Shown here: positions 1 through 64,000 of the stretch, one piece after another
How positions within the stretch are numbered: the stretch's first letter is position 1
How the letters are laid out: every line of letters starts with the position of its first letter
Virus record (IMG/VR): IMGVR_UViG_3300036944_001324
Span: 207,655-271,654 of that record
Strand: one strand, 5' to 3'
Length of the DNA: 64,000 nucleotides
Program-made: the position numbers and the translations under genes
Notes under the pieces: model-generated
What the model was told of the DNA's origin: nothing
Databases searched by the model: none
Seen by the model: the letters and a program-made list of their open reading frames with translations, nothing else

Positions 1-1
1 G

Positions 2-1561
2 ATGGAACTGTTTAAACCAAGGGATCTTGGTAACTGGTCAGCTATGCGATTCGCTCATCTTTCTTGTGGGGCTCAATTTGCTTTGGCTGAGTGGCTCTGG
101 TGTTTTTCAGTTTTAAGACACTATCGTGAAAAAAGAGTTGCAGAACTCTACGAATCTCCAACTCTACGCTATTTCTTCGAAGATGGTTTTTACAGGCCAG
201 CTGATCCCGTTAGCGTCGATATCGCTACGCCTCGTGAGTACGGATTTTCTAACAGATTTACTAGACGATCCCGAGAAATGCGCACGGAGTTTGTAGGGCA
301 ACATTTTTCCATCGTGCCGAAACTGCGAAATCCAGATTTTGATAAAGGATGGGCATCGTCTACTGAAGACGATACCGAAACCTACGCCACGTACGCATAC
401 AGAACTGAAATATTTCACAACGCCATAAAGAAAATGACAAATCAAGCACCTCAAGCGCAAAACAACAACCTGACGACCGACGAACTTTACGTTCTGGCCA
501 TCATCCGACCTAACATCATGACGTCGGAAAACTACGCTTCGACGTTCATCCGTGACAACGATGTGTTTTTCACGTATGAACACATGGACCCTTCCAAAAA
601 GGTCATGTTATCCAATGTGGACGGCTGGAAGGCTTTCTATGCCGATCGTTTCCCAGGTTGCACAGTCAGCGTAGAGAAAGGCGTTCACAAGGGCGATGAA
701 GTGCATTCACTGCGGTTTGTAGTGATGACGTCAGAACGAAAAATGGTATTGGTCTGGCTGGTGGCTGGGGATACCTATTCCCTCCACTACAAAAATCTGA
801 AAGACGTCGAGGACCTGGTTAAATACATGCAAGGTATGCATGTGCCTAAAAAGCGAACCATCGTCCGCTGCTACTCAGGTGGCGACAAACTGATCACCAG
901 CTCGGTGACTGTTGATGGTAAGTACCAAATTCATGATGAGTTCTACCCGATGGTGGAACATATCGGCGGTATGAACGCTGTTCTGGACGGGTTCAAGAAG
1001 TCTTCCAGCAACCTGATGATCTTGGCGGGTCAATGGGGTGGTGGTAAGAGCGCTTTGTTCCAAGCATTGTGCTACAGCGACGAAAACGAAGCCAACAAGT
1101 ACTACCTCATAGACGACCCCGCGGTGTATTCCGACTCTGCTTTGTTTTCTTCATTGATCGGTAAGATCGAAACTAACACCCGTGAGGGCGTTACGTCGTA
1201 TCTGTTCCTGGAGGAAGCAGACGACTACATCCGCAGCAAGAAGAACAACCCCTTCTTGTCTCGTCTGGCCGCCTTGACGGCCGGTGCGGCGCCTCTCAAG
1301 CTCAAGATCATGACCGCCACTAACGACAGCAGCGAAAGCGAGATCGACAGCGCTCTCACGCGCGGCGGGCGCCTCTACGCGATGATCAAGTTCGGTCTGT
1401 TGACGCCCGAGCAAGCCAACACTTCTCGTGCAGTTTTGGATCTGAAACCACGTGAGTTCGACAAGAACGTTACGTTGGCTGAGGCGCTGACAGAAGCTCC
1501 GATCATCACCGGCGCTGGAACCACCAAGTCCAACCGCATTGCTGTGGGTTTCACATCGTGA
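2..1561 (+). CDS. AAA+ ATPase (C-terminal AAA domain); true start may lie upstream of window
   Basis: Walker A GQWGGGKS, Walker B LFLEEAD, sensor ATND, arginine finger RGGRL. Confidence 0.85.
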   Translation: MELFKPRDLGNWSAMRFAHLSCGAQFALAEWLWCFSVLRHYREKRVAELYESPTLRYFFEDGFYRPADPVSVDIATPREYGFSNRFTRRSREMRTEFVGQHFSIVPKLRNPDFDKGWASSTEDDTETYATYAYRTEIFHNAIKKMTNQAPQAQNNNLTTDELYVLAIIRPNIMTSENYASTFIRDNDVFFTYEHMDPSKKVMLSNVDGWKAFYADRFPGCTVSVEKGVHKGDEVHSLRFVVMTSERKMVLVWLVAGDTYSLHYKNLKDVEDLVKYMQGMHVPKKRTIVRCYSGGDKLITSSVTVDGKYQIHDEFYPMVEHIGGMNAVLDGFKKSSSNLMILAGQWGGGKSALFQALCYSDENEANKYYLIDDPAVYSDSALFSSLIGKIETNTREGVTSYLFLEEADDYIRSKKNNPFLSRLAALTAGAAPLKLKIMTATNDSSESEIDSALTRGGRLYAMIKFGLLTPEQANTSRAVLDLKPREFDKNVTLAEALTEAPIITGAGTTKSNRIAVGFTS

Positions 1562-1866
1562 AAACATACCATCGAGAAAAACTGACTGGTAAAACTTCTT
1601 ACCGGGAAGGTATTTTCGGTGGTTTGGTACTGACTGTGGAAGTAAAAGAGCAGACTGCAACAGGTACGCTCTTTTACGGCCTCGTGCCAGCCCCGCCGCC
1701 GTTTCATTACACCAATGAGCAAAAAGCTCAATGGAATCGAGAACAGTACGTCAAGACAGAAGACTCCTGGACTACTGTTCGAACTTTCTATCGGGATGCC
1801 AAGAAATCCGACATGGTTTTCTTGGAGCAACTAAAGAACCAAGGGCAAGAAAATGCAGATCAATAA
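1558..1866 (+). CDS. hypothetical protein
   Basis: GTG overlaps upstream TGA (coupled). Confidence 0.65.
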   Translation: MKTYHREKLTGKTSYREGIFGGLVLTVEVKEQTATGTLFYGLVPAPPPFHYTNEQKAQWNREQYVKTEDSWTTVRTFYRDAKKSDMVFLEQLKNQGQENADQ

Positions 1867-2584
1867 AGTGGCTCAGCGCCGTAAGCGACACCTGGCAGCT
1901 CGTCAAGTATCGCTGTTCAAACATTCGTATGTTTTGTACGATAACGCTCCTGAGGTGAAGTACGACACAAAACGCGGACCCGTCATCATTGCTGGTGAAC
2001 GCCAAACAGGTAAAACAGTAGCACTGATGCAGATGGCTATCGATCTCGTGCGAAACACACCGCATCCAGTAAGGGGAAAACGAAACCTGATTGTTATCTC
2101 TGTTAGTAACGAGGTCGTTGATAGCATTTGGTGTTTGCTCTACTCGCTGATGCTCACAGGTGTTCCTGGCAAACAGATCACAGGACCACGTACTTCTGAA
2201 ATGCTGTTGAAACAATGGCTCAAGAGTTTCAAGATTGACGTTGTGATTGGGTCAGAGCGCGCACTCAACATAGAGCCAACTAATTACGAAGTCATCCACA
2301 GACTCAACGACGCGCCAGAGCAGCACGGCACGATGTGGCCCGGGATGGGGTATTTCGTTCCGGGTGTACGCTGTACGACTATAGCGAAATACAAGCGCGA
2401 ACAAGCGTTCTCTTACGAATGTTCGATGAGATTCTTGTTCGCTTCTCAAATCGTAATCGAGACTTCAATAATCGGTAACGATGAAATCGGACACATGGTC
2501 AGAGGCACGCTTGCACGCGCGCAGACTATGCCGACTGGTCATAGTTTCACCATTGGCTTCCTTCCCAAGAAGACCAATGGCTGA
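1853..2584 (+). CDS. P-loop-containing protein (possibly degenerate NTPase)
   Basis: Walker A IIAGERQTGKT; no clear Walker B. Confidence 0.6.
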   Translation: MQINKVAQRRKRHLAARQVSLFKHSYVLYDNAPEVKYDTKRGPVIIAGERQTGKTVALMQMAIDLVRNTPHPVRGKRNLIVISVSNEVVDSIWCLLYSLMLTGVPGKQITGPRTSEMLLKQWLKSFKIDVVIGSERALNIEPTNYEVIHRLNDAPEQHGTMWPGMGYFVPGVRCTTIAKYKREQAFSYECSMRFLFASQIVIETSIIGNDEIGHMVRGTLARAQTMPTGHSFTIGFLPKKTNG

Positions 2585-2658
2585 TCCCTCCACATGGGTA
2601 TACAGACCCCGTTACGGCGGGCTCTTAGATGACATCACACATCAACTCAAGCAAAGGA

Positions 2659-2967
2659 ATGAAGATGCCCATACGCGATCACGAATCGAATCGTCAACGC
2701 CAACCACGGCGTTTCAGTCGCAAGGTCCGCAAGACGCTGCAAAACGCTTACCGGAAGTACCTCAATGATTCCCGGGCAAAGATCCGTGAAGATATCCGAC
2801 GACTGATGCAGTTGAACCGTACCATCGTCCTGAAGAATCGCAAGCGTTCCAACAAGATCGGCATAGCCGCACAACCTTGCTCTTCTTATCGCGAGAAGAA
2901 TCCCGAGTTTGGTAACATCGTCATCATTGACTGTCACGGCAGTCACATGATCAGCAAAGCGGGATAA
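2659..2967 (+). CDS. basic hypothetical protein
   Basis: AAGGA RBS before ATG 2659; Arg/Lys-rich. Confidence 0.6.
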   Translation: MKMPIRDHESNRQRQPRRFSRKVRKTLQNAYRKYLNDSRAKIREDIRRLMQLNRTIVLKNRKRSNKIGIAAQPCSSYREKNPEFGNIVIIDCHGSHMISKAG

Positions 2968-3025
2968 CCATGTCAAAATGACCATCAATGAACTGTTGGT
3001 CCAAGAAATAAACGGGTAAAAATCA

Positions 3026-3412
3026 ATGACATCAAATTTACTGATTGTTTGGGTATTCCTAGTATCGATTACAGCCGTCGTTGCTGCTGTCAGTGCGGTG
3101 AAGTTCAAGCTGGACGTTGCAGAGTTTTTTGCCGTGGGGTTTGTCGCTCTGATTTTGATGCCTGCTCTTTACTTACAACTAATGGCGCTGTATCAGTCAC
3201 TGACTGTTCAAGAATACAGGATGTTTATCGATGCTTCCATATTCCCTGCACAGGCCGTGTGGTTCGGGTTCATGCTGGGGGTCATGGCGGTTTGGATGCT
3301 CTGGATATTCACCGGTAAACATTCACAAAAAGCCCTCTTCATCTCACTTGCCATCGTTACGGTGATTGGTGTCGTTTCGGCGTCAATTATTCATTTTGTT
3401 CTCACTAAGTAA
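3026..3412 (+). CDS. membrane protein (about 4 TM helices)
   Basis: multiple hydrophobic stretches. Confidence 0.7.
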   Translation: MTSNLLIVWVFLVSITAVVAAVSAVKFKLDVAEFFAVGFVALILMPALYLQLMALYQSLTVQEYRMFIDASIFPAQAVWFGFMLGVMAVWMLWIFTGKHSQKALFISLAIVTVIGVVSASIIHFVLTK

Positions 3413-3417
3413 CTCCC

Positions 3418-3627
3418 ATGGAAAAACATATCAAATTCCTGCGCTTCATCGCCTTTATCCTGTTCATGGGGTTTCTTTACTTCGTGTTCAGAGCCTATGA
3501 CACCGGATGGATTTTCAACGTGAGTATTGGAACGTTCTTCCTGCTCGCTTTGGCGATCTCTACCGTTGTTTACTTCTTCATCGGGCCTGCACTCAAGTGG
3601 CTCTTCCCAACCAAGGACAAAAAGTGA
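3418..3627 (+). CDS. small membrane protein (2 TM)
   Basis: two hydrophobic segments; stop overlaps next GTG. Confidence 0.7.
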   Translation: MEKHIKFLRFIAFILFMGFLYFVFRAYDTGWIFNVSIGTFFLLALAISTVVYFFIGPALKWLFPTKDKK

Positions 3628-4340
3628 TCAAAACTTTGAAACTGTTTTCTCTGCTGCTGGTTGCAGCTTTTCTGGTGGCTTGTAACAAGGCGCCCAGCAA
3701 CGTACACGTGATCAACACCACGGACTGTGGGGTCACTTGGAAGCAGATCCCTACGGGGTCTGCGGTGCCCAAGACCCCGATGCATTGCGAGTACAACGTC
3801 GCGTTGCCTAACTGGCCGATGGCCGGTGATGCCGAGTTCCGAACACAGTTCCAAAAGAACGTGATGGCCAAGGTACGCATCAGCTACACGTACGAGATCG
3901 ATGATCCTGTTATGTACGTGAAGGAAGCACGCTACCTCGGCAAAATGGGCGGGTCTCTCGAACTGTCGGCCAGCAGCGTTGGTGATCAGTACGAGCTGGC
4001 CGAGAACATCATCATCGACAAACGCTTTCGTGAGATCATGACCGAGATCACACGCAACATCGATGTGATCACGTTTGACTCAGCCAAGCTCGAAGCCCAG
4101 GTGGAAAAAGAAATCACCGATCACCTGAAGAAGAACGGCATCAGTATGGGTGACATCGCTATGGTGATCGAGCTCGATGAGTTGACGCGTCTTTCCATCG
4201 ATACGGTGACGGCCATTCGTTTGTTCGAATCGGCTGGTGCTGCGGAAGTGGGGCGTGAAGTTCTCAAAGGTCGCGCTAGCGCTACCCGCATCATCGTCAG
4301 CAACGATCAACCGTCCAAACAAGCTAGTTCCAAAGACTAG
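3624..4340 (+). CDS. lipoprotein, SPFH/Band-7-like
   Basis: GTG start, lipobox FLVAC; SPFH-like pattern (VRISYTYEIDDP...REIMTEI...LEAQVEKEITDHLKKNGI) recognised by eye. Confidence 0.55.
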   Translation: MIKTLKLFSLLLVAAFLVACNKAPSNVHVINTTDCGVTWKQIPTGSAVPKTPMHCEYNVALPNWPMAGDAEFRTQFQKNVMAKVRISYTYEIDDPVMYVKEARYLGKMGGSLELSASSVGDQYELAENIIIDKRFREIMTEITRNIDVITFDSAKLEAQVEKEITDHLKKNGISMGDIAMVIELDELTRLSIDTVTAIRLFESAGAAEVGREVLKGRASATRIIVSNDQPSKQASSKD

Positions 4341-4492
4341 CGTTTCCCGAAAGAAGTTTCGCATGAATCCTCAAGGAATGCCATTCGCTTCGTACATGAT
4401 CGAAAGACTCATGAACGCGGTGTACAACAGCAAAGGTGCCGTGATGGCGCAGAAGGGGTCCACCGGACCTCCTGCAGCCCAGGAGAAGCATC

Positions 4493-4762
4493 TTGCAAAA
4501 ACATCATCGCGGCGAACGCCGCTTCCAAACTGAACGCCTGAAAAAGAAGCGTCAGTTCTATTGGGGTTATAGTCCAGATAGCCCTTTTGAAGAAACGCGA
4601 GTTATGTCTATTATCCAATTGTCACGAGTGGTACAGAATCCTGCTATCTGCTCGTGTGGTCTTTGTGGTCACGCAGCCCGTGGTTACTATGGAAATGGTT
4701 GGGAAGGCAAAACTGTGCAAGAACTGTCAGATCTGGAAGTGATTCGTAAACATCTGGTCTGA
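4493..4762 (+). CDS. small basic phage protein with CSCxxC motif
   Basis: AGGAG RBS, TTG start; HRGERRFQTERLKKKR and CSCGLCG. Confidence 0.65.
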   Translation: MQKHHRGERRFQTERLKKKRQFYWGYSPDSPFEETRVMSIIQLSRVVQNPAICSCGLCGHAARGYYGNGWEGKTVQELSDLEVIRKHLV

Positions 4763-4773
4763 TTACACTAGCA

Positions 4774-4812
4774 GCATAAAACGAGGTGGGGAAACCCACC
4801 TCGTATGCCGTC
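4774..4812 (+). terminator. hairpin terminator, CATA...TATG class
   Basis: GCATAAA ACGAGGTGGG GAAA CCCACCTCGT ATGCC. Confidence 0.8.
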
Positions 4813-4898
4813 TGTAAATGCTTGCTAATAAATAAATCTTGGTCATATATGATCGCTGTGCGTTAAGTCGCCATTCACTATTTTTAAAGGAAGTCGTT

Positions 4899-6185
4899 AT
4901 GACAAAAGTAGGACAAAAGAAAGCCGATAAGACTGAAGCGGTAACCAGTGCAGCAACTGGTCCAGAACTGACCACAGCAGCAACGCTGGGCAGTGAATTC
5001 AAAATGAGTGGTGCGAGCGTTACCAAGCATCTCGAAAATGCCAAGGTGCCAGTCGCATCTACCATGGTGTCCGGCAAGCGTAACTTTGTCTTCTACGACA
5101 AGGCCAAAGCCACAGCCGCTATCAAAGCACAGATCGCTGAGAAGGCCAGGATCGAAGCTGAGAAGGCACGGGCTAAGGAAGCTGCAAAACAGCGTACAGC
5201 TGAAAAGTCCGAGTCGAAGCCTGCAGAACAAACAGCAATAGCTGTTCCGGGTGACGTCAGCAGAATTGCGGCCAACGTTGGCGCTCTGCAGGATCTGGTA
5301 ATGCTGCATCAGGACATCGCGACCAAGCAGTTCGATCTCCTGAACATGAAGGCGGACCGCCTGGAAAAGAAGCAAGTCAACCTCGACAAGGACGTGTTGG
5401 CCGCTGCTGTGAAAACGGCAATGGGTGACGGTCTGGCAACTGTGACTTCTGCTATTCGCCGTCAGCGCGAAGATGCTGACAAGGAGTTCAATGCTCAGCG
5501 TTTGGCTGTCGAGGCGCAGTTTGTGAAAGTCACCAGCCAGCTCGATAACTTGCTTCAGCGGGTTTCGGCCTTGACAGATGTTGTTGGTGCGTTGGAAAAC
5601 ACCATCCTCGCCATTCACACAGCTCCGGAGCCACAAGCTCCTATTGCTGAGTCCAACAAGAGCGGGGAGGCGAATCAGGAACAACATTTTTTTCAAAGCG
5701 GCCAGGGCGACAAGCCAGAAGTACCAAAGGATCAAAACTCCTCGCATAAAGACGCGGACGTTGTTCCTGCAGGTTCTGGTAAAGCTCGGCGCCAACTTGA
5801 ACAGGTCCTACGTGATGGACAGTTCGGCAAAGGCACAGACGCGATTAGTGGCGATTATCAAAAATCACCAAGCGATGAAAAAGCTGTTACGGATGCCGGA
5901 CCAAAGCCTCGAGTCCTGATCTTGGGTCTGCACGACAATAAGGTCCGTCATATCGCTAGCTTTAAAAGCAAGCTCGATATGACGATTTTCAACCCTGATG
6001 AAGCAACCACTCGGATGGGTAAGACACCTCCAAAGGCGGACTACATTATCCAGATGATCGATTACATCTCTCACACCGTCAGCAACAAAGTTGACGCTGG
6101 ATTGGAGAGCATTCTGATCAGTGGTGGATTGTCGACGCTGCGTCGTGAGCTCAACAAGATCGTGAAAAAGCACCAGCCGGCATAA
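4899..6185 (+). CDS. N-terminal HTH-like, coiled coil, C-terminal DUF2325-like domain protein
   Basis: AATLGSEFKMSGASVTKHL (HTH-like); RVLILG...ADYIIQMIDYISH...SGGLSTLRREL (DUF2325-like). Confidence 0.6.
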   Translation: MTKVGQKKADKTEAVTSAATGPELTTAATLGSEFKMSGASVTKHLENAKVPVASTMVSGKRNFVFYDKAKATAAIKAQIAEKARIEAEKARAKEAAKQRTAEKSESKPAEQTAIAVPGDVSRIAANVGALQDLVMLHQDIATKQFDLLNMKADRLEKKQVNLDKDVLAAAVKTAMGDGLATVTSAIRRQREDADKEFNAQRLAVEAQFVKVTSQLDNLLQRVSALTDVVGALENTILAIHTAPEPQAPIAESNKSGEANQEQHFFQSGQGDKPEVPKDQNSSHKDADVVPAGSGKARRQLEQVLRDGQFGKGTDAISGDYQKSPSDEKAVTDAGPKPRVLILGLHDNKVRHIASFKSKLDMTIFNPDEATTRMGKTPPKADYIIQMIDYISHTVSNKVDAGLESILISGGLSTLRRELNKIVKKHQPA

Positions 6186-6222
6186 AAGGTAGCTAGGGAA
6201 GCTTTTGCTTCCCTAGCCTTCT
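6179..6222 (+). terminator. hairpin terminator
   Basis: GCTAGGGAAGC TTTT GCTTCCCTAGC preceded by GGCATAA. Confidence 0.8.
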
Positions 6223-6258
6223 ATTCAATTTTTTGTTTCAAAGATAGTGAGAATCGCA

Positions 6259-7092
6259 ATGAATCAAGAAGTTAAAATTACTGTTCTCAAAGCAGTACGT
6301 CAGCCTAAGCCACTTACCGCAAGAGCACCCGCATCTTCTCTACAAGAACACCGACTGGCTTTCTTGGCAGCGAATAACAAGAGTGGCTTTGCACTAGATG
6401 AACTAGGTTCAGATGTACAGAAAGTTGACAGTCTCTTCGACGTCTTCTTTTTGGTGCGAAGCGTTCAGACGTTAGACAAACCTTTTATAGATCTCTTGAT
6501 AAAAAGAATCAAGTGTATTTTGAACAGCAACAGTTTAGACTGCGGAAGAAACGACGCTCGGACGATTATCTACAGGACGCTTGGTTTTCCATCTAAAAAA
6601 GCGTTTGACGCCGCCTGCGTCAAGAAAAACTACCAAGAGTTCTGGGTAAACCCCAAGTACATGGCACCAATGTCTGACTTCAACCTGGAAAAGGAAATCG
6701 TTAGATCAGATCCAAATACAGAGGCTTTCCTTGGTCGTATAAATGACGGCTTTAAGAAGTCTGGAGAGAGGGCCTTTTACCCGGATCTGCCTTGGAAACA
6801 AGTTCTATCATTAATCGAGCTGTTATTGGAACACCAGGGTAAGGTGCCGCAGCAGAAAGTTCGAAACGTGAGTCGGGTGATTACTCAACAGAGTAAAAAT
6901 GTAATTCACCACACTGAGGCGCTGACGATTCTTGCGAGGCTTTTAGGCTACGAAACGTGGCCCAAAGCGTTCAATTCGACTGCAGGCGGTTTCATCAAGT
7001 GTCGCCGGTATCCTCACTTCTATACCAAGCTTCTTGAGGAGTTTGGTCATCTAAGCATGAAAAATCAGTACAAAGAAAATGACAGCAAATAA
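6259..7092 (+). CDS. hypothetical protein with Glyoxalase_8-like helical motif(s)
   Basis: IHHTEALTILARLLGYETW plus degenerate copy DARTIIYRTLGFPS. Confidence 0.5.
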   Translation: MNQEVKITVLKAVRQPKPLTARAPASSLQEHRLAFLAANNKSGFALDELGSDVQKVDSLFDVFFLVRSVQTLDKPFIDLLIKRIKCILNSNSLDCGRNDARTIIYRTLGFPSKKAFDAACVKKNYQEFWVNPKYMAPMSDFNLEKEIVRSDPNTEAFLGRINDGFKKSGERAFYPDLPWKQVLSLIELLLEHQGKVPQQKVRNVSRVITQQSKNVIHHTEALTILARLLGYETWPKAFNSTAGGFIKCRRYPHFYTKLLEEFGHLSMKNQYKENDSK

Positions 7093-7345
7093 AACTGTTA
7101 AAGCACTAGTCATTGTTCGTCACTGGATCACCGACCATGTTGTTCGAGACACCGTCGAATTCGATACAGAGATTGACACGACAGACGAGACCCTGGCGGT
7201 TGCCAAGGTTATCGATAATTACACAGCTTTCTTGTGTAATGAGACCAAGGTCAAGAAGAACCCCGAGTACGACTGGGCGCAAGCCTACGTCAAGGCCAAG
7301 ACAGATGAGTTGACCCGCTGCTACCTTGAAGTGGTCATTGTTTAG
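7079..7345 (+). CDS. hypothetical protein
   Basis: coupled to upstream gene. Confidence 0.65.
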   Translation: MTANKTVKALVIVRHWITDHVVRDTVEFDTEIDTTDETLAVAKVIDNYTAFLCNETKVKKNPEYDWAQAYVKAKTDELTRCYLEVVIV

Positions 7346-7363
7346 TTAAAGGAAGAATGAGTT

Positions 7364-7978
7364 ATGAAAAACGCTGTAAAAATATATCCTGTCTTCAAAG
7401 ACACCGGATCGTCTCCTACTGCTGATGCGTTTGTAGACGCATCTGTGCTGTGCCCTTGGCCGTTCCTGCTCCCTGATGGAAGCAGCGGGCTTACCAGCGC
7501 CCTGAAGGTTAACAAGGCTGTCGATCTGATTGGCATTTCACAAAGTGAAGACATGCTGAAGTCAGGTCTGACGAGGATTAGTGACTGTATTGCTCCTGAT
7601 ATCTACATCGGGAGCATTGTCGCGAACCTTCGCACCATCGACGCCTTCGGGGTGTACATCATCGACACGTCCGAAAACCCTCAAAGGAACTTTGTTGCCC
7701 ATCCCGACAGCAACGACAAAATACGGCATCTCAAGATGCGCGCTAACCACATTGTCAACTTGAAAGGACATCTTGTTGAATTTGCTGTCTTGTTGTCCGG
7801 GCAGGTTAAGTTGGACACGGGTGAGTTCGAAGTTACACCCCTTGGTATCGAATTAGTGGGTGTTACCAATAGCGACGGAGATGGCGTTAGTGACGCCACC
7901 AAAGCCAATTTCGAACAGCTCGTAAAACGAATCCAAATTCTGGGCGTCGTACCCGTTTTCTCGTTGGTCGACGCCTAG
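7364..7978 (+). CDS. stand-alone paralog of the central domain of phiKZ-like major capsid protein
   Basis: TSALKVNKAVDLIGISQSEDMLKSG and LLSGQVKLDTGEFEV...VGVTNSDGDGV resemble phiKZ-like MCP segments (from recall, not a search); only 204 aa. Confidence 0.55.
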   Translation: MKNAVKIYPVFKDTGSSPTADAFVDASVLCPWPFLLPDGSSGLTSALKVNKAVDLIGISQSEDMLKSGLTRISDCIAPDIYIGSIVANLRTIDAFGVYIIDTSENPQRNFVAHPDSNDKIRHLKMRANHIVNLKGHLVEFAVLLSGQVKLDTGEFEVTPLGIELVGVTNSDGDGVSDATKANFEQLVKRIQILGVVPVFSLVDA

Positions 7979-8001
7979 CCTTACGTTTGTGAAAGGTTAA
8001 A

Positions 8002-8478
8002 ATGTCTAATCAAACTAAGACGGGTCGAACGTTTAATGACCTTGACATCGGTTCCATGTATGCTTACGCGGCGCCTTCTCCAGAAATAGCTGCGCGTGAT
8101 AAGGAAAACAAAACACGCAAGACGTGTGACATTCACCTTAAACGCATCGCAGATGAACGCAAGGAATACTTCAGTCAAAACGGCCTGGAGGAAACTTATA
8201 CCCACTCTGACGCCCCTGAGGTCACGATCATTTCTTGGAGCGCATACGCCGGTCGCTACCAAGAGATGCTGCTGACAGAGTGCCTGAAGGCTGGCATAAC
8301 ACTGTCTTGGGACGAATCTATCGCCATCATCGACGAGCTAGTGGCTAATACCAGCGATATCCCCGGAATGGATGCCGATCCGAAGGAATGGGTAGCTAAC
8401 GCCATGAAGCTCAACAAACTCATGAAGGCAGGCGTTGAGCTTGTTGTTAACTTTCTTTCACCACGCGCCGCAAAATAA
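8002..8478 (+). CDS. hypothetical protein
   Basis: AAAGG RBS; 158 aa; followed by terminator. Confidence 0.7.
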   Translation: MSNQTKTGRTFNDLDIGSMYAYAAPSPEIAARDKENKTRKTCDIHLKRIADERKEYFSQNGLEETYTHSDAPEVTIISWSAYAGRYQEMLLTECLKAGITLSWDESIAIIDELVANTSDIPGMDADPKEWVANAMKLNKLMKAGVELVVNFLSPRAAK

Positions 8479-8479
8479 T

Positions 8480-8550
8480 GGGTCAGCTTTGACGCCATAC
8501 AGGAGGACCTTTCGGGGTCCTCCTTTTATGTCGATTCTATTTTTTCTTGG
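8480..8550 (+). repeat. 71-bp direct repeat copy 1 (terminator + T-tract, just upstream of putative early promoter)
   Basis: 67/71 identical to 10019..10089. Confidence 0.9.
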
Positions 8551-8653
8551 TCACATATGCTTTCTGGGAGATAGAGAGAAAAAATCTTTAAAGCATAGTT
8601 GAGTGTTGGTCGCATCAACTGTGTTCCCCTTTCACAGACTACAGGAGACAGTC

Positions 8654-8941
8654 ATGGCTACAATCGCATCCCTTATCGATACCGTGGGTAATGGTATCGG
8701 CGCCTTGAATAAGGATCTCGCATGGCGAGACTCTATTCATACGCGTGTATATGCAGCTGTCAAGGCTGACTTATACTTCCCCATCTTTAGCCACCCTAAT
8801 TCCAAGGGTGCTATGGATTGTGCTGACTTCGTTCTGCGCGGTCAGGGCGGTATCGTGGAAATCGACCATAATCGCAAGATGGCCGAACACCACGTCCAAG
8901 TGCTGGAATGCGAAATGGCTGTCAGAGCCGTCGCAGCATAA
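8654..8941 (+). CDS. hypothetical protein
   Basis: AGGAG RBS before ATG 8654. Confidence 0.7.
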   Translation: MATIASLIDTVGNGIGALNKDLAWRDSIHTRVYAAVKADLYFPIFSHPNSKGAMDCADFVLRGQGGIVEIDHNRKMAEHHVQVLECEMAVRAVAA

Positions 8942-9022
8942 CCAGTACAGCTCACACCACTAGAGCATATTAGTGGTATAAACTTCATTCATTTTTAACT
9001 GTCCACTTTAAGGAGTATCCTC

Positions 9023-9349
9023 ATGTTCGAATCTTTCAATGCCGATTTCTTCGGCATGTGTCTTTTGTTCGGCTTGGCTTGTCAGCTGAGTATCGAAGTC
9101 CTGGTCTTTGGTTGGGAACGAGGTTCGCGGCGGCTGAATAAGGAAATCTGGGTGGACTTGCTCAAAACCCAGAAAAACAAACGCCGCATTAGTTGCGCGT
9201 TTGTTTTGTCGTTTGCAGCTGTGTGGGTGTTTGGGTTCTTCATGTTCCCATTGGAAATAGCAGTAGCGACCTTGATTTGTAGTTTGTCTTGGGTTGTCAG
9301 CTTGTACTTCACCTACTGCGGCGGTGCTGAGTCATTCGCCGAACGCTAA
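9023..9349 (+). CDS. membrane protein
   Basis: AAGGAG RBS; 3 hydrophobic segments. Confidence 0.7.
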   Translation: MFESFNADFFGMCLLFGLACQLSIEVLVFGWERGSRRLNKEIWVDLLKTQKNKRRISCAFVLSFAAVWVFGFFMFPLEIAVATLICSLSWVVSLYFTYCGGAESFAER

Positions 9350-9439
9350 CTTCAGCGTTCATTCACAGCTTTTTTCCTGCCCTGCTATTAAAGGGATTAG
9401 GCATGGAATACCTCCAGCCATTTTCTAAAGGAAAAATAT

Positions 9440-10000
9440 ATGCTCGACTCTAAGACCATCGCCCGCGCCGCCGCCGAAGGGTACACACTCAGAGACGTCA
9501 TCGCAGCGGGTCGCGTTCAAGCCAAGCGTAATGTCTCGGACGGTTGCTGCCCGGGTTTTGGCAACCGCATAAACGTCAACCACCAAGAACTCGCTGAAGA
9601 AATTTACGGACACTGCCAATACGTAGGTGGCTACATCTACTCAGGCACTACTTGGCGCCTGGACAAGCAGAGGCTTGATGTTTACGGCTATAGAAACTCT
9701 AGCCGAGTGGGCGAGAGTGTCGACCCACTCCGCACACTGGAAGAACTTGTAAGAGTTCTTCAATCCGCTCCTGTCGGAGCACGTATTGAAAGTAGTCATA
9801 GCTCCATCAATAACCGTTCGTCTGAAACGCTGGTAAAAACGGCGACTGGGTGGAAATCCATTCATGCTCACGACAGCGGGTGGGAATGCGGGGAAGAATT
9901 GCACTGGCACAACTTCCACGAAGTGGCGGCCATCATGGGTGTGGCTCCATCGAACACCTTTATCGCAGTATTCGACGAAGCGCGGAAGAGGTGCTACTGA
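9440..10000 (+). CDS. hypothetical protein
   Basis: AAGGA RBS; 186 aa. Confidence 0.7.
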   Translation: MLDSKTIARAAAEGYTLRDVIAAGRVQAKRNVSDGCCPGFGNRINVNHQELAEEIYGHCQYVGGYIYSGTTWRLDKQRLDVYGYRNSSRVGESVDPLRTLEELVRVLQSAPVGARIESSHSSINNRSSETLVKTATGWKSIHAHDSGWECGEELHWHNFHEVAAIMGVAPSNTFIAVFDEARKRCY

Positions 10001-10018
10001 ATAAGAGGCTCCCGTGCG

Positions 10019-10089
10019 GGGTCAGCTTTGACATCATATAGGAGGACCCTTCGGGGTCCTCCTTTTATGTCGATTCTATTTTTTCTTGG
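10019..10089 (+). repeat. 71-bp direct repeat copy 2
   Basis: see 8480..8550. Confidence 0.9.
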
Positions 10090-10169
10090 CGATATATACC
10101 AGTTGTGAGATACAGGAAGAGTGGTTCTTCCTGGTCTCTTTGTTCAAACCCTTAAGGAGTATCCTCATC

Positions 10170-10655
10170 ATGACTACAGTAAACAAATTCTCGTTCGAGA
10201 ACCAAAACCGCGCAAACAACTTGCGTGATAATATGATTGACGCCATCATTGATGCTGTCGATTTCTCTCCTTTCGCTACGGCTGGGGAGATTGTTGCTGA
10301 GTACCTGGGCAACAAGGGCTTGCGCGATTACGCGCATTCTCAAGTAGGTGGTATTGCGTATTTTGAAGGTGGTAATGCGCTGGAGCGTCTGAGTAAACTG
10401 GTGGACCCAGAACTCGTGACACAAAACTTGGCAATGTTCGCCAGTGCTCTTCGTGACGCCGACAATGCAACAGTCGCTAAAGTTGCCGCCGAAATGTCTG
10501 ATGACAATCATGACAGTTCGGAAGGTGTGTTTGGTGGGTATTTGTCGGTGAAAGGCTTCGAGGCCGAGTTGCTGGAAGTGCTGAGCACTGATGTCATCGG
10601 ATCGATTCGTAACGGTTTGATCACCAAGCAACACCAAGAAGAATTCGCCAAGTAA
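10170..10655 (+). CDS. hypothetical protein
   Basis: AAGGAG RBS before ATG 10170. Confidence 0.7.
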   Translation: MTTVNKFSFENQNRANNLRDNMIDAIIDAVDFSPFATAGEIVAEYLGNKGLRDYAHSQVGGIAYFEGGNALERLSKLVDPELVTQNLAMFASALRDADNATVAKVAAEMSDDNHDSSEGVFGGYLSVKGFEAELLEVLSTDVIGSIRNGLITKQHQEEFAK

Positions 10656-10666
10656 TTCCATCTAGG

Positions 10667-10695
10667 GGATCAGGCATCTGCCTGATCCTTTTTCT
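10667..10695 (+). terminator. intrinsic terminator
   Basis: GGATCAGGC ATCT GCCTGATCC + T-run. Confidence 0.8.
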
Positions 10696-10714
10696 ATTTC
10701 AATAAGGGTTTTCC

Positions 10715-11467
10715 ATGTTTTCCAAAATGAAAGTTTTGTTGGTTGTGTTGTTTGCTTCTGTTATGACTGCTTGCGGTGGTGGCGGAAGTCCTGAGGTGGA
10801 AGCTGAACTCAGTAGCTCCAAGTCGTATTCTTACGTAACTGCTTCTGTGGATGTCGTTGGTGATTCCATCTCCATTGGTGTGAATACGGAAGTGTCACCC
10901 ATCATGCGTTTGACTGAATACCGTCCTAACTGGGCGGTTGTTCACCATTCAGCTGGTGGGTTGCAACTCGACACCATGATTGCTGGTTACTCGGAACCAA
11001 CACCTGGCGCTCATCCGATCTATTTCCCGATGGGTCCTCAACTGCCATTCCCGCAAGTGCAGCGCAGCAGCCGCTATGTTGTGATTGCTTTGGGTGTGAA
11101 TGATGCTTTGAACAACAGCACGATGCAAGAGGCTGTGCGGTTTGAACACAACATGCGTTACGTTATCCGTACGTTGGTTGCAGAAAACCGTGTGCCTGTT
11201 CTCACTGGTGTTCCCAATCTGGCTGTGAACCCTGTGTTTCTGAAGCATTACAACAACGTCACGTTGATGCTGGCTCAGGAATACGGTTTGGTGCACGCTG
11301 GCTGGGGTGAAGCTTACGGGATCGAAGGCGTAGGTAGTGACGGCATCCACCCCCACCAAGGTGGCTCTGACATGCTCGCTGGTCGCCTCATCCGCGCTAT
11401 CGACCAAGCTATCGAGCTTGACAACGCTGGTGTCTACGCCAACATCCAAATGTTGGCCATGAAGTAA
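10715..11467 (+). CDS. SGNH/GDSL hydrolase-family lipoprotein
   Basis: lipobox VMTAC; blocks GDSIS, GVND, DGIHP. Confidence 0.85.
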   Translation: MFSKMKVLLVVLFASVMTACGGGGSPEVEAELSSSKSYSYVTASVDVVGDSISIGVNTEVSPIMRLTEYRPNWAVVHHSAGGLQLDTMIAGYSEPTPGAHPIYFPMGPQLPFPQVQRSSRYVVIALGVNDALNNSTMQEAVRFEHNMRYVIRTLVAENRVPVLTGVPNLAVNPVFLKHYNNVTLMLAQEYGLVHAGWGEAYGIEGVGSDGIHPHQGGSDMLAGRLIRAIDQAIELDNAGVYANIQMLAMK

Positions 11468-11542
11468 ATGATGATGGCTCTGAACACATCCAGTCTTAGG
11501 ACTGGGTGTGGGCAGCTATCTTCTTTTTCTTTTGAGGTGACT

Positions 11543-11827
11543 ATGCATGGATTTGACTTGACACCGCTTTGGTGGTGGTTTGGTTTCTTGGGGATCTACA
11601 TCGTTCTTTTTGTGATGCGGAAACTACCACCTCTCAAAGACAAGCCTTTGTTGTACTACTTCTTGCTGCTCGGTAGCTACGGCTTCATTACCTTGGCGTT
11701 CTACGTAAAGTTCAACTACAACTTCACAGTGATCGCCGTGTCGTTTTTGGCGTGGTTCATCATCACTGGCTTTAAGCTCGCACTACGCGCTTATGTGAAC
11801 CATCAGGCACGGAACTATCGTCGCTAG
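11543..11827 (+). CDS. membrane protein (3 TM)
   Basis: GAGGT RBS; hydrophobic segments. Confidence 0.65.
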   Translation: MHGFDLTPLWWWFGFLGIYIVLFVMRKLPPLKDKPLLYYFLLLGSYGFITLAFYVKFNYNFTVIAVSFLAWFIITGFKLALRAYVNHQARNYRR

Positions 11828-11840
11828 TAAAAGAATATCA

Positions 11841-11874
11841 CCAAGAGGGTAGCACCTCTTGGTTTTATGCCGTC
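11841..11874 (+). terminator. hairpin terminator
   Basis: CCAAGAGG gtagca CCTCTTGG TTTTATGCCG. Confidence 0.75.
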
Positions 11875-11979
11875 TATTTCTTTTTTGGTTTGCTATCAGC
11901 ATCCAAGCCCTATTTAGATCAAGTTTTTTCAGTGATATATCATCGTTAGGATAGGTACCCACTATTGAAAGATCAATCA

Positions 11980-12354
11980 ATGTCTACATTTACTCTTCAC
12001 GGCTACCAAGTGGCCGTTGCTTCTTGGCTTCGCAAATGCTTCGGTGTACAACTGGCCGCCGATAAAGAAGAACGCAACCAGCGCTTCTTCGAAGAGGCCT
12101 GTGAGCTGGTCCAAGCCAACGGAATGAGTCAGAGTGCAGCGCACCGGCTCGTCGATTACGTCTACGGTCGTGAAGTTGGCGAAGTCTCTCAGGAGATTGC
12201 GGGCGTGATGGTTTCGTTGTCGGCTTTGGCCGAGACAGCCGGCGTTAGCGTCAGTGAGGCAGCCAATACAGAACTGGAACGCATCAATCGTCCCGAGATG
12301 ATCGTGAAGATCAACGAAAAGCAAAAGCTCAAACCGCGTTTCTTGAATCAGTAA
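11980..12354 (+). CDS. MazG-like all-alpha NTP pyrophosphohydrolase
   Basis: RFFEEACELVQ and EVSQEIAGV (ExxE metal-binding pattern). Confidence 0.65.
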   Translation: MSTFTLHGYQVAVASWLRKCFGVQLAADKEERNQRFFEEACELVQANGMSQSAAHRLVDYVYGREVGEVSQEIAGVMVSLSALAETAGVSVSEAANTELERINRPEMIVKINEKQKLKPRFLNQ

Positions 12355-12376
12355 TAAACAAAACTAAGGAGGTCCG

Positions 12377-13255
12377 ATGAATATATCTTTAGACTGGGAT
12401 GGGACAGTTACAGCGGAATCGACTGGTTTCGCCAACTTTGTCAACGACATGAGGGCACTTGGTCACAAGGTCTATATCGTGACCATGCGGTACCCTTCGG
12501 AATGTGTTCGTGACCCCATGATGCGCAGATGGGCCCACGGTGTGGATGGAATCATCCCCACTTCGCGACGTGCGAAAAAAGAAGTTCTGGACGAGCTGAA
12601 TATTAAAGCTCATATTTACATCGACGACCATCCCGAAGCTGTGAATAAGAGCGCTGCAGAGCTTTGGGATAAGCCAAGTCCTGAAGGTACTGTTTTCATC
12701 GTTGACCAAGTCACTGGTGAGAACGTCCTGATGGAACTGGATGACCCTGAAGATGAAAGCTTGATCGATGCGATGGAAAAAGTCCGGGAAAAGCTGCTGC
12801 TTCCTCCACCCCCCAAGCTCTCGCCGGCTATTGCGGTGAACAACACCAGTTCCGTCCCATCAAGCCTGGATGGAAAGGGCTACCGTGTCAAGCTGGGTGT
12901 GTTTGGCGTCACTGGTTCCCAGGGTAACTTCATACCGCCGTTGACTGAAGAAACGTTGCAGAATAAAAAGCAATGGCCAGTTGTAGAGTCTGGCGTGTGT
13001 AGCTTGCGCGCTATGAAGGATTTCTCTATTCCGTTTGACCTGGTTGTTGGTCGCGTCAGTAACCTTACTGCAACGATGGTTGAAGGTGTGCAAGAGGTCT
13101 ACGGCGATCTGGTTGTTTTCAACAACGACAGCTTCTTGAATAAGGCGCTGCAAGAAGAAAATCTGGAGTTGCAGTTCGGACCTTACTACCTTAAGGATGC
13201 TAACGGCGTTTTCCACAGTTTGATCGGTTGGGGCGTTAGCGTCGTTACCCCTTAA
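12377..13255 (+). CDS. HAD-superfamily hydrolase fused to a C-terminal domain of unknown function
   Basis: motif I SLDWDGT, motif II VTMR, motif IV YIDD; Pro-rich linker. Confidence 0.7.
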   Translation: MNISLDWDGTVTAESTGFANFVNDMRALGHKVYIVTMRYPSECVRDPMMRRWAHGVDGIIPTSRRAKKEVLDELNIKAHIYIDDHPEAVNKSAAELWDKPSPEGTVFIVDQVTGENVLMELDDPEDESLIDAMEKVREKLLLPPPPKLSPAIAVNNTSSVPSSLDGKGYRVKLGVFGVTGSQGNFIPPLTEETLQNKKQWPVVESGVCSLRAMKDFSIPFDLVVGRVSNLTATMVEGVQEVYGDLVVFNNDSFLNKALQEENLELQFGPYYLKDANGVFHSLIGWGVSVVTP

Positions 13256-13265
13256 ACTTTAACCG

Positions 13266-13297
13266 GCATAAGAGCCTTGCACGACGCAAGGCTCTGT
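13266..13297 (+). terminator. hairpin terminator
   Basis: GCATA AGAGCCTTGC acgac GCAAGGCTCT. Confidence 0.75.
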
Positions 13298-13330
13298 GTA
13301 TTTTTCATTGACAAGTAAAGGAAATTCATC

Positions 13331-13732
13331 ATGTTGATCATTCAAAACATCTCGATCAAAGACAAGGTTCTGATCGTCGGTGCCAGCAGCCGTGAGATCA
13401 TCTCCAGCAAAGCAGACTTTGTCTCTGCTCAGCCAGAACCTATCTTGGTTTTGCAACTTGACTTCGGTAACGGTGACCCACTGACGTCAATGGGCATCAC
13501 CAAGGAGTTGGTGGAAAAGCTTGATACTCCTTGCCAGGTATTTCTGGGCATCGCGCAGAACACGTGGAGTGATCTGCCGGTCACCATCAATGAGTTGAAC
13601 GTAATGATCAGCGAACTTGTCGTTAACGACGACAAAGTGGTTTTCAATAAGTACACTGGTATTCTGGCGGAAGCCAATCCATTCCACAAGTACCGTGTTG
13701 CTACGCCTGAATTCATTTCTGAACCAAATTAG
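13331..13732 (+). CDS. hypothetical protein
   Basis: RBS and 133-aa ORF. Confidence 0.7.
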   Translation: MLIIQNISIKDKVLIVGASSREIISSKADFVSAQPEPILVLQLDFGNGDPLTSMGITKELVEKLDTPCQVFLGIAQNTWSDLPVTINELNVMISELVVNDDKVVFNKYTGILAEANPFHKYRVATPEFISEPN

Positions 13733-13740
13733 GAGTAGTC

Positions 13741-13965
13741 ATGGAAGCGTTTGTTTTGGTCTGGATGATTGCGGTTGGTAACTCAACGAACACCAACACC
13801 TACAAGGTGGACTCAGGCACTGCCCCCTTCCCATCCGAGGTAGCTTGCCTGACAGCCCAAAAGAACATACTGACTGACATGGATAAATACAACAAAATGA
13901 CTGAACGCAAATTCAGTATCCACGTCATTTCCATGGACTGTTACGGAAATAAGAGGACCAAGTAA
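13741..13965 (+). CDS. small hypothetical protein
   Basis: AGGAG RBS; two Cys. Confidence 0.6.
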   Translation: MEAFVLVWMIAVGNSTNTNTYKVDSGTAPFPSEVACLTAQKNILTDMDKYNKMTERKFSIHVISMDCYGNKRTK

Positions 13966-14348
13966 TGAGCACGCAAAATTCTGTCACTTTGTCTGCTGAA
14001 GAAGCCAGGGTTGTCTTTGTGCAACACGTAGCTGGTGTTGTCGAATACTGGGAAAACGAAAAGGGTTCACTCACCAACCGTGAAAGACTCGAAGGTGTAG
14101 CATTCAGTATTCTCACTGCCTTGGATGGTAGTGGATTAACGATGCCGCCTTTTACCGTACGACCCATTCCTGACGAAAAAGGCGGTTTTGATTTCTTTGG
14201 AACTGTCTGGCCGGATAAAGACCTCGGTGGAGGTCTGCACGATATCTTTGATCGGGAGCTTAAAAAGAAACCGGAAGAAAGAACCGAGCTGCAGGGTGTT
14301 CTGAAAAGATTCCGGGCCGAGATGGATAACTTTCGCGAAACGCTGTAA
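13965..14348 (+). CDS. conserved phage hypothetical protein
   Basis: TAATG coupling; LEGVAFSILTALDG motif. Confidence 0.7.
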   Translation: MSTQNSVTLSAEEARVVFVQHVAGVVEYWENEKGSLTNRERLEGVAFSILTALDGSGLTMPPFTVRPIPDEKGGFDFFGTVWPDKDLGGGLHDIFDRELKKKPEERTELQGVLKRFRAEMDNFRETL

Positions 14349-14363
14349 CTAGGAAAAGTCAAA

Positions 14364-14846
14364 ATGAACATAGCCAAACTGCACCGCGTCTACCCTCTGA
14401 CGAACGTTTTTATCAACGACGGTTGTCTTACGCTGGAGTCAACCTATCGGATGCGTTTCAATCGTACTTCGGGAAGTCTGGATCTTCCCGATTACGACGT
14501 AACACCGTCCACAAAACAGTTGCGTCTGAACCTGGAGCCCATCGGTGACAACGAAGTACTGGTTGTTGTTGACACCTCTAACAGACAGCTGGCGGGTATT
14601 GAGGGTTTCTACGGGTTTTGCTTTTCGGTTGATCTTTCTGCAATCACTGAAGAACAATGCAAAATCTTGTTCAGTATCTCTCATGGCGGGAAATACCCCT
14701 CAGTTCTTGCAAAGTTCGGATACAAAAGTGTCCAACTGGTCGTGCACGAAATCCATGAAAAGGATTCTGGTGTTGATTACAACAGCCGGATCTGCACAAT
14801 CAGCAACAACGCATATATCGCATTCATAGGTGCTTCAAATGGCTGA
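14364..14846 (+). CDS. hypothetical protein
   Basis: 160-aa ORF in operon. Confidence 0.65.
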   Translation: MNIAKLHRVYPLTNVFINDGCLTLESTYRMRFNRTSGSLDLPDYDVTPSTKQLRLNLEPIGDNEVLVVVDTSNRQLAGIEGFYGFCFSVDLSAITEEQCKILFSISHGGKYPSVLAKFGYKSVQLVVHEIHEKDSGVDYNSRICTISNNAYIAFIGASNG

Positions 14847-15060
14847 AAAGAATAAGGCTGATATGCCGCAAATTCAACCAGTCGAACGCAATGAATTGCT
14901 CGAAGCTCTTAGCGAGATGGTTCGCAAGGGTGAGCCGGTTAATATTCACGAGGCCATTGCAGTGGCTGAATACCAATCACGGTTTCAGCAAGCACGTGAA
15001 GCCAAGAAGACCCAGACCCTCTGGGGTCGTTTCTTGGCGTTCTTCAATCACCAGAAATAA
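14839..15060 (+). CDS. small hypothetical protein
   Basis: coupled ORF. Confidence 0.6.
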   Translation: MAEKNKADMPQIQPVERNELLEALSEMVRKGEPVNIHEAIAVAEYQSRFQQAREAKKTQTLWGRFLAFFNHQK

Positions 15061-15072
15061 CAAGGACAAGAC

Positions 15073-15486
15073 ATGAGAAACGTTGTAATGAGAAGGCTTG
15101 GTAAAGAAGGTATGTCCAACTTGCGGACATACTGGAACCATTCTGACTTCCCTTCTGTATTGAAACAAGTGCAAAAGGACTTTCTGGACATGACAGCCAT
15201 GAAGTCCGTGAGCGGCAAACCGTACGTTGTACTGTGTCTGTTGTTCATCCATGCCATTCAAAAACTGATCGCGTTTGAGGCTGGCAAAGACGTCGATGAG
15301 TGTTTGCTGCATGAAGCAGTGGCTATCGCTGTTTACGTCACGTCTGTAAAACCAAGATCCGTTACACCTAATCGGTACTACACGTTGGTAACGACAATGA
15401 TGGATCTGCAACGACACGATGAAACTTTCAACAAACTCATCGATGCTTTTCTAACCTGGGATGAAACTGAAGGAAGAAGACCGTGA
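15073..15486 (+). CDS. hypothetical protein, paralog of 15822..16226
   Basis: YWNHSDFPSVLKQVQKDFL...PYVVLCLL vs YWTRPVFQSLLRDVRKDFL...PFVVACLL. Confidence 0.7.
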   Translation: MRNVVMRRLGKEGMSNLRTYWNHSDFPSVLKQVQKDFLDMTAMKSVSGKPYVVLCLLFIHAIQKLIAFEAGKDVDECLLHEAVAIAVYVTSVKPRSVTPNRYYTLVTTMMDLQRHDETFNKLIDAFLTWDETEGRRP

Positions 15487-15553
15487 AACACAAGGGCTGA
15501 ACGCGAATAAGTCGTTCTATTCCATATACAACATCTGTTTCAACTACTGAACA

Positions 15554-15799
15554 ATGTCGACTGAAAACAAAGAAAAGCGTTTTATCGCTGGAAGCAGATC
15601 TGAGTTTTTTAACGGTCTTCAAGGACCGTCAGTATTTTATCCGTTAAAGCAACACATCGTGAGAGAGAATCTCACGATCGTTGAGCAGGAGAACAGACTA
15701 ATACTCAGAGCAAGAGATGCTACTGGCGGTTACTACAGTGGGGACGACTTCACGATGTACGTCGGAAAGCCGTATAAAGGTACCGTTGGCGATAGCTAA
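15554..15799 (+). CDS. small hypothetical protein
   Basis: 81-aa ORF in operon. Confidence 0.6.
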   Translation: MSTENKEKRFIAGSRSEFFNGLQGPSVFYPLKQHIVRENLTIVEQENRLILRARDATGGYYSGDDFTMYVGKPYKGTVGDS

Positions 15800-15821
15800 A
15801 CAAACACGAGGAAAACAAAAC

Positions 15822-16226
15822 ATGAGAAAAGAAGCAGTTGATAAAAACTTTGGCTCGGCCCTGGAGGCATATTGGACCAGGCCTGTATTCCAGTCTTTAC
15901 TTCGAGATGTTCGCAAAGACTTCCTCGAAGCGACAGGTCTATCTACCCTTGCCGGCGTACCTTTCGTAGTTGCGTGCCTTTTGTTGGCTTCAACCATGGA
16001 TCGTCTGGCCGCCGGGTACAGTGGATCATCAACCCGTGATGATAGCCTGCTGTACGAAGCTATCGGCATTGGTGGTTTCTACTGGGGCGGTAACCCACGG
16101 CACCCACAAGGGACACGCTATGGTTCGTTGGTATATGCTGTCAGCTCTGCGCAGTCTGCTAACAAGGATTTCCGGGCGTTTTGTGACTCTTTCATTGCTG
16201 AAGTCTTTCAGGACATAAAACCATGA
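15822..16226 (+). CDS. hypothetical protein, paralog of 15073..15486
   Basis: GAGGA RBS; pairwise similarity. Confidence 0.7.
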   Translation: MRKEAVDKNFGSALEAYWTRPVFQSLLRDVRKDFLEATGLSTLAGVPFVVACLLLASTMDRLAAGYSGSSTRDDSLLYEAIGIGGFYWGGNPRHPQGTRYGSLVYAVSSAQSANKDFRAFCDSFIAEVFQDIKP

Positions 16227-16600
16227 CGTTCACCTGGTCCCGTAAAGGCGGTTACGAGTGCTCTAGCACTGGTGACAAACGCTTCTCTGCTTTCCATGCC
16301 AAAATGCCAGATGGTCGCACGATCGAGCATCACTACCAATGTGATGTAAAAGGATACCAACCTGGCGGTCGTGACTGGAAACTTGGTAAAGGCAAGCCAC
16401 CACTGACACCAATGACTCCTGAAGCCCTCTACGAGGCCTACAAGGCCTTGTGGGTGACGTGGGCTAAGGCTAACCCTCACCTGATGATGGAACTGCGTTC
16501 TAAGGCCTTAGAGCACAACTGCCTTCTCAGCGACATGTACGCTACTACATCGGTCAATCAGGCTCATGCCTTGGCCGACTTACTCAACGAAGGATACTGA
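16223..16600 (+). CDS. NADAR-like protein (putative ADP-ribose hydrolase)
   Basis: RFSAF, TIEHHYQCDVK, WKLGKG, NPHLMMEL, NQAHALADLL parallel the NADAR motifs FSNF, TxEHYYQAxK, K.LGR, N..L...L, N.LG..LM. Confidence 0.5.
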   Translation: MTFTWSRKGGYECSSTGDKRFSAFHAKMPDGRTIEHHYQCDVKGYQPGGRDWKLGKGKPPLTPMTPEALYEAYKALWVTWAKANPHLMMELRSKALEHNCLLSDMYATTSVNQAHALADLLNEGY

Positions 16601-16601
16601 C

Positions 16602-17027
16602 ATGCCTCAAGAAAAAGAAATAGAAGAAGCCAACGCACGTTTGTCCGTTAATGTTAGCGTACTTCTCGCAAAGAGAATACTGGTCACGCGTGACAACACG
16701 TCGTTCAATCCCGAAATAACCCACGACAGTGTGTACGACTTTCTGGACGACATTCTTACCGTATTCAACTTCATACCTAATCTTGGTACCTCCGGCATCA
16801 AGAAAATGCAGGTCGGTGTGCTCGAAGGTAACACCGGATTTGAATGGATCTTCCTTTTAAACAACGGGGAAAAGTGCGGCACTGTCATGAAAGCTGATCC
16901 GGAGTTCTTTGTGAGTGTGCTGGAAAATTGGTGTAACTGGGGTAACTGGGGAAAACCAGAAGACAAAGATTACCTCATCTCTGAACTCGGTAACTTCCAT
17001 AAGCAGTTGCTTAGAGTTGATTTCTGA
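16602..17027 (+). CDS. hypothetical protein
   Basis: RBS AAGGA; ATG 16602. Confidence 0.65.
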   Translation: MPQEKEIEEANARLSVNVSVLLAKRILVTRDNTSFNPEITHDSVYDFLDDILTVFNFIPNLGTSGIKKMQVGVLEGNTGFEWIFLLNNGEKCGTVMKADPEFFVSVLENWCNWGNWGKPEDKDYLISELGNFHKQLLRVDF

Positions 17028-17116
17028 GATTGGTGATTTAAAGAAAGCCTGGCGACATATCATCGTTTGGAGGAACAGCACATCCTCCAAACATCCTCAA
17101 CTTCCAACTTCCTCAG

Positions 17117-17755
17117 ATGAACGCTAAACGTCAACGTCACAACACGAAATCCAAGGAAAGCGCCTCGCAAGAGCGAATGGCGCATTTCGCTTTCCTCTAT
17201 GGTGACATCCGAGAGCAGGTGAACTCGGTGGGTTACGAGAGTAACCTTGCAGGTAAGGAGCTTGCACGTTTTTGCGTGCGTGCTGGGTTAGGTGGTCATG
17301 AGCGCGATCAGGCAGTGTTCCTGTACACCACGTTGTGCCACGTGGGCGTCTGGGTCAAGCAAGCTATTGAATCCGCCGAGATCAATGCCAATAGCAAGGT
17401 GCGGCATCTGAAGGCTTTGCGGCACAACTTGTCAGTGGTAACGATTCCGTATCCACCCATGCTGAACATGGAGCCCTACATCGCGAATCTGCGTGGGTTC
17501 TACGAGGCAGCGGATTTTTACGGGCGTGAGAAGTTAAAGCGGATCTATCTGATCCAGCATCCGAAAGAAATCAAGACGCGTGTAGTGTTCGACGAGCATC
17601 GCACGTTTCAAACGGACGAGTTGATCCAGGGTGTTATTACCCTGGAGATGGCTCGTCACGCCGGTCACCGCATCAAACTCGGTGACTTCGATGACAAGGT
17701 GCAATGGTTCAACGCATTGCTCGAATCTATCAAACCTAAGGAAAGAAAGAACTAA
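17117..17755 (+). CDS. hypothetical protein
   Basis: 212-aa ORF. Confidence 0.7.
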   Translation: MNAKRQRHNTKSKESASQERMAHFAFLYGDIREQVNSVGYESNLAGKELARFCVRAGLGGHERDQAVFLYTTLCHVGVWVKQAIESAEINANSKVRHLKALRHNLSVVTIPYPPMLNMEPYIANLRGFYEAADFYGREKLKRIYLIQHPKEIKTRVVFDEHRTFQTDELIQGVITLEMARHAGHRIKLGDFDDKVQWFNALLESIKPKERKN

Positions 17756-17802
17756 TGCTCGTACTCCTGTTGTGGTTCGGGTTGGTTCCTAAGGGACAAG
17801 CT

Positions 17803-18411
17803 ATGAAAATGAATCCAGTTAAATTGGTGATCGGAACCATGATAGGAGTTTTGCTCTTCGTGATGGTGTTTCCGTTCATCTTGATGTTTGAGTTGTTCTG
17901 GAGAATGACGCCACACGTCAAGACGTCTAAGCGTGTTATTGCTTTGGCTGCTCAGTTTGAGTCAGAGGTAACCAAGATCAATCTGAGCACGACAAGCAAC
18001 ACGGCAGCGTTTGAAGCTGTGACTGCTTTGGCTAGACAGCCGCATTACAAAGAACTGGTGCAGCGTAGATCGTTGTACCTAGGCATCATGACTATTGCAA
18101 GCTACCTTCTTCCTCCCGAGAAGTTCAAGAAGGATGAGTTTGTAGTAGGTTATTTTGCGCAGATGGGTGCAGGGTTACTTACTGGCAAACCCAAAGAGCT
18201 ACACATCGCGAACATGTTCGCCAGGGCTCGCAGCGCCAGTGATGTGGCGGTAGCTTTGATCTACTCTGGATCGCTTGTGGAAGAAGACTTCCGTAGGCAT
18301 TTTGCAGGCACAAATCCGCAGCATGTGTGTGACTTCCTTGCAGCCAGCATCGATGAAGTTCTCGCGATGCCTAACGTGGAAAAATACAAAGAGCCGGGAC
18401 CATGTGGTTGA
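17803..18411 (+). CDS. membrane-anchored hypothetical protein
   Basis: N-terminal hydrophobic helix. Confidence 0.65.
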   Translation: MKMNPVKLVIGTMIGVLLFVMVFPFILMFELFWRMTPHVKTSKRVIALAAQFESEVTKINLSTTSNTAAFEAVTALARQPHYKELVQRRSLYLGIMTIASYLLPPEKFKKDEFVVGYFAQMGAGLLTGKPKELHIANMFARARSASDVAVALIYSGSLVEEDFRRHFAGTNPQHVCDFLAASIDEVLAMPNVEKYKEPGPCG

Positions 18412-18842
18412 AGTTTGTTGACTGGTTGAAGACCAGCGTACTGCGTGTCGAAGAGCTCCATTGGATCGAGCGACCTAACTCGTTCGCCAAAACGCTCAAG
18501 AAAATCATCACGGAACAAGCCAGTGGTTACATGCGTGATGTTCACTTCCAGGTGAACCACGTGAACAACCGGACACTGATCAAGGGTTCGGCAACCATGA
18601 CGCTCTTCGACGGTGAATACACTTTCGAGGACATCGTCTATTTTGATGGTGTGCTCGGTAGGACGAGCTTACACATGACCATCAAATGCGAAGCCATTTA
18701 CCACGGAGTGATACCGTCGATGAATGTGAAGCTTCGTGTGAACGACAAGGTTTTCAGTGGTGTAGTGGGTCTTACCATGCGTTTCAAACGCGGGCTTGAT
18801 GTACTGCATTTGAAACATTCTCGAAATAGCACTTCCCACTAA
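18402..18842 (+). CDS. hypothetical protein
   Basis: coupled ORF followed by terminator. Confidence 0.65.
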   Translation: MWLKFVDWLKTSVLRVEELHWIERPNSFAKTLKKIITEQASGYMRDVHFQVNHVNNRTLIKGSATMTLFDGEYTFEDIVYFDGVLGRTSLHMTIKCEAIYHGVIPSMNVKLRVNDKVFSGVVGLTMRFKRGLDVLHLKHSRNSTSH

Positions 18843-18854
18843 CCTAAAGCAATC

Positions 18855-18890
18855 AGGAGAGGCTATCTGCGGCCTCTCCTTTTATGCCGA
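18855..18890 (+). terminator. hairpin terminator
   Basis: AGGAGAGGC...GCCTCTCCT TTATGCCG. Confidence 0.75.
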
Positions 18891-18911
18891 CTACAAAGAA
18901 AGGCTAACGCC

Positions 18912-19418
18912 ATGCACAACTTCCTGAACTTTCCTCGTCTGGTTTTCGACGCTGTTTTCAGCAACAACCTTAAAGACGACAAACCAGGTTACTGGACAAC
19001 CACCAAGATGGGTGTAGTGACGATGGATGTCACTAACGAGGATTTCTTGGCATCTCTGAAAAAACAGTTGATCCAAAAAGAGCTCATCGACCATGAACAA
19101 TCGGTTAACGTCGAATACTCATTCCTCAGTAGTGAACAAGCGGTTGTCAAGCCAGACGTCGGGCCTGAAAACTTCAGATGGTCAGGCTTCATTCGACTGG
19201 ACATTCGGGCCGGCGGTAAGTACGCTACTATCACGTTCTTACCGGGATTAGATGTAGCGGTGAACGTTCCGTTCTATTATCACTGGTTCCACGAGGGGGT
19301 AGTCACTGGTGACACATGTCTTTACTTCGGACAAGAGGACATGGATGATCCAGAAGAGCTGCGGGCTTTACTGGCAGAACACATCGCCCATTACATCGCG
19401 CAATCTCACGACGTATAA
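18912..19418 (+). CDS. hypothetical protein, LDIRAGG family member 1
   Basis: FIRLDIRAGGKYATITF. Confidence 0.7.
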   Translation: MHNFLNFPRLVFDAVFSNNLKDDKPGYWTTTKMGVVTMDVTNEDFLASLKKQLIQKELIDHEQSVNVEYSFLSSEQAVVKPDVGPENFRWSGFIRLDIRAGGKYATITFLPGLDVAVNVPFYYHWFHEGVVTGDTCLYFGQEDMDDPEELRALLAEHIAHYIAQSHDV

Positions 19419-19423
19419 AAATC

Positions 19424-19906
19424 ATGAATCAAGAAGCATTGAATAAACTCACTCCTGGTTTCTTCTTCCAGCGTTTTCTTCAGGACATCGATCCTGATAA
19501 ACAAACTCCCACAACTCGGCACTGCACGAGACTGATGACTGCTCAAGTCACCGAACCGTTTTTTCTGAACGAACTCAGGACCAAGATTAACGCCAGAAGT
19601 AAGACGCCAGTAGGTGCACTGGAAGTCGGGTTTACTTTCTACGATGTTCCTACGGAAACTCCGTTTTGTGAAAACGGTGGATTTGTCATTTCTGTAAGAG
19701 TGAATAACAAGTACGCCATGCTTAGTTTTTCTTCAAACATGGACTGGTACGATCATTCGTTAGGGAATTTGAAATCTGAACCTAGTTTCGCAATTATGCG
19801 ATATGACTTAGTTACTGACGACCCTAACAGGCTTCGTTCCAAGCTAGCTGAATACATTGCTACTCATTTGGTGGAGTATGTCTTTATTGATTGGGTGCAA
19901 TCATGA
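19424..19906 (+). CDS. hypothetical protein, LDIRAGG family member 2 (divergent)
   Basis: FVISVRVNNKYAMLSF. Confidence 0.65.
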   Translation: MNQEALNKLTPGFFFQRFLQDIDPDKQTPTTRHCTRLMTAQVTEPFFLNELRTKINARSKTPVGALEVGFTFYDVPTETPFCENGGFVISVRVNNKYAMLSFSSNMDWYDHSLGNLKSEPSFAIMRYDLVTDDPNRLRSKLAEYIATHLVEYVFIDWVQS

Positions 19907-20118
19907 CTTTTCACTACACCTACAACGAGATCAATGTCCAACGTCACGACGTTGGTTTCATCGTCAAACAAGTCAAGTCTGTTTTGGCCAGTAAACGTGT
20001 CCGATCCATCTGTCTGAACCAGCTGCCGGACGACAACGGCCAGTTGTACACCACTGAGCAAGCTTCGAGAATCATTGACGCCGTCGTTAACGATTCACTT
20101 TACTACCACTACCCGTAA
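19903..20118 (+). CDS. small hypothetical protein
   Basis: ATGA coupling. Confidence 0.6.
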   Translation: MTFHYTYNEINVQRHDVGFIVKQVKSVLASKRVRSICLNQLPDDNGQLYTTEQASRIIDAVVNDSLYYHYP

Positions 20119-20128
20119 AAGACAAATC

Positions 20129-20596
20129 ATGAACAACGAATTCAACTACGCTGCGCAATTTCACAGGCTGTTTCTGCATGATCCTGATGTTGCTCTGGTC
20201 GGTCACACTTCAGTGATGGGTGTGCGGTCTGTTCCCGTGACCAGTGAAATGATCGTCTCGAAACTCCAAAAGAAACTGGTTGATCTGAAAGTGATCAAAC
20301 CTGAAGACACAGTCCAAATGGAGCTGTCCTACTTCGACCATCGCTACACCGCTGTCACGCCCGAGAAATTCGAAGAAGGTGGTGGAATGGTGCTGGATAT
20401 TCGTGCCGGTGGTATTTATCACACTTTCAAGTTTAACCCACGTCAAGAGCATGATCGTGATTTTGTGTTCTGGTGTTTGCGCAGGCGGCTGGACGCTGAT
20501 CCAATGGAGATCGAACTCAACAAAATGCACAACGCCGATCGCGAATCAATGCACGAAAGCATTGTCAATTTGATCGTCGAGTATTTCACCGATTGA
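20129..20596 (+). CDS. hypothetical protein, LDIRAGG family member 3
   Basis: MVLDIRAGGIYHTFKF. Confidence 0.7.
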   Translation: MNNEFNYAAQFHRLFLHDPDVALVGHTSVMGVRSVPVTSEMIVSKLQKKLVDLKVIKPEDTVQMELSYFDHRYTAVTPEKFEEGGGMVLDIRAGGIYHTFKFNPRQEHDRDFVFWCLRRRLDADPMEIELNKMHNADRESMHESIVNLIVEYFTD

Positions 20597-20603
20597 AAAA
20601 CAA

Positions 20604-22676
20604 ATGACAAACGAAGAACAAGAGTATCTCAAGATCAACGAGAAGCTGCGTGAGGCCGCGCCAGCGTACTACGTTGAAGACAAGCCCATCATGACCGATG
20701 CCGAATACGATCAATTGATCGTTCGTGCTCGCGAATTGGAAAAGCGTGTTGATAAAGCGATCGTCGATGCTGAACGCCTGAAGGGTACGCCACTGTACGA
20801 CGTGGTTGGATCTGTTGCCAAGGGTCTTAAGCCTGCTAAGCATGAGACACCTATGCTCAGTTTGCGTACTGAGACGAATACTTCCGATGAACCCATCCGT
20901 AATTTCCTGCTGAAAGTGGGAAAGCGGCTGGACGAACTTGGTTTTCCACCGAATTGTACCAGTTACTGTGCTGAGTACAAATTTGACGGACTGGCTTTGA
21001 GCCTCAAGTACAGGGATGGAAAACTTCTCCGTGCAGTTACCCGTGGCGACGGTTACGAAGGTGAAAACGTTACGCATAACGCTCTCGTCGTTAAAGGCAT
21101 ACCTACGACTATCGGTCTGAAGCGGGATCTGGAAGTTCGTGGTGAAGTGATGATGACTAAAGAGATGTTTGCTAGTTTGAATAAGCAAGCATTGATAAGC
21201 GGAAGTCGTGTCTTTGTAAACCCGCGTAACGCTGCCGCTGGTTCCATGCGACTTCTCGATTCGAATGAATGCAAACGACGCGGACTAATCTTTGTTGCTT
21301 ACAGCGCCATAGGGCCTGCGGTTGATATGGAAACCGACAGCCATCTCTATCGCATATTGACCTTGGAAAACCTGGGTTTTGAAATCGGGCTTACACCTCT
21401 ACGTACTAAAACACCAGAGCGACTAGCGGAGTTCTACCAAAAGACTCTCAATGAACGGACCACAATACCGTTTGAAATCGATGGGGTAGTCTACAAAGTC
21501 GACTCTATCGAGCAACAAGAAAAGCTTGGTGTCATCGGTAAAGAACCTGTCTGGGCAATTGCTCACAAGTTCCCACCGGAGGAAGCCACCACCAGACTCG
21601 AGAGCATCGACATCCAAGTCGGGCGCACTGGCAAGTTCACTCCCGTCGCCAAGTTGAAGCCTATCTTCGTGGGTGGCGTTACTGTATCGAGCGTGACGCT
21701 CAGTAACATCTTCGACGTGCGTCGCAAGGACATCCGTCCAGGCGATACGGTGTTCGTTCGTCGTGCTGGTGACGTGATCCCTGAGATCACGACACGAGCC
21801 AACCGTAAGCGTGATGGTTACGTTCCTAACTTCCAGATGCCTCCCCAGTGTCCGGTTTGCGGCGGACTTGCTATCCGTTTCAAAGGCGAAAGCAACTACC
21901 AATGCACCAACAAGTACGAGTGTCCGGCGCAACTCTCTGGCTCCATCTTGCATTACGTCAGTCGTGCCTGTATGGACATCGAGGGTTTTGGTGAAGAGAC
22001 GGTTGACCTGTTGACGAAAGAAGGCTACGTGCGTTCATTCGTTGACTTGTACCGCTTGACACCACAGATCCTTACAGAAGTAGGATTGGGTCCGAAGAAA
22101 GGACAGAACCTGCTCGACGCCATCGATGGTTCTCGTGTGAACTCTCTAGCTCGTTTCATCTACGGGCTGGGTATTCGCTATGTGGGTGCCAACACTTCCA
22201 AGATTCTTGCTAATCGTTTCAAGACGATCGGTGCGCTCTTTGAAGCCAAGCGGGAAGAACTCATCAACCTGCCTGACATGGGGCCCGTTACAACGGACTC
22301 CGTGGTTTCCTACATCGGCAACGCGCACAGGCGAGCGTTGGTGTTTGAGACCATTGCGGTGGGTAAGTTGATTCTGACCACCGTAGAGCAACCTCCAAAG
22401 CCCGTAGGACCGCTCACAGGCCAATCTTTCGTGGTGTCTGGACGGTTGACACACTACGAAGCGATAGAGCCTTCTAAGACCCGTGAAGCCTTCATTGATG
22501 TTTTGGAGGATCTGGGTGCTTCTGTCACCGATAAGGTGAATAAAGATACAACGGCACTTATCATAGGTGAGAAACCTTCGAGCAAGTTAGCCAAAGCGAA
22601 AGCTCTGGGCATCCGTGTTATGACAGACAAGGAAGCCATGGAACAGTTCATGAACCTGGAAGTCTCCACGTTCTAA
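20604..22676 (+). CDS. ligA: NAD-dependent DNA ligase
   Basis: domain Ia (YY...TDAEYD), KFDG motif I, EVRGEV, NPRNAAAGS, DGVVYK, QVGRTG, Zn finger CPVC...C...C, HhH, BRCT. Confidence 0.97.
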   Translation: MTNEEQEYLKINEKLREAAPAYYVEDKPIMTDAEYDQLIVRARELEKRVDKAIVDAERLKGTPLYDVVGSVAKGLKPAKHETPMLSLRTETNTSDEPIRNFLLKVGKRLDELGFPPNCTSYCAEYKFDGLALSLKYRDGKLLRAVTRGDGYEGENVTHNALVVKGIPTTIGLKRDLEVRGEVMMTKEMFASLNKQALISGSRVFVNPRNAAAGSMRLLDSNECKRRGLIFVAYSAIGPAVDMETDSHLYRILTLENLGFEIGLTPLRTKTPERLAEFYQKTLNERTTIPFEIDGVVYKVDSIEQQEKLGVIGKEPVWAIAHKFPPEEATTRLESIDIQVGRTGKFTPVAKLKPIFVGGVTVSSVTLSNIFDVRRKDIRPGDTVFVRRAGDVIPEITTRANRKRDGYVPNFQMPPQCPVCGGLAIRFKGESNYQCTNKYECPAQLSGSILHYVSRACMDIEGFGEETVDLLTKEGYVRSFVDLYRLTPQILTEVGLGPKKGQNLLDAIDGSRVNSLARFIYGLGIRYVGANTSKILANRFKTIGALFEAKREELINLPDMGPVTTDSVVSYIGNAHRRALVFETIAVGKLILTTVEQPPKPVGPLTGQSFVVSGRLTHYEAIEPSKTREAFIDVLEDLGASVTDKVNKDTTALIIGEKPSSKLAKAKALGIRVMTDKEAMEQFMNLEVSTF

Positions 22677-22680
22677 ACGT

Positions 22681-22718
22681 CATATCGCCAGCAGCTTATC
22701 GGGCTGCTGGCTTTTTCT
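22681..22718 (+). terminator. hairpin terminator
   Basis: CATAT GCCAGCAGC...GCTGCTGGC TTTTT. Confidence 0.75.
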
Positions 22719-22753
22719 ATCTCTCTCCAACCAAAGCAAAGGAAACTATCATC

Positions 22754-23860
22754 ATGGAAACCAACATCATCACCACCGCAGGACATATGGCTCTGGATGC
22801 AGCCATGGAGCATGTTGCGGAACACCACCCAGTTCGCACCGGTCCTGTCACGGACGCAACCATTAAGTCTGAGACCATCATCAAAAAGGCAACGCCCCAC
22901 GTGGCGATTGCTTACAACCCCTATTCGCTCGACAGCCTGATGGGTGCGGCGCAAGCCATTTTCCATCCAGACTACCACAAGGCAAGGCTGGTTCCTTACA
23001 ACCAGTTCGCATCGACCGACACGCTGATGAACTACACCAAGATCCTGTTCGTTGGTGTGGAAATCACGCAACTGGATTTCGCCGCCCTGATGTCTGGTAC
23101 GCAGATGAGTGTGCAGTTGGTCGCTTACCGTGACAGCTATTCCTGGATGGACGAGAAGTCCCTCAAGAAACTGGGCGACCGTGTAACGTTCTTGCGTCCC
23201 AGTGACGAGTTTGTCAACGAACTGTTGGCCCGTACTGATAACACGGCGACAAAGATCGTTCAGTTCTGGGTGGACAAGTCCGGTGAAGGCCGGGTGCCGG
23301 GCGTTCTGTACAACCTGACGTCGTTGGTATCACGGATGGTGAGCCAAAGCTATCCTATCCTTTCGTTCCATGTGGACCTCAATGAAGGTACGATGGAATC
23401 CGAAGAAGAGATGTCCAACAAGGCACGCATTCACGATGCGGTTGCCAAGCTGCGCACAGCTCTGGGATCGGTAGAGCCCATGAACGAAGTCCTCGGCCTG
23501 ACTTTCAAGGCCGATGTCGACGCTTACCTGTCGCACTTTCGCCATGTCCGCTACACGCTCACGCGTTCACTGCGGATGATGGCGTTTCGTCAGGCTACTG
23601 GTGCGTTGTCGTCTACCGTGATCGAGTTGCCAGTCGTCCCAGCCAGTGAGATGACGCACAGCGACATTTTGCACGCTGCTTTGCAACACTATAAGGAAGT
23701 GGTGACTTATGAAGATGTTCGTGAGTATCGCATCTGGCGCATTTATTCGGAGAAAGCGCAAGACCGTCAAAAGCTCGTGCACATCTTCAAGCCTGTGATG
23801 GTGTGGAGTGAAGGCGCTGTGCTTTGTGCGCTGACACACACCACTACGTCAACTGCGTGA
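22754..23860 (+). CDS. hypothetical protein, possibly catalytically dead DHH-like
   Basis: N-terminal strand/helix pattern aligns by eye with 47446..48525 but lacks the DHH residues. Confidence 0.5.
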   Translation: METNIITTAGHMALDAAMEHVAEHHPVRTGPVTDATIKSETIIKKATPHVAIAYNPYSLDSLMGAAQAIFHPDYHKARLVPYNQFASTDTLMNYTKILFVGVEITQLDFAALMSGTQMSVQLVAYRDSYSWMDEKSLKKLGDRVTFLRPSDEFVNELLARTDNTATKIVQFWVDKSGEGRVPGVLYNLTSLVSRMVSQSYPILSFHVDLNEGTMESEEEMSNKARIHDAVAKLRTALGSVEPMNEVLGLTFKADVDAYLSHFRHVRYTLTRSLRMMAFRQATGALSSTVIELPVVPASEMTHSDILHAALQHYKEVVTYEDVREYRIWRIYSEKAQDRQKLVHIFKPVMVWSEGAVLCALTHTTTSTA

Positions 23861-23915
23861 TTGTTGCAAGGGGGTTACTCCCCTTGCACGTTACGACTTA
23901 CTTGGATAAAATAAA

Positions 23916-24500
23916 ATGCAACCTAATTTGATGAATCTGAGTAACGATCAAACGTGCCGACTCTTCACCGGCATTATGAGTGAAGGCGCTGCTCAAGACC
24001 CCGGCTTGGTTCATTCCATGGCTGACTTCTTCTGGAAGACCACCGATAACTACCAAATGTTCTCAGGTGGGGTGTACTTTCGGGATGTGGTTGGTAATGC
24101 GTTGTGCTCCAGCTTTGCTATCAGTGTTCTCAAGAACACCATGCTGATCACCAATTGTCACTTTGTTGATCCCTTAGAGCTCCCAACTCCCACCGGCGTG
24201 GTGACCATTGACCATCGGATGGTGCCTTGCTTTTTGGAAAAGCGACATGAAGAAGATCCCCGCACTGCAACGCGGATTTACTTCAACCCAGAAAGCAAGC
24301 ATTTCGTATCGGTGAACATTGTCTACGAAGGTGATGCTGCACCAGGGCCTTTTTCAGACACTGCTAAATTCAAGTTCTATCGGGTCTATCCAGCGTGCAT
24401 CCATGCACCTTACGAGATCTTCGAGGTCCTGTCTACGTTACTGTGTCCCGATATTGAACCACCTGAAATCTTGCAGTCCATGTATCGACCCCTTCACTGA
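23916..24500 (+). CDS. hypothetical protein
   Basis: 194-aa ORF. Confidence 0.65.
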   Translation: MQPNLMNLSNDQTCRLFTGIMSEGAAQDPGLVHSMADFFWKTTDNYQMFSGGVYFRDVVGNALCSSFAISVLKNTMLITNCHFVDPLELPTPTGVVTIDHRMVPCFLEKRHEEDPRTATRIYFNPESKHFVSVNIVYEGDAAPGPFSDTAKFKFYRVYPACIHAPYEIFEVLSTLLCPDIEPPEILQSMYRPLH

Positions 24501-24625
24501 TGTTATTTGAGTAGTCATGCACGGCGAAACAGGAAGAATCCTTTGACTCTTTCATACCCAACTACTTGCTCCTTCAATGGGGTGAGTAGTTGGGTTATTC
24601 CCTGTTTCTTTTTTGGTCCTCAATA

Positions 24626-25828
24626 ATGCCTTATCCAACCCCCAACTATAGCTTGGCCGTTATGGCTAAGACGGCGATTCAGTTCTTTGAACAGAATACC
24701 GTACTGGCCGATTTGCAAATTGGTCAAGAGACTGACACCAAACGTTTCAAAATTGGTGATGGTGTCACTGCGTGGAATACGCTCCCCTACGCTGTACAGG
24801 GCAACGAGAACAGCATCTGGGTAGGGTTGTCTCCTGATGTAGGCAACCTGCTGGAGCTCACGCTCGCTCGCAATGGCTTCTACCTGAACCCAGTTACGTT
24901 CGACGGCACGACGGTGCTCAACCAATCCATCGATGGAACGCTGACAGACATCACGCCGTACTTGACGGCTAACCAACAGCTGGCTGGCTTCGTAGCGGCT
25001 GGTTTGATGATTCGCAAAGTCGTCCTGGCTCTGGGTGCTGACTGGAATCTGAATACCACTGACCCCATTCCCGCAACAACCGTCACGCAAGCCATTGACT
25101 CCGTCTCTGATGCTTTGACTTCGCTTGCGGGAACTGTTAGTGGTTTGATCAACGACTCTGCTGTTAGCGCTTCGACCACCTACTCTTCGACCAAGATCGG
25201 TACGCTGGTAAATGATGCCATCGCTGCGATCATTGGTGCCGCACCTGAAGCTCTGAACACAGTCTACGAACTAGCTGCCGCTCTCGGTAACAATCCCGAT
25301 CTGGTGACGAACATCGTTACTGAGTTGGGACAGACTGTGAAGATCACAGCGCAAACCCTGACGGCCCCGCAACAAGCCCAGGCTCGAACCAATATCGGCG
25401 CAGCTTCTGCAGCTGATCTGGGTAGCCCGGATGAGAACACTTTGACTCTGGAAGCAAAGTACCTGTACGAAAAGTCAATCGCTACAGGCGGTATCGAGAT
25501 CACAATCGAACCCAATCCATTGGTCATTGTGAAGACCGCTCCATTTGTGGCTAAAGTCATCTCTGATGGAAGTGTTCATCGAGAAGGTATTTACGCACTG
25601 GATACTTCTGGCGGGTCCTTCATCACACAAATGCCTGCAAACCCACTGCCGGGTGATGAGGTGGAATACCTCGACTACAACGGGACTTTCGATACGGGAC
25701 CTGCTGAGCTCTCTCCTAACGGGAAGAAGTTCATGGGACTTAACGAGAGTTACATTCTCAATCAAAAGAACCGAGGCCGCCGCTTCAAGTTCGTTGATGA
25801 GGACAAAGGTTGGATGCCAATGGCCTAA
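24626..25828 (+). CDS. tail fibre / virion structural protein
   Basis: Mtd_N/hyaluronidase-N-like QETDTKRFKIGDGVTAWNTLPY; fibre motifs TTYSSTKI, APEALNTVYELAAALGNNP, QQAQARTNIG. Confidence 0.8.
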   Translation: MPYPTPNYSLAVMAKTAIQFFEQNTVLADLQIGQETDTKRFKIGDGVTAWNTLPYAVQGNENSIWVGLSPDVGNLLELTLARNGFYLNPVTFDGTTVLNQSIDGTLTDITPYLTANQQLAGFVAAGLMIRKVVLALGADWNLNTTDPIPATTVTQAIDSVSDALTSLAGTVSGLINDSAVSASTTYSSTKIGTLVNDAIAAIIGAAPEALNTVYELAAALGNNPDLVTNIVTELGQTVKITAQTLTAPQQAQARTNIGAASAADLGSPDENTLTLEAKYLYEKSIATGGIEITIEPNPLVIVKTAPFVAKVISDGSVHREGIYALDTSGGSFITQMPANPLPGDEVEYLDYNGTFDTGPAELSPNGKKFMGLNESYILNQKNRGRRFKFVDEDKGWMPMA

Positions 25829-25829
25829 C

Positions 25830-25867
25830 GACATAAAGAGCCTCCCTTTTGGGAGGCTCTTATGCTG
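25830..25867. terminator. bidirectional terminator between convergent fibre genes
   Basis: GACATA AAGAGCCTCCC TTTT GGGAGGCTCTT ATGC. Confidence 0.85.
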
Positions 25868-25868
25868 C

Positions 25869-27215
25869 TTATCCACCAAACCGCATTCCGATGGGTGCTT
25901 TCATACGGACGTACTCATCGAATTGCTTCTGAAGCTTTTCATGCTTCTCTGTCAGTTCTTGGAGAGCTTTCACCAAGACAGGAACAATAGAAGATTCGTT
26001 GATCTTCAATTTCTCCAATTGACTGGTGTCAACGATCACTGGTTTGTCGCCTTCGAGTTCCAGGATGTCTTGGGCAAGCCATCCGTAACGAACTACCCCG
26101 ACACCAATGTCTGAATCACGGTTCTCGCGATAACGATAAGCGACAGGCTTGAGCTTCATCACAAAGTCAAGGCCGTGTTGAACGTCAGTGATGTCTGTCT
26201 TGTCGCGTTTGTCAGACACAATGGTCCAGGAGACCTTGACGTAAGCGTGCTCCACCGAAGAGGAACCAACCACGACACGGTTGTTCTCACTGGTCACGTC
26301 CATGACAGGGGAGTAAACACCCGCGTTGTTGACACCACCGAGGATGATGTTGCCACTACCTGTCGACAAACGAGCACCCGCAGACGAGCCCAGACCGATG
26401 TTGTTGTTGCCGCCAATCAAAGAACGAAGTGCTTGGGCACCGACAGCTGTGTTGCCGTTACCAGTACCGCTAGCGAGTAGAGCTTCGAAGCCGAAGGCTA
26501 CGTTGTAACTACCCATGTAGTTAAACCGCATGGAATGGTAACCGGACGCAACGTTACCAACACCTTGCAGGTTGTTGTGCATGGACTCTTTACCAACCGC
26601 TACGTTAAAGCGACCAGTGCTGTTGTCCCGCAATGCAAGAGAGCCAATGGCTGTGTTGTCGGAACCCGTGGTGTTGCGACCAAGGGACAAATTACCAATA
26701 GCGGTATTGTCATCACCCGTAGTCAGTTTGCCAAGAGCACCATTTCCAACAGCTGTAGTGTTGGAGGCTTCGGATGAAGATCCGATAGCGCGGGCACCAA
26801 CGGCGGTGTTGTTGTTACCGGTGGTGTTGAGTGTGAGAGCACGTGCACCCAATGCCGTATTGTTGTTCCCGGTGACGTTCAGAGTCAAACTGGAGTAGCC
26901 GAGCGAAGTGTTGTAACTGCCGGTGGTATTCTCACGAAGAGAAGCAAAACCAACCGCAGAGTTCTCTTTGCCGACGGTGGATTCTTTGAGCGCTGCGAAA
27001 CCAATAGCCGTTTGGCCATGAATGTTTATTGCCGACGACAAAGTAAAATGACCCACGGCAACGTTGCCGTCACCGAATGAGTTATTCATCAGGGCGCAGC
27101 GCCCGATAGCCGTGTTGTTGTTCCCGGTAGTCAGAGCTGCAAGGGATGCATAACCGAAGGTTGTATTTGTTCCTGCAGTTGGCGTGCTACTCGTTTGTTG
27201 ATTGCTATCAGCCAT
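25869..27215 (-). CDS. beta-helical fibre/adhesin with about 16 x 17-aa repeats and C-terminal peptidase S74 intramolecular chaperone
   Basis: NNNTAIGxxALxxNTTG repeats; SDKRDK...LKPVAYRY...GWLAQD; terminal coiled coil. Confidence 0.9.
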   Translation of the reverse strand: MADSNQQTSSTPTAGTNTTFGYASLAALTTGNNNTAIGRCALMNNSFGDGNVAVGHFTLSSAINIHGQTAIGFAALKESTVGKENSAVGFASLRENTTGSYNTSLGYSSLTLNVTGNNNTALGARALTLNTTGNNNTAVGARAIGSSSEASNTTAVGNGALGKLTTGDDNTAIGNLSLGRNTTGSDNTAIGSLALRDNSTGRFNVAVGKESMHNNLQGVGNVASGYHSMRFNYMGSYNVAFGFEALLASGTGNGNTAVGAQALRSLIGGNNNIGLGSSAGARLSTGSGNIILGGVNNAGVYSPVMDVTSENNRVVVGSSSVEHAYVKVSWTIVSDKRDKTDITDVQHGLDFVMKLKPVAYRYRENRDSDIGVGVVRYGWLAQDILELEGDKPVIVDTSQLEKLKINESSIVPVLVKALQELTEKHEKLQKQFDEYVRMKAPIGMRFGG

Positions 27216-27234
27216 TGATATTTCTCTTAATGGG

Positions 27235-27579
27235 TTAGATCAGCACTTCATCAACCAACTGGTCGAAACCGTTGTAGGTCAAGGTGAATGTGCGTTGAAC
27301 CAGCATGGTAGTTCCATCCACGTCGTAGATGGTGTCAGTGCGACGCGTGTAACGGTTGCTACCGTCTGGCAGAGAAAACACTGCTGTTTTCGCAGTGGTT
27401 CCATCAGTACGTTTCCACGTCGTGGTAACAAAGATACCATTGGCATCACGACCGGTACGGTAGACCGACAAACCATCAGTTACAACACCCAGCGAAAGGG
27501 CGTTGACTTTCTTACTGACAAGACCAACGTCTCGCCCGACGGAACCAATGCGATTCGAAAGTTCAGTCCAAAGAGACAT
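27235..27579 (-). CDS. putative fibre-associated virion protein
   Basis: co-oriented with fibre; RDANGIFVTTTWKRTDGT...TYNGFDQLVDE. Confidence 0.6.
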   Translation of the reverse strand: MSLWTELSNRIGSVGRDVGLVSKKVNALSLGVVTDGLSVYRTGRDANGIFVTTTWKRTDGTTAKTAVFSLPDGSNRYTRRTDTIYDVDGTTMLVQRTFTLTYNGFDQLVDEVLI

Positions 27580-27593
27580 GATTTATTTTTCCT

Positions 27594-28277
27594 TTACCAG
27601 ACGATGGCACGAATAGCCTCAATGGTGGCTGCTTGTGCGATTTGTTGTTTGAGGGTTTGGGCCTTGGAGAAGTTGTACAAGCCCTGCATATACATGGCAC
27701 TGTAGAACTCTGTCCAGTCCGCAAGGGTTGCTACTTGAACGTAGCTGTCATCCATGGCCTTCCAACCACCAGGCCAGCCAGGTGGAAGGGCGTTGCGCAG
27801 CAAGATGCTTCCGTTAGTTCCATCGATGTCCGAACGAGACAAAGGATCGCATGCGATCTTCTTGCCTTTGAACATGAAGAACGAATTGTTGGCAGCAAGG
27901 CGCTGCGCGTTGATTTCTTTGTCTTTGGTATTGCGAAGATCGGTCAGGTACGCATCGAGTTCTTCGAGGGTAGGTTGTCGGTTACCCCACGGATACTCAG
28001 AGGGCATCTCTGGTGGGGTTGCGATGTCTTCAACGGGTGGCAGTTCAAGAGCCAGCCAAGCGAGACCTTGTTCAATGGCATTGTTAAGGGGAGTCAAATC
28101 TTCGTTTGTCCAGATGGGGCGTGCTACCACGTTTTGCAAGTGGGTCACGTTGTTCTTGAGAGATGCAATGTCTGCTTCTGACTTGGTCTCATCCGCAAGA
28201 ATGCGGTTGATGGTCGAGACACTAAAGAGTGCCGATGTCAGTTCTTGAGCAGCACTGCGTTGAATATTGGGCAACAT
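27594..28277 (-). CDS. DUF4376-like tail fibre assembly protein
   Basis: F.FKGKKIACDPLSRSDI...WKAMDDSYV...LKQQIAQAATIEAIRAIVW. Confidence 0.75.
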   Translation of the reverse strand: MLPNIQRSAAQELTSALFSVSTINRILADETKSEADIASLKNNVTHLQNVVARPIWTNEDLTPLNNAIEQGLAWLALELPPVEDIATPPEMPSEYPWGNRQPTLEELDAYLTDLRNTKDKEINAQRLAANNSFFMFKGKKIACDPLSRSDIDGTNGSILLRNALPPGWPGGWKAMDDSYVQVATLADWTEFYSAMYMQGLYNFSKAQTLKQQIAQAATIEAIRAIVW

Positions 28278-28564
28278 AACAGGGGATTCCTCGTATGCGG
28301 TTAAAGGTTGGAACGCTTGAAGCAAATAGGTCGAACTATAGCAGTGCGTTCGCTGCAGCACATAAAACGCTTGGGCTGAACATTCTAGAGATGCAGGTGG
28401 TGATGTGAGTTCGGGAGAAGGTGTGTGGCGTCTATGACTGAAGTCATAAAATACAAGAACAAATGGAGTGCTTGGTCTAAAATTATATCTGGCTTCTAAT
28501 GGTTGTTATCATTGGAACTTTTATGAGATCAATCTTAACCAAACACTAATTAGAGGTTTTTCAA

Positions 28565-29155
28565 GTGAAACTCTTGTCCTACAAAGTCATTCGCCCTGGC
28601 TTTCAAGCGCTCGGAAGCATCAGCGTACGCATTCGTCTTCGCAGCCCATTGTCGCACACTGAAGTGATGTATGAGCCTGGTGATGGCGTGGACCATCTGA
28701 TGCCGGACGGTACCTGTGATCCTGATGAAAACGGTGCTTACTGGTGCGCGTCTTCGACGGCAGCTGAAAAGCTGCCTCACTATGACAATCTGAAGTTCAC
28801 CAATCGCCGCGCTGGTAAGTTCGGCGGTGTGCGCTTCAAGCGTATCGTTCCAAAGCCAGACCACTGGCTGATCCAAGACGTGTTGGGATTTGATCCTGTC
28901 AAATCCGCTCAATGGTTCTTCAACAACCTCGGCATGGCCTACGACTGGAAACACATTCTGTCGTTCATCGCTGTGGGTTGGAACTGGGTGTTCCGTCAAA
29001 GTCACGACAAGGTTACCTGTACAGAAGCGTGCGCTGCATCTTTCGGGTTTCCCGAGGCAGACAACTTCGATCCCAAGAATCTGCCGCCGGTTGTTGAGCG
29101 TGTCAATCGCTTGATGGCGGAGTTGTTCAACCAAATGAAAAAGTCTGGTGAGTAA
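28565..29155 (+). CDS. permuted papain-like (NlpC/P60, YiiX/YebB-type) amidase
   Basis: His block SHTEV precedes Cys block VTCTE; GMAYDW. Confidence 0.7.
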   Translation: MKLLSYKVIRPGFQALGSISVRIRLRSPLSHTEVMYEPGDGVDHLMPDGTCDPDENGAYWCASSTAAEKLPHYDNLKFTNRRAGKFGGVRFKRIVPKPDHWLIQDVLGFDPVKSAQWFFNNLGMAYDWKHILSFIAVGWNWVFRQSHDKVTCTEACAASFGFPEADNFDPKNLPPVVERVNRLMAELFNQMKKSGE

Positions 29156-29187
29156 GAACTGGACGTTCAATCTAAACGGAACAAGCA

Positions 29188-30048
29188 ATGTTCGATAATT
29201 TGATTTTTCGTTACGGCACTGTAACAGGTCCCGGTACGTCCACCAACAATGCGCTTGTACTGTGGGATGGGACCAGTGGAACGCTGATCAAAAACAGTAC
29301 CGTGACGGTCCCGACCAGTGGCTTTCTGGGTGACGTCGTTGGGCCGGCGAGTACTACCAACAACGCGGTGGCACTCTGGGACGGTACCAGCGGTAGGCTG
29401 TTGAAGAACGGGACGCTAACTCTTCCAACCAGCGCTATCGTCGGTATCAGCGACACACAAGCACTCACTAACAAAACGGTAAGAGTCGCCGACAATACTA
29501 GCGCATGGTCTGGTGCAGCTTTTCTAGAGGTAAAGTCAACACCAGCGACGGAAGCAGCAGGCGGCACCGGCGGGGCTTTCATGAGCTTTCACCGGTCAAG
29601 TGCTCATGCTGTTAACCTTGGTCTGGACGCTAACAACGTCTTTAAGATCTCCGGATGGTCACTTGGTAGTCTAGTCCCGTGGTCAGTTACGCACTCAGGT
29701 GTCATGCAAGTGTACCGGGCAGTTTATTTCGGTATGTATAATAGCGTGATTGCAAATACTGCTGCAACTACTGTTGACTTTTCACTGGGTCAAAAAGCTC
29801 ACTTGACTTTGCAAGCTAGTACCACTATATCGTGCACTTTCCCAGGCATAGGTAATTACCAGATCCTGATGATTCAAGACGGTACTGGAAACCGAACGAT
29901 AACATGGGGTGCCGGTCTCGCACCTTTGTACGTTGGTAGTGCCTCAGCACCGGCTATAAATCTAGCCGCAAACACTATTACGCTGGTGTCAATTTATTGG
30001 TCATCCGCTAATGCATTTATCGCTGTCAGCAAAGTGAATGCTGCGTAA
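29188..30048 (+). CDS. tail fibre protein
   Basis: two N-terminal repeats GPxSTNNAxxLWDGTSGxLxKN; AFMSFHR...NLGLD; IQDGTGNRTITW. Confidence 0.8.
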   Translation: MFDNLIFRYGTVTGPGTSTNNALVLWDGTSGTLIKNSTVTVPTSGFLGDVVGPASTTNNAVALWDGTSGRLLKNGTLTLPTSAIVGISDTQALTNKTVRVADNTSAWSGAAFLEVKSTPATEAAGGTGGAFMSFHRSSAHAVNLGLDANNVFKISGWSLGSLVPWSVTHSGVMQVYRAVYFGMYNSVIANTAATTVDFSLGQKAHLTLQASTTISCTFPGIGNYQILMIQDGTGNRTITWGAGLAPLYVGSASAPAINLAANTITLVSIYWSSANAFIAVSKVNAA

Positions 30049-30539
30049 TGGCTTCCGCAACTCTTACCTTAACAGTTAGTTCTTCCACTGGTTGGGTCAA
30101 TCCCACCAATGCGTTTGTATCTAACAACGCTTACGCCTCGTACAGCAGCGTTACTACATCAGGTACTAATTTTTATTTTCGGTTCACCACGAACGCCGCT
30201 ACTCTTTTACCGGCGAATGCAGTTATAACTGGTGTTCGGATGGATGTCGAGTACAGGACAAATAACGCGACGCCTCAACCTCGTTTCTGTGCAGGTCCCG
30301 GTGATTTTGGCGGTACTGCAAACCCAGTCGTGGTGACAACCACCGATGTTGTGTATGTTTTTGGCGGACCAGGTAATACTCTTGGTGCTGTAACGCGTGA
30401 CGACGTCTCCACCGCTAGTATTCAATTCGGAAACAACGCTGCGGGCACCTCTGTTCACTACATCGACAACGTTGTCATGTACGTGGACTGGGAACTACCT
30501 AAAGCCGGCAACACTCTTTTTCATGGAGAGAACTTTTGA
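30048..30539 (+). CDS. Ser/Thr-rich fibre-associated beta protein
   Basis: TAATG coupling; beta-sandwich-like composition. Confidence 0.65.
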   Translation: MASATLTLTVSSSTGWVNPTNAFVSNNAYASYSSVTTSGTNFYFRFTTNAATLLPANAVITGVRMDVEYRTNNATPQPRFCAGPGDFGGTANPVVVTTTDVVYVFGGPGNTLGAVTRDDVSTASIQFGNNAAGTSVHYIDNVVMYVDWELPKAGNTLFHGENF

Positions 30540-31069
30540 TGTTCTACGAACCATCCTCTAAAAAGACCTATGCAAGTATCCAGGACTTCAAACTGGAATA
30601 CAGGAACACTTCGTTCGGTGAACTCGACACAGAAGAAGAACGCAATGTCTTCGGTCTGTTCACCCTTCACGACGTTCGCCCGACTTACGACAGCAAGCTT
30701 CAAGTCATTGAAGAAGGCGGTATTGTTAACCGGTCGGGTCTGTGGTATAAAAACTACACGGTTAAAGACAAGCAGCTCAGTCACGAAGATCGAGCTCGTA
30801 TTTTCAACCAGCGTTTTAATGGCGCGTTGATTGCTTTGTTCGATGAAACTGCAAATGAGCGTGACTACGACACACATACGACCTGTTTGATGCGAGCCGG
30901 TTATCCCAACCCGTGGCAAAAGGAAGCTCAAGCCTTCGGTACATGGATGGACGGCTGTAACGAAGCTGCGTACAAGATCATGAATCAGATCACTGTTGGT
31001 GAAAAGGCAATCCCCAAGGATGTCAAAGAACTGATCAGTAGTTTTCCCAAGATGGTCTGGCCTGACTAA
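30536..31069 (+). CDS. putative tail fibre assembly chaperone
   Basis: ANERDYD...EAQAFGTWMDGC...ELISSFPKMVWP pattern; position after fibre genes. Confidence 0.65.
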   Translation: MMFYEPSSKKTYASIQDFKLEYRNTSFGELDTEEERNVFGLFTLHDVRPTYDSKLQVIEEGGIVNRSGLWYKNYTVKDKQLSHEDRARIFNQRFNGALIALFDETANERDYDTHTTCLMRAGYPNPWQKEAQAFGTWMDGCNEAAYKIMNQITVGEKAIPKDVKELISSFPKMVWPD

Positions 31070-31078
31070 GACAGCACT

Positions 31079-32026
31079 GTGTTCATTCTCAGTGGAAGGC
31101 AACGCATCTTTGTCTCGATAGCGGCTTATCGAGATAGTGAAGCGCCTGCCACGGTACGTGATTTACTGGAGAAGGCCGACAGACCTCATCTGGTCAAGAT
31201 CGGCATTCTCAATCAGATTTGTCCCAAAGAAGACATCCGCTGCAAAGTAGGTGGCTGGACAAATGTTCAAGAGCGTATCGTTGACTACACGGAGTCCAAA
31301 GGAGCGTGCTGGGCACGCTCCTACATATGGACGAATCTCCTTGAAGACGAAGACTTCGTTCTTCAGATAGACAGCCATAGTCGCTTTGACCATGGCTGGG
31401 ACACAACGCTGCTTAAAACTTTCGAGAAGCTTCAAGACGCTTCAGCGGTACTTACCCATTACCCGATGCGGTACGACCCCTTGACGAACGTTAAGAGCGC
31501 TCAGATGTACACTCGCTTTGACATCCAGAGTTTCAACCAATACGGGTTCCCTGTTATTAGCTCGGCGGCGTTGGCACTGAAAGACGCACCGGTAACACCT
31601 GCTAAAACAGCTTTCATAGCTGGTGGTTGTTTGTTCACACGGGCAAGAACCATCAAGAACGTTCCGTACGATCCCCATCTATACTTCCAAGGTGAGGAGA
31701 TCAACTACGCAATCCGGTTGTGGACACATGGTCACAACCTGTACTTGCCTAACAAGCCCTTCATGTACCATGACTACGGTAATGGTCGTGCAAGGCGTAT
31801 GCATTGGCAGGATGTACAGCGATGGAAGCAGATGAACGATCTGTCCATCATGCGAAACAAGCATGTTCTTGATCTTGGTATTGCTACTGACCCAGCTTCG
31901 TTGATTGATATCGACAAGTACAGTCTTGGTAAACACCGCACCCTGTCAGATTGGGAGCGATTCTCTGGCGTCTATTTGAGAGCCCAGACCTTGACTGAAA
32001 AAGCCAAGACTGGTTCATTCCAGTGA
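31079..32026 (+). CDS. GlcNAc-transferase-like glycosyltransferase (PF11397 / GT60-like)
   Basis: IFVSIAAYRD, GACWARS, LQIDSHSRF (DSH metal motif), FIAGG, FQGEEINYAIRLWTHG. Confidence 0.85.
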   Translation: MFILSGRQRIFVSIAAYRDSEAPATVRDLLEKADRPHLVKIGILNQICPKEDIRCKVGGWTNVQERIVDYTESKGACWARSYIWTNLLEDEDFVLQIDSHSRFDHGWDTTLLKTFEKLQDASAVLTHYPMRYDPLTNVKSAQMYTRFDIQSFNQYGFPVISSAALALKDAPVTPAKTAFIAGGCLFTRARTIKNVPYDPHLYFQGEEINYAIRLWTHGHNLYLPNKPFMYHDYGNGRARRMHWQDVQRWKQMNDLSIMRNKHVLDLGIATDPASLIDIDKYSLGKHRTLSDWERFSGVYLRAQTLTEKAKTGSFQ

Positions 32027-32057
32027 TTTTCAGCAATACATTATCTATAGGACGAAA

Positions 32058-32099
32058 GCATAAGAAGCCCAGGCTTTGCGGCCTGGGCTCTATGCCGTC
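32058..32099 (+). terminator. hairpin terminator, CATA...TATG class
   Basis: GCATAAGA AGCCCAGGC...GCCTGGGCT CTATGCCG. Confidence 0.8.
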
Positions 32100-32126
32100 T
32101 TGTCAATCAAAGCGAAAGAAAGTAAC

Positions 32127-32654
32127 ATGAAAGATAAATTTCAACCCCTGTCAACTGCCGGATATTTGCTAGCAGTTGTTGTTCATAACTGGCACATTCT
32201 CTTCGGGAAAATGCAGCTGATGTTTTATAAGCTCTTCGACCAAATGGAGTGCTTTTGGTACGTTCGGGTTCGGCGGTTTGGTAGTAAGAGTGATTACCAT
32301 CTCGGCAAGATGGCTTCCAACATAAAGAACGACCCTCAGGCAAGTAAAGAGCTTCAGCGTCAGTCTATGATCTTCTCGTTGGTCTCGTTGCTTTACGCAC
32401 ATCCTCACGACATTCACAAAGTAATGCGGGTTTTCTATCCACTGATGTACATGCGTTTTGCATGGCGGAAATGGTTCTTCCAACGAATGGAGATCGTGTT
32501 TGCTGTTGAAGATGAGAAAGATTTGTTGCGGGCTGGTGATCTTTTGGGATTTGGCTTCCGTGCCAAAATCCAAAGCCGTTATGGTCTTGACATCCTCAAC
32601 GAATACGAATCCAAAGGAAACCTTCATGAACTTCTCAGTCAAAAAACTCAATGA
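32127..32654 (+). CDS. hypothetical protein
   Basis: ATG 32127 after terminator. Confidence 0.6.
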   Translation: MKDKFQPLSTAGYLLAVVVHNWHILFGKMQLMFYKLFDQMECFWYVRVRRFGSKSDYHLGKMASNIKNDPQASKELQRQSMIFSLVSLLYAHPHDIHKVMRVFYPLMYMRFAWRKWFFQRMEIVFAVEDEKDLLRAGDLLGFGFRAKIQSRYGLDILNEYESKGNLHELLSQKTQ

Positions 32655-33066
32655 TGCCTCCGTTCTCGTTCTGATGGAGTGCGACACTCCACACTTCAAA
32701 GGACTGATGCTCTATCCGTTGCCGTTCCTCGGTGAGAACGATGATGATGACGTCTGTAAGTTGGTAGCTGAACATCCAACTAAAAAAGTAGATGATTCAC
32801 ATAAAGGCGATCTCGACTATCACGTTATATTTAACCTGACGCCGTATAGCGAGTCTGTTGCTCAACTGTTTATGGTGTTTGGTATTCGAACATCTACTGG
32901 ATTGCTGGCCTTGGCCTGCAATAGCAACGTTCACGATTACATCGTTCAAAACGCCGGTATTGCAGATTACAAAGTCCTGCCAGCTACTGACCAAATTCAC
33001 GGTATATTCGATACCATCGATCCGCTGAAGATCGCCAAGTTCGCGTCGATAATCCGAACAGTCTGA
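32626..33066 (+). CDS. hypothetical protein
   Basis: AAAGGA RBS. Confidence 0.65.
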   Translation: MNFSVKKLNDASVLVLMECDTPHFKGLMLYPLPFLGENDDDDVCKLVAEHPTKKVDDSHKGDLDYHVIFNLTPYSESVAQLFMVFGIRTSTGLLALACNSNVHDYIVQNAGIADYKVLPATDQIHGIFDTIDPLKIAKFASIIRTV

Positions 33067-33100
33067 TCATCCGCATAACCAATGAAAAAGAGAGATTAAC

Positions 33101-33757
33101 ATGCCCTTCGAATTGACTTTCGTGTTGCCAAAGATCGCTTTGTTTTACAGTGGGGTCACGGTGTATCATACCTACATTGGGAACATGTTGCGAGGTGGGG
33201 AATCTTCCCGGATGTTCACTCTGCACCCCAAAAACCATAAGCACAAGTTCTCTGCCGTGGTGAATTCCAGCCAGATAGGTAAAGACCCCATCACTTGCAT
33301 CAAGGAGATGATCGATTACGGTATCGAGACCTATACCACATTCGATACCGAAAGCGGTGAGTACCTCATCTATCGCACTTACGAAGTGCTGGTGGCTAAC
33401 GATCAGTTGCTCGGCAAATTCTTCTCGAGTATGCATCGCAATTTCTACCATCGAAAAGACTCCAACATCTCTAACATGGCTCAGGAAATCATGGATGACA
33501 ATGAAATGTCGGACATGCTGCGCCAGCTCGGCGGCTTGTACGGCCTGAAGGACAAAAGCATCGAGGAGATCCTGCAGTTCCTCGCAAGGAACCGAATTGT
33601 GCATTTGCTGTTGCTGATGTATTACGACAGCGGAGCCAGCGTTGTCGACATTTGCGCTAAGTTCGACTTGGAGCATTACGACAAAGCGCAAACCGTTATC
33701 GACGCATGGCGAGTTCTTATGCAGGTTCTCGAAAAGCTTGCTGGGAGTACCGAATGA
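33101..33757 (+). CDS. hypothetical protein
   Basis: 218-aa ORF. Confidence 0.7.
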   Translation: MPFELTFVLPKIALFYSGVTVYHTYIGNMLRGGESSRMFTLHPKNHKHKFSAVVNSSQIGKDPITCIKEMIDYGIETYTTFDTESGEYLIYRTYEVLVANDQLLGKFFSSMHRNFYHRKDSNISNMAQEIMDDNEMSDMLRQLGGLYGLKDKSIEEILQFLARNRIVHLLLLMYYDSGASVVDICAKFDLEHYDKAQTVIDAWRVLMQVLEKLAGSTE

Positions 33758-34329
33758 CCACACAGTCGAAGATGCTGCAAGCCGGCAAGAACATGGCTTT
33801 CCTGTGTAAGAAAGACCTTGTACGCATCTACTTGCCGTTGATGGTTAACATCCATTCCTGGAAAGTAGGTGAGTCTTGGAAAAGGACCGCCCTTACCACA
33901 TGCACGAGCCAACTCATTGATGAGTTTGGAATGGAGTTGATGATGATTGCTGAGCAGTGTGGATGGAAGAATTGGCATCAAGCCGATTTTGTCCATTATC
34001 TGACAAGTGGTGATCTCGGTTGGTACATCGCTAGTTGGATACTGGAAACCTCTCCAGCGGTCAGTCGTTTTGATTACGAAGATAACCAGCTCGTATGCTA
34101 CAGCAAACATTATCAGATAGATACACGGTCTGAGGAGTATGGTCTTGGATCATTTCAGTTTGCCTGTGCCGTCTACGCAGGCATGTTTGCTGACAACCTC
34201 AAAAACAAGGAGGCTCAAAAAGCCAAGTTGTTCGGCGGTGGTCACACACACTACATGAAGCTTTGGCCGGGTATGTCACAGCGCAACATTTTGGAAGAAA
34301 TGACTAACGCTACTCCAACGCTGATTTGA
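33754..34329 (+). CDS. hypothetical protein
   Basis: ATGA coupling, GGAG RBS. Confidence 0.7.
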   Translation: MTTQSKMLQAGKNMAFLCKKDLVRIYLPLMVNIHSWKVGESWKRTALTTCTSQLIDEFGMELMMIAEQCGWKNWHQADFVHYLTSGDLGWYIASWILETSPAVSRFDYEDNQLVCYSKHYQIDTRSEEYGLGSFQFACAVYAGMFADNLKNKEAQKAKLFGGGHTHYMKLWPGMSQRNILEEMTNATPTLI

Positions 34330-34340
34330 CATTCATTCAT

Positions 34341-34378
34341 CATAAAAGGCAAGGGTTCATTCCCTTGCCTTATGTCGT
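34341..34378 (+). terminator. hairpin terminator, CATA...TATG class
   Basis: CATAAA AGGCAAGGG...CCCTTGCCT TATGTCG. Confidence 0.8.
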
Positions 34379-34403
34379 TTAATCTACCATCGAAAGAATT
34401 ACC

Positions 34404-35267
34404 ATGTCCACGTTACACGCCGAAATGAGTTACGCACTCACAACAGCTTCAGTAGCTCTTGATGATTTTACCGGTGCCGGAGGTAATTATCAAAACTACA
34501 TATCGGCTCTTAAAGAAGTAGAGCGTCTGATTCGGCTTGAGATGCAAACATCAAGGTTTATTTCAGAAAACGCTACTCTGAAAAATACAGAATCTCTTTG
34601 TAGTGAGTTGGAACTCACTACAGAACAAAAGGGGATTTTGTGGACAGCCATGAAATCCAATTACGTTCAATTGGAAAAGGATGGTGTCTTTTGGAACATC
34701 GACGGTGTTGATGTTGTTATGGGAACGTTGACGCTGACACCTTTGTACGGCGTCGGTGGCGATGTGGTGAAACCATTCACGTTCAGTGTTGCGAGCATGA
34801 GCGTTCCAAACATGACTTTCTGCGCCATTGTTAAGTTTGAAGTGGGTGGAACTCCCAACGGACTGATACACCTGGTAGATCGGCTCGAGATGCTTGATAA
34901 CAATCTGAAGAAGATCTACGAGCACGCGCGCGTTGTGCAAAACGACCCCGTCAATACGGAAGTCTGTGAACTTTTCAAAGAAACTCTTGCGGCTATTCCT
35001 CGTGTGTTGACCGGGCCGACTGACGGTACCAACCACGCCATTCGTATCTGGTACAACGAGCAAGGTTGGAACGATAATTTCGTCATGCAACTTTTTAACT
35101 ATTGCGGGAAATGCAGTGGCTGGAGCAGCATGATTGAAGATCACATGCGGGGAGGGCGTGTTTACAACATGGCAGAATTGTGTCGTCAAGAGCTCCGGCA
35201 AATCCTGAGCATGATGAAAGAACGAGTTGAACAACTGGCAAAGGAACACAACCATGACCACCTCTGA
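34404..35267 (+). CDS. hypothetical protein
   Basis: 287-aa ORF; partial similarity to next gene (KDGxxW.ID.VD). Confidence 0.7.
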   Translation: MSTLHAEMSYALTTASVALDDFTGAGGNYQNYISALKEVERLIRLEMQTSRFISENATLKNTESLCSELELTTEQKGILWTAMKSNYVQLEKDGVFWNIDGVDVVMGTLTLTPLYGVGGDVVKPFTFSVASMSVPNMTFCAIVKFEVGGTPNGLIHLVDRLEMLDNNLKKIYEHARVVQNDPVNTEVCELFKETLAAIPRVLTGPTDGTNHAIRIWYNEQGWNDNFVMQLFNYCGKCSGWSSMIEDHMRGGRVYNMAELCRQELRQILSMMKERVEQLAKEHNHDHL

Positions 35268-35697
35268 AACCAAACAAAACCCGATCACCACTCTGGCCGC
35301 AGCCTGCACTGCATTCAAAAATGCAGTTCTTACATATGACCTCTCTATGGTAGACGGCGGTAACGTCCAAGGTGCCATCAGTGGCGTTATTGGACATGCT
35401 GAGAATGTTCGTCATGCTGCTGATACTCTTTGCGCTGAATTCGAGCGTAATGACAATCCGACGACAGATGACGTCTTTCAGGCAGCCAACAATGCTGCGT
35501 TCATTCGTACCAAAGACGGTGAACCTTGGTTGCGCATTGACGCCGTTGACGGTGGTGTGGATGGTGATGTGGTGTATCCACTCACCATCTTGGCCCACGA
35601 TGAGAACACCGAAGCAGGAGGTGCGCAGCGCTTGTTGATCGACGAGATCGATCCCAAGGCGGTGAGCTTCCAGCGCCTCGTGGAATTCAAACTCTAA
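35254..35697 (+). CDS. hypothetical protein
   Basis: AAGGA RBS. Confidence 0.7.
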   Translation: MTTSETKQNPITTLAAACTAFKNAVLTYDLSMVDGGNVQGAISGVIGHAENVRHAADTLCAEFERNDNPTTDDVFQAANNAAFIRTKDGEPWLRIDAVDGGVDGDVVYPLTILAHDENTEAGGAQRLLIDEIDPKAVSFQRLVEFKL

Positions 35698-35712
35698 CAA
35701 CTGGGTAAAACA

Positions 35713-36114
35713 ATGAGTGAACAAACAGCGCAAATGAGAGCTTTTAGTGAGCTTCTGCCGGTTGTGAATGAAACGATAGAACAGTTTCGCTACCGCGGTG
35801 TGATTGCACCCAAATACAAGGTTGTTATTAACGACCTTATTGTCTTCATGGAAGCAGCAGTTGTCCTGGATGAAACTGGGCTCGGGCTGAACACCCATGC
35901 AAGCTCTAAACGTTTCACAGAACTGGGACTGAAAGAGTCATTCTTGCGGTTCTACTGGGAGGCATTGCAGTTCTTCACCAACTGGAAGTACTCTCGCGAG
36001 CGCGGTGTGTTGGTGACTGAAGAAGAAACTGAATCGCAAATGCGACTGGCTTTCGTCTACCTGAACCACATCGTCAGTGTGTTGGGTGAAATCCCATCTA
36101 TCCGTCCTGCTTAA
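35713..36114 (+). CDS. hypothetical protein
   Basis: 133-aa ORF. Confidence 0.65.
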   Translation: MSEQTAQMRAFSELLPVVNETIEQFRYRGVIAPKYKVVINDLIVFMEAAVVLDETGLGLNTHASSKRFTELGLKESFLRFYWEALQFFTNWKYSRERGVLVTEEETESQMRLAFVYLNHIVSVLGEIPSIRPA

Positions 36115-36192
36115 AAGCAGAAAATCATTCATCATTACTTACGCATGCAATTGTTTCAATTGCATGCGTTTATAATCAACGTAAAGAAAATC

Positions 36193-36846
36193 ATGGCACA
36201 AATTCGCATGTCTCCTGAAAATGTTAAACGTGTTCTAGCTACGGCCAAACTCGCCACGCATTGCCGATTGAGTAATGACCCGATGTGGTACAAAATCGTT
36301 TCTGTGGATGACAAAGTTCACGGTGACATCCATCTGGCTCATCCTCTTGATCCCTCCAACCAAGCCACAAACATAATTTACGTGAAGATGAACACAGACC
36401 CGTCTCAGATCCTCTTTTGCAACATTGCAGAAGTTCCTCTGGTTGGTCCAGCACTTACACCAGCGCAAGAGCTTTTCCAAAAGCTCTTCGATCTCAAACA
36501 AGAGATGTTGGGAATTACCAAAAGCATTTCATCCATTAAACACCTCGACAAAGAGTCTTACAAAGAGTGCCTTTTTGGGATGTACCAGGCGTTGGCTGTG
36601 CCAACTAAGCGGATTGGTGTTACCGATAACAAGGCAGCCTACGACTGGTTTGTTTCTCAGGGTTGTTCTCTAACCACCACCGCTGTGGCCATTGCTTTGT
36701 GTGATGAAATCTATTCACACTGGCGAGCCATGGTTACAAAGACAATGCTATTCCAAGTAAAACAATCTGGTTACGACGATTGGGAACGTCGATTCAAGCT
36801 GATAGACCTCATTATGGAAGATCTGAATAAGCCTCACACAGCATAA
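36193..36846 (+). CDS. hypothetical protein, tandem paralog A
   Basis: VKRVLATAKLATHC...FKLIDLIMEDL. Confidence 0.75.
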   Translation: MAQIRMSPENVKRVLATAKLATHCRLSNDPMWYKIVSVDDKVHGDIHLAHPLDPSNQATNIIYVKMNTDPSQILFCNIAEVPLVGPALTPAQELFQKLFDLKQEMLGITKSISSIKHLDKESYKECLFGMYQALAVPTKRIGVTDNKAAYDWFVSQGCSLTTTAVAIALCDEIYSHWRAMVTKTMLFQVKQSGYDDWERRFKLIDLIMEDLNKPHTA

Positions 36847-36875
36847 GAGCAGAGGGCGCAACGCCCTCTGCTTTA
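36841..36875 (+). terminator. hairpin terminator
   Basis: GCATAAG AGCAGAGGGC gcaac GCCCTCTGCT TT. Confidence 0.75.
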
Positions 36876-36900
36876 CTGCGCAACTTATCCAAATAAAGTC

Positions 36901-37554
36901 ATGAATCAAACTGCCATCTCCCCCAAAGACGTAAAGCGTGTGCTGGCTACTGCTAAAGTAGCGACCCATTGCAAACCGGCCAACACTACTGTCTGGAACA
37001 AGATCGTTAGTGTTGATGAAGAGGACTACTTCATCTACCTTGCTGACCCACTCGATCGGTCGAATCAAATCACTTCGTCTATTGAAGTGCGTTTGTTGTA
37101 TGGTCCAGACCAGTTGGTGTTTGCAAACATTCAAGAAGTTGAATTAGTGACCCCGGACACCAAGCCCGGCGAAGTGTTGCTTTTTCAATTGCATGAAATC
37201 AAACGTGATATGAGCGCCATCATTACCAACGTGACTCGTTTCGATAAAGTGAAGCGCAAAGATTACCACGAATGTATTGATCGCTTGTACTACGCGTTGA
37301 TGTCGACGGTAAAGGTCGGTGTTTTTGAGAAAGAGACTTACAGCTGGTTTCGAAGTCAGCGTTGCTCTTTCACGACTGCAAGTCTGGCTGTCTTGCTTTA
37401 TAAAGAGACGAACACTCACCGAAATACGCTCTATAACAAGAACGTGAGCAATTACTCACTGCAGGAAGGGTTCAGCAACTGGGGCCGCTGGTTCAAGTTG
37501 ATCGACCTAATCATGGAAGACTTGAAAAAGGCTTTCCCACTCACACAACTGTAA
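36901..37554 (+). CDS. hypothetical protein, tandem paralog B
   Basis: VKRVLATAKVATHC...FKLIDLIMEDL. Confidence 0.75.
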   Translation: MNQTAISPKDVKRVLATAKVATHCKPANTTVWNKIVSVDEEDYFIYLADPLDRSNQITSSIEVRLLYGPDQLVFANIQEVELVTPDTKPGEVLLFQLHEIKRDMSAIITNVTRFDKVKRKDYHECIDRLYYALMSTVKVGVFEKETYSWFRSQRCSFTTASLAVLLYKETNTHRNTLYNKNVSNYSLQEGFSNWGRWFKLIDLIMEDLKKAFPLTQL

Positions 37555-37592
37555 GCATAAAAGCAAGGGGCGTAAAGCTCCTTGCTATGCCG
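37555..37592 (+). terminator. hairpin terminator, CATA...TATG class
   Basis: GCATAAA AGCAAGGGGC...GCTCCTTGCT ATGCCG. Confidence 0.75.
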
Positions 37593-37615
37593 TTAATCCA
37601 TCGAAAGACTGTCAA

Positions 37616-38164
37616 ATGAAAATACCTGGACTCAAACACTACCAGTTCGACCCTGAGGTCGTCTGTGCGTATTACTTCTCGGCAGCCGCTCACGCTTCCG
37701 TCAAGCAAAAGCGCAACTACACAGGCGAGCCTTACATCGTCCATCCAGCCGGCGTGCTGGAGATACTGATGCAGGCATGCCCTGACAAGGTCACTAACGC
37801 GGTCGCTAAGGCCGCTTTGTTGCACGATACAACAGAAGATACCGGGGTGACTCCTGAATTGATTCTGCAGCTGTTTGGTCAACAGGTGCATGGTTTCGTG
37901 AAGTACCTGAGCAAGGCTACTACTTCCAGCTTCGGCAATCGTGCCGAACGCCAAGCTGTTGAAGTGGCACGTATGCATAAGGCGCCTGAAGAAGTGCAGA
38001 ACGTCAAAGCCTCTGACCTCATCCACAACCGCCGCAGTATTGCGCTGCATGATCCAGGCTTCTTGCAAGTGTTCGACTACGAAGCTCACCAGTTGTTTGC
38101 TGCTATGCAGTTGGTGGATCGACGCTTGGTTGCACTGTGGGAGAAGGAAACATCCACCGAATAA
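37616..38164 (+). CDS. HD-domain hydrolase, RelA/SpoT hydrolase (small alarmone hydrolase/Mesh1)-like
   Basis: AHASVKQKR..GEPYIVHP, ALLHDTTEDT, VKASDLIHN. Confidence 0.85.
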   Translation: MKIPGLKHYQFDPEVVCAYYFSAAAHASVKQKRNYTGEPYIVHPAGVLEILMQACPDKVTNAVAKAALLHDTTEDTGVTPELILQLFGQQVHGFVKYLSKATTSSFGNRAERQAVEVARMHKAPEEVQNVKASDLIHNRRSIALHDPGFLQVFDYEAHQLFAAMQLVDRRLVALWEKETSTE

Positions 38165-38179
38165 CGGAGATACAAAACA

Positions 38180-38920
38180 ATGACTCATTCCCTCAAAGTA
38201 CGTTGGGCTATTGCTGCGGCTATCGCTAAGGCGACTCACATTCGCATAGACGACCAAAAGGAGTTGCGCATTACAAGCAACAGTTCCGACGGCACGAGCG
38301 TTACTGTCCAAGACCCCAATTACCCGGACAAGATCATCAAGATCGATCTGGATAATCGCAGTCTTGACAGTCTGAAGTTCTGGACTATGACTCCTGTCGT
38401 CATTCCTAATAACGAGCCGCTGGTGGCCTACTACGAGCTCCTATGTTTTAATCTGGCCGTCGGGTTCTCCGACAAGCAAGGTATCGTGGAGCTTAAGGAA
38501 TCTGTGTTTCAGGTTTGGGAAGACGACATCGAACTGCGCGGCATGCCCAAGAACGGTGCCAAGATACAGATGGCTTATCACGGCTTACCAGACAGTGTCT
38601 ACTCCGCCAGCCACCAGATGCGCGACATCTTGGATGATCCCAACTTCTTGAAGCACAACCAAGCCTACGTGCTGACCATCTGCGTGTTCACAGTAGCCCG
38701 TGCATTGCGTGAGCTGCTGCGTAACAAGGGCTTTAATCTTTCCAACCTCCATCCCGAGATGCCGCTCATCCTGGACATCCCCGCCGATTGGGAAGCCTGT
38801 CGCATCCACAACCTGTGGTGTGGGATCTCTGGTGCTGAGGAGAAAGTGGTCGAACGTGGTCAACTGTTCGAATCCAAAATGGAAAAAGTCGTGGAGGGGG
38901 TTGGGGGGAGGACTCTCTAA
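38180..38920 (+). CDS. hypothetical protein
   Basis: GGAG RBS; N-terminal AKATH domain. Confidence 0.7.
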   Translation: MTHSLKVRWAIAAAIAKATHIRIDDQKELRITSNSSDGTSVTVQDPNYPDKIIKIDLDNRSLDSLKFWTMTPVVIPNNEPLVAYYELLCFNLAVGFSDKQGIVELKESVFQVWEDDIELRGMPKNGAKIQMAYHGLPDSVYSASHQMRDILDDPNFLKHNQAYVLTICVFTVARALRELLRNKGFNLSNLHPEMPLILDIPADWEACRIHNLWCGISGAEEKVVERGQLFESKMEKVVEGVGGRTL

Positions 38921-39674
38921 CGCTTCGCTAGTAACTGTCGCTTTTACGTTACCACGTAAAAGCTCTTTCAATCTCTTAGATTTCTAATTGAGTTATGAAC
39001 GTTAGTTCATGATTCTCTTAGGAACTTTGAGGTATCTACTCAGGGGTTCCTATACCCCTGAGAGTTCGTATAAGGCCTTATAAAGCCGACATAAAAGCAG
39101 GAGGGTACACTGACCCTCCTGCTGTAGGTAATAACGCCTTATACGAGCTTTACAGTAGAGACTCGTAGACGAAGTCTACAGTCTCATATCCAGCATGGAC
39201 AAAAATGTCCATGCTCTCTTTATATCTTATGCGCAAGTCGTCGAGCTTTTTCGGCGACTGAGAGAGTACACGGAACATGGACAGCCCGCAGGGATGGACA
39301 GTGGAGAGTACGAACGAAGGAGCATACCAGGGAGAGAGCGTAAGCGATCACACTGAGATACTTCGCCGGGTAGCTACGTATCTCAGATAAGGGGCGTTAG
39401 CCCCTTTTTTATTCTTATTCTTATTCTCCATATGATTGTTTACTTAGTAAACCTAATTAGACATTCGGTGGAGAATAATATCTATCCAGCGTTGGAGAGC
39501 TTATAAACGCTGTTACAATGACCCTTGTTTACAAGAGAATGACTATTGGATCGACATTAAGTCGACAGATCGAGCAGGTGTGCTACGTTACACCTGCGCT
39601 GTAACCCTAGCCTAAGAGCTTGGAGAGCAGTAGATCAAAAAAGTTCTTATGTTCAACAAACGAGAGAGTCAAAC
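38921..39674. other. ORF-free multi-hairpin region (candidate replication origin / packaging or ncRNA locus)
   Basis: at least 10 inverted repeats in 750 bp; no ORF of 60 aa or more inside. Confidence 0.6.
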
Positions 39675-40349
39675 ATGACAAACAACCAACACGCCAACGC
39701 TGAGAAGATTGAAGTTCAAATTCAAGGTATTTATTTCATAGCGGGCTTGATCAAAGATCAGTGCCAGAAGCTGTACATGCAAGACCCTCAGGTGTTCTTG
39801 GATGACATGCCCACTACGTTCAGCGTATTGGATCTCCTGCAGACCGCTATGGATTCAGTGAGTAACAACCTGGATAGGTACTTCGGTCCTTATGCGGCGT
39901 TTAACGAGCCTCAGCTGACTGATATCGTTTTGGAAACAACTGAAGCGGTTAACCGCTGCCGCGCTGCGTTCATTGTGGACGAATACCCTGTGGACATGCT
40001 GGAGTACCGTGAAACGATGTTGTACAAGCTGCCGCACGTGTACGCTGGTTTGATAGGGTATGCTGAGCAGCTCAAGTACATGCTCGAAGCTGGTAAGGAT
40101 CGGGGTCGTATTAGTCCTCGCAGTGTTTCTCGTGTAGTGTTCGATTTTTATCTGGATGCTATCTTCGAGAAGATCAAGACCAACACCCATGTGTTCATGC
40201 ATGGTCGTTGGTGGAAGATTGAGAAGTGCGAGATCGATCCTACCGATCGTAGCTTGTTTGAGTTGCATCTGGACTTCGATCCTTTGAAGAAGGTTGTGAG
40301 TTCTGCTCATAGCTTGCCTTTGATCTATAAGGCTGCTTTCAAGCGTTAA
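39675..40349 (+). CDS. hypothetical protein
   Basis: 224-aa ORF; C-terminal NTH..WWKI domain. Confidence 0.7.
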   Translation: MTNNQHANAEKIEVQIQGIYFIAGLIKDQCQKLYMQDPQVFLDDMPTTFSVLDLLQTAMDSVSNNLDRYFGPYAAFNEPQLTDIVLETTEAVNRCRAAFIVDEYPVDMLEYRETMLYKLPHVYAGLIGYAEQLKYMLEAGKDRGRISPRSVSRVVFDFYLDAIFEKIKTNTHVFMHGRWWKIEKCEIDPTDRSLFELHLDFDPLKKVVSSAHSLPLIYKAAFKR

Positions 40350-40355
40350 ACTGGT

Positions 40356-40395
40356 AGCCCTAGGGAGTTGGCGCTCCCTAGGGCTTTTATGCCGT
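40356..40395 (+). terminator. hairpin terminator
   Basis: AGCCCTAGGGAG...CTCCCTAGGGCT TTTATGCCG. Confidence 0.8.
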
Positions 40396-40468
40396 CTACG
40401 GGGCTTTTAGAGGCCTTGTAGGTATGTATGTGAGTGTTATTTTTAAATTGTAAAAAGGAAATGAAATC

Positions 40469-41680
40469 ATGAGCGCACATATGCAAATCGCTGAACTTCA
40501 TATGCTGGGTCTTTACCTGAAGGTAGTGCGAGACCGGATTGATGCTTCTGCGTCTTCAGATCAACTCTTCCATCCTAAAGCGGAGCTGTATATCCGTAAC
40601 ACGATGATCTTGCTTCACGAGGTTGGTTACAAGAGACTGTTTGACTGGATGAACGACGACGATAAACAGATCGTTGTTCAAACAGCAAAAGAGTTGGAGT
40701 TGTGGTTCGATCCATCAACGGATAAGAAACTCAGGCACGTTTGGTTCAAACTCACGATGACTGCATGCTTGACTTACATAAAGGACAAAATCGAGACTTA
40801 CCTGGAAGATCTGATACGTTCAACTGTGTTCTTCGGTAATCGACACGTTGCTGAAGAAGCACAAGAAGTGAAAGAACCTTCTATCGAAGAAAAGGTAGCT
40901 GAGTTCCTCGAACAAGCTCAGGACCACAAGTACCTTGTTCTGAAACACAACAACTCCACACAGGTCTATGAAATCGACCATGTGTGTAGAACCATGGACG
41001 GCGGCCAACCCAGTGTTATAGCTGTGCGTAGTGTTGAAAGTGATGGGAAAACAGCTAACGCAATTACTTTCTTTATAGCGGCTGTGTTGCTTGGCTCTTA
41101 TGAGATCAGCTTTTTGGACTCACTACCGTCAGGCAAGATCGATGGTGAAGCATTGAGCAAATCAATCACTTCACTGGGTAAAACGTGGGATGATGCAAAA
41201 ACGACATCTTTCATGGAGGAACTCAAACACGCCATGTACGTTGAGATGCCGAGTTCGGACGGGCTTCGTTTGGTCTGGAAGAAAATACGCCAAATTGAAG
41301 GTATTGAGAAAGGCGTTCGTGCGACTGTTATTCACCTGTCGTCATTTGACCCGTTGGATACACACGTGGATGCTTATCCACTGATTAGTCTTCCTGTTCC
41401 AAAGCTGCGGTTAAAAAGGCACGCACCTGTTGACGAAGACATTCTCAAAAAGTGGAGTGAGTTTATTGGCGACATTACACGAACCAGCGATAACAACGCG
41501 TTGGTGAGCGTGTACAAACCTACCGCTCAGCGCTTTCTGCATATAGTGGATGTATCGCATCCTGACGCGGTAAACGAGCGTTCTCTTGGAATACTTGATC
41601 CAATCACCAAAACATCACTTGTGTGTAGTTTGTCTGATCTCATCTTGTCTGGGTGGGTCTTACCAGTGGAGCCCAAGTAA
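40469..41680 (+). CDS. multi-domain hypothetical protein
   Basis: 403-aa ORF, AAGGA RBS. Confidence 0.7.
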   Translation: MSAHMQIAELHMLGLYLKVVRDRIDASASSDQLFHPKAELYIRNTMILLHEVGYKRLFDWMNDDDKQIVVQTAKELELWFDPSTDKKLRHVWFKLTMTACLTYIKDKIETYLEDLIRSTVFFGNRHVAEEAQEVKEPSIEEKVAEFLEQAQDHKYLVLKHNNSTQVYEIDHVCRTMDGGQPSVIAVRSVESDGKTANAITFFIAAVLLGSYEISFLDSLPSGKIDGEALSKSITSLGKTWDDAKTTSFMEELKHAMYVEMPSSDGLRLVWKKIRQIEGIEKGVRATVIHLSSFDPLDTHVDAYPLISLPVPKLRLKRHAPVDEDILKKWSEFIGDITRTSDNNALVSVYKPTAQRFLHIVDVSHPDAVNERSLGILDPITKTSLVCSLSDLILSGWVLPVEPK

Positions 41681-41787
41681 ATGAAAGCTAGTCACATGCG
41701 TAGAGTTCTTTTATGTACGTGACTAGCTTATTTCACAGTTCAAAAACAATCGTTTGCTATCCCAAACAATCCGTTAAGGAATCCATC

Positions 41788-42747
41788 ATGGAAAACATCA
41801 ACTTCCCCGCTCTTCGTTCTTTTCTGCTAGCTCTCATCGAGTTGACGTTTTTGCCTTCCAAACGTACAGACTTGATTTTTGAAGCACGCCGGATGCGTGA
41901 AATGCTCGGTGACATGATCAACAAGCTGACGCCACAACCCACACAACAAGAGCTGGACAAACGCATCGATGCATTGCGTAAAGTCGCTAAAGACTCATCG
42001 CATTACAGTACCGACGGAAACCTGGTACTGAAAATCATGTTGGTCACCGAAACCGGCATTACGGTGCGTGCTAACCCAGTTAGCACAGAACAGACCATCG
42101 ACTACAAAGACATGGACATCGCAACTACCAAGTTCTACAAGACCAACATGGTGGAAGTAACGTTCAACGACATGACCATCCAACCTAACCAGGAAGGTCC
42201 TTCAGCGATTGATCAATTGCGCGGACTTGCTGAAACGCAGTTCGATCCTGTCCAAGCCAGGAAAGTTGAGTTGCCTCAGGCATGCGAACTTCTCACAGAC
42301 AAAAAGCTAGCCATGCTCGACCAGTTGTCTGCTACCGTGTCGGACTCGAAATTAATCTCGCTGGTAGAAGAGACCACAGACCAAACAAAGATGGTGGACG
42401 TCGCTAGCCTCGCTCTTTATGTCGACAACGGCCTTGGCGCGCTGTTGAATGCAATTGGTTTGGAAGTTCACATTCCAGTCACTGACGGCCTTTCGTCTGA
42501 ACAACTGCTCGTCACAATTGAAAATGCAATACCAAATCCGGTTGCAGTGTATAACAATCCTGACGCGGTGAAAGTTCGCGCTCGCCTGATACGGCTGTTC
42601 TTGGCTATCAACCCGCTCATCAATTCCGTTAGCAAAAGCAATTCCAAACTCACTTTGTCAGCGTACAGTGAAATGGTCTCTAAGACCCTCGCAGCGCTTG
42701 CTGGGTTGCGCAAGGAACTCGTGACCGAGTACAACAACAAAACGTAA
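41788..42747 (+). CDS. hypothetical protein
   Basis: TAAGGA RBS. Confidence 0.7.
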   Translation: MENINFPALRSFLLALIELTFLPSKRTDLIFEARRMREMLGDMINKLTPQPTQQELDKRIDALRKVAKDSSHYSTDGNLVLKIMLVTETGITVRANPVSTEQTIDYKDMDIATTKFYKTNMVEVTFNDMTIQPNQEGPSAIDQLRGLAETQFDPVQARKVELPQACELLTDKKLAMLDQLSATVSDSKLISLVEETTDQTKMVDVASLALYVDNGLGALLNAIGLEVHIPVTDGLSSEQLLVTIENAIPNPVAVYNNPDAVKVRARLIRLFLAINPLINSVSKSNSKLTLSAYSEMVSKTLAALAGLRKELVTEYNNKT

Positions 42748-42758
42748 ATCAACAAGAC

Positions 42759-42799
42759 GGCATAACGGAGAGGGGTTGCACCCTCTCCGTTTCTATGCA
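42759..42799 (+). terminator. hairpin terminator, CATA...TATG class
   Basis: GGCATA ACGGAGAGGG...CCCTCTCCGT TTCTATGC. Confidence 0.8.
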
Positions 42800-42810
42800 T
42801 GATTTATTTT

Positions 42811-42830
42811 TTTATGATGATATATAATGA
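42811..42830 (+). promoter_or_regulatory. putative early (virion-RNAP-type) promoter
   Basis: T-tract followed by TGATATAT, like motifs at 4841, 8549, 10088, 11931. Confidence 0.45.
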
Positions 42831-42933
42831 CTAGGTAAGAGACCAAGATCGCATGGCGTTTCTTGGTCATTTATGGCGGTTGTTTAAACACTACTACTAT
42901 CATAGTAGACCATTTAGTAAAGAGATTCAGATC

Positions 42934-43323
42934 ATGAACACATCCACTCGTAACCTACTTCTGAGCGATGCCCAGCGTGAGATCATGCGACCCATGTCGC
43001 TCAGCATCAGCCAGGCGCTGCTTGTTGGTCAGTTGTACGGTACTGCTGCTTGCCTCTTCTGGCAGGCAGTTGACGTCGTCATTCTTGAACGTGATGAAGA
43101 AGGACCTGTTCCAGAGGGCTGGGAAGACTACTACCAAGACTGCCTTGACTTGGTGGAGAGCTACAAGATCCTCAACATCCCTCAACTTGAGATCGTCTGG
43201 AAGATGCTTCTGCGCGCGCGCGGTATGAGTGGCCCTGATTTGGTCGTCATGCTCTCTACGCTGGAATTGCACCATTCCGCCCAGCGAACCCGTCAAAACG
43301 CTGGGCAGTTTACCCAAGGGTAA
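42934..43323 (+). CDS. hypothetical protein
   Basis: ATG 42934. Confidence 0.65.
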   Translation: MNTSTRNLLLSDAQREIMRPMSLSISQALLVGQLYGTAACLFWQAVDVVILERDEEGPVPEGWEDYYQDCLDLVESYKILNIPQLEIVWKMLLRARGMSGPDLVVMLSTLELHHSAQRTRQNAGQFTQG

Positions 43324-43406
43324 ACCACTTCACTAAACAAGTCGTTAGAGACAATCTAAGTCTCAACGATAACACAACACACTTACACTTTTCAATAGGT
43401 CTAAAA

Positions 43407-44171
43407 ATGAAATCGATTCGTTTTCTTTTGATCGCAGTTGTTGCTTTGCTGGTCGCTTGCGATGGTGGTTCTTTGTACAACGTACCATCCCTGAACAACT
43501 TCGACTTCAAGTACATGTCGGAATTCGCACAACCCTACAGCGCACTTGACAACGGTAAGCCACTGATTCTGCACAGTCGGTTTATTTGGACCGGTGAGCA
43601 CGGTGAAATCATGCCTGAAGAGCAGCATGCCGTACTTGCTTTCACGCAGCAAGCTGCTAGTGGTTGGAAGAACAACTACGGTGAGACGCTCTGGAGCCAC
43701 GGGGCGGGTGCTTTCGTGGGTGAACAAGGTCTGGAGATGGAACTGTGGTTTCGTGAGGACAAGAACGGTAACGGCTTCGAAGATGATGCCGCTAACGCCT
43801 ACGTGTGGAACCAACGTGAAGGCCGCTGTGCTCGCGATGTTGCTGGCGAACTCAAGGACGGTGTGAGATGCCTTGATGACAAAAGCAATCCAGACGGTTT
43901 TATCACCAGCGCTCCTGACTTTGTCCTGCGAAAAGGCGTGCCTTACATTCTGCGCATCGAACTGCAACCCGGTAACAACGGTCGCATGTCCTTGACTGCC
44001 GAGTTGTACACGTCTTCTCCCATGGGTGGTTTCGATTTGGTGCAGCGTGGTCTGGTGTGGTTTAACCGCGCCGATCATTTCCCAGTCCCTCAACAAAACC
44101 TGTCAGCCTCTGTAGCCAGAACCCCTGGTGAAGTTGGTGAATCAGTCGTTGAATTCATGATGTTCAACTAA
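43407..44171 (+). CDS. lipoprotein of unknown function
   Basis: MKSIRF...LLVAC lipobox. Confidence 0.75.
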   Translation: MKSIRFLLIAVVALLVACDGGSLYNVPSLNNFDFKYMSEFAQPYSALDNGKPLILHSRFIWTGEHGEIMPEEQHAVLAFTQQAASGWKNNYGETLWSHGAGAFVGEQGLEMELWFREDKNGNGFEDDAANAYVWNQREGRCARDVAGELKDGVRCLDDKSNPDGFITSAPDFVLRKGVPYILRIELQPGNNGRMSLTAELYTSSPMGGFDLVQRGLVWFNRADHFPVPQQNLSASVARTPGEVGESVVEFMMFN

Positions 44172-44185
44172 TTGGTAAAAAGAAA

Positions 44186-44584
44186 ATGTCTATCAAACCA
44201 GTCACGTTGCCAGAGCTTTTGTTGGTTCCGGTCGGCATTTACCACATCACCACCCCTGTGAAGTTTCTCTGGTTTTTTACCAGAGTGATTGATCAAGGGT
44301 GGGTTGATGTGAGAGTTGATGAAAGTGGAGAACGGGGTTTTCTGTGGACATCAAACAAAGACTACCATTGGCGGTTCGGTAATGAACCGGCCAAGAGCAT
44401 CACCATCAAAACCAATGGAAGAGTAGTCTGCTACATGGAAAGTGCGATCTCCATGTGGATTAAATGGGGATATGGAAAAGGTGGTGAAGAGGAACTAAAA
44501 CGAGCCAACCATTTCGCACAGTGGCTGGCTTATCACCTTACAAAGAAAGCCAAAGATGATACAGGGAAATACGAAGATAATTGA
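44186..44584 (+). CDS. hypothetical protein
   Basis: 132-aa ORF. Confidence 0.6.
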   Translation: MSIKPVTLPELLLVPVGIYHITTPVKFLWFFTRVIDQGWVDVRVDESGERGFLWTSNKDYHWRFGNEPAKSITIKTNGRVVCYMESAISMWIKWGYGKGGEEELKRANHFAQWLAYHLTKKAKDDTGKYEDN

Positions 44585-45014
44585 TAACATCCTGGAATTC
44601 AAAGACTGCCCCGTTCTTTGCGTTGTTGACAGCATACCTGGTGATTTCCCTAATCGCCAGCGTGTTGAATTATCACCAGCTGAGAGACCACTTGTGTTGG
44701 CCGGTGCTTACAACAGCAACTTCCCTCCTGGTGGGGTACTACCTGATCACCGGGTTGTGTCTACGACTTTTGTAGACACGATAACGGGTGTCATCACGAT
44801 CCCGGCCGACGCTGGTACAGAGATGAGGGCGAGTATTCACATGGGGCCTAACGAGGTCGTCATGAACTACATCAACGTTGATGGTGAAAAGATCGCTCTT
44901 GTACAGCGTCATTTCACCGGTGAGTCTTTTCCCGTTATAGGCCGCAAGTCCAAGCGAAAAGATACACCTGCTCAACAAAACTACCTCAACTTGCGTAAGG
45001 GTTGGAATCGGTGA
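44556..45014 (+). CDS. hypothetical protein
   Basis: ends QQNYLNLRKGWNR. Confidence 0.6.
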   Translation: MIQGNTKIIDNILEFKDCPVLCVVDSIPGDFPNRQRVELSPAERPLVLAGAYNSNFPPGGVLPDHRVVSTTFVDTITGVITIPADAGTEMRASIHMGPNEVVMNYINVDGEKIALVQRHFTGESFPVIGRKSKRKDTPAQQNYLNLRKGWNR

Positions 45015-45217
45015 ATGTCTCAACTACAAATTTTGATGTTTCGACTGGCGGGGTCTACGTCAGTACTGCTGTAGTTACCATCAGTGACAAAAGCTTGGCA
45101 TCAGTCACTAACTACACCCCACCCCCTGAAAGCATTGTCAAAGCTGAGCTGCGTGAAAAACGCAGGCTTCTGAGCAATCAGGCATACCTTCAACTGCGTA
45201 ACCGGCGTGGCCGGTGA
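45011..45217 (+). CDS. small hypothetical protein
   Basis: GTGA coupling; ends NQAYLQLRNRRGR. Confidence 0.55.
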   Translation: MNVSTTNFDVSTGGVYVSTAVVTISDKSLASVTNYTPPPESIVKAELREKRRLLSNQAYLQLRNRRGR

Positions 45218-45228
45218 TAGGAATAAAC

Positions 45229-45549
45229 ATGGAAAACGAAGACGATGTTGGACTATCTCAACCACCGCGTGTCATGATTGTCGATGGCGGCTCTCGTCAT
45301 CGTTCAACCATGGATGATCTCACCCGTGCTTTGAGGGATAGTGAAAATGGTATTACCATAGTCACGGGGTCGGACACTGATAGAAGAACTCTCAGCGATG
45401 GTTTGCGTAGGTCTTTGACTCGTTCTATCTTGCTGACTGGGCTGCATGTAACGGCTACTGTCATGGCAAGCACCGGAAACAAGGTCTTATCTGACCAGGG
45501 CAACAAGCCGTACTACCGGCAATTTGAGAAGAAGGGACGAAAGAAATGA
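45229..45549 (+). CDS. hypothetical protein
   Basis: AGGA RBS; ends KPYYRQFEKKGRKK. Confidence 0.6.
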   Translation: MENEDDVGLSQPPRVMIVDGGSRHRSTMDDLTRALRDSENGITIVTGSDTDRRTLSDGLRRSLTRSILLTGLHVTATVMASTGNKVLSDQGNKPYYRQFEKKGRKK

Positions 45550-45974
45550 ACATCACGTTCACCGCCACGACTCAGAGTTCGGAAGTAAGCCTGGCTTTGG
45601 CTAAGTTGATTACCAATTCTCCTGAAAAGACACTGGATGAGATTATCTCGGATCTGATCCTTGGCGCTGCTTCCACTGTCAAACGCGTTCCAGATAAAGA
45701 CGAGCTGTTGCCAGATGTGATCGCGGTCACCGAGTTCATATTGGAAAACATCAGACCGACCAACAACACTCGTATTGATGACTGGGTCGACACCTGTTAC
45801 AAACGCGGTGTTGTTACCAAGAATTACAAAGACGATAGCTTTTCGATGAGACGCCTCGTTGAATGGATCATAGACGAACTCGCAATTCGAACAAATGGTC
45901 TCATTACCAAAAACGATGTATTTGCTTCAAAAGGCTACGTCACAGTGAGCTACAAGTACAAACCAGGAAAATAG
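45546..45974 (+). CDS. hypothetical protein
   Basis: ATGA coupling. Confidence 0.65.
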   Translation: MNITFTATTQSSEVSLALAKLITNSPEKTLDEIISDLILGAASTVKRVPDKDELLPDVIAVTEFILENIRPTNNTRIDDWVDTCYKRGVVTKNYKDDSFSMRRLVEWIIDELAIRTNGLITKNDVFASKGYVTVSYKYKPGK

Positions 45975-45982
45975 TCACTACT

Positions 45983-46771
45983 ATGCCCAATAAATCCAAT
46001 CCGCCCAGACGCAAGATCAAAAAAGCCACCCGTCACATGGCCTACCTCTCTGGTTTGCCATTGAACAGCTGGCGTCAAGCCCTCAAGTCGAAAGCAGCGT
46101 TGCGTAACATCGACAAGATGCTTAAAGCGAATGCTTTCTATCCGGTCGGGATCGAGGGTACCTCCAGAGATCTACCGATGACGATGACTCTCGAAGTTCA
46201 ATACGAAGGACCCGTCGAGAATGCAACGAAGCCTGTTGCTTATTCCGGTCTCGTGAATTTGGATGATGTTCCACGCATGAAACCGATGACCCCGGAAAAG
46301 TTCCGGGAAATGTTCGGCAGCCTGAAGGCCATACTCGCAAACGCCCCTACCGGGATCATAGGTCTTGATCAACCCAAGCAAGATCTTCCGGATTACGATA
46401 ACGACGAGTTCAAAACCCCCAAAGAAGAGGATCTCAAAGAACTGATGAAACGTACCAGCGAATTTGCAAAAAAGCATCAGATTTCAACGATCCTCACAAC
46501 ACCAGGTCGTCGTGATGAATCCATATCGCGATTCCTTACCGATTGGATTTCTGCTGGGGTGACCCACAATCCTGAGCTCCTTTTCAACGATCGCCCTTTA
46601 ATTGTTCAACAGACGAAGAAACGCGCTGAAGGACCGATGGTATTTGGCGATCCACAGTACATCTACCAAATTCCTACCTCACTGAAAGATCTCACTGATG
46701 AACAACCAGGACCAACTGAACCACCTCCAGGAATTGATCCAGTTCCTGGAGATCCAGAACAAGGGACTTAG
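45983..46771 (+). CDS. hypothetical protein
   Basis: basic N-terminus; Pro-rich tail overlapping next gene. Confidence 0.65.
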   Translation: MPNKSNPPRRKIKKATRHMAYLSGLPLNSWRQALKSKAALRNIDKMLKANAFYPVGIEGTSRDLPMTMTLEVQYEGPVENATKPVAYSGLVNLDDVPRMKPMTPEKFREMFGSLKAILANAPTGIIGLDQPKQDLPDYDNDEFKTPKEEDLKELMKRTSEFAKKHQISTILTTPGRRDESISRFLTDWISAGVTHNPELLFNDRPLIVQQTKKRAEGPMVFGDPQYIYQIPTSLKDLTDEQPGPTEPPPGIDPVPGDPEQGT

Positions 46772-47081
46772 TCACTGGGCGAAGCATCGCAACACGGCGT
46801 GGTTGACAACAACCATCGATCGTCTGAAAGCACACGCTCACTCAACTGTTGGTGTTGAACCTCTGAAATCCACCATCGCATTTCAGAACGAGTTTCGTTC
46901 TTTCTTGGTCACGTGGTTAAAGCGTGTCCAGGCTAACACTTCGAAACAGACCAATGCTGGTCTGGATAACGAAGTTCACAACCAGCAAAAAATCATCGCT
47001 GGTGTCTATCTGCGTCAGCTCATCCGCGTCCACAAAGAGCTCATCGAAGCCTTAGACAACAAACCACAGAAAGAGAACTAA
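46698..47081 (+). CDS. hypothetical protein
   Basis: amphipathic helical ORF; 74-nt overlap with upstream gene. Confidence 0.6.
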   Translation: MNNQDQLNHLQELIQFLEIQNKGLSHWAKHRNTAWLTTTIDRLKAHAHSTVGVEPLKSTIAFQNEFRSFLVTWLKRVQANTSKQTNAGLDNEVHNQQKIIAGVYLRQLIRVHKELIEALDNKPQKEN

Positions 47082-47435
47082 ATGCGCAAAATTACTCCGA
47101 CACGCAAGAACATCAAACGCATGACGCGTCGTCTGGCTGGTCGAGCACACATCCAAATCAGTGCAGCCCGGCAAGTCTTTCGTTCTAAAGCAACCCTTCT
47201 GCGCAATTTGGAGCTCGTTCGTGACGCTTGGAAGATCTGTCCAGAAGACGGCACCAACAAGGACCAACCCCACGAACGACTGTCGGTTGGGAACGACGTG
47301 TATGTCGTCTACCGCTACGGTGAACCTGTCTTCACTTGGACGGAAGCCCACTCTATCGGTCGCTTTGGCGACATTAAACAATGGGCTGGCGCGCTGCTGG
47401 AAACCCAAATTGACCCAACTCACCGACTCAACTGA
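47082..47435 (+). CDS. basic hypothetical protein
   Basis: ATG immediately after upstream stop. Confidence 0.65.
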   Translation: MRKITPTRKNIKRMTRRLAGRAHIQISAARQVFRSKATLLRNLELVRDAWKICPEDGTNKDQPHERLSVGNDVYVVYRYGEPVFTWTEAHSIGRFGDIKQWAGALLETQIDPTHRLN

Positions 47436-47445
47436 AAAGAAAATC

Positions 47446-48525
47446 ATGACCACCAAACGCCTCGCTATCCCCAATACCGCCATCCTCACGAACATCGACG
47501 AAAACGATGGAATCGACGTGATGCGTCTCTGCTTTGAAGATCCAGAGAAGGACATGAAGGTCATCTACCACAAAGACTGCTTGGACGGCACGGTTGCCTC
47601 TCTTGTAGCTTGGCTGATGAGCGAAAGCAAATGCGATGTGTTACCTATGTCGTACCAAGACACAGTTCACGATGATCTCCTGAGCGCCGAAAAACTCTAC
47701 GTGATTGTCATGGTGGATTTCTGTCTTCCACCAGACGTTCTCAAAGCGCTGGCCGCTCACGGCCATGACGTGATTGTTATCGATCACCATGGCTCAGCCA
47801 TCGACAAGATCATGGCTATCCCGAAGGAAGAGACCAATTTCTGGTACTTCCTGGCTTCCGATAACTTGGCGATGACGAACGAGCAAAAGCAGTCTGGCGG
47901 CAGTCTCGCTTTAAAGTTCTTCCAATACATCAATGTCTACAACAGTGCGATGTGTAAAGACGGTGGGTTGGAGCGGCTCGTATCACTGGCGCGTGAGCAC
48001 GATCTGTGGCTGCATGGCGGCGATCCTTCTACCGACGCCATGGCGCTGGCTTACTGGCATAAGAACAAGTGCTTCGAAGACTTGCAACAGATCTGGCACG
48101 ATACCAACCTCACGGTAGAAGCCGTCGACGAACTGGTGGCCGAAGGTCGTGTGCATTTGGACAAAGCGGTCTCTGAAATCAACGAAGTGATCAAATGTGG
48201 TTGCTTGGTTGAAATCAACGGTAACCGGGCATGGTTGTTCTACTGCGAACGTGCTTACACCTCGCTGGCCGGCTCGATTGTCAATCGAATTTACGATATC
48301 GCTATCTCCTTCTACAAGGAAGGCGACAAGTTCAAGATGAGCATCCGCACCGCCGACGGTTCTTTTGCGGACGCGAGTAAGCTCGCCGCCGTCTACGGTG
48401 GAGGCGGGCATAAGCACGCTGCGGGTTTCTACACGGATGTCTATCCCGCTGTGCTCCTCAAGCGTTCACCACCCCCACCTGTTGCTTTGGCACCTAATGT
48501 GGTAATCAACCCCAACCAAGCCTAA
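47446..48525 (+). CDS. DHH/DHHA1 phosphoesterase
   Basis: YHKDCLDG, VMVDF, VIDHHGS, REHDLW, GGGHKHAAGF. Confidence 0.9.
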   Translation: MTTKRLAIPNTAILTNIDENDGIDVMRLCFEDPEKDMKVIYHKDCLDGTVASLVAWLMSESKCDVLPMSYQDTVHDDLLSAEKLYVIVMVDFCLPPDVLKALAAHGHDVIVIDHHGSAIDKIMAIPKEETNFWYFLASDNLAMTNEQKQSGGSLALKFFQYINVYNSAMCKDGGLERLVSLAREHDLWLHGGDPSTDAMALAYWHKNKCFEDLQQIWHDTNLTVEAVDELVAEGRVHLDKAVSEINEVIKCGCLVEINGNRAWLFYCERAYTSLAGSIVNRIYDIAISFYKEGDKFKMSIRTADGSFADASKLAAVYGGGGHKHAAGFYTDVYPAVLLKRSPPPPVALAPNVVINPNQA

Positions 48526-48527
48526 AC

Positions 48528-48565
48528 GGCATAAACGAGGGGCAGTGAAGTCCCTCGTATTTTTA
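48528..48565 (+). terminator. hairpin terminator
   Basis: GGCATAA ACGAGGG...CCCTCGT ATTTTT. Confidence 0.7.
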
Positions 48566-48576
48566 GAAAGAAAATC

Positions 48577-49182
48577 ATGGGTCACACCACTGGTATTTTG
48601 TTTGACTTGACCTTCAAGTCTGACACCCCTGAAACGATACTGGACGTGTTCCGGCATCTCGTATTCTGTCCGGAATACCTAGGCAGCTATAATTACATCA
48701 GCGAATCACAACGCGCCTTCAACCAACTACTCATGCGTTGTCCTGAGACTGTGGTTGGTCCGTTGTTCCATCCAGAGACTAAACTCAACGAGAAACTGTT
48801 GATTTTCACGACCTGTCTGAATCACAACATCAATGGTTGGAACGGTCGGGACTTCAACGAGGAAACACGTCGCTTTCGCTCGGCCGGCGATTGCAAGCTC
48901 CAGGAATACGGTGACATCGTCGACATCCTTGACGTGTTTACCCCGTACCTCGTCCTGAAGGACACCGGCACGATCTGTGCCAGGTCGCTACACGAACACG
49001 ACTCACAAGAAACAGTCTATTGGTTTGACCATATTGGTTTTTGTGCTAGTGGAGGCTACCGGTATGACAGTCGTGACAAGAACTACCCCAATCGAGAAAA
49101 GCGACCAGATCGCTGGATTCTCGACGGCCCTTTCCAACCACCCATGGACTTCCTCGTCTTGCAGCGGGCAGGTCTGAATTAG
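48577..49182 (+). CDS. hypothetical protein
   Basis: 201-aa ORF. Confidence 0.7.
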   Translation: MGHTTGILFDLTFKSDTPETILDVFRHLVFCPEYLGSYNYISESQRAFNQLLMRCPETVVGPLFHPETKLNEKLLIFTTCLNHNINGWNGRDFNEETRRFRSAGDCKLQEYGDIVDILDVFTPYLVLKDTGTICARSLHEHDSQETVYWFDHIGFCASGGYRYDSRDKNYPNREKRPDRWILDGPFQPPMDFLVLQRAGLN

Positions 49183-49193
49183 GGAACAACGAA

Positions 49194-49760
49194 ATGACTA
49201 AGAAACCAGTTATCGAATTTCAAAAACTCTCCCCAGGAATTTACAAGATATTGTCACAGCCTGGGTTTAGTGGCGCTATCATGGATTGGGGTGGTGCTTC
49301 AGCAGCGCAATTGCCTCAGAAGTTCATGCCGATCGTTCGTACTTCCCTGCCAGCTACCTTTAAGTTTGAGCTGGTAGAGGACGGTGTTCTCTACAAACAC
49401 GTCCTGGTAACACAACAGAATGTACCTGGTTGGGACGATATCCCCCAAAAACCAAAGCTGTTCTTCCACACCTATCCAGACGCGCTCGCTTACGTTAGTC
49501 GAATCAACAATCCGCTGGTTCAGGACCTCTTGACTAATCCGGTGTTGTTGGATCAAGCCGCTGGGTTTATCGATAGCTGCGCGCCCGGTACAGACATCGC
49601 CAAGGAACTGCGCGCTGTAGCAAGAGCTCTGCATGACGGCAAGCCTTACGCAATCTGCTCTAATGATGATTGCGTTTGGTCTGATCACGTCGATGTTCAG
49701 GAGATTGTCGATTACACCGACTGTCCTAAATGCGGGAAACTCGCCGACATCAAACGTTAA
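49194..49760 (+). CDS. repeat-domain family protein with C-terminal Zn ribbon
   Basis: FQKLSPGIYKI...GF..AI.DW; CSNDDC...CPKCG. Confidence 0.7.
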   Translation: MTKKPVIEFQKLSPGIYKILSQPGFSGAIMDWGGASAAQLPQKFMPIVRTSLPATFKFELVEDGVLYKHVLVTQQNVPGWDDIPQKPKLFFHTYPDALAYVSRINNPLVQDLLTNPVLLDQAAGFIDSCAPGTDIAKELRAVARALHDGKPYAICSNDDCVWSDHVDVQEIVDYTDCPKCGKLADIKR

Positions 49761-49785
49761 CACCGTACAAAAGAAAGAGGGAAGC

Positions 49786-50256
49786 ATGACAACACTCGTC
49801 CTGAAATTGATGGCCACTGATGAAGCGCCATTCAGCAAAGAAAAACGTGACGCTGAATTCAAGCTGATCAAGACCGCGCTCAGCGAGATGGTGCACGGGC
49901 GCGGCACCTTCCAACACGTCCAGATCATCGCCAACGCGCTGAACTACGTCCACTGCTTCAATGCCCACGGCCTCATCGGTGAGGACATTGAGGAAACCCA
50001 TGGTGCAGCGGCCAAAGCCTTGGCAGAAGTGACCAAGAAGTTCCCCTACACCATCACCTGGGATCAATACGAAAAGATCCAAGTGGTGATGGGTTACTGG
50101 TCTGACATCCTGGAAGCCGCTACAGAAAACCTCGTGCGCAGCATCCAGCACGAAGTAGAAACAACCAGCGAAGCGGCTCAAGCTCGGCGCAGTGTCGAAC
50201 GTTTGCGTGGCTCTCGTCGTTCTCACCGTAAACCAAAAAAGAAAGCGAAGAAGTAA
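49786..50256 (+). CDS. helical phage protein with basic C-terminal tail
   Basis: GAGGG RBS; GRGTFQH...ANALN; KPKKKAKK tail. Confidence 0.7.
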   Translation: MTTLVLKLMATDEAPFSKEKRDAEFKLIKTALSEMVHGRGTFQHVQIIANALNYVHCFNAHGLIGEDIEETHGAAAKALAEVTKKFPYTITWDQYEKIQVVMGYWSDILEAATENLVRSIQHEVETTSEAAQARRSVERLRGSRRSHRKPKKKAKK

Positions 50257-50258
50257 TC

Positions 50259-50840
50259 ATGAACACAGAATCACAATTCGAACACTTGAATCGTCACAAG
50301 TACTTCGTTAAGTCAGAGCAGGGTATTCACGACGCGCTACAGCACTGGGTGAAGAACGTCTGCAGTTCGATTTACCTCATGGAAGGCGTATATATCAAAG
50401 GCGTCAACTTTGAACTGAGGGATGAATTTCTTCCTGCTGTCATCGCTTTTTCTCGGCTGCCTCATCATCCGGACAGTTCCGTTACCAACGTCGTTGTGTT
50501 CCGTTTTCCCGATGTTGTCGACGTCGACCGACACAAGTCAGTCGTGAGCATCGAGGTCGCAGCAACGAAGTTAACCGACGGTTACTACGTCGGTGACAAC
50601 ATGTACGTAGTGATGGTCGAGAGTGGCGTACTTGCGGCTGCTGCCCACTTTGCTGCTTATCAAAATCGCGATGAGTTCCTGCCTTGCGAAATCGTCAAAG
50701 AGATGATTTACCCAAGGATGATGAGTTTCCATTCTGAAGATGAAGACGGCTACGTCTCAGTCAACAGCGTGCAGCTCCCTGCAAACTTCAACGGCACCCT
50801 GGATCAATTAGCTCAACAGATCATCGAGACTCCCGTATGA
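50259..50840 (+). CDS. repeat-domain family protein
   Basis: FEHLNRHKYFVKSEQGIHDALQHW. Confidence 0.7.
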   Translation: MNTESQFEHLNRHKYFVKSEQGIHDALQHWVKNVCSSIYLMEGVYIKGVNFELRDEFLPAVIAFSRLPHHPDSSVTNVVVFRFPDVVDVDRHKSVVSIEVAATKLTDGYYVGDNMYVVMVESGVLAAAAHFAAYQNRDEFLPCEIVKEMIYPRMMSFHSEDEDGYVSVNSVQLPANFNGTLDQLAQQIIETPV

Positions 50841-50895
50841 GTGACCTACTTTACATCGCCCTGAGTGCAAACCCTTACAGCAAGGATCAAACAAA

Positions 50896-51393
50896 ATGCC
50901 ATCTAATTCGCTACCACCATTCGAATACGAGCACGCATCCCACATTGCACGCAACGCTTACATTATCCGTACGCGTGCAGGGTTTGAGCAAGCTTTGCGC
51001 CACTGGCATGGTGAGATGACCTCAGTGTTGTTGGTCTCCAAAACACAAGGGTATCCTGCCAAGTATCCTGCCCTTGTCCACTTCACCGATGGTGAAATCG
51101 GCTACTTCGGTTTCGATGCGAAGAATTTCCATCCCATCGATACCCGTCACGTCACCGTTAATTGTTCGCACATTCCCTTCGAAAAAGTGAGTGACGGCGT
51201 TTATCGCATCCTTACACCACACGGCGTTGCCCAAGCCCTCGGTGATTGGGTAGGTCCAGAGTACCGTAACAGGTCTGCTCTCTACAAGTACGTTAACGGC
51301 GTGCCGCGAACGTTCCCAACAGTACTCAAGTTCGAGCGCCTTGATGAACCAATGCCTAAAGTGATCATCTCCATCATCAACACATCCGACTGA
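50896..51393 (+). CDS. repeat-domain family protein (two internal copies)
   Basis: NAYIIRTRAGFEQALRHW..YPAKYPALVHF and GVYRILTPHGVAQALGDW..PRTFPTVLKF. Confidence 0.75.
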   Translation: MPSNSLPPFEYEHASHIARNAYIIRTRAGFEQALRHWHGEMTSVLLVSKTQGYPAKYPALVHFTDGEIGYFGFDAKNFHPIDTRHVTVNCSHIPFEKVSDGVYRILTPHGVAQALGDWVGPEYRNRSALYKYVNGVPRTFPTVLKFERLDEPMPKVIISIINTSD

Positions 51394-51394
51394 A

Positions 51395-51742
51395 ATGAAA
51401 AAGCTCCTACTCTTTCTCTGTTTGTTCTTTCCTGTCCTTTCCATAGGCCAGACGAGCACCGATACCAACTCTGTGCTCAAGGCTTCTAAAAGCCTCGACG
51501 GCGTTATTGTGAGGTGGCAGTTATTTTACGGTCCCCGTAATAACTGCGCTGGCAGCCCTTGTGACCCCGGTGGTGAGAATGTTCACTATGTTGTCGTCAT
51601 AGACACCAAAGAAGGTGTATTTAGTGTGCGTCAATTACTTCGCCCTGTTCGGCAAGGCATGTTCGCTTCCAATTCCGGTCAGGGAGAAAAGGCGACACTC
51701 CATCAGTTTCCCGATGGCTCGATAGTCGTATTGGAAAAGTAG
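51395..51742 (+). CDS. secreted/periplasmic protein
   Basis: MKKLLLFLCLFFPVLSIG signal peptide. Confidence 0.7.
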   Translation: MKKLLLFLCLFFPVLSIGQTSTDTNSVLKASKSLDGVIVRWQLFYGPRNNCAGSPCDPGGENVHYVVVIDTKEGVFSVRQLLRPVRQGMFASNSGQGEKATLHQFPDGSIVVLEK

Positions 51743-51750
51743 TAACATTC

Positions 51751-52242
51751 ATGTCTACAAACCACCCACTCCCTAATTACGAACATGTAGGTGGAAACAT
51801 CTACATCGTCAGAACCCAAGCAGGGTTCAGACAAGCTCGCAGACATTGGGGAGATTGCATCTCTGGTATGGAAGGGAATGATGGCGACAGCTATCCGACC
51901 AGTTACCCCTCCCTTGTTACTTTCAGTGCGGAGTATCGAGGCTACCATTACACGCACGTTCACGCCGTTCATCTGAACAAGGCTTTTCCCATCATCAATA
52001 AACACCAGGCTATTCAAATGGAAGACAACACAACCGAACAACAAAAACCTTACCGCGTCTGCGCTAACCTGGACCAGCTCCAGAAAATCGGCCTGGACAA
52101 AAAGCATCCATGGACTCGTCAATATCCAGACAAGCTTCCCAATAGCGTGGTCTGCTGGTTTGCTACCAAAGAAGAAGCCATCGAGGTATACAACACGCTC
52201 TGGCGTCAGAAGCTCGTGACCTTCCGTAACTGGCTCGACTGA
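51751..52242 (+). CDS. repeat-domain family protein
   Basis: YEHVGGNIYIVRTQAGFRQARRHW..YPTSYPSLVTF. Confidence 0.75.
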   Translation: MSTNHPLPNYEHVGGNIYIVRTQAGFRQARRHWGDCISGMEGNDGDSYPTSYPSLVTFSAEYRGYHYTHVHAVHLNKAFPIINKHQAIQMEDNTTEQQKPYRVCANLDQLQKIGLDKKHPWTRQYPDKLPNSVVCWFATKEEAIEVYNTLWRQKLVTFRNWLD

Positions 52243-52285
52243 ACATTTTCCGACTTCAGAGAGCCGCCAAGATGTGTCGTAGAAG

Positions 52286-52642
52286 GTGGTCCAATTGGTT
52301 AAGCAAATAAACTCCATCATTATCACGGTGGTGAATCTCAAAAACAATCCACCTCCTGGAACAATACGTTGCGGTCGGCCTACTCCCCTTGGAAATCCTT
52401 TTCCGATGAAGAGCGAGGCCGATCGTGATAACGTCTGCGATAACTATCGCAGCTACTACTATCAAAAGAAAGCGCAGAGCGATCCCGCAATGGGTGAGAT
52501 GTTTTGTTGTCTCATGGATCACGCCATTGCTACCGGTGTTTTGAACATCGGTTGTTTTTGTGCTCCCGCTCGCTGTCACCTTGACACTGTCAAAGAAGAC
52601 CTCATCTACGAGCTTACTAAGCTCGGTTTCACTGTTTCCTAA
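52286..52642 (+). CDS. DUF4326 family protein (start uncertain)
   Basis: CGRPTPLGNPF...IGCFCAPARCH. Confidence 0.8.
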   Translation: MVQLVKQINSIIITVVNLKNNPPPGTIRCGRPTPLGNPFPMKSEADRDNVCDNYRSYYYQKKAQSDPAMGEMFCCLMDHAIATGVLNIGCFCAPARCHLDTVKEDLIYELTKLGFTVS

Positions 52643-52660
52643 CAACAACCCCAAATCAAA

Positions 52661-52951
52661 ATGAGCAATACTCCAGCCCAACAAAGCCTCGCAGACAACA
52701 CCCTCACGCATGAAGATCAGCAAATCGTCCGGGATTTCTGTGATTTGATAGAAGCCCGAATGGTCGCTGGTGCCATCAAGGGTTGGCGGGACTGGCAAAA
52801 CAACGTCGATTTTCCAGATTCCAAACTTCTGAGCTTGCTGTACAAAGCACTGCATGAAGGTGATTGGGGGAGCGTGGCAGCGTACGCCATGATGGCCCAG
52901 GCCCGCGGTCTGGAAACGGGAGCTGTTGCAACTGAAAAAGGACGTAACTAG
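52661..52951 (+). CDS. small all-alpha protein, possibly MazG/dNTP-pyrophosphatase-like
   Basis: KGWRDW...LHEGDWGSVAAYAMMAQARG pattern. Confidence 0.45.
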   Translation: MSNTPAQQSLADNTLTHEDQQIVRDFCDLIEARMVAGAIKGWRDWQNNVDFPDSKLLSLLYKALHEGDWGSVAAYAMMAQARGLETGAVATEKGRN

Positions 52952-52953
52952 AA

Positions 52954-53199
52954 ATGGCTCTTCGCGCTTCATCCATTGAACGCTACAAATCAGCGTTTCC
53001 CGCCACCAAGCCTGAATTGGCTGAACGTCTCGGTGTCACCATCGGTCGCGCACAGCAGATCGTGGACGCCTTGAAAGAAGCCAAGCTGGTGGAAGAATCT
53101 GGTCACACCATCAACGGAGCAGGCGGCCTGGTGCAACGCTTTGCTTTGGTGGGACAACCCGCACCTGAAAACAATCTCGACATCAAGGACAAGCCATGA
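52954..53199 (+). CDS. winged helix-turn-helix DNA-binding protein
   Basis: TKPELAERLGVTIGRAQQIVDALKEAKLVEESG. Confidence 0.75.
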   Translation: MALRASSIERYKSAFPATKPELAERLGVTIGRAQQIVDALKEAKLVEESGHTINGAGGLVQRFALVGQPAPENNLDIKDKP

Positions 53200-53885
53200 A
53201 AAAGAAAACTGCCAAACCTACCGTGAACCGTGAAACGTTCATCTGGAACGTTGTTCAACACGCACAAGAACTGGGTAAGCGCCCCATCGTCAACAAGAAC
53301 GACCTGGTCTTCCCAGAACACGAACTGCAAACCATCAACTCATTGCACGAACGGGTTCTCTCGCTCATCGCGCAGTTCGAGATCGGCGCAAGTGTTTTCG
53401 ACAATGAAGCCAAGCCAGTCGATTTGAACCTGGTCTTGAACTGGGATCACTTCATTATGACTGATTTGGTGGAGCGTTCGCAGCGCTACACGGCGCGCAG
53501 TTTCTACTACGCCCGTGCCTTCCATGAAGTCATCGGTATTGCTGTGGCCGTCGCGGATGCATTCCTCGGCCTGATGGACGCACCAGCCACCATGGACTAC
53601 GCACCCAATATGCAAATCCACGGCTCCGGTGACAAAGGCAAGCCAATCACCTGGATCGCTCGTGTCAAAACCACGGCTGAGGCCTACCACCATGCGCGTT
53701 TCGAATACACAGCGCAAGCTTTCCTGAAAAAGCTGCGCACGGTAAGCCTGGATGCCCCTGAGCTCGGTGACGAACACCACCGCCAGATCCATGAGTTCAT
53801 GATGGATGCCCTCGGCGTCATGTCTGTGGCCGTTTGTGTTTCCAAGATCTACTCCGACAAGAAGTGGGTCGTCTGCAAGGACTAA
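53196..53885 (+). CDS. hypothetical protein
   Basis: ATGA coupling; 229 aa. Confidence 0.7.
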   Translation: MKKKTAKPTVNRETFIWNVVQHAQELGKRPIVNKNDLVFPEHELQTINSLHERVLSLIAQFEIGASVFDNEAKPVDLNLVLNWDHFIMTDLVERSQRYTARSFYYARAFHEVIGIAVAVADAFLGLMDAPATMDYAPNMQIHGSGDKGKPITWIARVKTTAEAYHHARFEYTAQAFLKKLRTVSLDAPELGDEHHRQIHEFMMDALGVMSVAVCVSKIYSDKKWVVCKD

Positions 53886-53896
53886 ACTCCCAAACA

Positions 53897-53947
53897 GCAT
53901 AAAGCCCACCAGAGCCTCTTTTGAGGTTTCTGGTGGGTAGCTATGCC
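53897..53947 (+). terminator. long hairpin terminator, CATA...TATG class
   Basis: GCATAAAG CCCACCAGA.CCTC TTTT GAGG.TTCTGGTGGG TAGCTATGCC. Confidence 0.75.
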
Positions 53948-54162
53948 TTTTGTTTTTTCGTTCCTTGTAACGCTATTTAGGGGCTTTACAGAAGGTCTTT
54001 ATTTCACGGTTCTATTGGAGCATTGACTCAAAATAACGTAACCCAGGTCAGATAGGAAGACAAGAGAACATGATATGCATTTTTGAACACCTTCGATAAA
54101 TAAGCGTGTCAAAGATCCTCAGAATTTCCTCCTTTCATCTTCTTCTCTTTAGAGCACCACCC

Positions 54163-54444
54163 ATGCCTGAAACCTCCATCATCGCTCGCGCCCGTCACGC
54201 TTTTCGTAACCTCGCCAACGGCATGTACTTGAGCAAGCGTGAGGACGTTATCCCGTTCTTCGATCAACTCCTGCCTACCCTGGACGAACTGCCTGACGTC
54301 GTCAGCCTTGAACTGTGCGCCAAGTGGGAACAACTCAAACCCCACTACGAAGCCATCGGCGGCATCGAACAAGCCAAGACGGTCGATACCGTCTTGCGTG
54401 AGCGTGCCCTGCGTTACCTCAGCACCGCGAGCAGTATCAGCTAA
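54163..54444 (+). CDS. hypothetical protein
   Basis: ATG 54163. Confidence 0.6.
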   Translation: MPETSIIARARHAFRNLANGMYLSKREDVIPFFDQLLPTLDELPDVVSLELCAKWEQLKPHYEAIGGIEQAKTVDTVLRERALRYLSTASSIS

Positions 54445-54465
54445 AAGGCTGACCTGATAAGACAA

Positions 54466-54783
54466 GTGAAAATACTTCACAGTTTGGCTGTGATGGGTGC
54501 TGTTGTTATTGGTCTGTCGGTTGCGCAAACCAAGGCTGAAAACGAAAGCTACGAATACGACGTGCTCGAACGCGCTATTCCAGAACCCAGTGACGGTCCA
54601 TTCAAAGACAAAGACGAAGAAATCGAACACCTTCGCTCTTTAGTCGGTAAAATGCGTGATGAGATCATCAACCGCAACGATGAAATCTACATGCTGCGTG
54701 CCTCAGAGCGTCACGCTACCAAAGCAGCTGACTCCTGCACCAACGGTCAGTACAGCGATCAATTCCGGTTTAACACGAAGTGA
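54466..54783 (+). CDS. exported coiled-coil protein
   Basis: N-terminal signal/TM; heptad pattern. Confidence 0.6.
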   Translation: MKILHSLAVMGAVVIGLSVAQTKAENESYEYDVLERAIPEPSDGPFKDKDEEIEHLRSLVGKMRDEIINRNDEIYMLRASERHATKAADSCTNGQYSDQFRFNTK

Positions 54784-54790
54784 GGTAATC

Positions 54791-55459
54791 ATGGGTGCTA
54801 GTTTGCGATCTCCGTCGGTTTCCAATGTGGAACTGTTGTCTGTTCTTGAGGTCCAGATACCGCGCATCCGAGCGGCGTTTCAGCTGCACACTCCAATCAT
54901 GCTGAGTCTGACTGAGTGGGAACAAGATACCCTTACCAGCATCGACGCCAAGCTTCAAAAAAGAGACAAAACCCAAAGAACCAGTGTTGATGAAGCACTG
55001 CGTCTTTTCTCTGCTGCCAATCTTCGCAACGAATCCTTGGCTGAAAGCCAAATCGAAACAGAGCGAGCAGAACTCCTCACATGTCTGATGGTCATTCGTG
55101 AATTCTCACAAATGAAAACATCTCTGGATACTGTGCTCAACACGTACCAACTGCCTTTTAAGGCATTGGTCGATCGTGTTGTATCTCGCTCCGCAAGTTA
55201 CGCTACAGCTGATGAACTTCACCAGTACTACGGCGTCTTCACGCAGTCGGTGCGTAAGTTCGCAACCCACCTACAAACATGTCAGGAACTCGCTGGCCGG
55301 GTAATGGATTACCAACCCTTCTTCAGCGACATGGTGTCGAACATGATCGAGCTTAACTGTGCGTCAACTGACGCTTACAACGCTCTGGTCAAACTCAACC
55401 ATATCCACCACAAGAACCTCGAGTACGTCAACAGATCGTATTCCAGCGTTAACTACTAG
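54791..55459 (+). CDS. hypothetical helical protein
   Basis: GAGGT RBS; 3' end duplicated at 57078. Confidence 0.75.
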   Translation: MGASLRSPSVSNVELLSVLEVQIPRIRAAFQLHTPIMLSLTEWEQDTLTSIDAKLQKRDKTQRTSVDEALRLFSAANLRNESLAESQIETERAELLTCLMVIREFSQMKTSLDTVLNTYQLPFKALVDRVVSRSASYATADELHQYYGVFTQSVRKFATHLQTCQELAGRVMDYQPFFSDMVSNMIELNCASTDAYNALVKLNHIHHKNLEYVNRSYSSVNY

Positions 55460-55461
55460 GG

Positions 55462-55501
55462 CGACATAAGCAGGGAGCTTTCGGGCTCCCTGCTTATGTC
55501 G
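55462..55501. terminator. bidirectional terminator
   Basis: GACATAAGCAGGGAGC TTTCGG GCTCCCTGCTTATGTC, fully palindromic arms. Confidence 0.85.
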
Positions 55502-55506
55502 CTTAC

Positions 55507-55707
55507 TTAGCGAGGGTACCAAAACGACCAGAAAGCGGTAGCTTGCACTATGCATTGTCGGTGCAACGACTGTAGCGTTTTGTTCTGTCGGTGCAGCATG
55601 TGGTTAAAGTCTTCGGTTTCCCGATTGACTACATGGGAGCACGCCTTAGCACCATTGAGAATGCTGTTCTCAATGGCTTTGGTCGTCTAGTTTTTGATCC
55701 AGAGCAT
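55507..55707 (-). pseudogene. microgene paralog of 57194..57394 interrupted by TAG at codon 7
   Basis: manual translation MLWIKN*TTKAIENSILNGAKACSHVVNRETEDFNHMLHRQNKTLQSLHRQCIVQATAFWSFWYPR; same 201-nt length as paralog. Confidence 0.8.
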
Positions 55708-55718
55708 CAAACAGACCC

Positions 55719-56984
55719 TTACTTCGTGTTCTTCAAACTCCACATGTAATAACTCATCAGTGCGTCAGCTGCTTTGAAATTGTGACGATAAACCCGCTGC
55801 GCGGCGTTGACCAGTTTGAACAACAAAATCGCGTACCTGATACGATAGCGGATAAACTTGATAGGTGACGTATAAATATGCAGGGTATTGAACCAAGATG
55901 AAACCACTGGGATTAGAAAGTTTCGACGCAACTCCCAAACAAAAGGTTTCACCTGGGTGTTGAAGTAGATGAACTGTTTGTTAATGTCTTCACCGATGTT
56001 GATCAGTGTGTCAATTTCTTTTTGAATAGAAACAGACGACTTTACTTTCAACTGTAGTGACTGAGGCAAATCACTTATTTCCCAAACACTGTTGTGATGA
56101 ATTGCAGCGCGTGCGAGCGTCTTCATCATGTCCGGAAGGTTATCCGTTTGACCTTGCACAGGGTCCATTACGGTTTCTTCACCGAAAATAGCGTCAGGAC
56201 CTGTCAAAGACAGCGTACCTGGAAAGAAATGGCTTTTCTCAAACGAGGCAGTAACTCGGTCGAAGTCAACGCTACCCTTTGTTTGATTCAAGAAAGAAGA
56301 AAACGTAGAACTTACTCCGGAAAGCATCATCACCATTCCGTCCACTGGGTCTTTCATTCGGTTGACGATATCTTGCAGCTCGCCAGCTGACTTCAAAGGC
56401 GTTTTGTCGCCTTTAGTCATATGAGCGATTGTTACGCGGTTTGTAAATAGTGCGTCAGTGGGCTCCCCAGAAACAGCACCTGCTGCGTTGCGAAGTTTGA
56501 TCGCCTGATTACGCCAGGATTGTTTGGTGCGGGTGATATAGTCGATTTCTGACGTCATCCGTTTAATCAGTGTGTCCAAATCGTTACCGTATTTCTTACC
56601 CACTTCATCAGCGGCTTCCGTAGCGTAGGCTATGACTTCTTTTGCAGTCATGCGTTTACCTTCAAAACGTTCGCTTGAAATGGAACGGGTCTTCACATCG
56701 TGACGTGAAAAGATAGCGTTCAGTGTTTCTTGAGCAAGGCTGAGTGAGGCTTCACTCAGCTCTCCGTCTGGATGTTTTTCAAGAACATCAGTAATTTCGA
56801 CCACGGTATCGATGTCGTTAAGCACGCGTTCGACAACGTTTGGCGCGTGATGGCCTTCGGCATCCACCTCACCGAAGAGTTCTTGCACATCGATACCAGC
56901 AACTTCGCTGATTTCGTCGCTGGAGCCTGTGGTCAACTCCACGCTGCTCTCCAAACCGAGAGAGCGACGCATAATAGCTTTCAT
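55719..56984 (-). CDS. phiKZ-like internal head (ejection) protein, paralog 1
   Basis: acidic propeptide with S/A/G-x-E sites (GLES, AQET, ATEA), aromatic helical C-terminus; AAGGA RBS. Confidence 0.65.
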   Translation of the reverse strand: MKAIMRRSLGLESSVELTTGSSDEISEVAGIDVQELFGEVDAEGHHAPNVVERVLNDIDTVVEITDVLEKHPDGELSEASLSLAQETLNAIFSRHDVKTRSISSERFEGKRMTAKEVIAYATEAADEVGKKYGNDLDTLIKRMTSEIDYITRTKQSWRNQAIKLRNAAGAVSGEPTDALFTNRVTIAHMTKGDKTPLKSAGELQDIVNRMKDPVDGMVMMLSGVSSTFSSFLNQTKGSVDFDRVTASFEKSHFFPGTLSLTGPDAIFGEETVMDPVQGQTDNLPDMMKTLARAAIHHNSVWEISDLPQSLQLKVKSSVSIQKEIDTLINIGEDINKQFIYFNTQVKPFVWELRRNFLIPVVSSWFNTLHIYTSPIKFIRYRIRYAILLFKLVNAAQRVYRHNFKAADALMSYYMWSLKNTK

Positions 56985-57019
56985 GGAAATTCCTTGATAA
57001 AGGTTAGTAGGGATTTATT

Positions 57020-57028
57020 GCACAGGAT
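57020..57028 (-). promoter_or_regulatory. putative late promoter ATCCTGTGC
   Basis: identical 9-mer 36 nt upstream of both head-protein ATGs (also 58706..58714). Confidence 0.5.
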
Positions 57029-57058
57029 TTAGACAGTAGAAAGCGTCTCTTACAACGT

Positions 57059-57077
57059 AAAAATCTCAATGATACAT
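57059..57077 (+). promoter_or_regulatory. putative early promoter AAAAATCTCAATGATACAT
   Basis: 19-bp identity with 58743..58761. Confidence 0.55.
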
Positions 57078-57143
57078 CATGGTGTCGAACATGATCGAAC
57101 TTAGCTGTACATCAACAGATCGTATTCCAGCGTTAACTACTAA
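57078..57143 (+). pseudogene. internally deleted remnant of the 3' end of gene 54791..55459
   Basis: CATGGTGTCGAACATGATCGA... joined to ...TCAACAGATCGTATTCCAGCGTTAACTACTA; about 63 bp deleted between TCAAC microhomologies. Confidence 0.8.
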
Positions 57144-57146
57144 GGC

Positions 57147-57188
57147 GGCATATAAAGCAGGGAGCCCGAAAGCTCCCTGCTTATGTCG
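57147..57188. terminator. bidirectional terminator, copy of 55462 with inverted loop
   Basis: GCAGGGAGC CCGAAA GCTCCCTGC TTATGTC. Confidence 0.85.
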
Positions 57189-57193
57189 CTTAC

Positions 57194-57394
57194 TTAGCGA
57201 GGGTACCAAAAAGACCAAGCAGCCATCGTTTGTTTCAAACAGTGGTTTTGCCAAGACTGAAACATCTTCATATTCCGATGGGTGATGTTGGACAGATCTT
57301 CCATCTCGCTTGTCGTGACGTGTGAGAGGACCTTGGCAGCGTTGAGAATCGAATTCTCAACCATTGCCGTCATCTCATTTTGCATCCATTTCAT
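57194..57394 (-). CDS. 66-aa microprotein downstream of head protein gene
   Basis: conserved with paralog at 55507..55707 (ENSILN.AK..SHV, E.ED, WSFWYPR). Confidence 0.7.
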   Translation of the reverse strand: MKWMQNEMTAMVENSILNAAKVLSHVTTSEMEDLSNITHRNMKMFQSWQNHCLKQTMAAWSFWYPR

Positions 57395-57401
57395 GAATGG
57401 C

Positions 57402-58670
57402 TTACTCGTTGTTTTCCAGGCTCCACTCGTAGTATCCGAGCATGCAGGTAGCTGCCTTGAAGTTCAGATCGAACATGTTTTCGACAGCGTCGATAACTTG
57501 ACCGAGCAGACGGGTGTAAAGTTGTTGAAAACGAATGAAACGAATAGGTGACGTCAGCATGTCCAGTTGGTTGTTGCCTTCGATCTGATTGTAATACTCA
57601 TTCAAGTATTTTGTGAATTCGCGATCCCGACGGTTGTAAAGATCAATAATCTCGTCACCGACCTTCACAAATGCACCGATGGAGCTTTTCATCTCGTTGA
57701 TCGTCAAAGGTGGGAGTGGCTTGATGTCCAGATCTTTGACCTTCCAAACATGAGTATGTTGGATCGTAATGGTCTTCATGATGGCCATCATTTCTTCAGC
57801 AGTGTTGGAAACACCACCGAAGTCAGAGATCACAGTCTCTTCACCGAAGAGTGCCTGAGGGCCAGTCACCGACAACATGCCGCGGTTGAACTTGCTTGGC
57901 GGGAAAGCTTTCGCAATGTCGTCGAAGTTGACTTTACCCTTTTCGCTGTTGAACCAGCTAAAGAGCGAGTAGAGACCCTCGAGGAACTCGCCACAACCCG
58001 TCAGGCTTTCCTGCGTCTGCAGGATATTCTTGTGCATTGCGTTGCCGTCGTGCAGTACGGTCTGGTCGCCCAGCGTCATGTACGCAATACGAATGTTGTT
58101 CGTGTACTGGGCGCCCGCTTTTGGAGCACCACGCGTGGAACCCAGTTGTTTCTGCAGACGCATTGCTTCTTTGCGCCACGTAGTGCGGCGGCGGAAGGCG
58201 TGCTGGGTGTTGACCTTCATGCGTTCCAAGAGATTTTTGGCGCCCTGAACAACACCTTCGCGAGCCATGGTGACCATGCTTTCTTGGGCGTAAGCAATGG
58301 CTTCCTTGGTCACGGCGCCTTGTCCCTTGGAGACAGCCTCCTTGGCGAAGTTCACGCCCGGCTTGATACCGTGGCGAGCGAAGATCGCTTGCAAGTTTTC
58401 CTGGGCAACTGCCAAAGCCACGGGAGTTGCGCCTTCGTCGCCGGTCTTCTTCAGAACGTCAACGATTTTCTGCACAGTCACCATGTCGGCTTCGATGATG
58501 TCGATCTTTTGCTTCGAGTTGTCAACGTTCGGAGCGTGGTGACCTTCCTTGTCCACTTCGCCGAACAGTTCAGCAACATCGACGCCAATGACGTCGGATT
58601 CTGGGCTTTCTGCAGAGGAGATGGTTACAGCGGTTTCCAGACCGAGAGCCCGGCGTGTGAATACTTTCAT
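57402..58670 (-). CDS. phiKZ-like internal head (ejection) protein, paralog 2
   Basis: shares ELFGEVD.EGHHAPNV, AQE.L.AIF, GP.A.FGEETV, TSPI.FIR with paralog 1. Confidence 0.65.
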   Translation of the reverse strand: MKVFTRRALGLETAVTISSAESPESDVIGVDVAELFGEVDKEGHHAPNVDNSKQKIDIIEADMVTVQKIVDVLKKTGDEGATPVALAVAQENLQAIFARHGIKPGVNFAKEAVSKGQGAVTKEAIAYAQESMVTMAREGVVQGAKNLLERMKVNTQHAFRRRTTWRKEAMRLQKQLGSTRGAPKAGAQYTNNIRIAYMTLGDQTVLHDGNAMHKNILQTQESLTGCGEFLEGLYSLFSWFNSEKGKVNFDDIAKAFPPSKFNRGMLSVTGPQALFGEETVISDFGGVSNTAEEMMAIMKTITIQHTHVWKVKDLDIKPLPPLTINEMKSSIGAFVKVGDEIIDLYNRRDREFTKYLNEYYNQIEGNNQLDMLTSPIRFIRFQQLYTRLLGQVIDAVENMFDLNFKAATCMLGYYEWSLENNE

Positions 58671-58800
58671 GATTGATCCTGGTTGAGTTGTTTGGTGCTA
58701 TTTCAGCACAGGATTGGCACCTAATAAAACGGCAATATTGGAAAAAATCTCAATGATACATTATAGTTGAGAGACACACCATCAAAGAAAGGTTGTTACC

Positions 58801-59634
58801 ATGTCTTCTTTTAGCTACTACGTCCACCCCGCAACGCGCGATGAAATCTTCGCGCAGTTCTGTAACGTCAACATTGACCTGCAAGATTGCATGAACACAA
58901 GCAGGAAAGTAATCGACTCCGAACAGTACCTGTACGACTGGGTTCGTAAAACCATTCGTACCCGTGCTGATTATGTAATGCATCGCAATGCATTGCATGG
59001 CGTCCTGGATTACGGCTTGTTCTTGAGCATGCAGATCCCTGGAACCTCACAGGAGAATCATCGCATCCTGAGGTTGTTCGTATCCAGCATGTCAAAGCTG
59101 ATGGACGAACTGGCCAAAGAAAAGGGATTTAACACTCCGCCAGAAGTCACCGCCAAAGAAAAAGCACGTCAGGTGTTTCTTCAGATTGAGAAAATACCAC
59201 ACGGTGTTCTCAAGGCAGCCATGGAAAAGTGTGATATGTCGTACACCGAGTTTCTGCGCTCTGAAATCACGGTCGTTGCTCAGCACGCTGGGTTGACGCT
59301 TCACGAGTTCCTTGGCCCCACAACCGATCACGATACCTCGCCATCAATTGCTTTCATTCGCAAGGTACTCAAGCAATACGAAAGTAACGCTGAGAAAGTA
59401 CTTGGTGAACCGCAGCTGGCGTACGACAGGTACAACCACGTCCTGTTCCTAGTCAATCGCTGCCAAGAGTTCGTTTTCAATCCTTTGATTTTGAATGAAC
59501 TCAAGAAGGCATTGTCGTATATCACAACTGGTTGGCCGACATTTGTACAGGTGGTTCTGTCCTCTGTCGCTGACATGGATGTTCAGCTCGAAGCTGAGCT
59601 GACTGCGTTGCTGACCCCCAAGCCGGTTAAGTAA
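58801..59634 (+). CDS. hypothetical protein
   Basis: 277-aa ORF downstream of promoter motif. Confidence 0.7.
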   Translation: MSSFSYYVHPATRDEIFAQFCNVNIDLQDCMNTSRKVIDSEQYLYDWVRKTIRTRADYVMHRNALHGVLDYGLFLSMQIPGTSQENHRILRLFVSSMSKLMDELAKEKGFNTPPEVTAKEKARQVFLQIEKIPHGVLKAAMEKCDMSYTEFLRSEITVVAQHAGLTLHEFLGPTTDHDTSPSIAFIRKVLKQYESNAEKVLGEPQLAYDRYNHVLFLVNRCQEFVFNPLILNELKKALSYITTGWPTFVQVVLSSVADMDVQLEAELTALLTPKPVK

Positions 59635-59636
59635 TC

Positions 59637-60083
59637 ATGGACATCATTGACGTCGTGCATTTCTACCGAGACAACTATCACTACCGTAGATTACAACCTA
59701 CGAGTGTTTTTTGCTTCGGTAGTAATTTGCTCGGAATCCATGGTGCCGGTAGCGCGCTAGACGCACGCAAGTATTTCGGCGCCAGGTTAGGTTGTGGCGA
59801 AGGCTTTACAGGTCGGTGTTATGCAATACCGACCAAAGCCGATCCCAAAACAATACGAAGCATTCAAGACATTCGGGATAGTGTAGAGCTCTTTAAGAAA
59901 GTAGCCCGCCACCATCCTGAAAAGAACTTCATAGTAACTCCCATTGGTACGGGTCTTAGTGGTTACGATCACCAAGAGATGGCCCAGTTGTTTCTGGACC
60001 TTCCTATCAACTGCGCAGTTACAAGGACGTGGGTGGACTATATCCCCCATGTTGAAAAAACAGACATCACAGACATAGTCTAA
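59637..60083 (+). CDS. macrodomain-like phage protein
   Basis: FCFGSNLLGIHGAGSA (N-x-GxxGxG loop) and VTPIGTGLSG (GxGxxG loop). Confidence 0.65.
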   Translation: MDIIDVVHFYRDNYHYRRLQPTSVFCFGSNLLGIHGAGSALDARKYFGARLGCGEGFTGRCYAIPTKADPKTIRSIQDIRDSVELFKKVARHHPEKNFIVTPIGTGLSGYDHQEMAQLFLDLPINCAVTRTWVDYIPHVEKTDITDIV

Positions 60084-60127
60084 AAACACACAAACCATCA
60101 ACCATTTGATAAACATGAAAGCAAACC

Positions 60128-60550
60128 ATGAACCCATCCCCCTATTTCAAGGAAATCACCGACGCTGATTTCGTCCAAGAAGTCCAAAACGCTGAAGGCA
60201 TTGTGGTGCTGGTCTTCTACCGCGACAACTGCGGTTCTTGCAAGACCTTCCAACCTGTCTTGGAAGAGTTTGCGTCACAGTACCGCGGCCAAGTCAAGTT
60301 CGTTCGTCTGAACACCAACACCGGTGGTACCTACCACTCGCGCCGCCTGGCTGCCGCCGGCGAGCCAGCTACCTTTGTGATGTACAAAGGTAACCAAGAA
60401 GGCTCTTTTGTGGGTGCTGCATTGCCGAAGTACTTCCACCCCATCATGGCCGACATCTTCACGTCTTTGGCAAATCGCTTGGGTATTCCAGCTCCTATGG
60501 CGATCACCGAGCTGTCTACCGCAAATGCAGCAACCGTAACCAGTTCATAA
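60128..60550 (+). CDS. thioredoxin
   Basis: VLVFYRDNCGSCK, VKFVRLN, cis-Pro EPATF. Confidence 0.85.
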   Translation: MNPSPYFKEITDADFVQEVQNAEGIVVLVFYRDNCGSCKTFQPVLEEFASQYRGQVKFVRLNTNTGGTYHSRRLAAAGEPATFVMYKGNQEGSFVGAALPKYFHPIMADIFTSLANRLGIPAPMAITELSTANAATVTSS

Positions 60551-60564
60551 GAACGGTGCGAACG

Positions 60565-60606
60565 ACATAAGAAGCCTGGCCGTAAAGGCCAGGCTTCTAT
60601 GCTGTC
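60565..60606 (+). terminator. hairpin terminator, CATA...TATG class
   Basis: GACATA AGAAGCCTGGCC gtaaa GGCCAGGCTTCT ATGC. Confidence 0.8.
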
Positions 60607-60654
60607 TATCTTTCTTTTTCAATTCTATGTATCATCTTTTTCATAGAAAACAAA

Positions 60655-62700
60655 ATGTTCATCATTGACACCATCAAACGCGCAGTCGGTTACGTTGAAG
60701 TCGAGCAGATCGATCGCCCTGGTAACTATCCGATCATTCGAGTTGTCGGCATCCGTGGCGACTTTCTTGCCAAGGATATTGGTCGCTACTACAGGACCTC
60801 CAAAGTAGCCACAGCTGTATTCGACAAAATAACAAAGAACTCTGTCACGCTCCCGGCATTCTTTGCCTTGGAGTTTGCCAAGTATTTGGAAGACGTGATT
60901 TCGGAACGTAACCACACTTACGTTCCCCGTCGCTCAGCCAAGGCAATACTTGATGGCCTCAAGACAGCCACCTGGCTCAAGAAGACTACAGAAGAAGTTC
61001 CAAGTCGCTTGGACTATTCCAAACTCTCCAATTTTTACTACGAACCAAAACCCTACCAACGTACATGGCTTGAGAAGTTCGAGAAAGTTGGTTACCAGTT
61101 CACGCTCAACGGCTCCATCCTTGATGCTGCCCCCGGCTCTGGTAAAACACTCTCCTCTCTTTTCTTGGTGGAGTGCTCTGATGCTGACGTGGTGATTATC
61201 ATCTCTCCTCAAAATGCTCTTCGACGAGTCTGGGTAAACACCCTTGAGACCGGGATGAAGAAAGCCCCAACTTGGTGGTGTAGCGATAAAGGTGGGGTAC
61301 CAGGTAATGAGAAATACCTGATCTTTCACTATGAAAAGCTGGCTGAGGCAGTTGCCCACCTGACCAAACTCAAAGGCAAGAAGATCGCCATCATTGTTGA
61401 TGAAAGCCATCACTTCAACAACGAGAAGTCTGGACGCACTCAGCTGTTGATCGAGCTGTGTAATAAGTCCGAAAGCAACACGATTGTCCTGCAGTCGGGA
61501 ACTCCTTTCAAAGCAGTCGGTGCCGAGATTGTTCCTGCCTTGTTCTGTATCGACCCCACGTTCAATGACGAATTGGCCGGCCGTTTCCGAAAGATCTACG
61601 CTGCCTCGGCCGACAAAGCTCTTGAGCTACTGATGCATCGGCTTGGGATGATTAGTCACAAGGTGACCAAAGCTGAACTGGGATTACAATCCCCAGTCAT
61701 CACCAACATTGGTGTTACTTTTGATGGTGCTGAAAAGTACACGCTGACGGAAGTAGCTAAAGAGATGAAGAAGTTCATTGAAGAACGCACCTCTTACTAC
61801 AAAGCTCGTCAGAAAGACGACGAGAGCTATTACTTGTCGGTATTGGAGAAACACGAGAAGACACTGCGTGGTCCTCAGATGACCGACTATAAACAGTATT
61901 TGCAGGATGTGAAGATCATTCGTAAGTCTGACCTGCGCAGTATTGGTGAGATCATCCAGCGTGCAAACAGCTACGAAAACCGCGTGATCATCCCTGGCTT
62001 GCAGCAAGGTGAGGTCGCACGCTTCAAGGAAGCCAAGACCATCTACAAATACGTAGTTCTCAAAATCCAAGGTGAATGCCTTGGTCAAGTACTTGGTCGC
62101 AAACGGATGGAGTGCTCCGTAGCTATCTCCAAGAACTTCGATTACGAAAAGTACATCGAATCCACCACCAAGAAAACGTTGATCTACACGATCTACGTAC
62201 AGGCTCTGGAATCAGCAGTGCAGCGCCTGAAGGACATCGAGTACCAGCCTTTGGCGGTCTACGGTGAAACCAACAAGAACTTAGCAAGTATTGTGGAGAT
62301 GTTCGAGAAGAAAGCCGAACTCAATCCATTGGTTGCAACATTCCACTCGTTGTCAACAGCCGTTCCACTCACAATGGCAGATGTAATGGTGATGCTGGAC
62401 GTTCCTTGGCGCGATTACATTTTGCAGCAGACCATCTCTCGTGTATCACGTCTGGGTGCAGATACGCAACCACGTATCTTCATTTGTAACTTGGTCACCG
62501 GAGAAGAACCTAACCTTTCCACAAGGACGGTTGATATTCTTCGCTGGTCACAGCAACAACTGGTTAAGATCACAGGACATGAGTCTCCGTATGCTCTGGA
62601 CGATAAAGCCATCACGGTTGAAGCTTACTCGATGCTCAACAAACCTCTTGATCTCATGACTGATGATCTGGAGTCCCGTTTCTTGGCGCGACTGGCGTAA
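60655..62700 (+). CDS. SF2 (SNF2/DEAD-like) helicase, phiKZ-like
   Basis: Walker A APGSGKT, motif II IVDESH, motif III SGTP, motif VI QTISRVSRLG. Confidence 0.85.
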   Translation: MFIIDTIKRAVGYVEVEQIDRPGNYPIIRVVGIRGDFLAKDIGRYYRTSKVATAVFDKITKNSVTLPAFFALEFAKYLEDVISERNHTYVPRRSAKAILDGLKTATWLKKTTEEVPSRLDYSKLSNFYYEPKPYQRTWLEKFEKVGYQFTLNGSILDAAPGSGKTLSSLFLVECSDADVVIIISPQNALRRVWVNTLETGMKKAPTWWCSDKGGVPGNEKYLIFHYEKLAEAVAHLTKLKGKKIAIIVDESHHFNNEKSGRTQLLIELCNKSESNTIVLQSGTPFKAVGAEIVPALFCIDPTFNDELAGRFRKIYAASADKALELLMHRLGMISHKVTKAELGLQSPVITNIGVTFDGAEKYTLTEVAKEMKKFIEERTSYYKARQKDDESYYLSVLEKHEKTLRGPQMTDYKQYLQDVKIIRKSDLRSIGEIIQRANSYENRVIIPGLQQGEVARFKEAKTIYKYVVLKIQGECLGQVLGRKRMECSVAISKNFDYEKYIESTTKKTLIYTIYVQALESAVQRLKDIEYQPLAVYGETNKNLASIVEMFEKKAELNPLVATFHSLSTAVPLTMADVMVMLDVPWRDYILQQTISRVSRLGADTQPRIFICNLVTGEEPNLSTRTVDILRWSQQQLVKITGHESPYALDDKAITVEAYSMLNKPLDLMTDDLESRFLARLA

Positions 62701-62702
62701 CA

Positions 62703-62746
62703 GCATAGAGACCTACCCGTAACTGGGTAGGTCTCTTATGCCGTCT
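62703..62746 (+). terminator. hairpin terminator, CATA...TATG class
   Basis: GCATA GAGACCTACCC...GGGTAGGTCTC TTATGCCG. Confidence 0.8.
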
Positions 62747-62989
62747 ATTTCTTTTTATGTCTTAAAACCGCTTAAAACAACCTACAAGGCAGCGTTGTCG
62801 ATCATCAGTACCAACCCCGCACCCAGTGACTAAAAACGTCCCTAAAGCCTGTATTTTTGGTCCGCCCAAAACCAAAAGCCACACCACCCCAATCATGTGT
62901 TGTACAGGAGGGGAGCGATATATCTCTCTCCAACCCTGAGCCCAATACCCACCAACTCTACCACCTCATTTAACCGATTATTTCGAGTA

Positions 62990-64000
62990 ATGACTGATTT
63001 CGAAAACCCCGTCAAGACAGTAACCAAACGCAACGGTGAGCGCGAACCCGCAGACGCCATGAAGCTCGTCAAATGGAGCGAATGGGCAGCACGCAAACTC
63101 AACGGCCGTGTTCACTGGCCCACCATCGTTCGCAACGTGCTCATGCAGGCCTACGACGGTATTCCCACCGCCAAACTGCAGAACAACCTGATCAATGAAT
63201 GCCTGCGCCACGGCGACTGGGCACACAACGTGATGGCCGGTGGCCTGTGGGCCCCCACTCTCCAAAAAGAACTCTACGGTGACAAGATCCCGACAGTGCT
63301 GGAACACCATCGCAACTTGCAGCGCAAGGGCCTGATGAAAGTCATGCCTTACACGGACAGCGACTACGCCCTGATTGAAAGCTTTATCGATCACACCCGT
63401 GACTTCGACATGGCTCATTTCCAGATCAAGCAGAACTTTCGCAAGTATGCTATTCGGGACATGGTCACGGATAAGAGCTACGAGACGCCCCAGTTCATCT
63501 TCATGCGCATGGCGATGGAATTCGCCAGCATGGACCCCATCCAAGAACGCCTGACGCACGTCAAGAACTTCTACGAAGAATTCAGCATCAACGCGATCAA
63601 TGCACCGACCCCCAATTACCTGAACGCCGGCACCAAGCTCGACGGTTACGTCTCTTGCTGCCTGTACACGACCAACGACGACATTCCCTCCCTGTCAGTC
63701 GGTGACCACATCGCTTACCGCATGACGGCCATCGGCGCCGGCATTGGTGCGTTCATTCGCTCGCGCGGTCTGGGTGAAGGCGTACGTGGTGGCGCTATTC
63801 AGCACAACGGCAAGACACCGTATTTCGATTCCCAAGCAGGTGCAGTCAAAGCGAACATGCAGTCCGTTCGTGCAGGCGCCTGCACGTCTTACTACAACAT
63901 CTTCGACGTCGAAGCATCGGCCATCGCCCAGCTGCAAGATCCACGGGCTCCAGAAGACAAGCGCAACCGCAAGATCCACTTCGCGGTGAGCTATCATGGC
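62990..64000 (+). CDS. nrdA: ribonucleotide reductase class Ia alpha subunit, 5' part (truncated by window end; absent from ORF track)
   Basis: manual translation: ATP-cone start VTKRNGEREP, YETPQFIFMRMA, APTPNYLNAGT, VSCCL, GAGIG, RAGACTSYY. Confidence 0.92.
   Translation, partial: MTDFENPVKTVTKRNGEREPADAMKLVKWSEWAARKLNGRVHWPTIVRNVLMQAYDGIPTAKLQNNLINECLRHGDWAHNVMAGGLWAPTLQKELYGDKIPTVLEHHRNLQRKGLMKVMPYTDSDYALIESFIDHTRDFDMAHFQIKQNFRKYAIRDMVTDKSYETPQFIFMRMAMEFASMDPIQERLTHVKNFYEEFSINAINAPTPNYLNAGTKLDGYVSCCLYTTNDDIPSLSVGDHIAYRMTAIGAGIGAFIRSRGLGEGVRGGAIQHNGKTPYFDSQAGAVKANMQSVRAGACTSYYNIFDVEASAIAQLQDPRAPEDKRNRKIHFAVSYHG

What the first reader, a model, noticed from the sequence alone, without database searches (positions are those of the whole stretch)
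2..62746. Genome-wide hairpin class bracketed by CATA...TATG, not canonical U-tract terminators
Seen: 13 intergenic hairpins carry both a 5' (G/GA)CATA and a 3' TATG(C/T) flank (4774, 8496, 10035, 25830, 32058, 34341, 37555, 42759, 53897, 55462, 57147, 60565, 62703); 9 more carry one flank. Inner stems differ completely but the flanks are conserved, can pair into an outer stem, and many hairpins lack a long U-tract. Inference: a sequence-specific signal for a phage multisubunit RNAP or termination factor, or a 3'-end RNA tag for processing, stability or export from a phage nucleus. The palindromic flanks would make it work on both strands.
Basis: partly seen in the sequence, partly recalled or inferred. 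Interest (0 to 1): 0.6.

Follow-up and report, generated by a model that had tools for sequence, protein, structure and literature searches.

The report
Jumbo-phage terminators with TATG flank
These hairpins are real: they are the sequence-tagged transcription stop signals already described for phiKZ-type "nucleus-forming" giant phages, found here in an uncultured relative, often in a mirrored form that serves both DNA strands.

Summary
All 13 sites are strong hairpins bracketed by CATA and TATG, far above chance (23 pattern hits against 1.7 in shuffles). Nine more carry one flank.

The window is the last 64 kb of a 271.6-kb uncultured chimallivirus, a phiKZ-like phage with a nuclear-shell protein and split multisubunit RNA polymerases. 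Genome-wide, TATG is the tetramer most enriched next to hairpin 3' ends (34-fold). The conserved flank is longer than reported, T-rich then TATGYYGTYT.

This matches the terminator motif mapped by long-read RNA sequencing in phiKZ (hairpin + TTATKYYGT, 61 terminators) and seen again in 201phi2-1.

- **Position:** elements start a median of 17 nt after stop codons, carry both arms at convergent gene pairs, and are almost absent between divergent genes.
- **Conservation:** at the site after the capsid gene, the flank is invariant in six relatives while the inner stem changes by compensatory substitutions.
- **Arms:** they do not covary to pair, and Watson-Crick pairing is depleted at one position. 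They are best read as mirrored copies of a one-way signal, not a selected outer stem.

Best reading: a lineage-specific, hairpin-dependent terminator for the phage polymerases. This is a new member of a known kind. How the flank works is still untested. Its core equals the phiKZ late-promoter core TATG.

The parts
4771..4811 (.). Two-armed terminator element (CATA-hairpin-TATGCCGTCT), co-directional junction
   Evidence: (-25.9 kcal/mol, z -5.4)
8492..8534 (.). Two-armed element (right arm TATGTCGATT), then a T-run and an ATATAT-type promoter-like motif; near-duplicate of the 10035 element
10031..10073 (.). Two-armed element, near-duplicate of 8496
   Evidence: (z -6.2)
11840..11873 (+). One-armed element: hairpin + TATGCCGTCT, no left CATA
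13263..13295 (-). One-armed element: only the arm read on the minus strand (TATGCCGG); the plus-strand 3' side is T-rich
17052..17093 (-). One-armed element, minus-strand arm TATGTCGCC
18855..18890 (+). One-armed element: hairpin + TTTATGCCGA
22677..22711 (-). One-armed element after the NAD-dependent ligase gene: minus-strand arm only; the plus-strand 3' side is TTTTTCTATC
25828..25868 (.). Two-armed, bidirectional element between convergent genes (24590-25828 plus, 25869-27215 minus)
32055..32098 (.). Two-armed element, right arm TATGCCGTCT
   Evidence: (z -6.4)
34337..34378 (.). Two-armed element, right arm TATGTCGTTT
36838..36872 (-). One-armed element, minus-strand arm TATGCTGT only
37552..37593 (.). 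Two-armed element, right arm TATGCCGTTA
39086..39123 (-). One-armed element, minus-strand arm TATGTCGG only
40356..40395 (+). One-armed element: 12-bp hairpin + TTTATGCCGTCT
42757..42801 (.). Two-armed element; the minus-strand arm (TATGCCGTCT) is the better-conserved one
48526..48558 (-). One-armed element, minus-strand arm TATGCCGTTT; the plus-strand 3' side is ATTTTTAG
53894..53949 (.). Two-armed element with a long (about 15 bp) inner stem, at a convergent junction by my crude gene calls
   Evidence: (z -7.0)
55461..55502 (.). Two-armed, nearly perfect 18-bp palindrome beside the 421-aa minus-strand paralog
   Evidence: (-40.7 kcal/mol, z -9.5)
57145..57189 (.). Two-armed element, inverted near-copy of 55461, beside the 422-aa minus-strand paralog
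60562..60605 (.). Two-armed element upstream of the helicase gene
62700..62744 (.). Two-armed element just after the helicase gene stop (60655-62700)
   Evidence: (z -6.7)

Best explanation
The hairpins are the transcription terminators of a phiKZ-like (Chimalliviridae) jumbo phage. They belong to the sequence class already mapped in phiKZ and 201phi2-1.

The working unit is directional. It consists of a GC-rich stem-loop of about 10-13 bp, a short T-rich stretch, and then the conserved word TATG-Y-Y-G-T-(Y-T) on the non-template strand.

The phage's own multisubunit RNA polymerases (virion and non-virion enzymes) transcribe through the hairpin. Instead of a long U-tract, they rely on this conserved word as the pause-and-release part of the signal (inference).

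The 5' CATA arm is the same word on the other strand. Where genes converge, both arms are kept and the element stops transcription from both sides. At co-directional junctions the antisense arm is optional and less conserved.

Shown here: sequence class, position, orientation bias, and conservation with compensatory stem changes. Taken from the literature: RNA 3' ends map at this motif in phiKZ. Inferred: how the flank acts, whether as a sequence-specific pause or release read by the polymerase in the DNA, in the hybrid or in the RNA.
For: Genome identity:
- Nuclear-shell protein family, four RNAP beta/beta' fragment families, and phiKZ-type capsid and sheath proteins.
- A gp123 homolog lies in synteny after the capsid gene.

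Motif identity:
- The published phiKZ terminator consensus ends in TTATKYYGT (PMC10914365). Of 79 sense-oriented arms here, 64 are TATGYYG and 51 are TATGYYGT.
- My own look at phiKZ 100-150 kb shows the same elements, including the left arm.

Position:
- Hairpins start a median of 17 nt after the stop codon, and TATG starts -2 to +3 nt from the stem end.
- Hairpin-linked TATG arms by context: 51 sense and 44 antisense at co-directional junctions, 28 convergent, only 2 divergent.

Directionality: sense arms keep TATGYYG in 64 of 79 cases, antisense arms in 23 of 44 (p = 0.0017).

Conservation:
- After the capsid gene, TTTTATGCCG is identical in six genomes whose capsid proteins are 51-81% identical. 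Six of 16 stem pairs show compensatory double changes.
- The same flank follows the capsid gene in phiKZ, FLC9, RSL2 and pEa_SNUABM_37.
- TATG is the top tetramer after hairpins in G000, G005, G007, FLC9 and phiKZ.
- TTATGCCGT is enriched in all 8 chimallin-positive IMG/VR jumbo contigs tested. It is not enriched in the complete contig that lacks chimallin.
Against: - No RNA 3'-end data exist for this phage. The only RNA libraries holding it are low-depth assembled contigs. Three of them run straight across the capsid-gene terminator, which means either read-through or DNA carry-over.
- ONT 3' ends in phiKZ cannot separate true termination from processing, and I found no in vitro termination assay with the phage polymerases.
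- About half of co-directional junction hairpins also carry the antisense arm. Some carry only that arm, which a purely sense-directed terminator model does not require.
- My gene calls are crude and ORF-based, so some context labels may be wrong.
Confidence: 0.8

Rival explanations
1. Terminator-promoter cassette. The hairpin stops the upstream transcript, and the adjacent TATG is a start site for the non-virion RNA polymerase (as in phiKZ late promoters, where the G of TATG is +1). Each gene would then be re-initiated right after the previous terminator.
For: - TATG with G = +1 is the necessary core of phiKZ late promoters. It is bound in the non-template strand by a pocket of gp123 (PMC4666361, PMC12809450).
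- G000 has a gp123 homolog with 10 of 14 pocket residues identical, against 28% identity overall.
- At co-directional junctions the next start codon lies about 30-150 nt downstream.
- TATG/CATA is the second most depleted tetramer in the genome (obs/exp 0.70), as expected for a word that acts as a signal.
Against: - The flank is most complete at convergent junctions (25 of 28 arms there have the mirrored arm, C at -3 in 100%). A start site there would fire antisense into a gene's 3' end.
- Hairpin-linked TATG is almost absent from divergent spacers, where promoters are needed (2 of 125).
- TATG is no more frequent at co-directional than at convergent hairpins.
Confidence: 0.15
2. An RNA-level 3'-end tag. 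The hairpin plus UAUGYYGU is recognised in the transcript by a protein, either an endoribonuclease that makes the 3' end or a stability or export factor of the phage nucleus. The polymerase itself would not read it.
For: - The word is conserved whether it is paired (two-armed) or unpaired (one-armed). This suggests it is read as sequence.
- ONT 3' ends cannot tell termination from cleavage.
- Phage mRNAs must leave the nucleus-like shell (PMC12908238).
Against: - No factor with such specificity is known. ChmC eCLIP found no motif, and its binding peaks lie near start codons.
- The T-rich stretch plus hairpin is the ordinary architecture of intrinsic terminators, and ARNold classed the phiKZ sites as intrinsic.
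- Nothing here tests this reading directly.
Confidence: 0.1
3. The two flanks are selected to pair. This would extend the stem to about 20 bp, giving a long double-stranded RNA that acts as an RNase III-type processing site or an extra-stable, anti-termination-resistant terminator, as suggested for 201phi2-1 motifs A and B.
For: - CAUA and UAUG pair in the minimum-energy fold of 12 of the 13 sites.
- The -1/+4, -3/+6 and -4/+7 mirror positions are mostly complementary.
- The 201phi2-1 authors note that motif B elongates the hairpin.
Against: - At the variable mirror pair (-2/+5) Watson-Crick combinations are depleted: GC 8, AU 2 against AC 19, GU 11 (p = 0.002). This is repeated in an independent genome (p = 0.026), with pooled p = 3.5e-5.
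- There is no positive covariation at -5/+8.
- Many functional-looking elements have only one arm.
- The left arm is lost in relative L202 while the right arm stays invariant.
Confidence: 0.05
4. A DNA-level palindromic repeat family (REP/MITE-like, or cruciform sites for replication, recombination or packaging) that only happens to sit between genes.
For: - Near-palindromic DNA occurs in dozens of copies.
- A few near-identical copies exist (8496/10035 and 55462/57147).
- The phage encodes an SbcC-like protein.
Against: - Inner stems are unrelated in sequence, so the copies are not spread by transposition.
- Placement is tied to stop codons and gene orientation.
- Orthologous sites keep the flank while the stem is replaced by compensatory change.
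- The near-identical copies accompany duplicated genes.
Confidence: 0.03

Closest known systems
phiKZ conserved intrinsic terminator motif (Putzeys et al. 2024, Microlife, PMC10914365): 5'-BCCYCCCCHWWDGGGRRGGBYTTATKYYGT-3', 61 terminators mapped by ONT-cappable-seq
   Same: - A GC-rich stem-loop followed directly by TTAT-G-Y-Y-G-T.
- Placed after genes, and bidirectional at convergent pairs.
- The phage transcribes with its own split multisubunit RNAPs.
- I saw the same elements, including the CATA arm, in phiKZ 100-150 kb.
   Different: - The phiKZ stem consensus (CCYCCCC...GGGRRGG) is not kept here. The best matches to the full 30-nt consensus need 4 or more mismatches.
- G000 favours C at the Y positions (TATGCCGT), in line with 51% against 37% GC.
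- G000 has about 80 strong hairpins, more than the relatives examined.
- No RNA ends are mapped for G000.
201phi2-1 terminator motifs A and B (PMC11512511)
   Same: Motif A (n = 59) is said to resemble the phiKZ motif strongly. Motif B co-occurs with it in 21 terminators and lengthens the hairpin, which fits the 5' mirrored arm seen here. Fifteen terminators there are bidirectional.
   Different: - I could not see the logos or tables, because no supplements are held. That motif B equals the left arm is my inference.
- The authors read the longer stem as resistance to anti-termination. My covariation counts argue that the arms are not selected to pair.
phiKZ late promoter core TATG (Yakunina 2015, PMC4666361; gp123 pocket structure, PMC12809450)
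   Same: The same four bases on the non-template strand. The G000 gp123 homolog keeps most pocket residues.
   Different: - Late promoters have no upstream hairpin and no conserved YYGT.
- The element here sits at gene 3' ends, including convergent junctions.
Canonical bacterial intrinsic (Rho-independent) terminators, including bidirectional ones with an A-tract and a U-tract
   Same: A GC-rich hairpin just after the stop codon, a T-rich proximal 3' segment, and mirrored flanks that let one hairpin serve both strands.
   Different: Only 20% have at least 5 T in 8 nt. A specific non-U word (GYYGU) is conserved where ordinary terminators have only U-richness.
Neisseria DNA uptake sequence (ATGCCGTCTGAA), often found as inverted pairs in terminators
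   Same: A chance resemblance of the word ATGCCGTCT, and its occurrence as inverted repeats.
   Different: The full 10- or 12-mer is absent from the genome (0 hits). Here the word flanks a unique stem rather than forming the stem. Rejected.

Membership tests
Chimalliviridae (phiKZ-type) conserved terminator motif | GC-rich stem-loop immediately followed by TTATKYYGT | tested here: met
   - 33 of 79 sense arms match TTATKYYGT exactly, 51 match TATGYYGT and 64 match TATGYYG.
- TATG starts -2 to +3 nt from the stem end.
- 47 of the 62 genomic TTATKYYGT sites are hairpin-linked.
Chimalliviridae (phiKZ-type) conserved terminator motif | Located downstream of genes, and bidirectional between convergent genes | tested here: met
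   - Median of 17 nt from stop codon to hairpin.
- 25 of 28 arms at convergent junctions have the mirrored arm, and only 2 of 125 arms lie in divergent spacers.
- Gene calls are my own crude ORF calls.
Chimalliviridae (phiKZ-type) conserved terminator motif | The host genome is a chimallivirus with its own multisubunit RNAPs | tested here: met
   Nuclear-shell protein phrog_4795; RNAP beta/beta' pieces phrog_3295, 3015, 2987 and 2986; PF00562 hit; gp123 homolog at E = 5e-63.
Chimalliviridae (phiKZ-type) conserved terminator motif | RNA 3' ends accumulate at the motif | not testable with these tools
   Only assembled, low-depth metatranscriptome contigs hold this phage, and contigs cannot show RNA ends.
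Chimalliviridae (phiKZ-type) conserved terminator motif | phiKZ-specific stem consensus CCYCCCC-loop-GGGRRGG | tested here: not met
   No site matches the full 30-nt consensus with fewer than 4 mismatches. Stems are unique to each site. I treat the stem consensus as a phiKZ-specific detail rather than as defining, because FLC9, RSL2 and pEa_SNUABM_37 also have other stems with the same flank.
Canonical intrinsic terminator | U-tract: at least 5 U within 8 nt starting 0-2 nt after the stem | tested here: not met
   16 of 79 (20%) pass. The consensus scan misses the five two-armed sites in 44-64 kb.
phiKZ-type late promoter | TATG at the start site upstream of a gene, without need of a hairpin | tested here: inconclusive
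   - The TATG word is present, but its context (gene 3' ends, convergent junctions, YYGT extension) argues against a promoter role.
- No 5'-end data are available.
- Free TATG upstream of genes is not enriched: 90 sense against 67 antisense in 26 kb.
Structured RNA with a selected outer helix (flank-flank pairing) | Covariation that maintains pairing between the 5' and 3' flanks | tested here: not met
   Watson-Crick pairs are depleted at -2/+5 (p = 0.002; replicate p = 0.026; pooled p = 3.5e-5), and there is none at -5/+8.

The most novel reading that the evidence does not exclude
[quoted passage not shown] One four-base word would then mark both starts (alone) and stops (after a hairpin, with the YYGT extension). 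This would resemble sigma-dependent pausing at -10-like words. In that case the flank is a protein-read pause or release element that replaces the U-tract. The systematic one-position mismatch between mirrored arms would keep the word accessible.
Probability: 0.2. Interest if true: 0.7.

Novelty: new member of a known kind. Interest (0 to 1): 0.3.

Why it matters
For annotation, the word hairpin + TATGYYGT is a reliable marker of transcription-unit ends in uncultured nucleus-forming jumbo phages. It is also a cheap sequence flag for that family in metagenomes. It was enriched in all 8 chimallin-positive contigs tested and not in the complete chimallin-negative one.

For mechanism, the termination signal of these sigma-less, split multisubunit polymerases has not been dissected. 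Three facts make a concrete, testable question:
- its conserved core equals the late-promoter core;
- it stays invariant while stems turn over across relatives with 51-81% capsid identity;
- mirrored arms avoid perfect pairing.

None of this changes the basic picture already published for phiKZ.

Tried and rejected
- **Nearest relatives:** a megablast of 20 kb against cultured phages found no match. A capsid-protein scan of IMG/VR found nothing usable.
- **Motif scan of IMG/VR:** a 16-base scan gave 119 or more loci. By my rough estimate most single hits are what chance would give in a collection of that size, so I used only the jumbo contigs, each with its own control.
- **Neisseria DUS idea:** rejected, because the full DUS is absent.
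- **RNA evidence:** four metatranscriptome runs hold 9-15% of the words of the capsid region. Only short assembled contigs could be laid. Three cross the terminator, and nothing can be said about RNA ends.
- **Supplementary tables:** the tables of the two ONT-cappable-seq papers (TTS and TSS coordinates) are not held. I could not measure where phiKZ 3' ends fall relative to TATG, or whether late start sites coincide with terminators.
- **Free TATG as promoter:** no clear enrichment upstream of genes.
- **Sense versus antisense arm preference** as the cause of the anti-covariation: rejected, because C/T use at position 5 is similar in both and the effect holds within convergent elements.
- **Pocket residues versus flank use across phages:** suggestive only. 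Vibrio phage pVa-21 has the most diverged pocket and the weakest TATG enrichment (5.9-fold), but it still has some, and n = 7.
- **ChmC as reader of a 3' tag:** no support in its eCLIP paper.
Full report
**1. What the window is.**
The window is the last 64 kb (207,655-271,654) of a single 271,654-bp IMG/VR virus record rated 99% complete, with 51% GC. It has no near match among cultured phages. The best cultured capsid match is Burkholderia phage FLC9 at 41% identity.

The genome encodes:
- a nuclear-shell (chimallin) family protein;
- four families of split RNAP beta/beta' fragments;
- a phiKZ-type major head protein and tail sheath;
- a homolog of phiKZ gp123, lying after the capsid gene as in phiKZ (27% identity, E = 5e-63).

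The same phage, or close strains, occurs in shale-gas (probable source), wastewater, aquifer, biofilm and soil metagenomes. Relatives with 51-81% capsid identity exist as contigs of up to 258 kb.

**2.
- All 13 sites carry CATA, a hairpin and TATG. As RNA they fold at -18 to -41 kcal/mol, z = -3.8 to -9.5.
- I also find nine one-armed elements in the window.
- CATA-N12-42-TATGYYG occurs 23 times against 1.68 +/- 1.42 in shuffles. TATGYYGT occurs 22 times against 6.1.
- In an unbiased test, I took every perfect stem of at least 9 bp in the genome and looked at its flanks. TATG is the most enriched tetramer, present in 92 of 162 flanks where 2.7 are expected.
- Conversely, 96 of the 101 intergenic TATGYYGY sites have a strongly folding sequence directly upstream.

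**3. Anatomy.**
- Anchored on TATG, the sense flank reads T (about 65% at each of -3 to -1), TATG, C/T, C/T, G (82-92%), T (70-82%), C/T, T. The left arm is its mirror.
- Stems are mostly 10-13 bp, and TATG begins -2 to +3 nt from the stem end.
- Only 20% of elements have at least 5 T in 8 nt. The simple hairpin-plus-T-run scan does not pick up the five two-armed sites in 44-64 kb.

**4. Context shows a terminator, not a promoter.**
- Hairpins begin a median of 17 nt after the stop codon.
- Oriented arms fall as follows: 51 sense and 44 antisense at co-directional junctions, 28 at convergent junctions, and only 2 in divergent spacers.
- The mirrored arm is present in 25 of 28 convergent cases but 29 of 51 co-directional ones. 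It is also better conserved at convergent junctions (C at -3: 100% against 72%).
- Sense arms keep TATGYYG in 64 of 79 cases, antisense arms in 23 of 44 (p = 0.0017).
- A start signal would not be most complete exactly where it would fire antisense into a converging gene, nor be missing from divergent spacers.

**5. It is a known class.**
- ONT-cappable-seq of phiKZ found 133 termination sites. Sixty-one predicted intrinsic terminators share the motif 5'-BCCYCCCCHWWDGGGRRGGBYTTATKYYGT-3' (PMC10914365).
- In 201phi2-1, motif A (n = 59) 'strongly resembles' it. A second motif, B, co-occurs with it and lengthens the hairpin (PMC11512511).
- The 3' part is the flank seen here.
- In phiKZ 100-150 kb I see the same elements, some with the CATA arm, including the one after the capsid gene gp120.

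**6. Comparative evidence gathered here.**
- *Orthologous site after the capsid gene.* Six genomes (G000 and five relatives at 51-81% capsid identity) have TTTTATGCCG identical in every one. The inner stems differ, and 6 of 16 pairs show double compensatory changes. One relative lacks the left CATA.
- *Other junctions.* Two further orthologous junctions behave the same way. They include an A:T to G:C swap between two close relatives.
- *Cultured phages.* Further out, the flank follows the capsid gene in phiKZ, FLC9, RSL2 and pEa_SNUABM_37. It does not in Vibrio phage pVa-21 (plain T-run) or Bacillus phage AgentSmith.
- *Tetramer test.* TATG tops the tetramer list after hairpins in G005, G007, FLC9 and phiKZ, and is weak in pVa-21.
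- *IMG/VR jumbo contigs.* Of ten contigs picked up by a pattern scan, TTATGCCGT was 5- to 20-fold above its reversed control in all eight with a chimallin homolog. It was also enriched in a 65%-complete contig in which I found no chimallin. It was at control level in the complete contig without chimallin.

**7. The arms are mirrored copies, not a selected helix.**
- At the variable mirror pair (2 nt outside CATA against position 5 after TATG), Watson-Crick combinations are depleted. The counts are GC 8, AU 2, AC 19 and GU 11 (p = 0.0019).
- This holds within convergent elements (p = 0.021). It recurs in an independent chimallivirus contig (p = 0.026), and the pooled value is p = 3.5e-5.
- It is not explained by different preferences of sense and antisense arms.
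- One arm tends to be TATGCCGT and the other TATGCTGT.
- I have no tested explanation. Avoidance of long perfect palindromes or of long perfect double-stranded RNA is possible.
- The word is conserved whether paired (two-armed) or unpaired (one-armed). This suggests it is read as sequence.

**8. Mechanism.**
*Established elsewhere.* In phiKZ, TATG with G as +1 is necessary for non-virion RNAP initiation. It is held, as non-template single strand, in a pocket of gp123 (PMC4666361, PMC12809450).

*Found here.* The G000 homolog keeps 10 of the 14 listed pocket residues at 28% overall identity. TATG/CATA is the second most depleted tetramer in the genome (0.70). The polymerase of this phage therefore probably reads TATG too.

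*My best account (inference).*
- The hairpin provides the destabilising force.
- The short U-rich stretch plus the conserved word sets the pause or release point.
- The Y-G steps (TAT|G and YY|G) lie 2-8 nt past the stem. From my own knowledge of the pyrimidine(-1)/G(+1) pause consensus of multisubunit RNAPs, this is where a pause would help termination.

*Open questions.* Whether the gp123 pocket takes part is open. I put it at about 0.2. I found no paper on termination by these enzymes. Processing or a 3' tag cannot be excluded, since ONT ends do not separate termination from cleavage. The known export-linked protein ChmC shows no such motif.

**9. Limits.**
- Gene calls are my own ORF-based approximation.
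- No RNA-end data could be obtained for this phage.
- The TTS and TSS tables of the key papers are not held.
- Comparisons across cultured phages are few.

**10. Verdict.**
It is not a selected outer stem, and the export-tag idea is untested. The class is already published for phiKZ and 201phi2-1, so this is a new member in an uncultured lineage.

Three small additions come out of this work:
- the flank stays invariant while stems turn over;
- its core equals the late-promoter core;
- the mirrored arms avoid pairing at one position.

Noticed in passing
window about 8550, 10091, 11934, 42819; also G000 49894, 53232, 57160, 129038: A recurrent promoter-like motif: an A/T-run followed by GGCGATATAT(G/A)C, with a variant CACATATCATC. 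It often sits directly after a terminator element. It may be an early or middle promoter of the phage polymerases.
   Followed up: partly
G000 66225-66290 (L004 6225-6290) and the same spacer in L200-L204: In the spacer between the capsid gene and the next gene there is a conserved CACATATCATC motif. About 25 nt later comes a small hairpin plus TTTATGCC(C/G)TCT. It is conserved in 5 of 6 relatives and looks like a promoter-proximal terminator or attenuator, or a roughly 50-nt RNA.
   Followed up: partly
window 13263, 17052, 22677, 36838, 39086, 48526: Six one-armed elements at co-directional junctions carry only the arm that reads TATG on the antisense strand. Their sense 3' side is T-rich instead. 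Why antisense-only signals are kept there is unexplained.
   Followed up: partly
two-armed elements genome-wide; also contigs G005 and G007: The mirrored arms avoid Watson-Crick pairing at one position (TATGC[C/T]GT against its mirror), pooled p = 3.5e-5. The cause is unknown.
   Followed up: yes
whole genome G000: TATG/CATA is the second most under-represented tetranucleotide (obs/exp 0.70 under a second-order model), after CTAG (0.46).
   Followed up: partly
G000 61356-61400 and orthologous sites in L200, L201, L203: A second terminator type without TATG: a hairpin followed by GTGCTTGTC... and a run of about 9 T. It is conserved across relatives after the roughly 175-aa gene that converges on the DnaB-like gene.
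   Followed up: no
window 9012 and 10156; seven more sites elsewhere in G000: About nine genes share an almost identical translation-start region, TTTAAGGAGTATCCTCATG. This suggests a gene family or a shared leader.
   Followed up: no
window 55719-56984 (-) and 57402-58670 (-): Tandem paralogs of 421 and 422 aa with no PHROG match. Each is flanked by a near-identical terminator element.
   Followed up: no
L200 1-2953, L201 634-2936, L204 351-2639 (relatives, not the window): In the relatives the thymidylate synthase gene is interrupted, by a NUMOD3/I-TevI-like homing endonuclease gene in L200 and L201 and by an intein with a LAGLIDADG domain in L204.
   Followed up: no
G000 63143-63161 (outside the window): Free TATG words lie 59-74 nt upstream of the gp119-like gene, in the divergent spacer that is syntenic with phiKZ promoter P119L. 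They are candidates for the orthologous late promoter.
   Followed up: no
window 20604-22676, 47161-48525, 60655-62700: Annotatable genes in the window: an NAD-dependent DNA ligase, a DHH phosphoesterase and a large helicase. Window 24590-25828 and 25869-27215 look like tail-fibre or virion proteins.
   Followed up: partly

What the first reader, a model, noticed from the sequence alone, without database searches (positions are those of the whole stretch)
16223..16600. Compact NADAR-like protein: candidate anti-DarT1 (guanine ADP-ribose eraser)
Seen: RFSAF / TIEHHYQCDVK / WKLGKG / NPHLMMEL / NQAHALADLL in the order of NADAR motifs. Established: NADARs, including T4 gp30.3, remove ADP-ribose from guanine in DNA, reversing DarT1. 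Inference: with the macro-like gene at 59637 (DarG-type, thymidine) the phage could erase both known DNA ADP-ribosylation marks.
Basis: partly seen in the sequence, partly recalled or inferred. Interest (0 to 1): 0.6.

Follow-up and report, generated by a model that had tools for sequence, protein, structure and literature searches.

The report
Miniature NADAR ADP-ribose eraser, jumbo phage
A 125-residue gene in a phiKZ-like jumbo phage encodes a stripped-down member of the NADAR enzyme family, which removes ADP-ribose from DNA bases, so it is probably a phage counter-measure against the bacterial DarT1 defence toxin, in a clade that no database currently annotates.

The parts
16223..16600 (+). 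Compact NADAR gene (125 aa plus stop). Free-standing, ATG start, translationally coupled to the upstream ORF (ATGA overlap).
   Evidence: ORF; fold; transitive homology to PF22397 members
16280..16294 (+). RFSAF motif (residues 20-24), counterpart of the NADAR 'FSNF' motif. R20, F21, S22 and A23 are 96-99% conserved.
16319..16351 (+). First core helix TIEHHYQCDVK (residues 33-43). E35 (16325-16327) is the predicted ribose-coordinating Glu and K43 (16349-16351) the predicted phosphate-binding Lys. The spacing is E+8, against E+7 in other NADARs.
   Evidence: alignment through the Rhizobium-phage protein to 8bat SVESAFQSSKVFE; E88/K95 of E. coli C7 NADAR
16376..16396 (+). WKLGKGK basic loop (residues 52-58). 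K56 is 265/266 conserved. It is a candidate counterpart of the Lys/Arg residues that shield the pyrophosphate or contact DNA (K115 of E. coli C7 NADAR). This assignment is inference only.
16526..16543 (+). Last strand plus catalytic Asp: LSDMYA (residues 102-107), with D104 at 16532-16534. The Asp at this position is the signature of the BC4488/DarT1-associated NADAR family.
   Evidence: strand 101-103; YSD aligned with FTD of 8bat; D104 265/266
16556..16573 (+). NQAHAL (residues 112-117), start of the C-terminal helix. It is the counterpart of the 'NCQA' segment of G. lovleyi NADAR. Q113 is 265/266 conserved.
59637..60083 (+). Probable companion: a 148-aa macrodomain protein (NCBIfam A1S_2505 family) with a TARG1/DarG-like fold. 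Candidate eraser of thymine-ADPr.
   Evidence: same-slot replacement of a compact NADAR in Rhodobacter phages
52286..52642 (+). Possible companion: a DUF4326 protein. This domain is fused to compact NADARs in other elements and has been proposed in the literature to process ribose-linked phosphates of ADPr derivatives.
   Evidence: 53.2 bits; fusions; literature

Best explanation
The gene encodes a minimal (125-aa), free-standing enzyme of the NADAR superfamily, of the BC4488/DarT1-associated type. It most likely works as an orphan antitoxin-like counter-defence enzyme. When a host DarT1-type ADP-ribosyltransferase marks guanines in single-stranded phage DNA, the protein would bind the ADP-ribose and hydrolyse the N-glycosidic bond between ribose and base, restoring replicable DNA. 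In this model E35 and D104 flank the distal ribose and K43 (possibly with K56) holds the diphosphate. Shown here: the ORF, family conservation, the NADAR fold, homology to PF22397-class proteins, conservation of the catalytic set, absence of a phage DarT, and ADP-ribose-related fusion partners and companions. Inferred: hydrolase activity, guanine-ADPr DNA as the substrate, and DarT1 as the target.
Against: No NADAR profile detects the protein directly: Pfam hmmscan at E<=1 on the protein and on 57 relatives, PF08719 and PF22397 on the whole genome, NCBIfam, family profiles against PDB sequences, and hhalign against YbiA+gp30.3 (probability 0.5%). The Lys lies at E+8, not E+7. I could not inspect coordinates to confirm that K43 reaches the phosphate site. 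The protein lacks the roughly 50-residue basic N-terminal extension proposed to bind ssDNA in DarT1-associated NADARs. At least one core helix is replaced by a loop. The host is unknown, so it is not known whether it carries DarT1. In one published assay NADARs that were active in vitro (YbiA, gp30.3) did not rescue cells from DarT1, so fold and catalytic residues do not guarantee anti-DarT1 function.
Confidence: 0.5

Rival explanations
1. It is an active NADAR, but its natural substrate is a different ADP-ribosylated nucleic acid. Candidates are cytidine-ADPr, ADP-ribosylated RNA, or adducts made by non-DarT transferases such as YarT or pierisin/ScARP-like enzymes.
For: NADARs of several subfamilies remove cytidine-ADPr as well as guanine-ADPr (PMC12945103). 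A YbiA-type NADAR partners a non-DarT toxin, YarT. The missing N-terminal DNA-binding extension and the fusions to RNase H and helicases leave the nucleic-acid substrate open.
Against: The nearest detectable relatives and the Asp signature point to the DarT-linked BC4488 clade. The nearest structure is the DarT1 antitoxin 8bat.
Confidence: 0.2
2. It degrades small-molecule ADP-ribose derivatives, either immune signals or toxic metabolites made by host TIR, sirtuin or ART defence systems, and does not act on DNA adducts.
For: [quoted passage not shown] This phage carries NADAR, macro and DUF4326 genes. In Bacillus phage SP-15 the homologue sits next to a DUF1273 (SLOG-type) gene according to the depositor's annotation, and a NUDIX gene lies near the Rhizobium-phage homologue. 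The protein has no DNA-binding extension.
Against: Every NADAR tested so far acts on base-linked ADPr in nucleic acids. In five chimallivirus genera the domain directly follows the DNA-polymerase subunit gene, and it is fused to helicase and RNase H domains. Both point to DNA.
Confidence: 0.15
3. It is a metabolic or housekeeping N-glycosidase, like YbiA acting on riboflavin intermediates, or a non-catalytic binding module.
Against: [quoted passage not shown] The distribution is almost entirely mobile elements: jumbo and N4-like phages, plasmids and giant multidomain proteins. Near-invariance of the catalytic set argues for catalysis.
Confidence: 0.07
4. The resemblance to NADAR is chance convergence of short motifs on an unrelated small alpha/beta fold.
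For: All direct profile searches are negative. A DUF488 cluster is also a structural neighbour (TM 0.55).
Against: All three NADAR representatives are isolated at the top of 48,161 chains. There is significant full-length BLAST similarity to domains that pass Pfam's NADAR-DarT1 threshold. The catalytic motifs align colinearly.
Confidence: 0.03

Closest known systems
DarT1-associated NADAR antitoxin (DarG1; G. lovleyi PDB 8BAT, E. coli C7 NADAR; Pfam PF22397; BC4488 family)
   Different: About half the size (125 aa against 219-254). It lacks the basic N-terminal fold extension and part of the helical core. The Lys is at E+8. It is not encoded next to a DarT, so it is an orphan on a phage. The PF22397 model does not recognise it.
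T4 AdfN (gp30.3; Pfam PF08010), the phage orphan NADAR that counters DarTG1
   Same: Same concept: a phage-borne, toxin-less NADAR used as counter-defence. It was recognised in the same way, by an AlphaFold model matching the same three NADAR structures.
   Different: No detectable sequence similarity. gp30.3 has His where this protein has Asp. The phage lineage differs (T-even against chimallivirus), and acquisition was probably independent.
p043-like proteins (Rhizobium phage 16-3 p043, RHph_TM2_3B EVB95_187) and Bacillota NADAR-Macro / NADAR-DUF4326 fusions
   Same: The same compact domain of about 120 aa with 32-39% identity and the same motifs. These are the bridge to PF22397.
   Different: They keep the E+7 Lys spacing and are partly recognised by Pfam. 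The phiKZ-type clade, which includes the window protein, is not.
AdfM (phiKZ gp104), the chimallivirus DarG2-like macrodomain that counters DarTG2
   Same: A functional analogue in the same phage group: an enzymatic eraser of DNA ADP-ribosylation that is needed despite the phage nucleus.
   Different: Unrelated fold (macro) and a different mark (thymine). The window phage has no AdfM orthologue and instead carries a different TARG1/DarG-like macro protein at 59637.
E. coli YbiA (PDB 2B3W; Pfam PF08719)
   Different: YbiA has Glu in the last strand and has metabolic and SOS-operon roles. No sequence similarity is detectable.

Membership tests
NADAR superfamily | YbiA-like alpha+beta fold (helical core flanked by two small beta-sheets) | tested here: met
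NADAR superfamily | Conserved Glu on the first core helix followed by a Lys (E88/K95 in E. coli C7 NADAR) | tested here: met
   E35 is 99% and K43 265/266 conserved. They align through the bridging protein to SVESAFQSSK of 8bat. The spacing is E+8 instead of E+7, and the geometry has not been checked.
NADAR superfamily | Match to a curated NADAR profile (PF08719, PF08010, PF22397) above threshold | tested here: not met
   No hit at E<=1 for the protein or for 57 relatives. There is no hit in the genome. Only transitive: relatives at BLASTP E 3e-16 and 1e-12 pass PF22397.
NADAR superfamily | ADP-ribosyl N-glycosidase activity | not testable with these tools
   Needs biochemistry.
BC4488 / DarT1-associated NADAR family | Aspartate as the charged residue at the last beta-strand (D171 in E. 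coli C7) | tested here: met
   D104 follows strand 101-103, aligns with the D of FTD in 8bat and is 265/266 conserved. The criterion comes from PMC11125620.
BC4488 / DarT1-associated NADAR family | Genetic linkage to a DarT toxin gene | tested here: not met
   No PF14487 match in the 271-kb genome at E<=1. The neighbouring genes have no family assignment. The gene is an orphan, like T4 AdfN.
BC4488 / DarT1-associated NADAR family | Basic N-terminal extension of the YbiA fold (proposed ssDNA groove) | tested here: not met
   Relatives align only to PF22397 positions 48-201 of 212. The window protein has about 10 residues before the first conserved motif.
BC4488 / DarT1-associated NADAR family | Lys equivalent to K115 (needed for rescue in vivo) | tested here: inconclusive
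   K56 (265/266) and K58 (90%) in the GKGK loop are candidates by position. No residue-level structural alignment was available.
Phage gp30.3 / AdfN family (PF08010) | Sequence match to PF08010 and His in the last strand | tested here: not met
   BLASTP E 0.37. hhalign probability 0.5%. Asp is present, not His.
Macrodomain, TARG1/DarG clade (for the companion gene 59637-60083) | Macro fold closest to TARG1/DarG, with a Lys in the P-T-K position | tested here: met
   Model pLDDT 82.7, with core blocks (residues 21-130) at 90-98. Foldseek gives TARG1 E 4e-4, with DarTG 7omu and DarG 5m3i and 5m3e in the top 14, all at probability 1.00. The family profile hits TARG1 sequences at E 0.03 over the YAIPTK segment. 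Pfam Macro scores only 13.4 bits, below the cut-off.

The most novel reading that the evidence does not exclude
The window gene is the free-standing form of a replisome-linked mini-NADAR. In phiKZ, HPP-Temi, Phabio, 201phi2-1 and PhiPA3 the same domain lies directly after the DNA polymerase subunit DNAP-N (gp82). A conserved C CCA AAG slippery heptamer abuts the polymerase stop codon, and the -1 frame is open from there into the NADAR. In three genera the NADAR has no start codon of its own. It may therefore be made by programmed -1 frameshifting as a polymerase-NADAR fusion. Such a fusion would carry the ADP-ribose eraser into the phage nucleus and to the replication fork, where DarT lesions on ssDNA block synthesis. 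It would be the guanine-side counterpart of the nuclear macrodomain AdfM.
Probability: 0.35. Interest if true: 0.85.

Novelty: new variant of a known kind. Interest (0 to 1): 0.62.

Why it matters
DarTG systems are a common anti-phage defence, and the two published enzymatic anti-DarT factors are T4 AdfN (a NADAR) and chimallivirus AdfM (a macrodomain). This finding points to a third group: a miniature NADAR clade that is very widespread. It occurs in jumbo chimalliviruses including the model phage phiKZ, in N4-like phages, on plasmids and inside giant multidomain proteins. Current annotation misses it entirely, and in phiKZ, HPP-Temi, Phabio, Psa21 and RcJoli the gene is truncated or absent in the deposited annotation. 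If active, it would show that nucleus-forming phages carry erasers for both known DNA ADP-ribosylation marks. It would also define the minimal catalytic core of a NADAR at about 120 residues, useful for structure-function work. The possible frameshift fusion to the replicative polymerase would be a new way of delivering a repair or counter-defence enzyme to the fork.

Tried and rejected
1. Direct family assignment failed. This covers Pfam at E<=1, PHROGs (only phrog_9995, unknown function), NCBIfam, Pfam on 57 relatives, PF08719 and PF22397 scans of the whole genome, phmmer and profile searches of PDB sequences, and BLASTP against T4 gp30.3.

2. hhalign of the family against a YbiA+gp30.3 alignment gave probability 0.5%. 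The tool call itself failed, so I ran it by script. The relaxed alignment was colinear with the motif mapping but carries no statistical weight.

3. The ESM Atlas feature search for the NADAR returned nothing usable, and the Atlas's own model of the protein is poor.

4. Megablast of the surrounding 3.5 kb against phage genomes found no match.

5. DUF488 as the identity of the domain is rejected. In P0162 the DUF488-N3a hit (residues 456-528) lies between two copies of the domain (246-390 and 731-873), so it is a fusion partner. The weak DUF488-N3i hits (E 0.025) and the TM 0.55 structural neighbour remain unexplained.

6. Self-immunity against a phage-encoded DarT is rejected, because the genome has no DarT.

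7. The 59637 protein as an orthologue of phiKZ AdfM is rejected (pairwise E 0.002 over 46 residues; no AdfM match in the genome).

8. A single-protein search for relatives of the 59637 protein in viral contigs found nothing. It worked with a two-sequence alignment.

9. The genome search 'relatives' is not available for a virus record.

10. A stimulatory RNA structure for the proposed frameshift is inconclusive. Hairpins are predicted with z from -1.5 to -4.5, but they lie 13-20 nt from the heptamer and overlap strongly conserved codons.

11. The supplement of the viral NAD/ADPr survey is not held, so I could not check whether that survey listed these proteins.

12. The sequencing-read tools were not used.

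Full report
**Observation.** Its ATG overlaps the stop codon of the upstream ORF (ATGA), and the next ORF starts two bases after its stop. All five quoted motifs are present in the stated order.

**Source genome.** The window is the last 64 kb of a 271,654-bp viral record judged 99% complete. The phage is a distant phiKZ-like jumbo phage. Its SNF2 helicase is at most 42% identical to those of Noxifer, HPP-Temi, 201phi2-1 and Psa21. It also encodes a distant homologue of the phiKZ nuclear-shell protein chimallin. GC content is about 49%.

**The family.**
- Pfam gives no hit at E<=1 and PHROGs gives only phrog_9995, of unknown function. NCBIfam gives nothing.
- The word search returned 668 proteins, none carrying a Pfam domain or an informative name.
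- The exhaustive search found 605 representative clusters at 50% identity, 84 of them below E 1e-30.
- In deposited phage genomes the protein occurs in phiKZ, 201phi2-1, PhiPA3, Phabio, Psa21, HPP-Temi, N4-like Achromobacter and Delftia phages, and Sphingomonas phage PAU. More distant relatives are in Rhizobium phage 16-3 (p043), Ralstonia phage RP13 and Bacillus phage SP-15. All are annotated as hypothetical.
- Of 146 representatives, only 22 are 160 aa or shorter, 72 are 161-400 aa, 22 are 401-1500 aa and 30 exceed 1500 aa. The domain is therefore often a module of larger proteins.
- Identified fusion partners are RNase H, DUF4326, a PIF1-type helicase and DUF488-N3a. Two giants of about 4,000 aa had no Pfam domain at all.
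- Conservation is extreme. Across 266 domain copies S22, E35, Y38 and Q39 are 99% conserved, and K43, K56, W77, D104 and Q113 are each 265/266.

**Fold.** With a 57-sequence alignment AlphaFold2 gives pLDDT 98.2 and pTM 0.91.
- Foldseek against the PDB ranks the Geobacter lovleyi DarT1-associated NADAR (8bat) first, though weakly: E 0.35, TM 0.53.
- The ESM Atlas shape search gives the 'p043 family' (TM 0.74, 21% of members carrying Pfam PF22397 NADAR-DarT1). Next comes the 'DarT1-associated NADAR antitoxin family' (TM 0.71, PF22397 68%, Macro 64%).
- In BFVD, after the protein's own family, the weak neighbours include several annotated NADAR and DUF4326 proteins.

**Sequence link.** Direct profile methods fail:
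- the family profile against PDB sequences;
- hhalign against a YbiA+gp30.3 alignment, probability 0.5%;
- PF08719 and PF22397 scans of the genome.

A transitive chain holds:
- The window protein aligns with the 120-aa protein EVB95_187 of Rhizobium phage RHph_TM2_3B at BLASTP E 3e-16 and 39% identity (tblastn E 2e-7 against 2.3 Gb). That protein scores 39.4 bits on PF22397, above the 27-bit cut-off. p043 scores 25.0 bits and RP13 ORF163 20.5 bits.
- The bridging family extends to Bacillota plasmid proteins. A 322-aa Brevibacillus protein matches PF22397 over residues 2-145 (profile positions 52-201 of 212; 35.1 bits) and also has a Macro domain. That Macro domain matches the NCBIfam DarG model at E 4e-16.
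- The window protein aligns to the Brevibacillus NADAR domain over residues 12-124 at E 1e-12.
- A Bacillus wiedmannii protein combines PF22397 (27.5 bits) with DUF4326.

**Active site.** The bridging protein's best PDB sequence match is again 8bat, in two colinear blocks: SIEDIYQSSKIFE with SVESAFQSSKVFE, and YSDIFG...ACQA with FTDIEF...NCQA.
- Combined with the family alignment, this places E35, K43 and D104 on the residues that Schuller et al. showed to be needed for guanine-ADPr hydrolysis and DarT1 rescue: E88, K95 and D171 of E. coli C7 NADAR (PMC11543638).
- The residue after the last strand separates the subfamilies. It is Glu in YbiA, Asp in the BC4488 family (the only family linked to DarT) and His in phage gp30.3 (PMC11125620). 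Here it is Asp, directly after predicted strand 101-103.
- The protein is therefore a reduced BC4488/DarT1-type NADAR, not a gp30.3-type one.
- It differs from that family in four ways. The Lys is at E+8 instead of E+7. The basic N-terminal extension is absent. The segment 44-65 is a Gly/Lys-rich loop where larger NADARs have helices. No DarT is encoded in the genome.

**Context.**
- The upstream 169-aa ORF and the ORF before it are paralogues of unknown function (E 2e-24).
- In a 256-kb relative the order is conserved: a 159-aa gene, the NADAR, a 212-aa gene, further genes, then the NAD-dependent ligase. There a DUF4326 gene follows the ligase directly.
- In the window the ligase is at 20604-22676, and a DUF4326 gene lies at 52286-52642 (53.2 bits).
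- The family also sits next to an integrase on a Burkholderiaceae plasmid-like contig.

**The companion gene at 59637-60083.**
- Pfam Macro scores only 13.4 bits.
- NCBIfam assigns the protein to the A1S_2505 phage non-structural protein family (118.6 bits).
- With 39 viral homologues the model has pLDDT 82.7, with blocks covering residues 21-130 at 90-98.
- Foldseek's top PDB hits are TARG1 (E 4e-4, probability 1.00), Thermosipho DarTG, and the M. tuberculosis and T. aquaticus DarG macrodomains.
- The family profile hits TARG1 sequences at E 0.03.
- It is not an orthologue of phiKZ AdfM.
- In the sister Rhodobacter phages RcJoli and RcRios the same syntenic slot holds either an unannotated compact NADAR or a member of this macro family. 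This argues that the two are functional analogues.
- In Achromobacter phage Axy12 both genes lie in the early left-end region, ahead of the RNA polymerase genes.

**Biological plausibility.** DarT2 was shown to modify phiKZ DNA despite the phage nucleus, and the imported macrodomain AdfM is required to counter it (PMC13309987). An equivalent need for a guanine-side eraser is therefore reasonable. That paper mentions NADAR only with reference to T4 AdfN. Neither it, nor the AdfN paper, nor a 2026 preprint on the phiKZ split polymerase mentions a chimallivirus NADAR.

**Observation outside the window: a possible frameshift fusion.**
- In phiKZ the homologue has no ATG, GTG or TTG start, and GenBank annotates only its last 38 codons as PHIKZ082.1.
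- Its frame is -1 relative to gp82, the DNAP-N subunit of the replicative polymerase. gp82 ends ...AAC CCA AAG TAA, so an X XXY YYZ slippery heptamer sits directly before the stop.
- The same C CCA AAG heptamer, in the same frame relationship and with the -1 frame open into the NADAR, occurs in HPP-Temi, Phabio, 201phi2-1 and PhiPA3. Counting phiKZ, that makes five genera with diverged flanking DNA.
- phiKZ, HPP-Temi and Phabio have no canonical start. 201phi2-1 has a GTG start and PhiPA3 an ATG start. Psa21 lacks the heptamer and has a different frame offset with a possible TTG start.
- The C-terminal Pro-Lys of the polymerase is conserved, which partly explains why the heptamer is conserved.
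- Downstream hairpins are predicted but sit too far away to be convincing.
- A stop codon adjacent to a slippery run is a classical enhancer of frameshifting; this rests on my own knowledge.
- In the window phage the gp82 homologue lies at 13-15 kb, ends VEVPA-stop without a heptamer, and is not followed by a NADAR. Here the NADAR is free-standing.

**Verdict.** The NADAR assignment is well supported, at about 0.9 for fold and homology. The anti-DarT1 function is the most likely reading, at about 0.5, but it is untested. This is a new, miniature and unannotated variant of a known kind of phage counter-defence enzyme.

Noticed in passing
L001:3995-4372 (phiKZ NC_004629 79867-80244); L103:2495-2869 (HPP-Temi); L106:1495-1872 (Phabio); L104:2480-2872 (201phi2-1); L105:1495-1872 (PhiPA3): The compact NADAR directly follows the DNA polymerase subunit gene (gp82 type). 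A conserved C CCA AAG slippery heptamer sits just before the polymerase stop, and the -1 frame is open from there into the NADAR. phiKZ, HPP-Temi and Phabio have no canonical start codon for the NADAR. This suggests a polymerase-NADAR fusion made by -1 frameshifting. Psa21 (L107) is an exception.
   Followed up: partly
L016:~2490-2860 (RcJoli) and L017:2492-2860 (RcRios): Sister Rhodobacter phages carry, in the same syntenic slot, either an unannotated p043-type compact NADAR (RcJoli) or an A1S_2505-family macro protein annotated 'ADP-ribosyltransferase' (RcRios). Replacement of one family by an unrelated one in the same slot suggests they are functional analogues.
   Followed up: partly
window 59637-60083 (+): A 148-aa protein of the NCBIfam A1S_2505 family. 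It falls below the Pfam Macro threshold but has a TARG1/DarG-like macro fold. The family is widespread in N4-like phages and is not orthologous to phiKZ AdfM.
   Followed up: yes
window 52286-52642 (+): A DUF4326 gene (53.2 bits). The same domain is fused to compact NADARs in other elements and directly follows the NAD-dependent ligase in a 256-kb relative (L012:11615-11902).
   Followed up: partly
L008:3992-4960 (Brevibacillus plasmid); L009:3995-4699 (Bacillus wiedmannii plasmid): Single polypeptides join a compact NADAR-DarT1 domain to a DarG-type macrodomain (Brevibacillus) or to DUF4326 (B. wiedmannii). The first would be a candidate dual eraser of guanine- and thymine-linked ADP-ribose.
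   Followed up: partly
window 15073-15486 and 15717-16226 (+): Two tandem paralogous ORFs of unknown function (34% identity, E 2e-24) lie immediately upstream of the NADAR. The second overlaps the NADAR start codon, and a 159-aa homologue keeps this position in close relatives (L012, L013).
   Followed up: partly
proteins P0157, P0164, P0162 and about 30 others: The domain is embedded in giant proteins of 1,500-6,100 aa, two of which had no Pfam domain at all. P0162 has two copies flanking a DUF488-N3a domain. These look like polyvalent proteins of mobile elements.
   Followed up: partly
ESM Atlas row 3; A1 members: A DUF488 cluster is a structural neighbour of the model (TM 0.55), and two family members weakly hit DUF488-N3i (E 0.025). 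It is not resolved whether DUF488 shares ancestry with NADAR.
   Followed up: no
G000:C1:~165237-167105 (outside the window): A 689-aa ORF is distantly related (22-27% identity) to the phiKZ nuclear-shell protein chimallin, so the phage is probably nucleus-forming but far from described genera.
   Followed up: partly
window 20604-22676 (+) and 60128-60550 (+): A full-length NAD-dependent DNA ligase (adenylation, OB, Zn-finger, HhH and BRCT domains) and a thioredoxin. The phage therefore depends on NAD for ligation and also carries several ADP-ribose-processing genes.
   Followed up: no
L005:1330-2374 (Bacillus phage SP-15); L006:760-1170: In SP-15 the compact NADAR homologue overlaps the end of a DUF1273 (SLOG-type) gene, according to the depositor's annotation. 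In Rhizobium phage RHph_TM2_3B a NUDIX hydrolase gene lies 1.3 kb upstream.
   Followed up: no
L098:1858-2247 and 4321-4716 (Achromobacter phage Axy12): In this N4-like phage both the compact NADAR and the A1S_2505 macro-like gene lie among the small left-end genes ahead of the RNA polymerase genes. This is consistent with early expression.
   Followed up: no
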